Below, piece after piece: positions 1 to 25,045 of a DNA stretch of 25,045 nucleotides. The stretch's first letter is position 1. Each line of letters begins with the position of its first letter. Source of the DNA: an uncultured bacterium (lineage in GTDB: Bacteria; AUK180); NCBI GenBank assembly GCA_937863565.1, contig CALMGJ010000037.1, positions 62,001 to 87,045 on the forward strand, in the 5' to 3' direction. Position numbers and translations under genes: made by a program. The notes below the pieces were generated by a model. That model did no database searches, had not been told where the DNA came from, and saw only the letters and a list, made by a program, of their open reading frames with translations.

Positions 1-3000
1 GGCCATTCTGCTCTTGCCGGCGGCGACCGCCATGATCCGCAATGTCCCGTTGAAATACGGGATCCTTACTTTGACAGATGCCTTTCCGTTCTCTATCTTC
101 ACGATGCCGGAATAGTATGAAACGAGTTTTACCGGAGTAACTCTCTTTTTCAGCTCTCTCTCCCTCTGATCTTCAAGCTCATTAACCCCCCCTCCCGGTT
201 TTTTATCGTTCTTGTAAACGGAGGATACCCAGCCGTAATTGTCAAAGGTGCTTACGCCCAGCGCGCATTTCTGGAAAAAGAACGCGAAGGGATCAGGCGA
301 AATGAAATTCGTGATCTGCAGTATCCCCTCATCGACAACGGATATAGTAGCCCATCCTTCCTTGATATTCGGGGTTTCTACAGATACTTCGAACTCGGTA
401 TTGGGCTTGATCTTCTCGGGTGCATTGATCTCGATAGGTGAAGAGTATTTCTCAGGGATCACCCTCACGCTTTTGATCCCCATGCAGTGCTCGGGTTCAT
501 ATCCGTCCGTCAAATCCTGCGGATACTCCTTTATAAGATGCGCGTGGAAATAGATATTCGGGACATCCTCGGAAATCTTACATGTGATCTCATTGCGGCC
601 TTCCTTCAGGGCGTACCATTTCGAGAAGATCACCTTATCCGTTTCAGCGGAGAATTGAACCGTTCCGCTGAATTTAGAATTGAAGGAGATCTTTGCAGTA
701 TCCCCGAGATCATACGCCTCCTTGTCCGTGAAGAGCTTGATGTATTCCGGGTCCTTGTAATTGCGGTATTGCGATTCCCGGTAGGAATATCTGTAGTAGC
801 GCCATTCCCATTGAGCGGGGATGAAGTATTCGCTTACCGACCTTCTGTCCTCCGAACTTACCCTCATGATATATCCGCCCCAGTAATCGTCCGGGACGAA
901 CGAATATTCGAAAGTGCCGTCCTCGCCTGTGATCACGCTCGTTTCCAGTGTATTGTAAGAATACGGCTGCCAGCGCCAGGCGCCCCATCCGTAATCCTCA
1001 TCGTCCTCATAATAGTAATACCAGGAGTATTCAACGCGGGAGATCTCAACGTTCAATGTAACTTTGGACTTTATAACCGTCTCATCCGTATCAAGAAGGA
1101 TGCCCTTCACGGTCATCTCCTTGCCTCTGTACGCCCTGTCAGAATCGGCTTTCAGCCCTATGAGCATATTCCCCGGCATAACGGTAACGACCGCCGATCT
1201 CTTTGAGCCCCGCGCCGTACCGGGAGGAGAGACATTCGCATACAATTTCAATTGAACGGGTGAATTCACTGCGATGCCGTAATTGTCAAGGTTGAATTTC
1301 AGGGCATATGAACCGTCCGCGCCGAGTTCTCCCGTGAAATTATCCACATTCGTTCCCGCGGGTTCATCGAAGAAATATTTCCCGAAGGAATAATCACTGA
1401 AATCCTTCACTTTTAAAGCGATGGGTTTCAATGTCACGTCCAGGGAGAAAGAGGCCTCGGCAGCCGGCGCGCCGAAAAGGTATTCCGCTTTGAGATCGAC
1501 GCGGATATCCTCTTTGTCCATGAAAAGCATCTTTTCGGGTTTAAGATCGATCTTGATCGTTTCCGGGACGAATTCCTCTACTGAAAACCGCCCCTGGCCG
1601 ATCAGGTTCTTGCCTGCCAGGACATTCACGACATACTGCCCCGTAGCGGGCGTGTTGCCGAATTCGCACGAGAGATCTGCCATTCCGGCATCATTGACCG
1701 TTTTAGAGGTGTCTATAAGGACCGTATTCCTCGGGGACACCAGGCGGATCTTAACCGGTATCTTCTCCTTCGGGGACCTCCTTTCGCTGTCCCTCACCAT
1801 GATGGTGATATTGGCAGTATCGTTCGGGCGGTAAACGCCTCTGTCCGTGTATACATATGCTTTGTACTCGAAAGTATTCTTATAATTCGTTCCGGCCACA
1901 TCGAATTTTGATGCATCAAGAAGCGGTTCGTCGAAAACCATATAATTCAGATCGTCCCCGTCTTCGGCGATAAGCGCATAGACCTTGTCGGCTTTGAACC
2001 GTGCATTGCCTTCCCAATCCGTGGTCATTCTTTCAAGAACATTGTTCGAATATGAATAAGCCGTAACGACAATGCCGCTTTTCGGGGACTGCTTAGTGAG
2101 CGACCGTACCCATACATCTATGTACTCCCCTGCCTTCTTGGCGGTTATGCCGAGATCGCTTACGATCACTTGTATAACGTCGCTTCCTCCCTGATCGCCG
2201 ACCACGGCCACGTTGAATACGCCCTGCCTGTCCTTCAAGACCGCTTCCAGATCAATGGTCGATACTGTTTCCACATTTTTAATATTGTCAAGCGCAATCT
2301 TCGTATCGTATATGATGTCGCTTATCTTACTGTGAGCATTATCCCTGTATTCCGAAGCCAGCCAGAAGATGATGTTCTGCTGATAGATCTGGCGGATGTA
2401 CAGCCTTGCTCCTGAATTGTTCATGTGCTTCAGAGCGATATTTTTTTCGGTTCCCTTGAGAATTATATGGGAATGGGAGAAGAAGCCTACAGAAGGATTC
2501 TCATTCGGGAACTTCACCTTCTCGGTCCTTGATTCGGAGAGGAAACAGCCCGCATTGGATGTTAATCCTTTTCTCACGGTAACGGAATACTCTTCTCCCG
2601 CCTTGAATTTCCCGATAAGTTTGTATATGCCCTTAGACTTTGTTATTCCGAAATTTATTCGGGGCGAGATATCGATGAATTTCCGCAGTAATTCAGTTTC
2701 GATATCCGGAACCACATATTGCGCTTTTCTTATTTCCCGTTTCTTTTTGAACAGTTTATCCGTATTATCTTCGTAGAATTTAATATTGACCGCATTGGTT
2801 CTGTCATCCTTCAGAACCCGGTCGACGAACAGCCTGAACTTCACATAGCGTACCATGATCGTTTTTTTGTATTCATCGGCATTGATGTGCTTTTTCAGGT
2901 CCATGACGTTCATACCGTATGCGTCCGGCAGACCGTTCTTGAGAAGCGCATTGACCTCCGTGTCATCGGCGATGCCCGGCAGAAGCACCGATATATCCCT

Positions 3001-3585
3001 CGAGATACCTTTGGTGACAACCTTGAATGGCAGAGGTTTTCCGTTGCCGTCGGAGAAACTCAGATATTCGGCGATCCTCTCGGAAGAAACATCGTAATTG
3101 AACTGCATAGTGATCTCCGCCCTGTCGCCGGCGCTGTGATAGATATCTTTAACAGCGAATAGAGGAGCGACCCATCTGTCGAGAACGGAGCCGTCGAAAC
3201 CGACCTCGTATGCCGTACCCTGTTTAAGTCCTTCGTCGAAGAATATCCTGATCATGTTGTCGGACACCTTTTCGATCCTGTAATTTATAGGCTCGGGAAC
3301 GATCTTGATCCTGAGTTCTTCGAGTGAAAGACCTTTTTTACCGGGTATGGGATCGGAGAATGAAAGCTCGAAATATTTCGGACATTCCGCGGCGGTCGGA
3401 ACGGAGAAAACATTCCCTTTTCTCCTGCTTTCCGCTGTCCTCGGCCTAACTATAGGCGTTTGAACCGTCACTTTCTTTGAAGGCAGGGTTTTCTTTACGG
3501 GTTTTCTCACGGGTATGATGCTGAAAACGATAATGAGAACGGCAAGACATGCCAAAGCAATGAAAATAACGGTCTTCTTCTTCAT
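1..3585 (-). CDS. Bacterial alpha-2-macroglobulin family protein (MG2 domain), N-terminal ~1195 aa; continues beyond left edge
   Basis: Not in the ORF track because no stop lies inside the window. Manual translation from ATG at 3585 (RBS GGAGG upstream) gives MKKKTVIFIALACLAVLIIVFSIIP (signal/anchor). A2M-typical motifs follow: VIVSDLGITAKK, AYVYTDRGVYRPND, FSVEEFVPE, AEYLFGAPA, SVVDEGILQIT, PDPFAFFF, YFNGTLRIMAVA. The thioester region would lie outside the window. Confidence 0.92.
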   Translation of the reverse strand, partial: MKKKTVIFIALACLAVLIIVFSIIPVRKPVKKTLPSKKVTVQTPIVRPRTAESRRKGNVFSVPTAAECPKYFELSFSDPIPGKKGLSLEELRIKIVPEPINYRIEKVSDNMIRIFFDEGLKQGTAYEVGFDGSVLDRWVAPLFAVKDIYHSAGDRAEITMQFNYDVSSERIAEYLSFSDGNGKPLPFKVVTKGISRDISVLLPGIADDTEVNALLKNGLPDAYGMNVMDLKKHINADEYKKTIMVRYVKFRLFVDRVLKDDRTNAVNIKFYEDNTDKLFKKKREIRKAQYVVPDIETELLRKFIDISPRINFGITKSKGIYKLIGKFKAGEEYSVTVRKGLTSNAGCFLSESRTEKVKFPNENPSVGFFSHSHIILKGTEKNIALKHMNNSGARLYIRQIYQQNIIFWLASEYRDNAHSKISDIIYDTKIALDNIKNVETVSTIDLEAVLKDRQGVFNVAVVGDQGGSDVIQVIVSDLGITAKKAGEYIDVWVRSLTKQSPKSGIVVTAYSYSNNVLERMTTDWEGNARFKADKVYALIAEDGDDLNYMVFDEPLLDASKFDVAGTNYKNTFEYKAYVYTDRGVYRPNDTANITIMVRDSERRSPKEKIPVKIRLVSPRNTVLIDTSKTVNDAGMADLSCEFGNTPATGQYVVNVLAGKNLIGQGRFSVEEFVPETIKIDLKPEKMLFMDKEDIRVDLKAEYLFGAPAAEASFSLDVTLKPIALKVKDFSDYSFGKYFFDEPAGTNVDNFTGELGADGSYALKFNLDNYGIAVNSPVQLKLYANVSPPGTARGSKRSAVVTVMPGNMLIGLKADSDRAYRGKEMTVKGILLDTDETVIKSKVTLNVEISRVEYSWYYYYEDDEDYGWGAWRWQPYSYNTLETSVITGEDGTFEYSFVPDDYWGGYIMRVSSEDRRSVSEYFIPAQWEWRYYRYSYRESQYRNYKDPEYIKLFTDKEAYDLGDTAKISFNSKFSGTVQFSAETDKVIFSKWYALKEGRNEITCKISEDVPNIYFHAHLIKEYPQDLTDGYEPEHCMGIKSVRVIPEKYSSPIEINAPEKIKPNTEFEVSVETPNIKEGWATISVVDEGILQITNFISPDPFAFFFQKCALGVSTFDNYGWVSSVYKNDKKPGGGVNELEDQRERELKKRVTPVKLVSYYSGIVKIENGKASVKVRIPYFNGTLRIMAVAAGKSRMA

Positions 3586-3633
3586 CTCACCCTCCAGGAA
3601 AGAATATTCAGATATTACCGGAACAGAATAATT

Positions 3634-4557
3634 CTATTTTTTTTTGAATAAAAAATCAAGAGCGTTCGCTCTGTTAACGGCGATACCGGCTATAATGAAA
3701 AAAAGCCCGGCAAATGATGCTGCACGGAGCGGTTCCTTCAGGACCAGCGCAATGAAAAGAAGCGAAATGAACGGGGAGAGGAAAACGAGTATTGAAATAT
3801 CCGCGGGCTTCTTTGAGACGGCCATTGCCCTTTCCCAAAGAATGAAAGTAAAACCCATTTCAAAGGCTCCCACATAGATCCCGCCGGCGATCCCTGCGGG
3901 ATGGAAGCGCATCCTGTATTCTCCGGCGATCAGGAACAGGATGAAAAACAAAGTGCCGCTTATAAAATGAACAAAGAGCTTGACCAGCGCCTCCGTACGG
4001 TCCTTTTTCCCCAGCACCCAGTAGAATCCCCATATCACTGCGCTTGAAAGCGGATAAAGAATGTTCGGGGACATCTCGCTGAAGAAAGGCCCGCTTCCGC
4101 GTGAGGAGATGAAGAAGATCCCGGTGAATCCCAGAGCTAAAGCCCCGAGAGACCTGGCCGGAACCGGAGTTTTAAGAAGGAGCGCCGATATCAGAGGAAG
4201 AAGGATAGGCCATGTATAGTTCAAAAGCAGAGCCTCCTGCGCGGAGAGCAGGGCATATCCCCTAAAAAGAACGATATAGTAAAGAAAGGGGTTTAAAATG
4301 CCGGTTAAAGCGGGAAAGATCAGCGCGCCGGGCCTCATCCTGCCGAGGACTTTCTTTCGCGGGGAGAAGATCACGAATGACCCGAAGATGATTGTACTGG
4401 CGATACTGGAAATGAAAAGAAGCTCGATATGACCGATGTATTTTAAACTCAACTTGAAAGCGGTCGCTGCCGTAGACCAGAAGAATACCGCCCCGACGGC
4501 ATATAATATGTCCGGGCTCCCGCCTTTTTCCCTTTCGGTTCCGCTCATTTTTCTCAT
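3634..4557 (-). CDS. EamA/DMT family transporter
   Basis: 307 aa with about 10 hydrophobic segments in two repeated halves; motifs FWSTAATAFKLSL, LNPFLYYIVLF, LLNYTWP, GAFEMGFTFILW, LSPFISLL. Confidence 0.9.
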   Translation of the reverse strand: MRKMSGTEREKGGSPDILYAVGAVFFWSTAATAFKLSLKYIGHIELLFISSIASTIIFGSFVIFSPRKKVLGRMRPGALIFPALTGILNPFLYYIVLFRGYALLSAQEALLLNYTWPILLPLISALLLKTPVPARSLGALALGFTGIFFISSRGSGPFFSEMSPNILYPLSSAVIWGFYWVLGKKDRTEALVKLFVHFISGTLFFILFLIAGEYRMRFHPAGIAGGIYVGAFEMGFTFILWERAMAVSKKPADISILVFLSPFISLLFIALVLKEPLRAASFAGLFFIIAGIAVNRANALDFLFKKK

Positions 4558-4563
4558 CGGCTA

Positions 4564-4592
4564 AGTATATAATATTTGCGGGAAATTCGCAA
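4564..4592 (-). promoter_or_regulatory. Candidate sigma70 promoter for the EamA/A2M unit
   Basis: Minus strand TTGCGA-17 nt-TATACT, ending 6 nt before the ATG at 4557. Confidence 0.5.
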
Positions 4593-4650
4593 AAAAGGCC
4601 GCGAAACGCAAATATAAGCAGCTCTTTCGCCGTTGAAGGAAAAGAAAAGA

Positions 4651-4679
4651 TTGATTTTTTTTCTCTTTATACTTAAAAT
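4651..4679 (+). promoter_or_regulatory. Candidate sigma70 promoter for the kinase/regulator/CHAT operon
   Basis: TTGATT (4651-4656), 17-nt spacer, TAAAAT (4674-4679), with an A-rich upstream tract; GGAGG/AAGGA precede the TTG start at 4710. Confidence 0.55.
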
Positions 4680-4709
4680 AAATGTAATGGAGGGCAGAAG
4701 GATTTAAAA

Positions 4710-6500
4710 TTGAAGATCAAATACAGGTTCCCCCTGATCATTTTCCCTATCCTTCTCGTTTCACTTCTGTATCTCGGGAATATCTGGTTCTCGCTTACCA
4801 AGACCAACTACGATAATCTTCTAAAGAACGAGGTGAAGATACTGAGCCTGAAGAAAGCCAACGCGATCCAGAATGTGATCGACAAGATGGAAAGCGACCT
4901 TATCCTTCTTTCCACGAGCCCTTGGATCAGGGAATATACCGATATCAAGGGAAGAACGGATGGAGACGAAGATCTCCATATCAAATTCATAACCACATTT
5001 CTAAAAAAGGGAAGGGTCTATAAGGGCTTCACTTTCGCAGATATGAAGGGGGATGAACTTATCAGACTTTATTCTACTCCTGCGCTTCTGCAGAAAAGGA
5101 ACGTTTCGGAAACGGGATATTTCCGGGAAACGGTCAAACTTCCGGAGGGAAGCATACTGAAGTTCTTCTCGGGCAATGATCTTATCTATTCGGCAGGCGT
5201 TTTTTCGAAAGACAACCGTCTCACAGGCATCATTACGCTGGAATTTGATTATGAGGGTTTGAGAGGGCTTGTCAAAGAGCCCAACAGAGAAGCAAGCCCC
5301 GATATCATCCTTTTTGACGGGAAGGGCGGAAAACTGATGGACATCTTTTCCTCGGGAAAGATCACGGAGCATACTTTCGGAAAGATAAAGGATATGATGA
5401 CGGGAACGGACCAGGCGTATCGAGACAGGACGATATTCCTGAAGGGTGAAACGACGGATTTCATCTTTGCCACGTCTCCCGTGACGCATTTTGACTGGCA
5501 TGTGTTCTCCTGCTACAGATATGCCGATTTTGCGTCATCCATCGCCGCTTTGTGGAAAAGAGCGCTGGGTTTTTCGCTCGCGGTCCTCTTGGCCTCGGTG
5601 CTCCTCGTCTACTTCATTTCCCTGAGTGCCGTTGCCCCTATCAGCAGGCTTGCCGCAAATGTCCAGCTTCTCAAGGAAGGAAGCTGGGAAAAGGTGAAAG
5701 GCCCGATCTCGAGGGACGAGATCGGCGATCTCACTATGAAATTCAATGAAATGGCCGATACGATAAAAGAAAAGCAGGACCGTCTGCAGGATGCTTATGA
5801 GAAATTGAGGGAGACGCAGGATAAAATGATACGTACGGAAAAACTCGCCGCTATAGGGGAATTGGCGGCCGGCATAGCGCATGAGATCAATAATCCTCTC
5901 AACAATATTCTCGGGTATGTTTCTCTTTTAAAAAAAAGCACTTCGCTGAATCCAGATGAGTTCAGAAAGCTTGAGATCATACTCCAGCAGATCGACCGGT
6001 GCCTTGCCATCATGGACGGACTTCTTGATTTCTCCCGGGCAAGGACGCTCATACTCGAACAAGCGGATCTTTCGGGCATAATTCAAAATGCCGCCGAAGA
6101 AGCGAGAGTGGAATTCTCGATGAAAGAAGAGAATTTTGAAATATCCCTGGAAAAAGAGATGACCGCCTATATCGACAGGGAGAAGATCAGAAGGGTTTTC
6201 TTCAATATTATAAAGAATGCCTGTGAAGCGGTTGCCTTCAAAGGTACGATCAGCATCAGCGCCCGGAAGGAGAACGGTTCGATCACAATAATGATCAGGG
6301 ATAACGGCGAGGGTATCCCGCCCGAGAACATCGAAAAGATATTCATGCCGTTCTTCTCGACAAGAACAGAGCAAAAAGGGACCGGATTAGGCCTTTCGCT
6401 CAGTCGCGGGATCATCGAGGACCATGGAGGGGAGATAAAGGTGTCAAGCAGAAAGGGGGAGACCATTTTTGAAGTAAAACTACCGCAGGGGGCAGCATGA
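4710..6500 (+). CDS. Membrane sensor histidine kinase (2 TM, periplasmic Cache-like, HAMP, HisKA, HATPase_c)
   Basis: Two TM helices flank a ~250-aa extracytoplasmic domain. HAMP (SRDEIGDLTMKFNEM), H-box (LAAGIAHEINNPL), N-box (FFNIIKNACEA), G1/F/G2 (DNGEGIP, IFMPFFST, GTGLGL). TTG start. Confidence 0.95.
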   Translation: MKIKYRFPLIIFPILLVSLLYLGNIWFSLTKTNYDNLLKNEVKILSLKKANAIQNVIDKMESDLILLSTSPWIREYTDIKGRTDGDEDLHIKFITTFLKKGRVYKGFTFADMKGDELIRLYSTPALLQKRNVSETGYFRETVKLPEGSILKFFSGNDLIYSAGVFSKDNRLTGIITLEFDYEGLRGLVKEPNREASPDIILFDGKGGKLMDIFSSGKITEHTFGKIKDMMTGTDQAYRDRTIFLKGETTDFIFATSPVTHFDWHVFSCYRYADFASSIAALWKRALGFSLAVLLASVLLVYFISLSAVAPISRLAANVQLLKEGSWEKVKGPISRDEIGDLTMKFNEMADTIKEKQDRLQDAYEKLRETQDKMIRTEKLAAIGELAAGIAHEINNPLNNILGYVSLLKKSTSLNPDEFRKLEIILQQIDRCLAIMDGLLDFSRARTLILEQADLSGIIQNAAEEARVEFSMKEENFEISLEKEMTAYIDREKIRRVFFNIIKNACEAVAFKGTISISARKENGSITIMIRDNGEGIPPENIEKIFMPFFSTRTEQKGTGLGLSLSRGIIEDHGGEIKVSSRKGETIFEVKLPQGAA

Positions 6501-7912
6501 TGGCCGGAAGGAAAATGAACATTCTGATCGTTGACGATGAAATGCATACGGTCGATATCATAGCGGAGACATTAGCGGGATGCGATCTTGGAATATTCAA
6601 GGCTTACGATAAGAACGGAGCACTGAAGGCCATCGCGTCCTCCGATATCGACATAGTCGTGACCGATCTGAAACTTAAGAACGAATCCGGGATCGAAGTC
6701 GTGGAAACCCTGAAAAAAAGATATCCATCGTCGCTGGCGATCGTCATCACCGCATATGCCACGGTGGATTCCGCGGTCGAAGCGATGAAGAAGGGGGCTT
6801 ACGATTACATAACCAAACCCTTCCGTCCGGAGTATGTGAAAATGATCATCGAGCGCGCACTCGAGAATATAAGGCTTTCAAAGAAGATCAAGGACCTTGA
6901 GCTCATCATCGGGCAGCATGAACAGTTCTCCGGTATAATAGGAAGATCGGCGGTGATGAAAGAAGTATTCGAACAGATCGATCTTGCAGCGAGCACAGAT
7001 TCGAATGTTCTCATTTTCGGGGAAAGCGGAACGGGAAAGGAATTGGCGGCAAAAGCGATACACAAAAAAAGCGCAAGGAGCACAAAGCCCTTCATCGTCA
7101 AGGATTGCGGAATAGGGACGAGAGAACTCCTTGCATCAGAACTCTTCGGTTATGTTAAGGGCGCATTTACGGGCGCAAATGAAACAAAAAAAGGACTTTT
7201 CGAACTCGCTGAGCAGGGCACTCTGTTTCTCGATGAGATATCAACACTTGATGTCGATCTTCAATCCCATCTTCTTAGGGCCATACAGGAACGGGAGATC
7301 CGCCCGGTCGGTGCAGGGCATTTTAAAAAGATAGACGTAAGATTCATCGCGGCTACGAACAAGGACCTTTCCGTTCTTATCGGGGGAGGCTCATTCAGGC
7401 AGGACCTTTATTTCAGGATAAACGTGATCAATATAAATCTGCCGCCATTACGCGCTCGCCGTGACGATATACCCCTTCTTCTGGATTATTTCGTCAATAA
7501 ATATTCCCATGCGCTCGGGAAAAAAGTAGAGAGGACAGAAAAAGAAGTACTTGATATCTTCATGAGATATCCTTGGCCGGGAAATGTCAGAGAACTTGAG
7601 AATGCTGTGGAAAGGGCGGTCCTTTTCATGAAGGAAGGGATATTGACCGCTAAATGCATACCTGAGGCGATACTCAGGCCTGATCCCGAAGCCTCGCTCA
7701 TGCCAAATGAGGGCAATTCTTCGAAAGGGATCTTGAAAAACCTCTATGAGGTCGAAAAGGAGCATATCCTCGACACTTTGAAGAAATGCGGCGGAAATCA
7801 GAAGAGATGTTCAGAAGTTCTGGGGATCAGCAGAAAAACACTTTGGGAAAAATTAAAAAAATATGGCATAAAAAGTGTAAAGAATTTTGAGGCCGAAGGA
7901 GGTCCGCAATGA
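6497..7912 (+). CDS. Sigma54-dependent response regulator (NtrC/AtoC family: REC-AAA+-Fis HTH)
   Basis: REC (ILIVDDE, VVTDLKL, YITKPF), Walker A GESGTGKE, intact GAFTGA, Walker B LFLDEI, FRQDLYFRIN, WPGNVREL, C-terminal LGISRKTLWEKLKKYG. ATGA overlap with the kinase stop. Confidence 0.96.
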   Translation: MMAGRKMNILIVDDEMHTVDIIAETLAGCDLGIFKAYDKNGALKAIASSDIDIVVTDLKLKNESGIEVVETLKKRYPSSLAIVITAYATVDSAVEAMKKGAYDYITKPFRPEYVKMIIERALENIRLSKKIKDLELIIGQHEQFSGIIGRSAVMKEVFEQIDLAASTDSNVLIFGESGTGKELAAKAIHKKSARSTKPFIVKDCGIGTRELLASELFGYVKGAFTGANETKKGLFELAEQGTLFLDEISTLDVDLQSHLLRAIQEREIRPVGAGHFKKIDVRFIAATNKDLSVLIGGGSFRQDLYFRINVININLPPLRARRDDIPLLLDYFVNKYSHALGKKVERTEKEVLDIFMRYPWPGNVRELENAVERAVLFMKEGILTAKCIPEAILRPDPEASLMPNEGNSSKGILKNLYEVEKEHILDTLKKCGGNQKRCSEVLGISRKTLWEKLKKYGIKSVKNFEAEGGPQ

Positions 7913-10900
7913 AAAGAGCGCTTTCCACATTATTCGTTATCATTTTCGTTATATGCTGTTACGGCAATACCGACGACATCGTTTTCAAGGACGGCATTCT
8001 TTTCTACGATGTTAATATGAGGGGAGAGACCTACGAATTCGTAGTGAAGATCGAATCCCTGGAACCGGAGATCGTCTTCAGATGGGTCATGCCTTCCAAG
8101 GACCTTGCCGCCCGGGCGATCATTTCCAAAGAGAATATACTGAACGCAAAAAACCAGAAAACATATTTCTCCAATTATGATTATGAAAGATACGGGAAAG
8201 GAACAACGGCCGTATGGCTTTCTAAGATGAACTATCTTGCGCTGAAATTGATGAAATTCACAAAGATCACTTTTGATTCGGGGAGTGCCGAGAAACTTAA
8301 ACTCACAGGTTCTAAAACAGTCCCCGTTACCGTTAACGGGGAGCCCGTAGATATCGGCCTTATAACGGCAAAAAGCGAATCCGGGAAATATCTGGAGGTC
8401 CTTGACGACATAGAACATCCCGTTATCATGAACATGGAACTCGATTGGGGAACGGTCAAGATCAACAGGATATTCCATAAAACAGCCCTTATTGAACATA
8501 TAGGATCGCTTTATGATTCGGGAGATCCGGGAAGTATTAAAAGCGCCATCTACTTCACCGCATATTTCGATCTCCCCGAATTTGCAGACAAGGTCATCGC
8601 TGCCATCGATAAAGAAGATACGAGGGTGGATGCCATGTGGGCATGCGGAAGGCTCAAGCTCAAACAGGCTCTTCCGAAGGTCCTGCCCTATATGGATTCG
8701 AACGATTATAACACTTATTATTATGCGGTATTCGCAACAAGGATGATCAAAGACCCTTCTTCCATTCCGCAATTACTGAAGGTCCTGAAGAAGGAAAAGG
8801 ACCTTACTTCTTCAAAGGCAGAGACCATCATTTATGCTCTCGGAGATTTCAAGGATCCCCGTCCCGTAAAAGATATATGTGCAATTCTTGACAAAGAGAC
8901 ATCGCGGCTGAGCGCCCTGAAACCCGAAGAAGAAGATAAAAATGTCAATTTCAGGTGGACATGCCTGGACAGCCTTCTTCAACTTGCATCTCCCGCTTCG
9001 GTAAAAACACTGAAAGCCCTTCAGCTCGTGGAAAAGGATAAAACAAATCTTTCCCTGATAATCTCAGCGCTGGATAAGATCGAGTTCTCAAATATCAAAA
9101 CACCCGCAGTGAAAAAGGAGAAGAAGGCGAAACCGGGTCAAGAGGCTCCGAAGCCCGGTAAATCCGTCTGGTTCTACGCTAAGGTGAAGGATTTCTACGA
9201 AGACAATAAGATCGTGGTCCTGGGAAGAGGCAGCAATGATATGGTGCGTGAGGATTCCGGGGAAGTGTATTTCTACCATAATGCAATCTCCGGGACCAGT
9301 TCAAATATCAACTGGTCATTCGTTATTGCCAAGGGGAGGATCATAAAGGTCACTCCTGATGATACGGTGATCCATATCACGGACATGTATGATAAGATCG
9401 CCAGCGGAGATATTGCCGAGTTCACTCTTGTGATGCCTGTTGAGAAGGTCGATAATCCGCTTCTGCTTCTGGCTCTCTACGACATTACTTTTAAATCCCC
9501 GTCTGACGACAGACCCTACAATTCCGTCGATGCCGTAAAGAACATTTCCGACGCAAGTTATAATGAATTATTGAAGATGATCGAGAAGGAACTAAAGGAT
9601 TACATCAATACAGAGGATATCAAATCCTACACTTCCTCCCTTACCGTCGATGAAGGGAAATTCAAAGGGATGAACTGGTACGATGCGGGCATGGCCGTTA
9701 CAACGGAAGATATAAGGGAATTTTTTCTTTATGTTAAATACTATCCTTCGAGGTATCTCACCAACGAATATAATTTTGCGGAGACCCTTTATACATGGAT
9801 CATAAATGGTGCAGAGGACACGCTGAACGAACAACGGGCGGATCAGGCTAAACCGGTTTACAATGACGCGCTCGATCTTCTCTCAGAGGGAAAGATCGAC
9901 GAGTCCGCGGAGAGATTGAGAAAAGTGCTCGAGATCAAGCCGGATCATGAGGACGCGAAAAATAAACTTACATTGATAGAAGACATCGCTTATCTCAGGG
10001 AAGTGACATCCCGCGATCCCGATGACCTCAATTCTCTCTATGACCTTGCATACAAATACTGGCGCGCAGGCTTATATGAAATATCCAATGAAAAGTACAC
10101 GATCTGCGTGGAAAAAAAATTCAAGGAGGGCGCCTCAAGGTTCAATATCGGCCGGAATTATTTCGATATGGGTGATACGAAGAAAGCATTCGAGATCTAC
10201 AGTTCCCTTGGCGGCACTTATGAGAAGGAAACTGAGGAAAAATGGATTAAATACACATCTTCCCTCCTCAAGCTCTCCACAGAGAAGAACGATCCGCAGG
10301 CCTTCATCAATATCGCGGACGTTTTTTATCACGATGAGGTCTACGCGGACGCGAAGGATTATTATCAGAAGGCATTATCAGCCGATCCTGATAATAAGTA
10401 TGCCAAGGAAATGATAGGGAAGATCAAGATCCACAATGATGTGGACCAGTATCTCCTCTGGGCTGCCGATTACTGGGACGAATTCAAGTTCGAGGATGCC
10501 AAAACGTACTGGATCGAAGCCCTTTCCGCAGCTATGGAACTGAACGACAAGGAGCTGATGCTGACAATATACAATAAGATCGCGAAAAGTTACGAGAATG
10601 CCGAGATGTACGATGAAGCAATTGAGATATACGGAAGGATAATCGAATTTGACAATACGAATTTCGATGGCTATTTCGGGATCGCTTACGCGTACCAGGG
10701 GCTTCTCGAATACGGAAAAGCGATGGAATGGACTGAGAAAGCGCTCCAAAAATTCCCGGATGACGTAAGTTTTTTGAACAGCATCGGCTTCGATCTGATG
10801 AAATTAGGGCGTTTCGATGAAGCGGTCCCGTATCTTGAACGGGCAAAAAAAGACGATCCGCAATACCTAAATCCGCGCAAGAACCTGGCTGTTTGCCTTT

Positions 10901-13900
10901 TCGAGAAGGACCTCGATGCTTCTGTCCAAATACTCAAGGATGCGCTTTCGGAAGTGGACAATAATGATTACGAAACGCGGAAAAAACTCGGGGAACTCGT
11001 TCTTCTAAAGGATCTCAAGGACAAAAAGAGCACATCCCCCGATGAAAAGATCATCCTGGCCAAAATATATTATGATTTTATGCGGTATGATGCCGGGCTC
11101 TCCGTGCTCGCCGCAGTTCCGCAGAATTTCGAACGGTACCGCGATGTGCTTTATGAAATGGGTAGGATTTATTATCAGAAGAACGATTACGGGAAAGCTT
11201 TGGAGTATTTCGAAAAACAAAAGAAGATCTATCCCAACCCTAATGCTGATAATTTCATCAGCTACTGCAAGGGCTATATGGAAAAGGACCGCGAGAAAAG
11301 GGCCATGCATTTCGGCCGCGGTGAAATGGCCATCTCATCCTACTACTCCGCCCTTCTTAATTTCGCGAGAATAGAAACGAAGATACCCGGATTGGATAAG
11401 CTCATAGAGACCGCCAAGATCGGCTATAAGGCTGCAAAGGATATGGATTGGGCCTATGAGTGGACTCAGAAATACAATTACGGTGAGGCGGTTAAATATC
11501 TGAAAGAAGCGGAGAAGCTGGCATTTTCGATAAATGACATGTACATGCTCGTGGATATCTGCTATAAAACCGCTAATGGTTATCTTGATCTCGGGCAATA
11601 CGATCTTGCCTGGGAATACTACAATGCCGCCGTGAAATACCGGAAAGCAGTGAACGCGGACGATAAGGATACCGTATTGGACCAGTGTTTTAAATATTAT
11701 TATACGTCGATCGGAGATTTCAACAAGGCGCTTGAATACGCCGAAAAGAACCTCAAAAGAGTTCAGAGGGATTTCCTGTACAATGACCTCGGGATCACAC
11801 ATGCTGACCTTGCCGATTGTTATACGAATATGGGAGACTACGAGAATGCCCTCGAACATTACAATGCCGCGCTCGAGGTCTACAAGAATAATCTCAATTC
11901 CTTAAGCGAAGTGTATCAGAGGAAGAACATCATCTACATATATCTCTATCAGCAGGAATTCGATAAGGCGCTCGAGGATATCCCCGCTCTGGAGAAGGCT
12001 TTCATCAAGATCGAGAAGAATGCCGTAACGGCGCAGGATATCTACAATATTCTCGGGCAGACATACCAGTACATCGGAGTCGCCGATAAGGCCATCGTTT
12101 ATTTCGATAAGGGATATGCCACCGCTTCACGCTTGGGGAATAATTACGGCCGCGGAGCTTTCCTGAACAATTCTTCCGAGGTCTTTCTCTATATAACGGG
12201 CGACCTCGACAAGGCTGCCGAGAGGCTTCTTAAGGCCCAGGTGATCTTCGAGAACATGAACGTGCCGTCAGGTCTTGCGCCCGTTTATTCGAATCTGGCA
12301 GACCTTTATTTCAAGAAAAAGGAATACGATAAAGCGATCGAATATGCGGAGAAAGCGAAGACCATCGCCATCGACTACAATTACGGCTACGAGTACAATG
12401 CCGCTTTGCATCTTGAGGCATCGGTGGAATTCGAGAAAGGGAATACGGATAAGGCCTTCGAGTACTGCGCCGAACTCCTCGACCGCGTCGAAGGGAGGAA
12501 AAGAGGCGCTTTTCTCTGGAAGGGAAGGTATCTGATGGGGAGGATACTCTACGGTCAGAATAAAAAGGAAGAAGCTGTGCAGAAACTTGAATCGGCTGTC
12601 GAGGCTTTAAGAAAAACGACTCAATCGATGAAATCAGAAGAAGGACAGCGTTCTTTCCTTAAAGCGGAGAATAAATTCGAAGTATATGAGAAGCTCATTT
12701 CCATTCTCATGGAACTGAAGCGCTACGACGAATCGATCAAATATCTCGAGGAGATAAAGTCCCGTATTATAATGGATACTTTCGAGAACTACAACAAGGA
12801 ACTCCAGCAGCTCAAAGAGAAGAAATCCTCCATAGAGGAAGAACTCCAGAAAGAACTGGAAAAGCCAAAGGAGATGCAGAGCAAAGACAGGATAAAATAC
12901 CTCTCGGAGAACCTTGCGAAGAATGAGAGCGAATTCAACCGGCTTGTTACATCCATCGAGGACAATTATGATGATTTTGCCAAATTGAGAGTGGATCCTG
13001 ACCTTCTGGCGGATATGAAGGACAATATCCCGAAGGACAGCGTGATACTGTTCTATTTTTTCGCGGACGAGAAACTTTTCATAATGACGGTCGGGAACAA
13101 TTATTTCAATGCTCAATCCGTGGCCATAAAAGCCGAGGAACTCGAAGAGAAAGTATTGAAGCTCAGAGCCTTCATCACGATGCCCGGAGAAGAAAAGAAC
13201 ACGAATGAGACACTGGCGGAGCTTTATGATATCCTGATCCGGCCGATCGAACCGACGACCGATAAATACGAGACACTGATCATTCTCCCGTATAATGTCC
13301 TTTTCTATGTTCCCTTTGCCGCGCTGGTCAGCGAAAATACGCCCGGTGCGGTCAAGTACCTCATTGACGACAAGAACGTGACCACGCTGTGCAATGCCAC
13401 GCTGAACGACCTTTTCAATACTCCTAAAAAGAGCAGCGAGTATTCTTTCGTCGGTTTCGGGAATCCCGACGGAAGCCTGGCCTATTCCGAGAAAGAACTC
13501 GAGGATATCAGAAATACCGTATTTACGGACGGGAAGATATTCCTTAAGGACGATGCGACAAAGGAGAATTTCTTCGAGGAAGCAAAGAACTATTCGATAC
13601 TCCATATCTCAACACACGGGAAGCTCAAACCGGTAGCTTCCGATTCCTATCTTCTCCTTGCGGGAACGGAGGAAGAGTCCAAACTGACGCTGGAAGAGAT
13701 CACCGGATACACCGACCTTAAAGGGAAAGCCGTTCTCGCAGTGCTCTCTGCATGCGAAACCGCGCTTGAAAAGAATAAATCCATCGGGAAGGATTTCCTC
13801 AGTCTCTCAAAGGCTTTTGCCAGAGCGGGTGTTCCGGCCATCATCGCATCGCTATGGAAGGTATCGGACGAATCCACAGAGCTTATTTTCACCGAGTTCT

Positions 13901-14034
13901 ATAAGAATCTCAAGACGAAGAACATGAACAAAGCCGAAGCCCTGCGCGCCGCCCAGAAGTCGATAAAGAGCATGAAAGAGTTCTCGAGCCCGTTCTTCTG
14001 GGCTCCGTACATACTCAATGGCGACTACAGGTAA
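7909..14034 (+). CDS. Large secreted HEAT/TPR-repeat CHAT-domain (caspase-like, clan CD) protease, 2041 aa
   Basis: N-terminal signal-like peptide, HEAT-like repeats (AMWACGRLK, IIYALGDFKDPRPV), many TPRs and a coiled coil. CHAT domain: LYDILIRPI, LIILPYNVLFYVPFAALV, FGNPDGSL, catalytic HISTHG (13603-13620) and VLSACET (Cys codon 13753-13755), ASLWKVSD, SPFFWAPY. ATGA overlap with the regulator stop. Confidence 0.93.
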   Translation: MKRALSTLFVIIFVICCYGNTDDIVFKDGILFYDVNMRGETYEFVVKIESLEPEIVFRWVMPSKDLAARAIISKENILNAKNQKTYFSNYDYERYGKGTTAVWLSKMNYLALKLMKFTKITFDSGSAEKLKLTGSKTVPVTVNGEPVDIGLITAKSESGKYLEVLDDIEHPVIMNMELDWGTVKINRIFHKTALIEHIGSLYDSGDPGSIKSAIYFTAYFDLPEFADKVIAAIDKEDTRVDAMWACGRLKLKQALPKVLPYMDSNDYNTYYYAVFATRMIKDPSSIPQLLKVLKKEKDLTSSKAETIIYALGDFKDPRPVKDICAILDKETSRLSALKPEEEDKNVNFRWTCLDSLLQLASPASVKTLKALQLVEKDKTNLSLIISALDKIEFSNIKTPAVKKEKKAKPGQEAPKPGKSVWFYAKVKDFYEDNKIVVLGRGSNDMVREDSGEVYFYHNAISGTSSNINWSFVIAKGRIIKVTPDDTVIHITDMYDKIASGDIAEFTLVMPVEKVDNPLLLLALYDITFKSPSDDRPYNSVDAVKNISDASYNELLKMIEKELKDYINTEDIKSYTSSLTVDEGKFKGMNWYDAGMAVTTEDIREFFLYVKYYPSRYLTNEYNFAETLYTWIINGAEDTLNEQRADQAKPVYNDALDLLSEGKIDESAERLRKVLEIKPDHEDAKNKLTLIEDIAYLREVTSRDPDDLNSLYDLAYKYWRAGLYEISNEKYTICVEKKFKEGASRFNIGRNYFDMGDTKKAFEIYSSLGGTYEKETEEKWIKYTSSLLKLSTEKNDPQAFINIADVFYHDEVYADAKDYYQKALSADPDNKYAKEMIGKIKIHNDVDQYLLWAADYWDEFKFEDAKTYWIEALSAAMELNDKELMLTIYNKIAKSYENAEMYDEAIEIYGRIIEFDNTNFDGYFGIAYAYQGLLEYGKAMEWTEKALQKFPDDVSFLNSIGFDLMKLGRFDEAVPYLERAKKDDPQYLNPRKNLAVCLFEKDLDASVQILKDALSEVDNNDYETRKKLGELVLLKDLKDKKSTSPDEKIILAKIYYDFMRYDAGLSVLAAVPQNFERYRDVLYEMGRIYYQKNDYGKALEYFEKQKKIYPNPNADNFISYCKGYMEKDREKRAMHFGRGEMAISSYYSALLNFARIETKIPGLDKLIETAKIGYKAAKDMDWAYEWTQKYNYGEAVKYLKEAEKLAFSINDMYMLVDICYKTANGYLDLGQYDLAWEYYNAAVKYRKAVNADDKDTVLDQCFKYYYTSIGDFNKALEYAEKNLKRVQRDFLYNDLGITHADLADCYTNMGDYENALEHYNAALEVYKNNLNSLSEVYQRKNIIYIYLYQQEFDKALEDIPALEKAFIKIEKNAVTAQDIYNILGQTYQYIGVADKAIVYFDKGYATASRLGNNYGRGAFLNNSSEVFLYITGDLDKAAERLLKAQVIFENMNVPSGLAPVYSNLADLYFKKKEYDKAIEYAEKAKTIAIDYNYGYEYNAALHLEASVEFEKGNTDKAFEYCAELLDRVEGRKRGAFLWKGRYLMGRILYGQNKKEEAVQKLESAVEALRKTTQSMKSEEGQRSFLKAENKFEVYEKLISILMELKRYDESIKYLEEIKSRIIMDTFENYNKELQQLKEKKSSIEEELQKELEKPKEMQSKDRIKYLSENLAKNESEFNRLVTSIEDNYDDFAKLRVDPDLLADMKDNIPKDSVILFYFFADEKLFIMTVGNNYFNAQSVAIKAEELEEKVLKLRAFITMPGEEKNTNETLAELYDILIRPIEPTTDKYETLIILPYNVLFYVPFAALVSENTPGAVKYLIDDKNVTTLCNATLNDLFNTPKKSSEYSFVGFGNPDGSLAYSEKELEDIRNTVFTDGKIFLKDDATKENFFEEAKNYSILHISTHGKLKPVASDSYLLLAGTEEESKLTLEEITGYTDLKGKAVLAVLSACETALEKNKSIGKDFLSLSKAFARAGVPAIIASLWKVSDESTELIFTEFYKNLKTKNMNKAEALRAAQKSIKSMKEFSSPFFWAPYILNGDYR

Positions 14035-14046
14035 AAAGGTAATGGG

Positions 14047-14063
14047 TGTTACTATTCGAAACA
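14047..14063 (+). promoter_or_regulatory. Candidate upstream activator sequence for a sigma54 enhancer-binding protein
   Basis: Near-palindrome TGTTAC-TATTC-GAAACA (TGT-N11-ACA), about 65-80 nt upstream of the -24 element. Confidence 0.5.
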
Positions 14064-14125
14064 TTGAAAAAAAGTTTGAAATATGGGATAATAGTCCGGA
14101 TGCGATGAATAAAGGAATTCGGAAA

Positions 14126-14142
14126 TTGGTACACATTATGCT
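14126..14142 (+). promoter_or_regulatory. Candidate sigma54 (-24/-12) promoter
   Basis: TTGGTACACATTATGCT: GG (14128-29), 10 nt, GC (14140-41); compare consensus TGGCACG-N4-TTGCW. It lies about 45 nt upstream of the AGGAGG-preceded ATG. Confidence 0.65.
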
Positions 14143-14184
14143 TTACAATGAACAGAAATACTTTTTATTTCAGGAGGTGTGCTC

Positions 14185-14895
14185 ATGAAAAAGGCACTAT
14201 GCGTTTTGCTGGCAGTGTTCCTTTTAGCGGGAACATTCTATGCGAAGCCGAAAAAGAAAGAGGGCCCTAAGGAAGAGCCCAAGATCCAGGCTCAGAAGGG
14301 AGAGTTCCTCAGAACCAAGGATATACAGGGTTCACTCGATCCCAGTCTTGCTTTTTTGGCTGACATGGGCCTCAAGATAGATGAAGCAAGAGAAAAAAGC
14401 GATGCTATCGAGATCGCTTCGTGCGCGCTTCTTCTTTTCTGGGCCGAGAAGATCTCAGGCAAGGAATCCCCGATCATAACGGGAAAGACTTTGCTTGAAG
14501 AGGCTTCGAAACTTGCCGAAACACAAAAGAACCCCAAAGCTCTGGAAGCAGTTGCCAAGATCTGGGGCGATGCTGTGAACGGCCCCGGCGACACGGCCAT
14601 GATGGAAAAATATACAGAGATGGCCAAAGTCTTCCTCGCCGAAAAGAAGGATGTGAAAAGGTCCTATTCCGAAACAGGCTCGGTGCAGGTCAACAATAAT
14701 ACCGGATGGGATATGTATATCTACATTGACGGGTATTATCAGGGCGTTCTCTATGCCTATCAGGACAAAGTCTACTATGGCGTTCCCGCCGGTTCGATCA
14801 AGCTCTATGCTTCGGCTGCCGACGGCACGTATTGGGGACCCAATTACTACACGCTTTCCGTAGGCGGAAAGTTCACCTGGAATCTCTGGCCGTAA
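14185..14895 (+). CDS. Secreted hypothetical protein: helical N-domain plus C-terminal aromatic-rich beta (PEGA-like) domain
   Basis: AGGAGG at 14172-14177 favours ATG 14185 over the track start at 14179. Signal peptide MKKALCVLLAVFLLAGTFYA; C-terminal VQVNNNTGWDMYIYIDGYYQG...VPAGSIKLYA...YWGP...FTWNLWP. Confidence 0.85.
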   Translation: MKKALCVLLAVFLLAGTFYAKPKKKEGPKEEPKIQAQKGEFLRTKDIQGSLDPSLAFLADMGLKIDEAREKSDAIEIASCALLLFWAEKISGKESPIITGKTLLEEASKLAETQKNPKALEAVAKIWGDAVNGPGDTAMMEKYTEMAKVFLAEKKDVKRSYSETGSVQVNNNTGWDMYIYIDGYYQGVLYAYQDKVYYGVPAGSIKLYASAADGTYWGPNYYTLSVGGKFTWNLWP

Positions 14896-14917
14896 TTTCG
14901 GGTAATCGTTAATTCTA

Positions 14918-14971
14918 GGGGGAGGCGTTCGCACCTCTAAAAAGGCGTACGCGTCTCCCCCGTTCTTTTTT
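14918..14971 (+). terminator. Probable intrinsic terminator/attenuator
   Basis: GGGGGAGGCG...CGTCTCCCCC stem (one G-U pair) followed by GTTCTTTTTT, 22 nt after the stop at 14895. Confidence 0.7.
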
Positions 14972-14997
14972 CAGTAAAGAACTCTATGAGGGAAAAT

Positions 14998-16320
14998 ATG
15001 AAGATCGTCACAAAGGTCCTTCTGGGCTTGCTTGTTTTCGTGTTATCCGCGGTTATTCTCGTTCTCATCGTCTCGGCCGCGGTCAATGCCGGACAGAAGA
15101 AGATATACAATGCCGTTCAAACCGCATCCGTTAAAGCATACGAGGATTTCGGAGAGTATGTCAAAAAACCTTTTTATGAAACATACGCTGACGGGCAGTC
15201 CTGGGATTATTACGGAAAAGCGGTCGATCTTATTAAAACGGACATTGATAAGAACGGCAATAAAGAGATATTCAGGGATTATGCCGAAGATAAAGGGACC
15301 GTGACCCGTGAGCAAGTGCTCGAAGCCCTCAAGTCCGAAGAAGAGCCTCTTCATATTTTCCGTGAAGGAGTGTATAAGAACAAGTGCCTGATACCTGTTG
15401 ATTACAGGGACTTCGCCGGCACTTTTTTCCCTAATGTATATTCGGTTTTCTTCCTGTCAAATGCAAGCGGTTCCCGTTATCTTATTGAACTCGAGGATAA
15501 AAAATACAGCGAAGCTCTCCGTTCAGCTATGGAGAACATTATCTTTTCCATTGACCTGATGAATTCAAGTCCGAACCTGATGCTCTATATCGGAGGGGTA
15601 CATAATCTGAAGAAAACAGTCAAACATCTGAACAAGTTCATCGCCGAAAAGAGGAAGGATCTAAGATCGATAGAGACCGTTATCAAGGCCTATGAGACCC
15701 TTAGAGGGGAATTCAAGGACATAATGGAGCTTATTGATTATGAAAGGCATCTCATAAAGATAAATCTGAGCGATCTTTTCTATGAGCAATTGTTCAATTC
15801 TCCGCGCGCGTCCGTAGGTTCTTTTAAAAAACTGCTGGTAAAATTATATCTTGCCAAATACGGTTTTTCGGAGTATAAAGCGATCAATAACACACTGGAT
15901 CTTTTCGACAGGATATACGATAATATAATAAAAGCCGAACCGAGAACGTGGAAAGGCCTTACGGGGGTTTTCGGAGAGAACGACCGCCTTATTTTCAATT
16001 CGAAAAACGATATAGCCAATATCGTATATCCAAAATATGACAGCATCGTATTCGAATACTTTGCACTGCGGACAGAAATAGACATGCAGCTTCTGAAACT
16101 GTATCTGATCCGCGCCCTTTCCGAGGGAAAAACGGCAGAAAAGGCCGTCGAGAACGTAAAAACCCGGATAGGGGAATTTAAAGATTTTTACAGCGGTGAG
16201 AATATCCGTATTGAAAATGACGCCCGGAAGAGGGTCATATCGCTTGTTTCTTTCGGCCCCGACGGGGTGACGGACGCGGCCGCTCCGGGAGATGATATTA
16301 AAATGGAGATTGAATATTAG
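14998..16320 (+). CDS. Membrane-anchored hypothetical protein with GspG-like C-terminal motif
   Basis: Single N-terminal TM helix and a mostly helical body, ending in DFYSGE...LVSFGPDG...DDI. GAGGG RBS favours ATG 14998 (track start 14986). Confidence 0.8.
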   Translation: MKIVTKVLLGLLVFVLSAVILVLIVSAAVNAGQKKIYNAVQTASVKAYEDFGEYVKKPFYETYADGQSWDYYGKAVDLIKTDIDKNGNKEIFRDYAEDKGTVTREQVLEALKSEEEPLHIFREGVYKNKCLIPVDYRDFAGTFFPNVYSVFFLSNASGSRYLIELEDKKYSEALRSAMENIIFSIDLMNSSPNLMLYIGGVHNLKKTVKHLNKFIAEKRKDLRSIETVIKAYETLRGEFKDIMELIDYERHLIKINLSDLFYEQLFNSPRASVGSFKKLLVKLYLAKYGFSEYKAINNTLDLFDRIYDNIIKAEPRTWKGLTGVFGENDRLIFNSKNDIANIVYPKYDSIVFEYFALRTEIDMQLLKLYLIRALSEGKTAEKAVENVKTRIGEFKDFYSGENIRIENDARKRVISLVSFGPDGVTDAAAPGDDIKMEIEY

Positions 16321-16328
16321 GAGAGCTT

Positions 16329-17261
16329 ATGAAAAAGAATATTCTTCTGTTCTTACTGCTTTTTATCGTGTGCGTTAACGTTCATTCCGCCGATACCGGT
16401 ACTGTCGCGATAGTATCTTCGATCGACGGTCAGGCATCGCTGAAAAGCGGCGATACCGAAAAACCTCTGGACCTGGGTGCGGAATTAAAGGATGGCGATA
16501 CCGTTATCATCGGAAAGAAATCCTCTCTGACGGTGCTTTTCCAGAATGGCGCTCTTATGATCTACAATAAGGAAGGCGTGCATTCCATTTCCGTAAAAGA
16601 TGCCGATAAGAGGGCCAAGACCCGGGGGATCATACCTGAAGTAGTGAAGGATTTCAACAATACTTTCAATGAGGAACAAAGAGAGGAAACGCTGGGAAAG
16701 GTACTGTCATTAAGGCCAATAGAGGATTTCATGCTCATTTATCCGAGGATGAAGGTGTTCTCGGTGAGGCCAAGGTTCCTCTGGGACGTTTCTCAGGAGA
16801 TCCATGAGAGAGCATTCATAATAGTTATCGGGGAAGTGGGCGGAAGGGAACTGCTCCGAATACCCGTTAGCGACATTTGCGAAATGGACTACCCTTCCTT
16901 CGCGCCGCCCCTCACAAGAGGCAATATCTACTACTGGAGGATCGAACTTGTTTCCGGCGACGATTATTCGGATGATATGTCATTCACCGTCGTTGACGAG
17001 AATGAAGCCTCGAACTACACCGTAGAGATCGACAGGATAAATAAAAACTACAAGGACCAGAATGTGAAAGACATGCTGATAGGCAAACTTCTCACCGGGA
17101 ATTCACTCTATACCGAAGCGATCGAGTATTACAATAAACTTGCCGCCCGTAATCCTAATTCGATCTATCCGCATCAGGAACTTGCCATCATATATCAGAA
17201 CACATATCTGAAGAAACTGTACGATTCCGAAATGCTGAAGATCAAGGAATTGAAAAAATAA
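16329..17261 (+). CDS. Secreted protein, FecR-like N-terminal beta domain plus DUF928-like/TPR C-terminal region
   Basis: Signal peptide (...NVHS-A). FecR-like VSSIDGQASLK...LKDGDTVIIGKKSSLTVLFQNG; then RPRFLW, YPSFAPPLTRGNIYYWRI, LYTEAIEYYNKLAARNPNS, which recall DUF928-type proteins. RBS AGGAG. Confidence 0.7.
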   Translation: MKKNILLFLLLFIVCVNVHSADTGTVAIVSSIDGQASLKSGDTEKPLDLGAELKDGDTVIIGKKSSLTVLFQNGALMIYNKEGVHSISVKDADKRAKTRGIIPEVVKDFNNTFNEEQREETLGKVLSLRPIEDFMLIYPRMKVFSVRPRFLWDVSQEIHERAFIIVIGEVGGRELLRIPVSDICEMDYPSFAPPLTRGNIYYWRIELVSGDDYSDDMSFTVVDENEASNYTVEIDRINKNYKDQNVKDMLIGKLLTGNSLYTEAIEYYNKLAARNPNSIYPHQELAIIYQNTYLKKLYDSEMLKIKELKK

Positions 17262-17274
17262 ACGGACGGATACC

Positions 17275-19506
17275 GTGAAAAGGATCCTTCTTCTTGCGGC
17301 TCTTGCAGCGTGTCTTGTGTTTCCGGGTTCATTTAAAGAAACCCTGGAAAAGGCCATTATATCTTTCAATAAAGGCGATTACGGGAAAATGTTCGAGATC
17401 CTGAAAAAGGCATCGAAGGCGCTTGATGTCAAAGATCCCGAATACAAGTACAACAAAGCCGTCCTTTACAAATGGTATGGCAATGCCTATATGGGAATGA
17501 ACGACACTTCTTCGGGTTATACGTATTATGAGGACGCGCTCTCACTACTGGAAGAGGTCGGCGGTGACAAGGCGGATCTGGAAAGAGGAAGGCTTTACAA
17601 TAATCTCGGCGCGCTGAACGAAGCGGACGGGGATTATGATTCGGCATTGGATTATTTTGATAAGGCATGCGGAATTTATGAAAAGCTGAACGAAACACTG
17701 GAGATCATGCACACAGAGCTCAATAAGGCGTACCTTTTCGAGGGAATGGGAGAGTACGATCGCGCTCTTGCCGCGCTCGAGGGCATCATTGCCGCCTCGG
17801 CCGACAAAGCGGTGAAGGATGACGATATCCTTTCAAAGGCCTATCTCGCCGAAGGCAATGTCTGTTTTAAACTGAAGAAGTACAATGAAGCGCTTCAGCA
17901 TTATATCAAATCCAATATCCATTTTGCCAAGCTTAAATCGAAAATAGGCATAGCGATGACCTTCGCCAATCTCGGCATAACCAATGAAAAACTCGGCGCG
18001 CTGGGATTGGCAAAAGATTTCTACATAAAAGCCCTTGAGAATTCGGAGAAGATAAGGGGGCAGCTGAGGGACCAGAAGATGCGCGCTACGTTCGGAGAGG
18101 GAAGTTTCTTCGTCTATGAAAAGATCATCACGCTTTGTGTGAACGAAGGAGCCGCGGAAGATGCCCTCTACTATATTGAAAGAGCAAAGGCGCGCGCTTT
18201 TCTCGATATGCTCGGAAATAAGATGATACCCCTCAGGACCAAGAATAGGGAGTTCGCAGAGCTTCTGGACAGAGAAAGGGAATATGCCCTTAAGATCGAA
18301 TCGTCGGTAGAGATCGGCGAGATCGAAAAATTGTCCGAAGAGCTGGACGGGATCTATGAAAAGATCAAAGCCATCGATCCGGAATATGCCGGGCTGAAGA
18401 CGGCTGATGTGAAAAATGCCGCGGAACTCCGTGCCCGCATTCCCGATGATATGATATTCGTGGATTATTTTATCGGTGAATACGGCGCCTATGCCGCACT
18501 TTTCTCCGGAAATCTTCTGAAAGTGATCACTATCCCGATGCGGCCAGCTGTAATGATCGAAAGGATATTGAAATTCAGGTCGATAGCGGTAGAACCCGGA
18601 TGGAGCATTTTCGATTCAAGCTATCAGGATATACTTGCCGAACTTTACGATGTGCTGTTAAAACCTTTGGAAAAAGAGATCAGCGCATTCGGCAAGATCT
18701 GCGTCATTCCACACGGGATCCTTCATCATCTTCCTTTCAATGCACTCGTTTACGAGAAAGATACGGCAAGCAGCGGATTAAAAAAGCCGAAGTTCGCCAT
18801 AGAAAAATATCCGTTCATTTTTTCACCGTCGATCAACATTTTCGTAGAAACATTCAAAGAAGAACAGTCGTACGGAAACATATTAATAATAGGCAATGCC
18901 CAATATGAAGAAGGCTGGGCCGCTCTTCCTAATGCAGAATTGGAAGCTGCCGCGATAGAAAAAAAATTCACCGAAAAGAAAGTCCTTATCGGGAAGAAGG
19001 CGCTTGAAACTACAGTGAAAAAAGAAGCGCCGAATTATAACATACTGCATTTTGCCACTCACGGCCAACTTCTGAGCGAAGAACCGCTGAATTCGAGGAT
19101 CTTACTTACCAAGGGCGGTCGCGACGACGGCAGTCTTACCGTCAAGGAGATATTCAATATGGACCTCAAGGCTTCACTGGTCGTTCTTTCCGCGTGTGAA
19201 ACAGCAAAACTGGGCAGTTTCTCATCGGATACGAAAGAGAATTTTCCTTACGGGGACGATCTTCTCGGCCTTACCAGAGCCTTTGTTTATGCCGGTGTTC
19301 CTTCGATCGTCGCAAGTCTCTGGGAGGTTTCAGACGCGGCCACGATGTTCATCATGGACAATTTCTACGATAATCTGAAAACGATGGATAAAGTAGAGGC
19401 CCTTAGGCAGGCCCAGATACGGTTAATGAAATCGGAAGAAGGGAAAGGCGTGAACAGGATGGTCCACCCCAATTACTGGGCGCCTTTCATCATGTTCGGT
19501 TACTGA
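17275..19506 (+). CDS. Secreted TPR-CHAT domain protease, 743 aa
   Basis: GTG start, signal-like peptide, TPRs (LYNNLGAL, TFANLGI), ERAKARAFLDML. CHAT motifs LYDVLLKPL, VIPHGILHHLPFNAL, catalytic HFATHG (19048-19065) and VLSACET (Cys 19195-19197), GLTRAFVYAG, ASLWEVSD, HPNYWAPF. Confidence 0.94.
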   Translation: MKRILLLAALAACLVFPGSFKETLEKAIISFNKGDYGKMFEILKKASKALDVKDPEYKYNKAVLYKWYGNAYMGMNDTSSGYTYYEDALSLLEEVGGDKADLERGRLYNNLGALNEADGDYDSALDYFDKACGIYEKLNETLEIMHTELNKAYLFEGMGEYDRALAALEGIIAASADKAVKDDDILSKAYLAEGNVCFKLKKYNEALQHYIKSNIHFAKLKSKIGIAMTFANLGITNEKLGALGLAKDFYIKALENSEKIRGQLRDQKMRATFGEGSFFVYEKIITLCVNEGAAEDALYYIERAKARAFLDMLGNKMIPLRTKNREFAELLDREREYALKIESSVEIGEIEKLSEELDGIYEKIKAIDPEYAGLKTADVKNAAELRARIPDDMIFVDYFIGEYGAYAALFSGNLLKVITIPMRPAVMIERILKFRSIAVEPGWSIFDSSYQDILAELYDVLLKPLEKEISAFGKICVIPHGILHHLPFNALVYEKDTASSGLKKPKFAIEKYPFIFSPSINIFVETFKEEQSYGNILIIGNAQYEEGWAALPNAELEAAAIEKKFTEKKVLIGKKALETTVKKEAPNYNILHFATHGQLLSEEPLNSRILLTKGGRDDGSLTVKEIFNMDLKASLVVLSACETAKLGSFSSDTKENFPYGDDLLGLTRAFVYAGVPSIVASLWEVSDAATMFIMDNFYDNLKTMDKVEALRQAQIRLMKSEEGKGVNRMVHPNYWAPFIMFGY

Positions 19507-19527
19507 GGGTATTTTCCGCTTGCCGGT

Positions 19528-20205
19528 TCAGTCATTCTTTCTGTCATATTTATAATATACGCCGTTCCTTATCATATCGAACAGTGTATCCAAGTCCTTT
19601 ATGAACACCGGCTTCAATGTTATCAGATCGTCCATCTTCTTCTTGCTGTCCACCCCGCCAAAATATTTTAATTTGTACCCTGCAATCAGAGTCGTGACGA
19701 GTTCCAGTACTTCTTCCTTGGGTATGCGCAGGTCCTTTTCGCTCGCATCTTCGAAGATCTTCGCGATGAGGGACCTTGAAATACCTGAGAATTTCCGGTA
19801 GATGTCCCCGAACAGTTTTCCTCTTTTTCCAAGATCCGCGTTTGCAAATATCGTATACAATTCAGGATGGTCGAAGTAGAAATCAAAACTGATGCGCACC
19901 ATCGCTTTGAACCGGTCGATGATATCGGGAGGCATATACCCTGTGCGTTCACCGATATAGTCGCCGTATAGGTTCACGGTATGCTCCAGCACGGCATAGA
20001 GCATAGCTTCTTTGGTGCCGTAATAATAAAAAAGAAGGCCTTTGGATATCTTGAGCTTTTTCGCCACTCTGTTGGTTGAAGCTTTATCGAACCCGTTAAG
20101 CGAGAATTCCTCGATCAGCCCTTCGAATATCTTTTTTTTCAGCAAATCCGTTCTGATCTTCTTTTGTCCGGTCGCCGGCTGATTCTTCCTGCCATTTCCG
20201 GTCAT
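19528..20205 (-). CDS. TetR/AcrR family transcriptional regulator
   Basis: HTH signature EEFSLNGFDKASTNRVAKKLKISKGLLFYYYGTKEAML. Confidence 0.9.
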   Translation of the reverse strand: MTGNGRKNQPATGQKKIRTDLLKKKIFEGLIEEFSLNGFDKASTNRVAKKLKISKGLLFYYYGTKEAMLYAVLEHTVNLYGDYIGERTGYMPPDIIDRFKAMVRISFDFYFDHPELYTIFANADLGKRGKLFGDIYRKFSGISRSLIAKIFEDASEKDLRIPKEEVLELVTTLIAGYKLKYFGGVDSKKKMDDLITLKPVFIKDLDTLFDMIRNGVYYKYDRKND

Positions 20206-20335
20206 TGCAGTGCTCCGGAAGGCTGCTCACAGCATCCTGCATACCGGCATAAAAGTGATCCGGCATTTCTCTTATAAAAGAATGCTCCGCCGCTCATTTA
20301 AAATGCCCTATTGTCATGCGGGTCTTTTTCATGTC

Positions 20336-21541
20336 CTATACTTTCTTAAGCGCTTCAGCCGACGATAATTTCTTTGCATAAAGCGCCGGGATCGACGCGG
20401 CAACTCCGGAGATAACGGCAGCGGCAATGACCGCGATAACAGTGAATGGAACATTCGGTTCATTCCTGAACGAATAACTCATGGGCATCTCAACGCTCTC
20501 CATCGCTTTTTCGAAACTCAGGGCATGCTTCGAAAGGAAGATATTCATGAGGTGTCCGGCAACACCCCCGATACCGCCTCCTAAAAGTCCCATGACCGCG
20601 CCTTCCACGGTGAAATTCCATAAAATAGCATTATCCGTCATCCCCAAAGCCTTTAATGTCCCGATTTCTTCAAGCCGCTCGAATATCGTCTGCATCATTG
20701 TATTGAAGATCACGAATGAAGCCAGCACTAAGATGATGAACTCGAAGATATAAAGTATCTTCATCGAAGCCAGTATCACGCTCCAGTAGCCTCCCACCTG
20801 TTCGGAAAAATTCTTGATCAGCAATCCTTCTTTATTAAGAGTTCTTATCTCGGATTCCATCCGTTCCGCCGCTTTGGGGTTCCTGGCATATACAAGTATC
20901 TCGGGGAAATCCTCCCCGAGTTTCAGAAGCCTCGACGCGCTTGCCAGATCAAGAAAAAACACTTCATTATCGAACATCGTGATCCCGTATTTGAAAATGC
21001 CCGAAACACCGACTTTTATTCCGTTCAATCCGCCCTCGGCAGTATTCGTTGCGATAAGGATCTCATCTCCGGTTTTGCAGCCTATCCTTGCGGCCAGCCC
21101 AGATCCGATGACCATCCCGTTTACGGGGATGCCCCCTTGCGTGATCTTAGCTTTGATGTCCAGGCTCGTGTTCTTGAAATCGAGCCCTATCCCCATAGCC
21201 GGGACAGTGTTCTCGCCTTGCCCCATAAGAAGTCCGAAGCGAACCCTTTTTTCCACCAGAATGATGCCGGGAATGCTCTGTAGCCGATCGATGAGAAGGG
21301 GAGTGTCCGAAATAAGCTGATCAACCGGAAGAAAGCGCTCCCGTTTGCCGTAATCCGGCGTCGTAAACCTGAAATTTCCGGTCTGGAACTTGATGTAATT
21401 ATCTGTAAGATCGATCAGCATCCCATCCATGAGACCTTGAGTGAAAAGGACGATCACTACTCCCGTGAATATGGCGAACATGGCGCCGATCGACCGGCGC
21501 CTGTTTCTCATAACATTTCTTATTGCGTACTTAAATATCAT
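20336..21541 (-). CDS. ABC transporter permease, LolE/FtsX/MacB family (type B, copy 2)
   Basis: AIRNVMRNRRRS, one TM, a large periplasmic domain, three TMs, NTMMQTIFERLEEIGTLKALGM. Confidence 0.93.
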   Translation of the reverse strand: MIFKYAIRNVMRNRRRSIGAMFAIFTGVVIVLFTQGLMDGMLIDLTDNYIKFQTGNFRFTTPDYGKRERFLPVDQLISDTPLLIDRLQSIPGIILVEKRVRFGLLMGQGENTVPAMGIGLDFKNTSLDIKAKITQGGIPVNGMVIGSGLAARIGCKTGDEILIATNTAEGGLNGIKVGVSGIFKYGITMFDNEVFFLDLASASRLLKLGEDFPEILVYARNPKAAERMESEIRTLNKEGLLIKNFSEQVGGYWSVILASMKILYIFEFIILVLASFVIFNTMMQTIFERLEEIGTLKALGMTDNAILWNFTVEGAVMGLLGGGIGGVAGHLMNIFLSKHALSFEKAMESVEMPMSYSFRNEPNVPFTVIAVIAAAVISGVAASIPALYAKKLSSAEALKKV

Positions 21542-21568
21542 TGCGGCCTCTTCTTTTGGGACAGTTCC

Positions 21569-22786
21569 TCATTGTTTCGTCCTCAGGCATTCTGCAGGGC
21601 TCATTTTCGTGGTCTGTCTGGCAGCGAAAATACTGGCGCCCATGCTAGTGATAAGGCTCATCAGAACGGAAGTATAAAAAGGAACGATACTCCATCGTGC
21701 AGGTATCTTTCCGAGTACTTTATATCCCAGATTACTCTGGTCACCGCCCATGATCTTTGAATAATCAAGCGGATGCCGAGTGAAATACCAAATGAACAGT
21801 GTTCCGAAAACGATCCCCGTAAGGCATCCGGCAAGGCCAAGCCAGAAACCCTCAAGAACGAAAACGCCCTGCATTTGAAGATCTGTCATGCCGAGGGCTT
21901 TTAATGTTCCTATCTCCCGCTTCTTCTCGTAAACGGACATCAGCATGGTATTGGCGAAACCAACGAATGCGAGGAACAGGAAAAGGTAAATGAAAAGAAG
22001 GCCGTATTTCCAGTCCGTCTCGGCAAAAGTAATGAAAGATTCACCGAGTTGCTTCCAGTCGAGAACATCATGATCGGGGAAGGCCTCGGAAATAGTCTTG
22101 CAGTATGTTTTAAGCGCTGCGAGAGAACGCGTCTTGACCGCGATCTGAGATACCCCTTTCATATCGATGAACTTCTCTGCATCCGATAGCGAAATAAAGA
22201 TGGCCGTATTGTTTACACCGGGATCTGCGCTGTCAACGATCCCCGTCACTTCCAGTTCGATGGAATCAAGCATACCGCCCGTTGTTCTTGTAGTGAAATA
22301 CACATAATCGCCGATGCCCATGTCAAGGTCTGAAGCGAGGCTCTTTCCGAGCAGCGCGCCGCCCTCAGTAAGGGCACCTTCTGAAATGAAATCATAAAGA
22401 TTGAACACGTCTTTGTCCTTCTCCGGTTCTATTCCCCAAGCGACAACGGGAACCGAATCTCTTCCGTTATCAATTTCCCCGATGAGCCTTGTACGCATGC
22501 AAATGCCGGTCACAAAATCGAATTTCAAGAGTTTTGCGGCGATCTCATTTTGATCGGTCAGGAAATTTTTTTCCGAGAACGGTTTCTTTTCATCATACTC
22601 CTTTGTCCTGATCTGAATATGGCCTGTCTCGAAATTGATAAGATTGTCGAAAGACTGTTCGCGAATCCCTCTTGTGATACCGTCCATCCATAGATACACG
22701 GTAATGCTGAAAGCGATGAGAATAAGAGTTAGAAGCGATCTTCTCCCGTATCTGGTAAGGTTCTTAAATGCCAGGCTCAATAACAT
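21569..22786 (-). CDS. ABC transporter permease, LolE/FtsX/MacB family (type A, copy 2)
   Basis: LAFKNLTRYGRRSLLT, ETGHIQI, NTMLMSVYEKKREIGTLKALGM, C-terminal PAECLRT. Confidence 0.93.
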   Translation of the reverse strand: MLLSLAFKNLTRYGRRSLLTLILIAFSITVYLWMDGITRGIREQSFDNLINFETGHIQIRTKEYDEKKPFSEKNFLTDQNEIAAKLLKFDFVTGICMRTRLIGEIDNGRDSVPVVAWGIEPEKDKDVFNLYDFISEGALTEGGALLGKSLASDLDMGIGDYVYFTTRTTGGMLDSIELEVTGIVDSADPGVNNTAIFISLSDAEKFIDMKGVSQIAVKTRSLAALKTYCKTISEAFPDHDVLDWKQLGESFITFAETDWKYGLLFIYLFLFLAFVGFANTMLMSVYEKKREIGTLKALGMTDLQMQGVFVLEGFWLGLAGCLTGIVFGTLFIWYFTRHPLDYSKIMGGDQSNLGYKVLGKIPARWSIVPFYTSVLMSLITSMGASIFAARQTTKMSPAECLRTKQ

Positions 22787-23084
22787 TTGGGTCTGCCCCT
22801 TATGCTCGCTTTCACTTGTGCTGTTTCGCCTCTTCTATAGTGAAGTGTTTCATCGCTTTGCTTCATTATCGAGTTTGTAAGATGAATGCTTCAGAGTTAA
22901 CGGGTTTAAAAAAAGATCATTCATTATTTCTCAACCCGCCGGCAAGCCCCTTGCCAACCCCTTAGCACGTAATAAATGAACTGTTCGATCTGTTTTCTTT
23001 TATTCATCTATCACTTTTTGCTTTCACTGTTCACTGCGGCCTTGCAGTTCATTCCGTACTTCCTACTCCATACAGGGCTTCCGC

Positions 23085-24287
23085 TTAAATTTTCCTCAAC
23101 GCTTCCGCAGCGGAAAGGTTCTTTGCATATCTTGCCGGGAAATAGGCTGCAACGGCCGGCACGAGAATGGAAAGGATTACTGTGACCGGCAGAAGCTCAA
23201 AACCTGCATAGGGTCTGATAATGTAGTTCACCGGAAAATCCATGCCCTGCATAACGGTTTCCACATTTATCCCCACCTTTCTCACCCATAAGGTGAAAAG
23301 GTAGCCCAGAACAGCTCCGGGGATCCCTCCGAGCGCTCCGATGAAGCCGCCTTCAAAGATGAAATTCTGGGAGAGCTCCTTATCCGTCATTCCGACCGCT
23401 TTCAATGTTCCGATCTCCTTCATCCGTTCGAATATCGCCTGCATCATCGTATTTACTACTACGAAAGAGGCAAGAGCCAGGATCAATATCTCGAAGAAGA
23501 AAAGGAATATCCGGTACATGCTCAGAACATCCCAGAGTGTTCCGACCTGCTCTCTTGCCGTCCTCGAAGTAAGCCGATCGTTCAGAAGGGGAGCGATCCG
23601 TTCCTTGACCGCATCCATTTCTTTAATCTTGGAATAGATATAGATCTCGGTCGATGCCCCCTCTATCTTGAGAAGTTTCTTCGCATCATCGATCGAAATG
23701 AAAAATGATCTCTCGTCCATGTCCGCGATCTGCATCTGAACGAAACCGTTAACGCGGAACTTCATCCCGTTGAGGCCTCCCTCGGAAGTATTCGTGGCAA
23801 GAAGAAGTTCATCTCCGATCTTTGTGCCGAGCTTCTTGGCGAGTTTAACGCCTATGTAAAGGCCTTCCCGCTCCAGTTCGCCTTCGACGAGATTGCTTTT
23901 GATATCAAGCACGGTATTGAAAAGGTCTATTCCCATGCCGAACGCGGCCACCGTTTTTGTCTCCCTTCCCAGAAGTATCCCGAAACGTGCTCTCTCTTCA
24001 ACGGAGGTCACACCCTCGACGGCCCGCAACTTCTCCATTAACTCTCCGGAATCATATACAAGTTCGTCGACGGGAAGGAATTTCTCCCTTTCCGCGAAAT
24101 TAGAAGTCGTGACCTTAACGCATCCCGTGAGGATCTTTGTGAAATTGTCGCTCATCATGATCAGCATTCCGTTCATATATCCCATCGAGAAAACACAGAT
24201 GAAAGCGGCAAAGAAAATTGCAAGTCCGGTTAGTATCGAACGACGGCTGTTCCTAAAGACATTCTTTATAGCCATCTTAAATATCAT
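23085..24287 (-). CDS. ABC transporter permease, LolE/FtsX/MacB family (type B, copy 1)
   Basis: MAIKNVFRNSRRSILT, NTMMQAIFERMKEIGTLKAVGM, AAEALRKI; RBS AGGAG. Confidence 0.93.
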   Translation of the reverse strand: MIFKMAIKNVFRNSRRSILTGLAIFFAAFICVFSMGYMNGMLIMMSDNFTKILTGCVKVTTSNFAEREKFLPVDELVYDSGELMEKLRAVEGVTSVEERARFGILLGRETKTVAAFGMGIDLFNTVLDIKSNLVEGELEREGLYIGVKLAKKLGTKIGDELLLATNTSEGGLNGMKFRVNGFVQMQIADMDERSFFISIDDAKKLLKIEGASTEIYIYSKIKEMDAVKERIAPLLNDRLTSRTAREQVGTLWDVLSMYRIFLFFFEILILALASFVVVNTMMQAIFERMKEIGTLKAVGMTDKELSQNFIFEGGFIGALGGIPGAVLGYLFTLWVRKVGINVETVMQGMDFPVNYIIRPYAGFELLPVTVILSILVPAVAAYFPARYAKNLSAAEALRKI

Positions 24288-24323
24288 ATATAGACTCCTA
24301 TAGGCGCAAAGCGCTATTATTAG

Positions 24324-24354
24324 GTGTGAAGTGTGAAGTGTGGAGTGTGGAGTG
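24324..24354. repeat. Heptamer tandem array (TGRAGTG)x4, left arm
   Basis: GTG TGAAGTG TGAAGTG TGGAGTG TGGAGTG read directly at 24324-24354. Confidence 0.9.
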
Positions 24355-24367
24355 GGAGGTAATGATT

Positions 24368-24727
24368 TTATTCATTTCTTTTACTCAATCCATGTTTTGT
24401 ACTGATCAAAAGACTCATTGCCTCTTCGCATAATCTATATGCATGATCTCTTTGCTCTAAACTTATAAAACCGAGATCATGACAAAGAAGATAATAGTAT
24501 TTCAATTCTGCGCATGATGCAATAGATATTTTCAAGAAATATTCATACTCCTTTTTATTAAATCTTGAATCGCCCTCTATAAGATTAGCGGGGATTGATA
24601 CTGCTGCTCTTTTCATTTGAGAGATCAATCCGAACTGCTCACAATCGGGAAGATGTTCAGCCTTTTTATATGTGAACAAAACAAGTTCATGGGCTTTTTT
24701 AAATACGGCCATATCTTCTATTTTCAT
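24368..24727 (-). CDS. Four helix bundle protein (23S rRNA intervening-sequence protein / Avd-like family)
   Basis: 119 aa; EDMAVFKKAHEL, LPDCEQFGLISQMKRAAVSIPANLIEG, FLKISIASCAEL, DLGFI match the family pattern. About 33% GC by hand count. Confidence 0.92.
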   Translation of the reverse strand: MKIEDMAVFKKAHELVLFTYKKAEHLPDCEQFGLISQMKRAAVSIPANLIEGDSRFNKKEYEYFLKISIASCAELKYYYLLCHDLGFISLEQRDHAYRLCEEAMSLLISTKHGLSKRNE

Positions 24728-24744
24728 ATGCTTATCCTACATTG

Positions 24745-24786
24745 CACTCCACACTTCATACCCCACACGCCACACTTCACACTTCT
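24745..24786. repeat. Heptamer tandem array (CACYYCA-like)x6, right arm, inverted relative to the left arm
   Basis: CACTCCA CACTTCA TACCCCA CACGCCA CACTTCA CACTTCT, abutting the stop codon of the upstream permease. Confidence 0.9.
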
Positions 24787-25045
24787 CTACTGGTTCGTGC
24801 GGAGACATTCTGCAGGATGGAGTTCAGTGGTCTTCTTGGCGGGAATGAAACTTGCCGTGACGCTCGTGATGATGCAGACGAACATTGCTACAATAATTCC
24901 CGGCACGTCCCATTCGGCCTTGACCCAGCCCATGACCTTGTAACCGATGTCCATATCCTTATTGCCCATGAAAGCTGAGATATCGAATCCCTTTGTGAGA
25001 AAATACCAAAGGAACAGAGCTCCCAGGATAAGCCCGAATACGGCC
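24787..25045 (-). CDS. ABC transporter permease, LolE/FtsX family (type A, copy 1), C-terminal fragment; starts beyond right edge
   Basis: The frame is open to the window edge: AVFGLILGALFLWYFLTKGFDISAFMGNKDMDIGYKVMG...HPAECLRTNQ. It is clearly paralogous to the C-terminus of 21569..22786. Confidence 0.9.
   Translation of the reverse strand, partial: AVFGLILGALFLWYFLTKGFDISAFMGNKDMDIGYKVMGWVKAEWDVPGIIVAMFVCIITSVTASFIPAKKTTELHPAECLRTNQ

Follow-up and report, generated by a model that had tools for sequence, protein, structure and literature searches.

Craspase (the type III-E CRISPR Cas7-11 together with the TPR-CHAT protein Csx29) and separase are gated, highly specific proteases; both are cytoplasmic, and they are controlled by RNA or securin. 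Their TPR-CHAT architecture is also that of the two proteases described here, and the catalytic dyads align; the NCBIfam model of Csx29 reached 62.7 bits (cut-off 300). In the LapA/LapG/LapD system, a transmembrane signalling protein controls a cysteine protease of the periplasm, which cuts the linker of an RTX adhesin next to an N-terminal retention-type β domain. The N-terminal domain of p310, the protein encoded between our two proteases, resembles such a retention or anchoring domain: its fold matches that of 5ix9, an anchoring domain (Z 11.1, 75/76 residues), and it has a weak match to the NCBIfam family retention_LapA (21.3 bits, cut-off 50). Of the Lap system, the locus lacks the LapG-type (transglutaminase-like) protease, LapD, the type I secretion genes and the giant adhesin.

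The closest characterised case is the periplasmic TPR-CHAT region of the anti-sigma factor DdvA, which gates an ECF sigma factor (PMC11506125). As far as the available part of that paper goes, the likeness lies in a TPR-CHAT His-Cys dyad beyond the cytoplasmic membrane that is coupled to a transcription factor, with signal-induced proteolysis being proposed. In the same account DdvA is a single membrane protein that carries a zinc anti-sigma domain on its cytoplasmic side and works with an ECF sigma factor, and it lacks a three-helix motif of the active site. Here, by contrast, there are two CHAT proteins, one predicted to be a free-standing secreted protein and the other a lipoprotein, in addition to p310 and a neighbouring pair of histidine kinase (HK) and sigma-54 activator. 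The preliminary description of this DNA had placed the CHAT proteases of defence systems in the cytoplasm, a statement that is incomplete in that it leaves out DdvA, whose TPR-CHAT region is periplasmic according to the part of the source available (PMC11506125).

A second relevant protein is MtxA of Magnetospirillum gryphiswaldense, whose gene shares an operon with signal-transduction genes and whose linker is sensitive to trypsin; in the available part of the paper its deletion has no phenotype and a protease neighbour is not reported (PMC4439547). Judged against that part, p310 equals MtxA in length and is built alike, with a signal peptide, a β region, a linker that is flexible or protease-sensitive, an Ig-like domain and TPR, and it too is encoded with signal-transduction genes. 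Compared with sets of CHASE2, DUF928 and CHAT genes, the present locus has a Cache-type HK and a sigma-54 response regulator (RR), two CHAT paralogs and no two-partner secretion pair, and p310 carries additional N-terminal β and C-terminal TPR domains relative to the small exported DUF928-type protein. The system observed here is real, and its arrangement, which was not found in the literature searched, is undescribed.

Gene layout and candidate transcription signals

All seven co-oriented genes of the cluster, on the + strand, were confirmed by an ORF check of the window, by which we mean the whole 25,045-nucleotide stretch of DNA analysed. The host is an uncultured anaerobe. The first gene (4710..6500) encodes a sensor HK of 596 residues, in which a Cache-like periplasmic domain lies between two hydrophobic segments (residues 3–30 and 281–316) that are predicted to span the membrane, followed by a HAMP-like region, HisKA (6.8e-19, with the H-box at H391) and HATPase_c (3.1e-26). 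The Pfam matches for the sensor part are sub-threshold, at 36.9 bits for dCache_1 (cut-off 45) and 22.6 bits for HAMP (cut-off 25). The second gene (6497..7912) encodes an NtrC-type RR of 471 residues, with Pfam matches to Response_reg, Sigma54_activat (7e-64) and HTH_8. It has residue D57 in the REC domain, a Walker A motif at 175 and GAFTGA at 222 in the AAA+ domain; its best NCBIfam matches are AtoC/ZraR-like and fall under the equivalog cut-offs. The genome contains one rpoN and 10 strong activator genes.

The ATGA overlaps by which the preliminary description joined kinase, regulator and the large protease gene CHAT1 are both real (GCATGATGG at 6497–6500 and GCAATGAAA at 7909–7912), and the overlap of the RR stop codon with the CHAT1 start codon argues for co-translation rather than mere adjacency. 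The three last genes, p444, p310 and CHAT2, are separated by 8 and 13 nt. Upstream of the kinase gene there is a sigma-70-like promoter candidate at 4651..4679 on the + strand (TTGATT, 17 nt spacer, TAAAAT), which is a pattern match only, at 9/12 in the consensus scan; this spacer contains no sigma-54-like site.

The spacer between CHAT1 and p238 contains a sigma-54-like −24/−12 element, TGGTACACATTATGCT (14127..14142, + strand), which is intergenic and lies 42 nt upstream of the p238 start codon. It has the correct GG-N10-GC spacing and two mismatches to the consensus. Matches of this kind are not enriched in the window (2 found, 6.5 expected by chance); genome-wide, 31/174 are intergenic, with intergenic DNA making up 6.1% of the genome, an approximately 3-fold enrichment, and TGGTACATAAAATGCT, which is nearly the same sequence, precedes another ORF by 27 nt. 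The same spacer holds a sigma-70-like candidate (14064..14092, + strand; TTGAAA, 17 nt spacer, TG-GATAAT; 10/12 with an extended −10) 35 nt upstream of the sigma-54-like site, which competes with the sigma-54 reading. Just after p238 there is an intrinsic-terminator-like hairpin (14918..14971, + strand), an 11-bp G+C-rich stem followed by GUUCUUUUUU, with a predicted RNA folding energy of −28.3 kcal/mol (z −3.82; 0/200 shuffles fold as well). The promoter scan showed no promoter of their own for p444, p310 and CHAT2 after this terminator. The combination of a sigma-54-like site before p238 and a strong terminator after it suggests that the regulator drives the distal genes. Co-transcription of the CHAT pair, both predicted to be exported, with a sigma-54-type two-component system is supported.

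Proteins predicted to be exported and the conserved core

CHAT1 (7909..14034, + strand; 2041 residues) consists of a signal peptide, an N-terminal extension, a long TPR array and a C-terminal CHAT domain (Pfam 1.4e-55 at residues 1767–2039), with many TPR matches and HEAT_2. CHAT2 (17275..19506, + strand; 743 residues) has a lipoprotein signal, a TPR array and a CHAT domain (Pfam 3e-64 at residues 452–742). The CHAT scores far exceed the Pfam cut-off, and these are the only two CHAT genes in the genome. The catalytic His and Cys motifs that had been reported for both proteases are indeed kept, as H1903/C1949 in CHAT1 and H596/C641 in CHAT2. The dyad is invariant in all five CHAT domains from three genomes and aligns with the His and Cys of the solved craspase TPR-CHAT structure (8d9g_A, E 1.8e-6). 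From their sequences, both caspase-fold proteases look active.

The products of the four genes after CHAT1 had been described as carrying a signal peptide or an N-terminal anchor, and on manual criteria applied to the N-termini we infer that all five proteins downstream of the regulator are exported. The N-termini of CHAT1, p238 and p310 are by eye of the n-h-c type, CHAT2 has a lipobox (LAAC, residues 10–13), and p444 begins with a hydrophobic anchor of about 30 residues. G007 and G008 (80% and 72% complete), two further genomes of the phylum, contain seven orthologs whose N-termini are complete, and 7/7 have a signal peptide or a lipobox.

The conserved core is smaller than had been proposed, and consists of the large TPR-CHAT protein, the 310-residue protein and the small TPR-CHAT protein. 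CHAT genes occur in 3/9 genomes of the phylum (including the source), each time only within this trio. The order large CHAT, p310-like, small CHAT is found on one contig in G007 and, across two contig ends, in G008. CHAT1 residues 405–2041 align with residues 24–1678 of the G007 ortholog at 31.6% identity, while the N-terminal extension of about 400 residues with HEAT repeats occurs in this genome only. The CHAT2 orthologs are 35% identical and lie directly downstream of the p310 orthologs, which are present in both genomes. Lack of co-occurrence of the genes elsewhere had been named as grounds for refutation: the core trio recurs in 2/2 of the other CHAT-holding phylum genomes, but p238 and p444 do not recur with it, nor was the kinase sensor found there.

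The kinase sensor domain was found neither in G007 or G008 nor in six genomes of the family (0/8 other phylum genomes in total), so that the two-component link rests on this one genome; we note that the G007 and G008 contigs end close to the module, which limits the view of any nearby sensor there, either way. The G007 module is preceded by a gene for a secreted TPR protein, whose upstream region is AT-rich and sigma-70-like, and the contig contains no sigma-54-like sites.

p310 (16329..17261, + strand) has a modelled build that is MtxA/DUF928-like: after the signal peptide come a β domain (25–86), a flexible linker (92–135), an FN3-like, DUF928-like domain (137–220) and TPR-like helices (224–309). 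The AlphaFold2 model is mediocre (pLDDT 63.6), and the DUF928 match is sub-threshold (15.5 bits, cut-off 26). Full-length structural twins in the Atlas come from six other phyla (TM 0.72–0.83), some of them in clusters that carry DUF928, and an MtxA-family cluster gives TM 0.60. At the sequence level p310 matches neither the MtxA families in Pfam nor any MtxA PDB chain; 2/12 of its relatives match DUF7354, which is listed with MtxA, below the cut-off. A p310-family HMM identified full-length relatives in eight loci of eight unrelated genomes among 401 searched. In five of these eight loci the relative adjoins a membrane sensor (three CHASE2-cyclases and two transmembrane Ser/Thr kinases with external TPRs), and in one it is directly followed by a Peptidase_C14 caspase, the sole caspase-fold neighbour. 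Outside the phylum none of the p310-like genes lies beside a CHAT gene; in five genomes checked, CHAT genes are on other contigs.

Possible functions of the cluster

We tentatively propose an envelope proteolysis module, formed by the trio and placed behind HK/RR two-component control, a reading that we regard as falling just short of probable. The conserved unit would be three exported proteins, a very large TPR-CHAT protease, p310 and a smaller paralogous TPR-CHAT protease, that carry out regulated extracytoplasmic proteolysis, with the TPR arrays gating the proteases and p310 acting as a partner dedicated to them, whether as an adaptor or as a substrate that is cleaved within the linker. 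Here the trio appears to have been built into a co-directional cluster behind a Cache-type HK and an NtrC-type RR. A single message, probably made from a sigma-70-type promoter, would serve for the translation of HK, RR and CHAT1, and the phosphorylated RR would most likely activate the putative sigma-54 promoter in the CHAT1/p238 spacer, giving a strong, largely terminated p238 transcript and read-through into p444, p310 and CHAT2. The two-component system would then set the amount of the module that the cell produces. Since its relatives usually adjoin membrane sensors, p310 may also touch the periplasmic domain of the kinase.

It is unlikely, in our view, that the genes are neighbours without a shared function, with the HK and RR controlling only p238 or genes elsewhere and an independent trio adjoining them by chance. 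That reading would account for the trio in G007, where neither p238 nor p444 accompanies it and no sensor is visible. It would also fit p238, which has its own promoter candidates and terminator, like an inserted transcription unit, and p444 (14998..16320, + strand), whose family-level relatives lie in other gene contexts and never beside CHAT. For p444, ATG 14998 is the more likely start (GAGGGA upstream), which gives 440 residues, the length of the database protein. It is predicted to consist of an N-terminal membrane anchor, a domain of helical repeats and, at the C-terminus, a small β sheet (AlphaFold2 pLDDT 85.1, pTM 0.82); a specific fold match was not found in the PDB, and its fifteen distant relatives are 20–33% identical. 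Against chance adjacency stand the RR/CHAT1 overlap and the lack of a visible promoter for the last three genes after the terminator.

The preliminary description went further than the module proposed here, and envisaged a closed loop in which the CHAT proteases cut p238, p444 and p310, possibly in two steps, and one of the products binds the Cache kinase as its ligand and so signals through the sigma-54 regulator. We consider such a loop distinctly improbable. It is compatible with the Cache-like domain of the kinase, with candidate substrates that are all predicted to share one compartment, with the membrane sensors beside p310 relatives, which would suit an action of p310, or of one of its fragments, on a sensor, and with the p310 linker, which is of low confidence in the model and yet holds residues invariant in three orthologs. 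However, two of the three proposed substrates, p238 and p444, lie outside the conserved module: they are absent from that of G007, and their relatives in the phylum are none or unlinked. Nor is the kinase sensor conserved with the trio, and its dCache_1 match is below the cut-off. With the sigma-54-like site inside the cluster, control of the module by the regulator fits better than feedback from the module to the kinase, which is less likely.

A DdvA-like sensor for conflict or defence, in which the exported TPR-CHAT proteins detect a foreign periplasmic protein (from phage or a competitor) and the transcriptional response runs via HK and sigma-54 in place of anti-sigma and ECF factors, is more improbable still. 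DdvA provides a precedent for a periplasmic TPR-CHAT gating transcription, within the available part of its description (PMC11506125), and the module is patchy in the phylum, as defence genes often are. Against this, none of the seven proteins has a defence-specific PADLOC match, the Pfam scan of the window found no cas genes, effector or other defence gene, and CHAT1 and CHAT2 have no transmembrane anti-sigma part.

There is only a very slight probability that the locus has no signalling role, with the proteases serving as general peptidases outside the cell or in the periplasm, or as envelope or matrix scaffolds, and p238 as an abundant surface or matrix protein. The PEGA/prealbumin-like domain of p238 (a fold common in surface proteins), the high expression suggested by its strong terminator and a periplasmic alpha-2-macroglobulin gene 1.1 kb away (Pfam) might indicate this. 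Against it, TPR/HEAT stretches of more than 1,000 residues per protease, together with a conserved dedicated partner, are a typical mark of specific proteases under gating, such as separase, craspase and DdvA, rather than of nutritional ones, and p238 is not conserved with the trio.

p238 itself (14185..14895, + strand) more likely starts at ATG 14185, with AGGAGG 9 nt upstream, giving 236 residues as in the database protein. It is predicted to have a signal peptide, a helical part and the C-terminal β domain; all Atlas structural matches of p238 have TM < 0.5 by query, and it matches no Pfam or NCBIfam family. The protein is lineage-restricted: relatives are absent from the eight other phylum genomes, and the large protein collection holds one fragment, which is 64% identical.

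Gene organization, catalytic residues and predicted export

Seven genes, all in the same direction, lie within 4710–19506 of the window, as the preliminary description had claimed; the source genome (G000) is 2.27 Mb in size and 95.5% complete, and the window is on its contig C37. The first two genes encode a sensor histidine kinase (4710–6500) and a response regulator (6497–7912), which together have the domains and motifs of an NtrC-type sigma-54 two-component system. The kinase matches HisKA and HATPase_c in Pfam, and a motif check places its phospho-acceptor at the H-box residue His391. Its sensor part is called only Cache-like, because dCache_1 scored 36.9 bits, below the Pfam gathering score of 45; a HAMP match was also under the Pfam cut-off. 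The regulator matches Response_reg, Sigma54_activat (E = 7e-64) and HTH_8 (E = 1.3e-15) in Pfam, with D57, a Walker A motif and GAFTGA at residues 222–227.

The third gene encodes CHAT1 (7909–14034; 2041 residues), in which HEAT and many TPR repeats precede a CHAT domain at the C-terminal end (E = 1.4e-55, Pfam), and the last encodes CHAT2 (17275–19506), a TPR-CHAT protein of 743 residues (CHAT E = 3e-64, Pfam). The ATGA overlaps described for the kinase, regulator and CHAT1 genes are found at both junctions. Between the two CHAT genes lie those for p238, p444 and p310, none of which has a Pfam family. The better start for p238 is ATG 14185 (AGGAGG upstream; database protein 236 residues) and that for p444 is ATG 14998 (GAGGGA upstream; database protein 440 residues).

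Against the curated cut-off of 24 bits for CHAT (PF12770), CHAT1 scored 189.2 and CHAT2 217.7 bits. Both proteins keep the His and Cys motifs reported earlier, as the dyads H1903/C1949 in CHAT1 and H596/C641 in CHAT2, and these residues are invariant in all five CHAT domains of G000 and of G007 and G008, the two relatives within the phylum that hold CHAT. A profile search pairs them with the His and Cys of the solved craspase TPR-CHAT protein 8d9g_A (E = 1.8e-6), which we take to be the craspase catalytic residues. The passage on the dyad in the paper on the TPR-CHAT protein DdvA agrees with this assignment (PMC11506125). Both CHAT proteins are thus apparently active caspase-fold proteases, and the source genome holds no other CHAT gene.

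N-termini were judged by eye, using hydropathy and the n-h-c and lipobox motifs. The N-termini of CHAT1, p238 and p310 open with a short basic segment that leads into a hydrophobic core and ends at a cleavage-type site of small residues; in CHAT2 the lipobox LAAC lies at residues 10–13; and p444 begins with a hydrophobic stretch of about 30 residues, which is too long for a cleaved signal and is therefore considered an anchor. By these manual criteria all five proteins have the signal peptide or anchor ascribed to them, as do all seven orthologs with a complete N-terminus in G007 and G008 for the export signal: the large CHAT orthologs carry the lipoboxes LVGC and LSGC, and the p310-like and small CHAT orthologs carry signal peptides. 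An extracytoplasmic location is predicted, for which the retention of export-type N-termini across orthologs is the best support.

The conserved trio and the p310 protein

The phylum was sampled as nine species genomes, by the taxonomy used. CHAT occurs in three of them (G000, G007 and G008) and in none of the other six, which are those of the window's own family; in relatives without the cluster, orthologs of the flanking EamA and TetR genes are on different contigs. In G007, a 10.3-kb contig encodes, in one direction, a secreted TPR protein of 676 residues, a TPR-CHAT protein of 1678 residues, a p310 ortholog of 305 residues whose gene has a 4-nt overlap with that of the large TPR-CHAT, and a second TPR-CHAT of at least 702 residues, which runs off the contig. 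In G008, the set of large CHAT, p310-like protein and small CHAT is divided between two contig ends. Identity to these orthologs is 31% for CHAT1 (residues 405–2041), 35% for CHAT2 and 26–31% for p310. Because the trio of large CHAT, p310 and small CHAT recurs in both genomes, we regard it as the conserved unit. The first approximately 400 residues of CHAT1, p238, p444 and the position behind the kinase and regulator are peculiar to G000. The proposed co-occurrence of the genes in other genomes therefore holds for the trio and was not seen for the remainder: judged from these sequences, the unit kept by evolution is the trio and not all seven genes. Searches of the other eight phylum genomes did not find the sensor part of the kinase; G007 and G008 are 80% and 72% complete, and their contigs end at the module, which bounds the sensor search there. 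The link between the trio and a sensor is a single case, in this genome.

Wider searches added little. A profile scan of genome contigs with the p310 alignment returned the G007 and G008 relatives plus one weak partial match; a first metagenome scan gave no matches, and a second, with the CHAT2 alignment, gave three loci, short or uninformative. A tblastn search of plasmids with CHAT2 matched 234 records, for the most part cyanobacterial. In the six plasmid regions inspected, tandem CHAT genes adjoin CHASE2 and DUF1822 genes, with no annotated DUF928. Two Tolypothrix plasmids (L029 and L046) and a Nostoc plasmid (L028) have two or three tandem CHAT genes beside DUF1822 and CHASE2 genes, and one CHASE2 protein among these loci has a weak CHAT match itself.

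The preliminary description had counted p238 and p444, with p310, among the candidate substrates of the proteases. Neither p238 nor p444 belongs to the conserved trio. The other eight phylum genomes contain no relative of p238, which is represented in a large protein collection by one fragment, 64% identical. p444 has distant relatives only (15 representatives, 20–33% identity), and those in the window's own family adjoin DUF2157, GDYXXLXY and DUF3267 genes, not CHAT. Fold searches with p444 gave only generic helical-repeat matches, under the noise bar for helical proteins, and word-based protein searches returned only the window's own p444 and p310. Judged by sequence conservation, p310 is a better candidate for a dedicated substrate than p238 or p444, both of which are poor ones. 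We note that two genomes of one genus carry p444 relatives downstream of the DUF2157, GDYXXLXY and DUF3267 genes (L006:13956–18677 and L008:6347–11812); DUF3267 is a putative zincin, and this anchored helical-repeat family is thus found near a peptidase-like gene in a second context.

In sequence searches p310 gave signals below family cut-offs, several of which point the same way. Its match to DUF928 (PF06051) was 15.5 bits (E = 0.015) against a cut-off of 26, and those of the orthologs in G007 and G008 were 20.4 bits (4.8e-4) and 22.2 bits (1.3e-4), also below it; 4 of 12 p310 family members matched DUF928 at E up to 0.1, and a six-frame PF06051 search of the window's own genome found nothing. 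As the score is below the cut-off, p310 is described as DUF928-like and not filed as a member. The NCBIfam model retention_LapA also fell short (E = 2.3e-4; 21.3 bits against a cut-off of 50). Among the MtxA families tested (PF22433, PF22121 and PF24045), none had a Pfam match to p310, and 2 of 12 relatives matched DUF7354 below its cut-off. A PDB profile search gave TPR matches and, at E = 0.28 only, the cell-surface anchoring domain 5ix9.

The AlphaFold2 model of p310 is mediocre (pLDDT 63.6) and places a β domain at residues 25–86, a low-confidence stretch at 92–135, a β sandwich at 137–220 and helices at 224–309. The N-terminal domain resembles 5ix9 (VIA Z = 11.1, 75 of 76 residues aligned, rmsd 2.9; Foldseek TM 0.82 by target, rmsd 1.4), the middle domain has an FN3-like fold, which is common (Z about 10), and the C-terminal part is TPR-like. 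Among the predicted models of the ESM Atlas, full-length structural twins (TM 0.72–0.83, 308–329 residues) occur in Bacteroidota, Krumholzibacteriota, Fervidibacterota, Gemmatimonadota and Methylomirabilota, with looser ones in Cyanobacteriota. Some of the clusters listed carry DUF928, and one (TM 0.60) carries MtxA families; among these predicted models, p310 matches a cluster with DUF928 in 26% of its members at TM 0.76, and one with DUF928 in 95% of its members at TM 0.48 by query (0.59 by row).

MtxA of Magnetospirillum is described as a protein of 313 residues with a signal peptide, a β region, a trypsin-sensitive linker, an Ig-like domain and TPR helices, encoded in an operon with signal-transduction genes and of function not known (PMC4439547). 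The architecture of p310 is identical to this published description; a sequence-family match to MtxA is lacking in Pfam, and MtxA is absent among the PDB matches listed for p310 in the fold searches. Given the weak signals and the MtxA-like build, we describe p310 as MtxA/DUF928-like and file it in neither family. Its linker (residues 92–135; window 16602–16733) has RAK 95–97, F113, R118, L122 and SLR 127–129 invariant in the three orthologs, and 7 of 12 family members have an [SGPA]-L-R motif directly before the FN3-like domain, a candidate site of cleavage or docking.

We ran an HMM built from the three p310 orthologs against 401 genomes, for the most part a single genome per bacterial family, and 73 of them gave matches. 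Most matches span the N-terminal 80–150 positions only, corresponding to a generic β domain. When full-length matches were defined as covering at least 200 of the 305 HMM positions, G000, G007 and G008 remained together with nine genes at eight loci in eight other genomes, where neighbors were named by Pfam and hydropathy. A CHASE2-adenylate/guanylate cyclase gene is directly upstream of the p310-like gene in three genomes (G379, G069 and G332), and in G332 a Peptidase_C14 caspase gene (E = 5.6e-13) is directly downstream; in G230 and G362 the adjacent gene encodes a Ser/Thr kinase with one transmembrane helix and external TPRs. The neighbors in G067 are a giant FG-GAP protein and a 790-residue protein that matches no family, and in G282 the neighbor is MreC. 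In G381 the next gene encodes a signal-peptide TPR protein of at least 766 residues; the idea that this is a CHAT protease was rejected, since no CHAT domain is reached before the contig end and that genome has its CHAT matches on a different contig. A membrane sensor thus adjoins the p310-like gene at five of the eight loci, which supports a reading of p310-type proteins as probable periplasmic companions of transmembrane sensors. A caspase-fold protease does so at one of eight, and CHAT genes were not near the p310-like gene in any of the five genomes checked, so that a general link between p310 and CHAT beyond this phylum is not supported by the gene neighborhoods. A fusion of at least 1305 residues (STAND-type NTPase, TPR, GAF, sigma-54 AAA+ and HTH_8; L083:2–3919) is encoded 6 kb from a p310-like gene and a transmembrane Ser/Thr kinase gene in an unrelated genome.

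Proposed transcriptional control and direction of signaling

The source genome has one rpoN and ten strong sigma-54 activator genes. The sole sigma-54-like site on the + strand of the window, TGGTACACATTATGCT (14127–14142), precedes ATG 14185 by 42 nt and falls within the CHAT1/p238 spacer of 144 nt. It has two mismatches, and by count such sites are not significant in the window (2 found against 6.5 expected). Genome-wide, 31 of 174 sigma-54-like sites are fully intergenic, compared with 6.1% intergenic DNA on crude gene calls. A near-twin, TGGTACATAAAATGCT, is found at 83817–83832 (+) of contig C31 of the same genome, 27 nt upstream of an ORF at 83859–84233; it is close to another sigma-54 activator gene (84779–85279). 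TGGTACACATTATGCT is a candidate sigma-54 site without an ortholog for comparison. Directly 3′ of p238, a hairpin with an 11-bp G+C-rich stem precedes a U-run (14918–14971; −28.3 kcal/mol, z −3.8), and no promoter-like site was seen in the approximately 25 nt between it and p444. A look-up of sequencing runs covering 12000–19506 listed none, and hence no RNA data set.

The simplest reading of the wiring is that a sigma-70-type promoter (candidate at 4651–4679) would drive the kinase, regulator and CHAT1 genes, and that the regulator would then turn on a second, sigma-54 promoter for p238, whose transcript would read through, attenuated, into p444, p310 and CHAT2. Two observations count against the sigma-54 part: a sigma-70-like site with an extended −10 at 14064–14092, and the region upstream of the G007 module, which is AT-rich on a contig with no sigma-54-like sites. 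The preliminary description had raised the possibility of a product of the proteases feeding back on the kinase. From the sigma-54-like site in the CHAT1/p238 spacer, the likeliest direction is instead from the regulator to the module.

A more far-reaching version of signaling from product to kinase, which we consider improbable, is that a protein cue from outside the cell is turned into transcription by the periplasmic caspase-like pair. CHAT1 would capture this cue with its giant TPR/HEAT array; the two proteases, acting one after the other or as a heterodimer, would cut the conserved flexible linker of p310; and the freed fragment would be the true ligand of the Cache kinase, with p310-type fragments serving CHASE2 cyclases and TPR Ser/Thr kinases in the same way in other lineages. 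Protease-made protein ligands would in that case be what a whole class of orphan bacterial sensors reads, in a likeness to the eukaryotic protease cascades that feed receptors.

Comparison with known systems and genomic surroundings

Most of what is known of bacterial CHAT proteases concerns tightly gated enzymes of the cytoplasm, for example craspase and SAVED-CHAT. A profile search with CHAT found the solved craspase TPR-CHAT proteins and, weakly, DdvA, which to our knowledge is the only characterized periplasmic TPR-CHAT. In DdvA, the TPR-CHAT is within a transmembrane anti-sigma factor with the dyad in a resting state; according to the proposed mechanism, the protein cleaves itself in response to a signal not yet known, which allows RseP to release the ECF sigma factor DdvS (PMC11506125). 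A DdvA-type system pairs a single-pass membrane protein, which has a zinc anti-sigma domain in the cytoplasm, with the gene for its cognate ECF sigma factor, whereas CHAT1 and CHAT2 have an N-terminal signal sequence only, and none of the 14 window proteins matches a sigma-70/ECF or anti-sigma family in Pfam. The other known systems are more distant. EACC2-caspase-CHASE2 proteins are a different arrangement, in which, as reported, the caspase is in a constant N-terminal module and the variable C-terminal part, for example CHASE2, may be extracellular (PMC8195603). In the case of the LapA retention module, p310 shares only the fold resemblance to 5ix9, and the window contains neither a LapG-type protease nor a LapD receptor. 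Nor does the cluster qualify as a type III-E craspase: the NCBIfam Csx29 model scored 62.7 bits against a cut-off of 300, and there are no cas genes in the window, Cas7-11 included. PADLOC found nothing specific.

Full-text literature searches, with papers judged by title and the start of the abstract, gave no account of an exported CHAT trio behind a histidine kinase/sigma-54 pair, in agreement with the preliminary description, which did not recognize the arrangement; nor did they turn up a paper that brings the CHAT domain together with DUF928, or with sigma-54 and a periplasmic location. DUF928 by itself is mentioned in one paper, on an unrelated subject. The first interpretation appears right in kind, as predicted exported caspase-fold proteases are tied to transmembrane signaling. 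A periplasmic TPR-CHAT coupled to membrane signaling is already known in kind from DdvA, and this locus varies it: in G000, G007 and G008 the predicted exported CHAT is stand-alone and not part of an anti-sigma factor, and consists of a pair of TPR-CHAT protease paralogs together with a dedicated MtxA/DUF928-like partner. This partner has relatives that adjoin CHASE2 cyclases and membrane Ser/Thr kinases, and this cluster has a histidine kinase. Should the partner link the proteases to sensors, it would offer a way to learn which cues CHASE2-type and similar orphan sensors respond to, and the role of MtxA-like proteins. The case is weakened by an uncultured source organism and by a sensor link seen a single time; the cluster is compact and made of known parts (kinase, sigma-54 regulator and candidate promoter), and could be rebuilt in a laboratory host.

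A gene for a bacterial alpha-2-macroglobulin, a periplasmic protease trap, is found on the opposite strand (1–3585 (−); bMG3, MG2, bMG5, bMG6 and A2M_BRD) and runs off the window; an EamA transporter gene lies in the 1.1 kb that separates it from the protease cluster. On the other side, 19528–24287 (−) holds a gene for a TetR-family regulator and, after it, three FtsX/MacB_PCD permease genes in tandem, with the palindrome TGGCAAGGGGCTTGCC at 22941–22956 between the second and third genes of this group, and 24368–24727 (−) encodes a protein of the 23S rRNA-intervening-sequence family (PF05635, E = 2e-29).

Follow-up and report, generated by a model that had tools for sequence, protein, structure and literature searches.

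Why should a gene for a small four-helix-bundle protein lie between two transporter genes, and why should it be enclosed by inverted arrays of heptamers? The question arose from an earlier note on the stretch of DNA analysed here (25,045 nucleotides, referred to throughout as the window), in which it was proposed that the arrangement is a transposase-free genetic element that is looped out of or excised from an mRNA, or whose protein binds the heptamers. The genome that carries the locus (G000) was compared with six other genomes of its family and two more of its class. Reading along the minus strand, the locus is laid out as follows.

24787..25045, minus strand: 3' end of the upstream FtsX/MacB-type permease gene, cut by the contig end.
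24745..24786, minus strand: 5' arm of six G-rich heptamers (sequence, inverted-repeat search, Tandem Repeats Finder).
24735..24738, minus strand: AGGA, an RBS-like motif 7 nt ahead of the ATG (read from the sequence).
24368..24727, minus strand: gene for a 119-aa four-helix-bundle protein, PF05635/TIGR02436 (open reading frame, profiles, fold).
24324..24361, minus strand: 3' arm, its C-rich heptamers being the complement of the 5' arm (inverted-repeat search, Tandem Repeats Finder, folding).
24295..24323, minus strand: right boundary, comprising a short hairpin and then TAGGAG (sequence, folding, empty-site comparison).
23085..24287, minus strand: downstream FtsX/MacB-type permease gene, 400 aa (open reading frame, profiles).

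The order of parts described in the earlier note, from the six heptamers directly behind the permease stop through the RBS and the 119-aa gene to the complementary array, was recovered in full and at the same positions. The upstream permease, the 5' part of which lies together with an ABC ATPase gene on contig C32, ends in TAG (24789-24787, minus strand), and the first heptamer of the 5' arm starts on the next base (AGAAGTG TGAAGTG TGGCGTG TGGGGTA TGAAGTG TGGAGTG, minus strand, 24786-24745). The 3' arm is made up of 4.4 heptamer copies at 24324-24354 and a short complementary extension, and TAGGAG (24300-24295) stands ahead of the downstream permease start at 24287. Both arrays were called at period 7 by Tandem Repeats Finder, and the inverted arms were found in four registers (38 nt at 76%, 33 nt at 85%, 31 nt at 84% and 24 nt at 88%), as expected from the claim that they are able to pair in several. 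The enclosed gene is of PF05635 only, with no HUH Y1 transposase between the repeats. An Rfam search of the window returned no match, the cassette being flanked by permease genes and not situated in an rRNA gene, and scans for promoters and terminators gave results at or near chance level.

Two other regions of the window are recorded here for completeness. A 298-nt AT-rich gap (22787-23084) separates the second and third permease genes, which abut in G001 and G004; the gap contains degenerate heptamers and pieces common to other intergenic sites in G000, and could represent an element that has decayed or has no gene. Additionally, positions 7909-19506, downstream of a paired sensor kinase and response regulator, are occupied by a gene cluster in which TPR-rich proteins of 2041 and 743 aa are encoded together with smaller genes. 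The C-terminus of the 743-aa protein gave a Csx29-like CHAT match, and that of the 2041-aa protein bears a motif that looks similar when read by eye.

The 119-aa protein scored 102.3 bits against PF05635 (cut-off 33.8) and 89.9 bits against TIGR02436 (cut-off 24), and fell below the cut-off of the Avd equivalog NF033474 (28.9 vs 80 bits). The family residues Q37, R40, S44, N48, E51 and E74 are all present, including those of the RxxxSxxxNxxE motif (R40, S44, N48 and E51), and the net charge of the protein is 0, the family median being +3. Its predicted model (pLDDT 96) consists of four helices, and a fold search matched the model to Xcc0516 (2GSC; rmsd ~1 Å, Z 20.5), to BT_0352, and to Avd of diversity-generating retroelements (PDB 4DWL, 8UB7; Z 14.4-14.6 at 14-15% identity), so that the proposed homology of the family to Avd was borne out at the level of fold. 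A cryptic nuclease fold was also looked for and appears less likely, the matches above background being to PF05635, Avd and generic helical bundles, with no HEPN-type fold among the matches listed. The 2GSC structure contains five chains and, by analogy with it, with Avd and with the accessible text of PMC4990558, the 119-aa protein is probably an Avd-like homopentamer. Two paralogous genes in G001 differ by dN 0.11 and dS 0.95, dS being saturated between these and the G000 gene; judged by the dN/dS of the G001 pair, the cassette protein is under purifying selection.

The flanks of family members in general were then surveyed. In all, 153 distinct near-full-length PF05635 genes were collected and ten without 150 nt of flank were dropped, leaving 143 loci with 46 family labels and 84 genome labels, or 83 should L027 and G006 be one genome, a sample biased to high-scoring members. 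Arrays, mostly of period 7 and some of 8-9, were present 5' of the gene at 124/143 loci, 3' at 99/143, on both sides at 85/143 and on either side at 138/143. The corresponding control values among 1870 G000 genes were 83, 99 and 7 (5', 3' and both), and three of those seven genes are themselves PF05635 genes, while flanks of neighbouring genes carried arrays in 11/95 and 24/112 cases. The two arms of a locus also correspond in their unit: in 68 loci the gene's own 3' arm was the top-ranked partner, among 143, for its 5' arm, and 84/143 cognate pairs, as against 6/206 non-cognate arm pairs from the same genome, lay above the 99th percentile of non-cognate pairs. With one locus taken per family, ~24/46 pass this threshold. 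A strong inverted match is missing in 20/85 double-flanked loci. Homologs are thus strongly enriched for unit-matched inverted arrays, which is what the earlier note had led one to look for. The arrangement has a polarity, the 5' arm being G-rich (in 108/124 loci) and the 3' arm C-rich. The median arm length is 4.6 units, co-directional genes flank 92/121 loci, and in 45/58 no more than 15 nt separate the upstream stop from the start of the 5' arm.

The settings in which these genes occur are varied. Complementary arms flank 5/6 of the PF05635 matches examined on cyanobacterial plasmids, including NPUN_RS35280 of Nostoc punctiforme pNPUN02, and two of the plasmid genes with such arms sit inside cas operons. 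The cassettes at L223, L224, L097 and L102 lie within cas operons (cas10-cmr3, cas6-cas4) or close to CRISPR repeats. The family has been reported in cas loci, according to the accessible text of PMC3936711, and that tie may reflect insertion and not a Cas function. Genes for tRNA were detected in 7/20 PF05635 loci scanned, some of them beside the gene, and the PF05635 genes at L196, L176, L157 and L128 adjoin or lie among tRNA genes. With regard to phage carriage, 50,697 annotated phage records contained no match, and a scan of viral contigs with one family member returned three loci, one of which is full-length with arms.

Comparison of orthologous junctions provided a view of the locus with and without the cassette. 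The permease-permease junction is filled in four genomes (G000, G001, G004 and G006) and empty in three (G002, G005:C224 and G007), where 9-16 nt separate stop from start; G003 and G005:C10, which belong to a paralogous permease pair, were left out of the empty-site count, and L026 and L027, which repeat sequences of G001 and G006, were counted once. Since G001, G004 and G006 are of one genus, the filled state may represent one event or two. At the upstream ATPase-permease junction a close paralog of the cassette is present in G001, G004 and G006, and the junction is empty in G000, G002 and G007. The permease-permease junction of G004 holds a different cassette, with 47% protein identity and GTACGAA-type arms. 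The host RBS remains on the right side of the insert, where TAGGAG resembles the stop-plus-RBS of the relatives' empty sites. Additionally, TAG is found on both sides of the cassette in G000, matching the TAGGAG of two empty sites, and is not seen in this position in G001 or G004; it may be a 3-nt target repeat, a weak hint confined to G000. As judged from these junctions, the heptamer-armed unit is an insertion into a transporter operon, and its description as a transposase-free genetic element is upheld by its presence and absence at orthologous junctions, its exchangeability and its AT-rich composition (33% GC in the cassette gene vs 47-49% in the neighbour genes). Rearrangements of another kind were observed as well (G006/L027, at L027:341-560 and 2190-2500; L112). 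In these a segment with the 5' arm, the RBS and the first codons is duplicated in tandem, and a permease 3' end has been copied into the other junction, apparently via microhomology, an assembly artefact being possible in both instances.

The relation between repeat unit and protein was examined at 122 loci. Among pairs drawn across host groups, unit similarity rose from 0.24-0.25 where the proteins were less than 40% identical to 0.40 at 50-60% identity and 0.67 at 60-80% (n=13 pairs), and same-genome pairs less than 50% identical reached only 0.23-0.38. These values suggest that the repeat unit tracks the similarity of the protein and not the host, a link that could be co-inheritance alone. 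AAT-type units accompany 18/23 members of one PF05635 clade and 14/114 other members. A strict one-to-one code between protein and unit was ruled out by a protein-blind scan of metagenomes for the present unit in inverted layout, which gave nine matches; four of these enclose PF05635 genes and five do not, and the four proteins, at 30-37% identity to the one described here, belong to other clades. Some of the metagenome matches (L210, L213, L214 and L215) are long heptamer-like or simple inverted repeats with no PF05635 gene, and a number of them look non-bacterial.

A link between gene and arrays was apparent also at the level of the whole genome. The unit of this cassette was matched 11, 72, 65 and 66 times in the four genomes that have a close homolog, and not once in six that have none. 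Across 151 genomes, in counts that include cassette arms and come from kin that are not independent and from assemblies that often break at arrays, at least five AGT period-7 matches were present in 51/88 gene-positive and 2/63 gene-negative genomes (gene-negative being defined at E 1e-15), or 17/32 and 1/42 for families represented by a single genome, and the number of matches rose with the number of genes (Spearman 0.76). Arrays for which no close cognate gene was found in the same genome do occur: in G004 there are 32 such matches of the ACAATTG type and 94 of the GAGGTTA type, and G000 has abundant unit classes without a resident cognate gene.

G000 contains 132 period-7 arrays in 72 clusters, 116 of the arrays being outside open reading frames. 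They are often chained, with several unit classes combined in a mosaic, and three of the classes correspond to those of PF05635 genes resident in G000. The arrays are mostly unpaired, most standalone clusters having a single orientation. The arrays are mostly intergenic, with 31 in convergent and 15 in divergent gaps, and their G-rich strand is sense in 29 cases and not in 10. The earlier note had regarded the occurrence of such arrays at unrelated intergenic sites as something that would speak against its proposal. This is in part what was found, in that the units of the cassette recur widely at other intergenic sites and such arrays are not confined to this locus. Several smaller observations were made on the standalone arrays. 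Those at C11:174127-174387 and C12:2999-3360, for example, comprise different unit classes in one orientation, chained with recurring linkers and short GC hairpins, and a GCGAAGC-type mini-hairpin is enriched beside standalone arrays (6/116) and rare at cassettes (7-8/143). At G000:C6:19136-20604 (L001, L003), two tandem PF05635 genes each have their own unit on both sides in the same orientation, and behind them other array classes form a mosaic. Contig ends coincide with 31/132 of the G000 arrays.

The earlier note placed the function of the unit in the mRNA. According to this explanation pairing of the arms in the transcript would be under selection, RNase III would cut the stem and free the ORF RNA, and processing or looping-out would maintain the arrangement. 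The minus-strand RNA around the cassette does fold with its arms paired: a 511-nt RNA has a folding energy of -144.2 kcal/mol (z -5.22, with 0/100 shuffles as good), ~19 bases of the arms are paired at p 0.97-0.99, and the mean pairing of the 5' arm in a 1045-nt context is 0.73. The sense orientation of cassettes in operons, their tight fit between stop and RBS, the location of some among tRNA genes and the presence of an RNase III gene in 5/5 genomes are likewise in keeping with processing, as is the 23S rRNA intervening sequence (IVS) of Coxiella, which contains heptamer repeats, the first of them being where RNase III cuts (accessible text of PMC4990558). However, were pairing selected at the level of the transcript, G-U mismatches would be expected to exceed A-C mismatches, and this was not seen on the coding strand of 84 stems (107 vs 97, p 0.53; excess in 34 vs 27 cassettes); the sense duplex was the better in 41 cases and the antisense duplex in 38. 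Consensus folding of four close cassettes revealed two-sided change in only two arm pairs, too few to bear on the question. Moreover, two of the four PF05635 genes in G000 have arrays in the same orientation, as do most standalone clusters, some double-flanked loci (20/85, as given above) have no strong inverted match, and the spread of the unit is left unexplained. Looping or excision of RNA as the defining function is thus unsupported so far, given the even mismatch counts, the equal stability of sense and antisense duplexes, the direct arrays at the two G000 paralogs and the ~130, mostly unpaired arrays of that genome. Cutting of the arm stem by RNase III is plausible, whereas such cutting as the purpose of the arrangement is not supported so far by the sequence comparisons, and maintenance of the cassette as an mRNA-level element is considered rather unlikely.

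Candidate mobilisers were sought in the genomes themselves. A PF00078 reverse transcriptase was found in none of G000 (95.5% complete), G002, G004 and G006; of the five genomes tested only G001 has one, which is retron St85-like (L216, G001:C40), and a reverse transcriptase was rejected as general mobiliser on the strength of its presence in 1/5. The statement that neither rRNA nor reverse transcriptase is at hand to explain the locus therefore stands, for the window by the Rfam search and for the genome by that for PF00078. Three Y1/HUH-like transposase genes were located in G000 (C13:15557-16501, C29:77365-78216 and C30:61637-62500) and rejected also, having short inverted ends of their own, not heptamers.

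Taken together, the comparison shows gain, loss and swap of cassettes at junctions, unit-matched inverted arms, fixed polarity, purifying selection and a genome-level link between gene and arrays. The explanation preferred here, to which an even chance is given, is that of a selfish cassette whose Avd-like protein recognises its heptamers and helps to spread them, which lands between stop and RBS through the action of host enzymes, and whose hairpin makes the insertions tolerable. Weighing against this explanation are the want of a strict code between protein and unit, the unit classes for which no close cognate gene was found and the net charge of 0 of the protein. An Avd-like pentamer would take up single-stranded nucleic acid along some five repeat units and, once bound, could promote the copying of arrays or their recombination, and now and then that of the entire cassette, at gene junctions that are transcribed, with host enzymes carrying out the reactions. 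The arm hairpin would draw the upstream stop near to the downstream RBS and so limit the harm, and cleavage of the hairpin by RNase III might follow as a by-product. The 23S rRNA IVS would be the product of a cassette that landed in rRNA, and the coexistence of the cassette with many gene-less arrays of its unit would be akin to that of RAYT transposases with REPs. A broader version, offered tentatively and with more doubt than confidence, is that PF05635 defines an undescribed class of mobile element, in which a pentamer without known catalytic role binds a cognate 7-9-nt repeat and spreads gene-less arrays and cassettes at stop/RBS junctions.

Much the same picture could feasibly arise by passive hitch-hiking, in which the heptamers are simple repeats prone to slippage, template switching keeps the arms alike and cassettes move by recombination between existing arrays, the protein having an unrelated job and no part in recognising the repeat. 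The strand-symmetric mismatches fit with such a process, as do the association of one unit with distant protein clades, the persistence of arrays where no cognate gene was found, and the microhomology-type events, in which the 5' arm was duplicated in tandem and a permease 3' end passed from one junction to another. The near confinement of arrays to gene-positive genomes argues against it, and retention of an array at all but five of the 143 genes, across 46 family labels, would be hard to maintain without a functional link; hitch-hiking is accordingly viewed as unlikely. Alternatively, the protein may be a domesticated regulator, the pentamer binding heptamer tracts in mRNAs genome-wide to tune termination, stability or translation, and opening its own hairpin so as to control the genes downstream. 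TRAP and Hfq serve as models for a regulator of this type. Purifying selection on the protein would be in accord with such a role, and so would the preference of intergenic arrays for gene ends, the predominance of the sense orientation of their G-rich strand and the description of Avd, in the accessible text of 10.1101/2023.10.23.563531, as a pentamer that binds RNA. However, the cassettes are patchily present, have been swapped at one junction, occur as several unrelated kinds in one genome, reside at loci of no shared function and have a foreign GC content, a pattern that looks selfish and not regulatory, and regulation as the explanation is deemed improbable.

The locus bears on two old puzzles that are joined here at the level of both gene and genome, namely the intergenic excess of heptamers and the function of a very common family, named '23S rRNA intervening sequence protein'. 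Because PF05635 genes and arrays are tied, both puzzles become testable, a candidate ligand being written beside each protein; members from named, non-pathogenic laboratory organisms are NPUN_RS35280, AWQ21_RS15215 of Picosynechococcus PCC 7003 and BT_0352 of Bacteroides, for which a structure has been solved. If the protein drives the spread of the repeat, this would constitute mobility without a recognised transposase or reverse transcriptase. If, further, the family is a class of mobile element, the heptamer excess would be explained, ORF-bearing rRNA IVSs would become a special case, and a source from which diversity-generating retroelements recruited Avd would be suggested.

Among known systems, RAYT/REP and the TIRtron HUH elements comprise few gene-bearing units with flanking inverted repeats and many gene-less intergenic copies. 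The cassette is like RAYT/REP in that its flanking repeat has many gene-less copies that co-occur with the gene, and differs from both systems in its protein, a four-helix bundle in place of an HUH tyrosine transposase, and in its repeats, which are tandem heptamers and not palindromes. The STRRs of cyanobacteria are comparable heptameric repeats. Intergenic heptameric simple repeats of Xanthomonas and Nostoc, with about four units per array, heterogeneous and sometimes in inverted pairs, are described in the accessible main text of PMC4692102, which reports an unexplained over-representation of heptamers in bacterial intergenic DNA and contains neither 'helix bundle' nor 'intervening'; the arrays described here differ in being tied to PF05635 genes, including those on pNPUN02 and other cyanobacterial plasmids. 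The resemblance to Avd lies in the fold, whereas sequence identity is low, the score against the Avd equivalog is well below its cut-off and no reverse transcriptase, linked or otherwise, was found in G000, so that the locus does not qualify as a diversity-generating retroelement.

Searchable literature, with supplements and most subscription papers outside its scope, yielded no description of a gene-plus-heptamer cassette, and this widespread type appears to be undescribed there; the comparison included the accessible parts of PMC10053308 and of 10.1101/2024.02.27.582315, in which the PF05635 family is placed in 16S and 23S insertions of CPR bacteria. The nearest relatives are the ORF-bearing 23S rRNA IVSs (S23p) of Coxiella burnetii, Leptospira and Brucella, which, going by the accessible text of PMC4990558, encode the same family and have terminal complementary arms of ~30 bp, the ORF in the loop and heptamers at the 5' end, at a similar size (428 nt vs ~490 nt for the cassette). 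Conversely, the cassette lies between protein genes, both of its arms are heptamer arrays and it carries an RBS-like motif; the Coxiella ORF is reported to be decaying, whereas the cassette family is under purifying selection by the dN/dS given above, and excision by RNase III is known for the Coxiella IVS, the cassette being known here from its sequence. With a ~30-bp stem around a PF05635 ORF and a location outside rRNA, the cassette resembles an ORF-bearing IVS set in an operon and, at the level of the genome, RAYT/REP, and is a member of neither.
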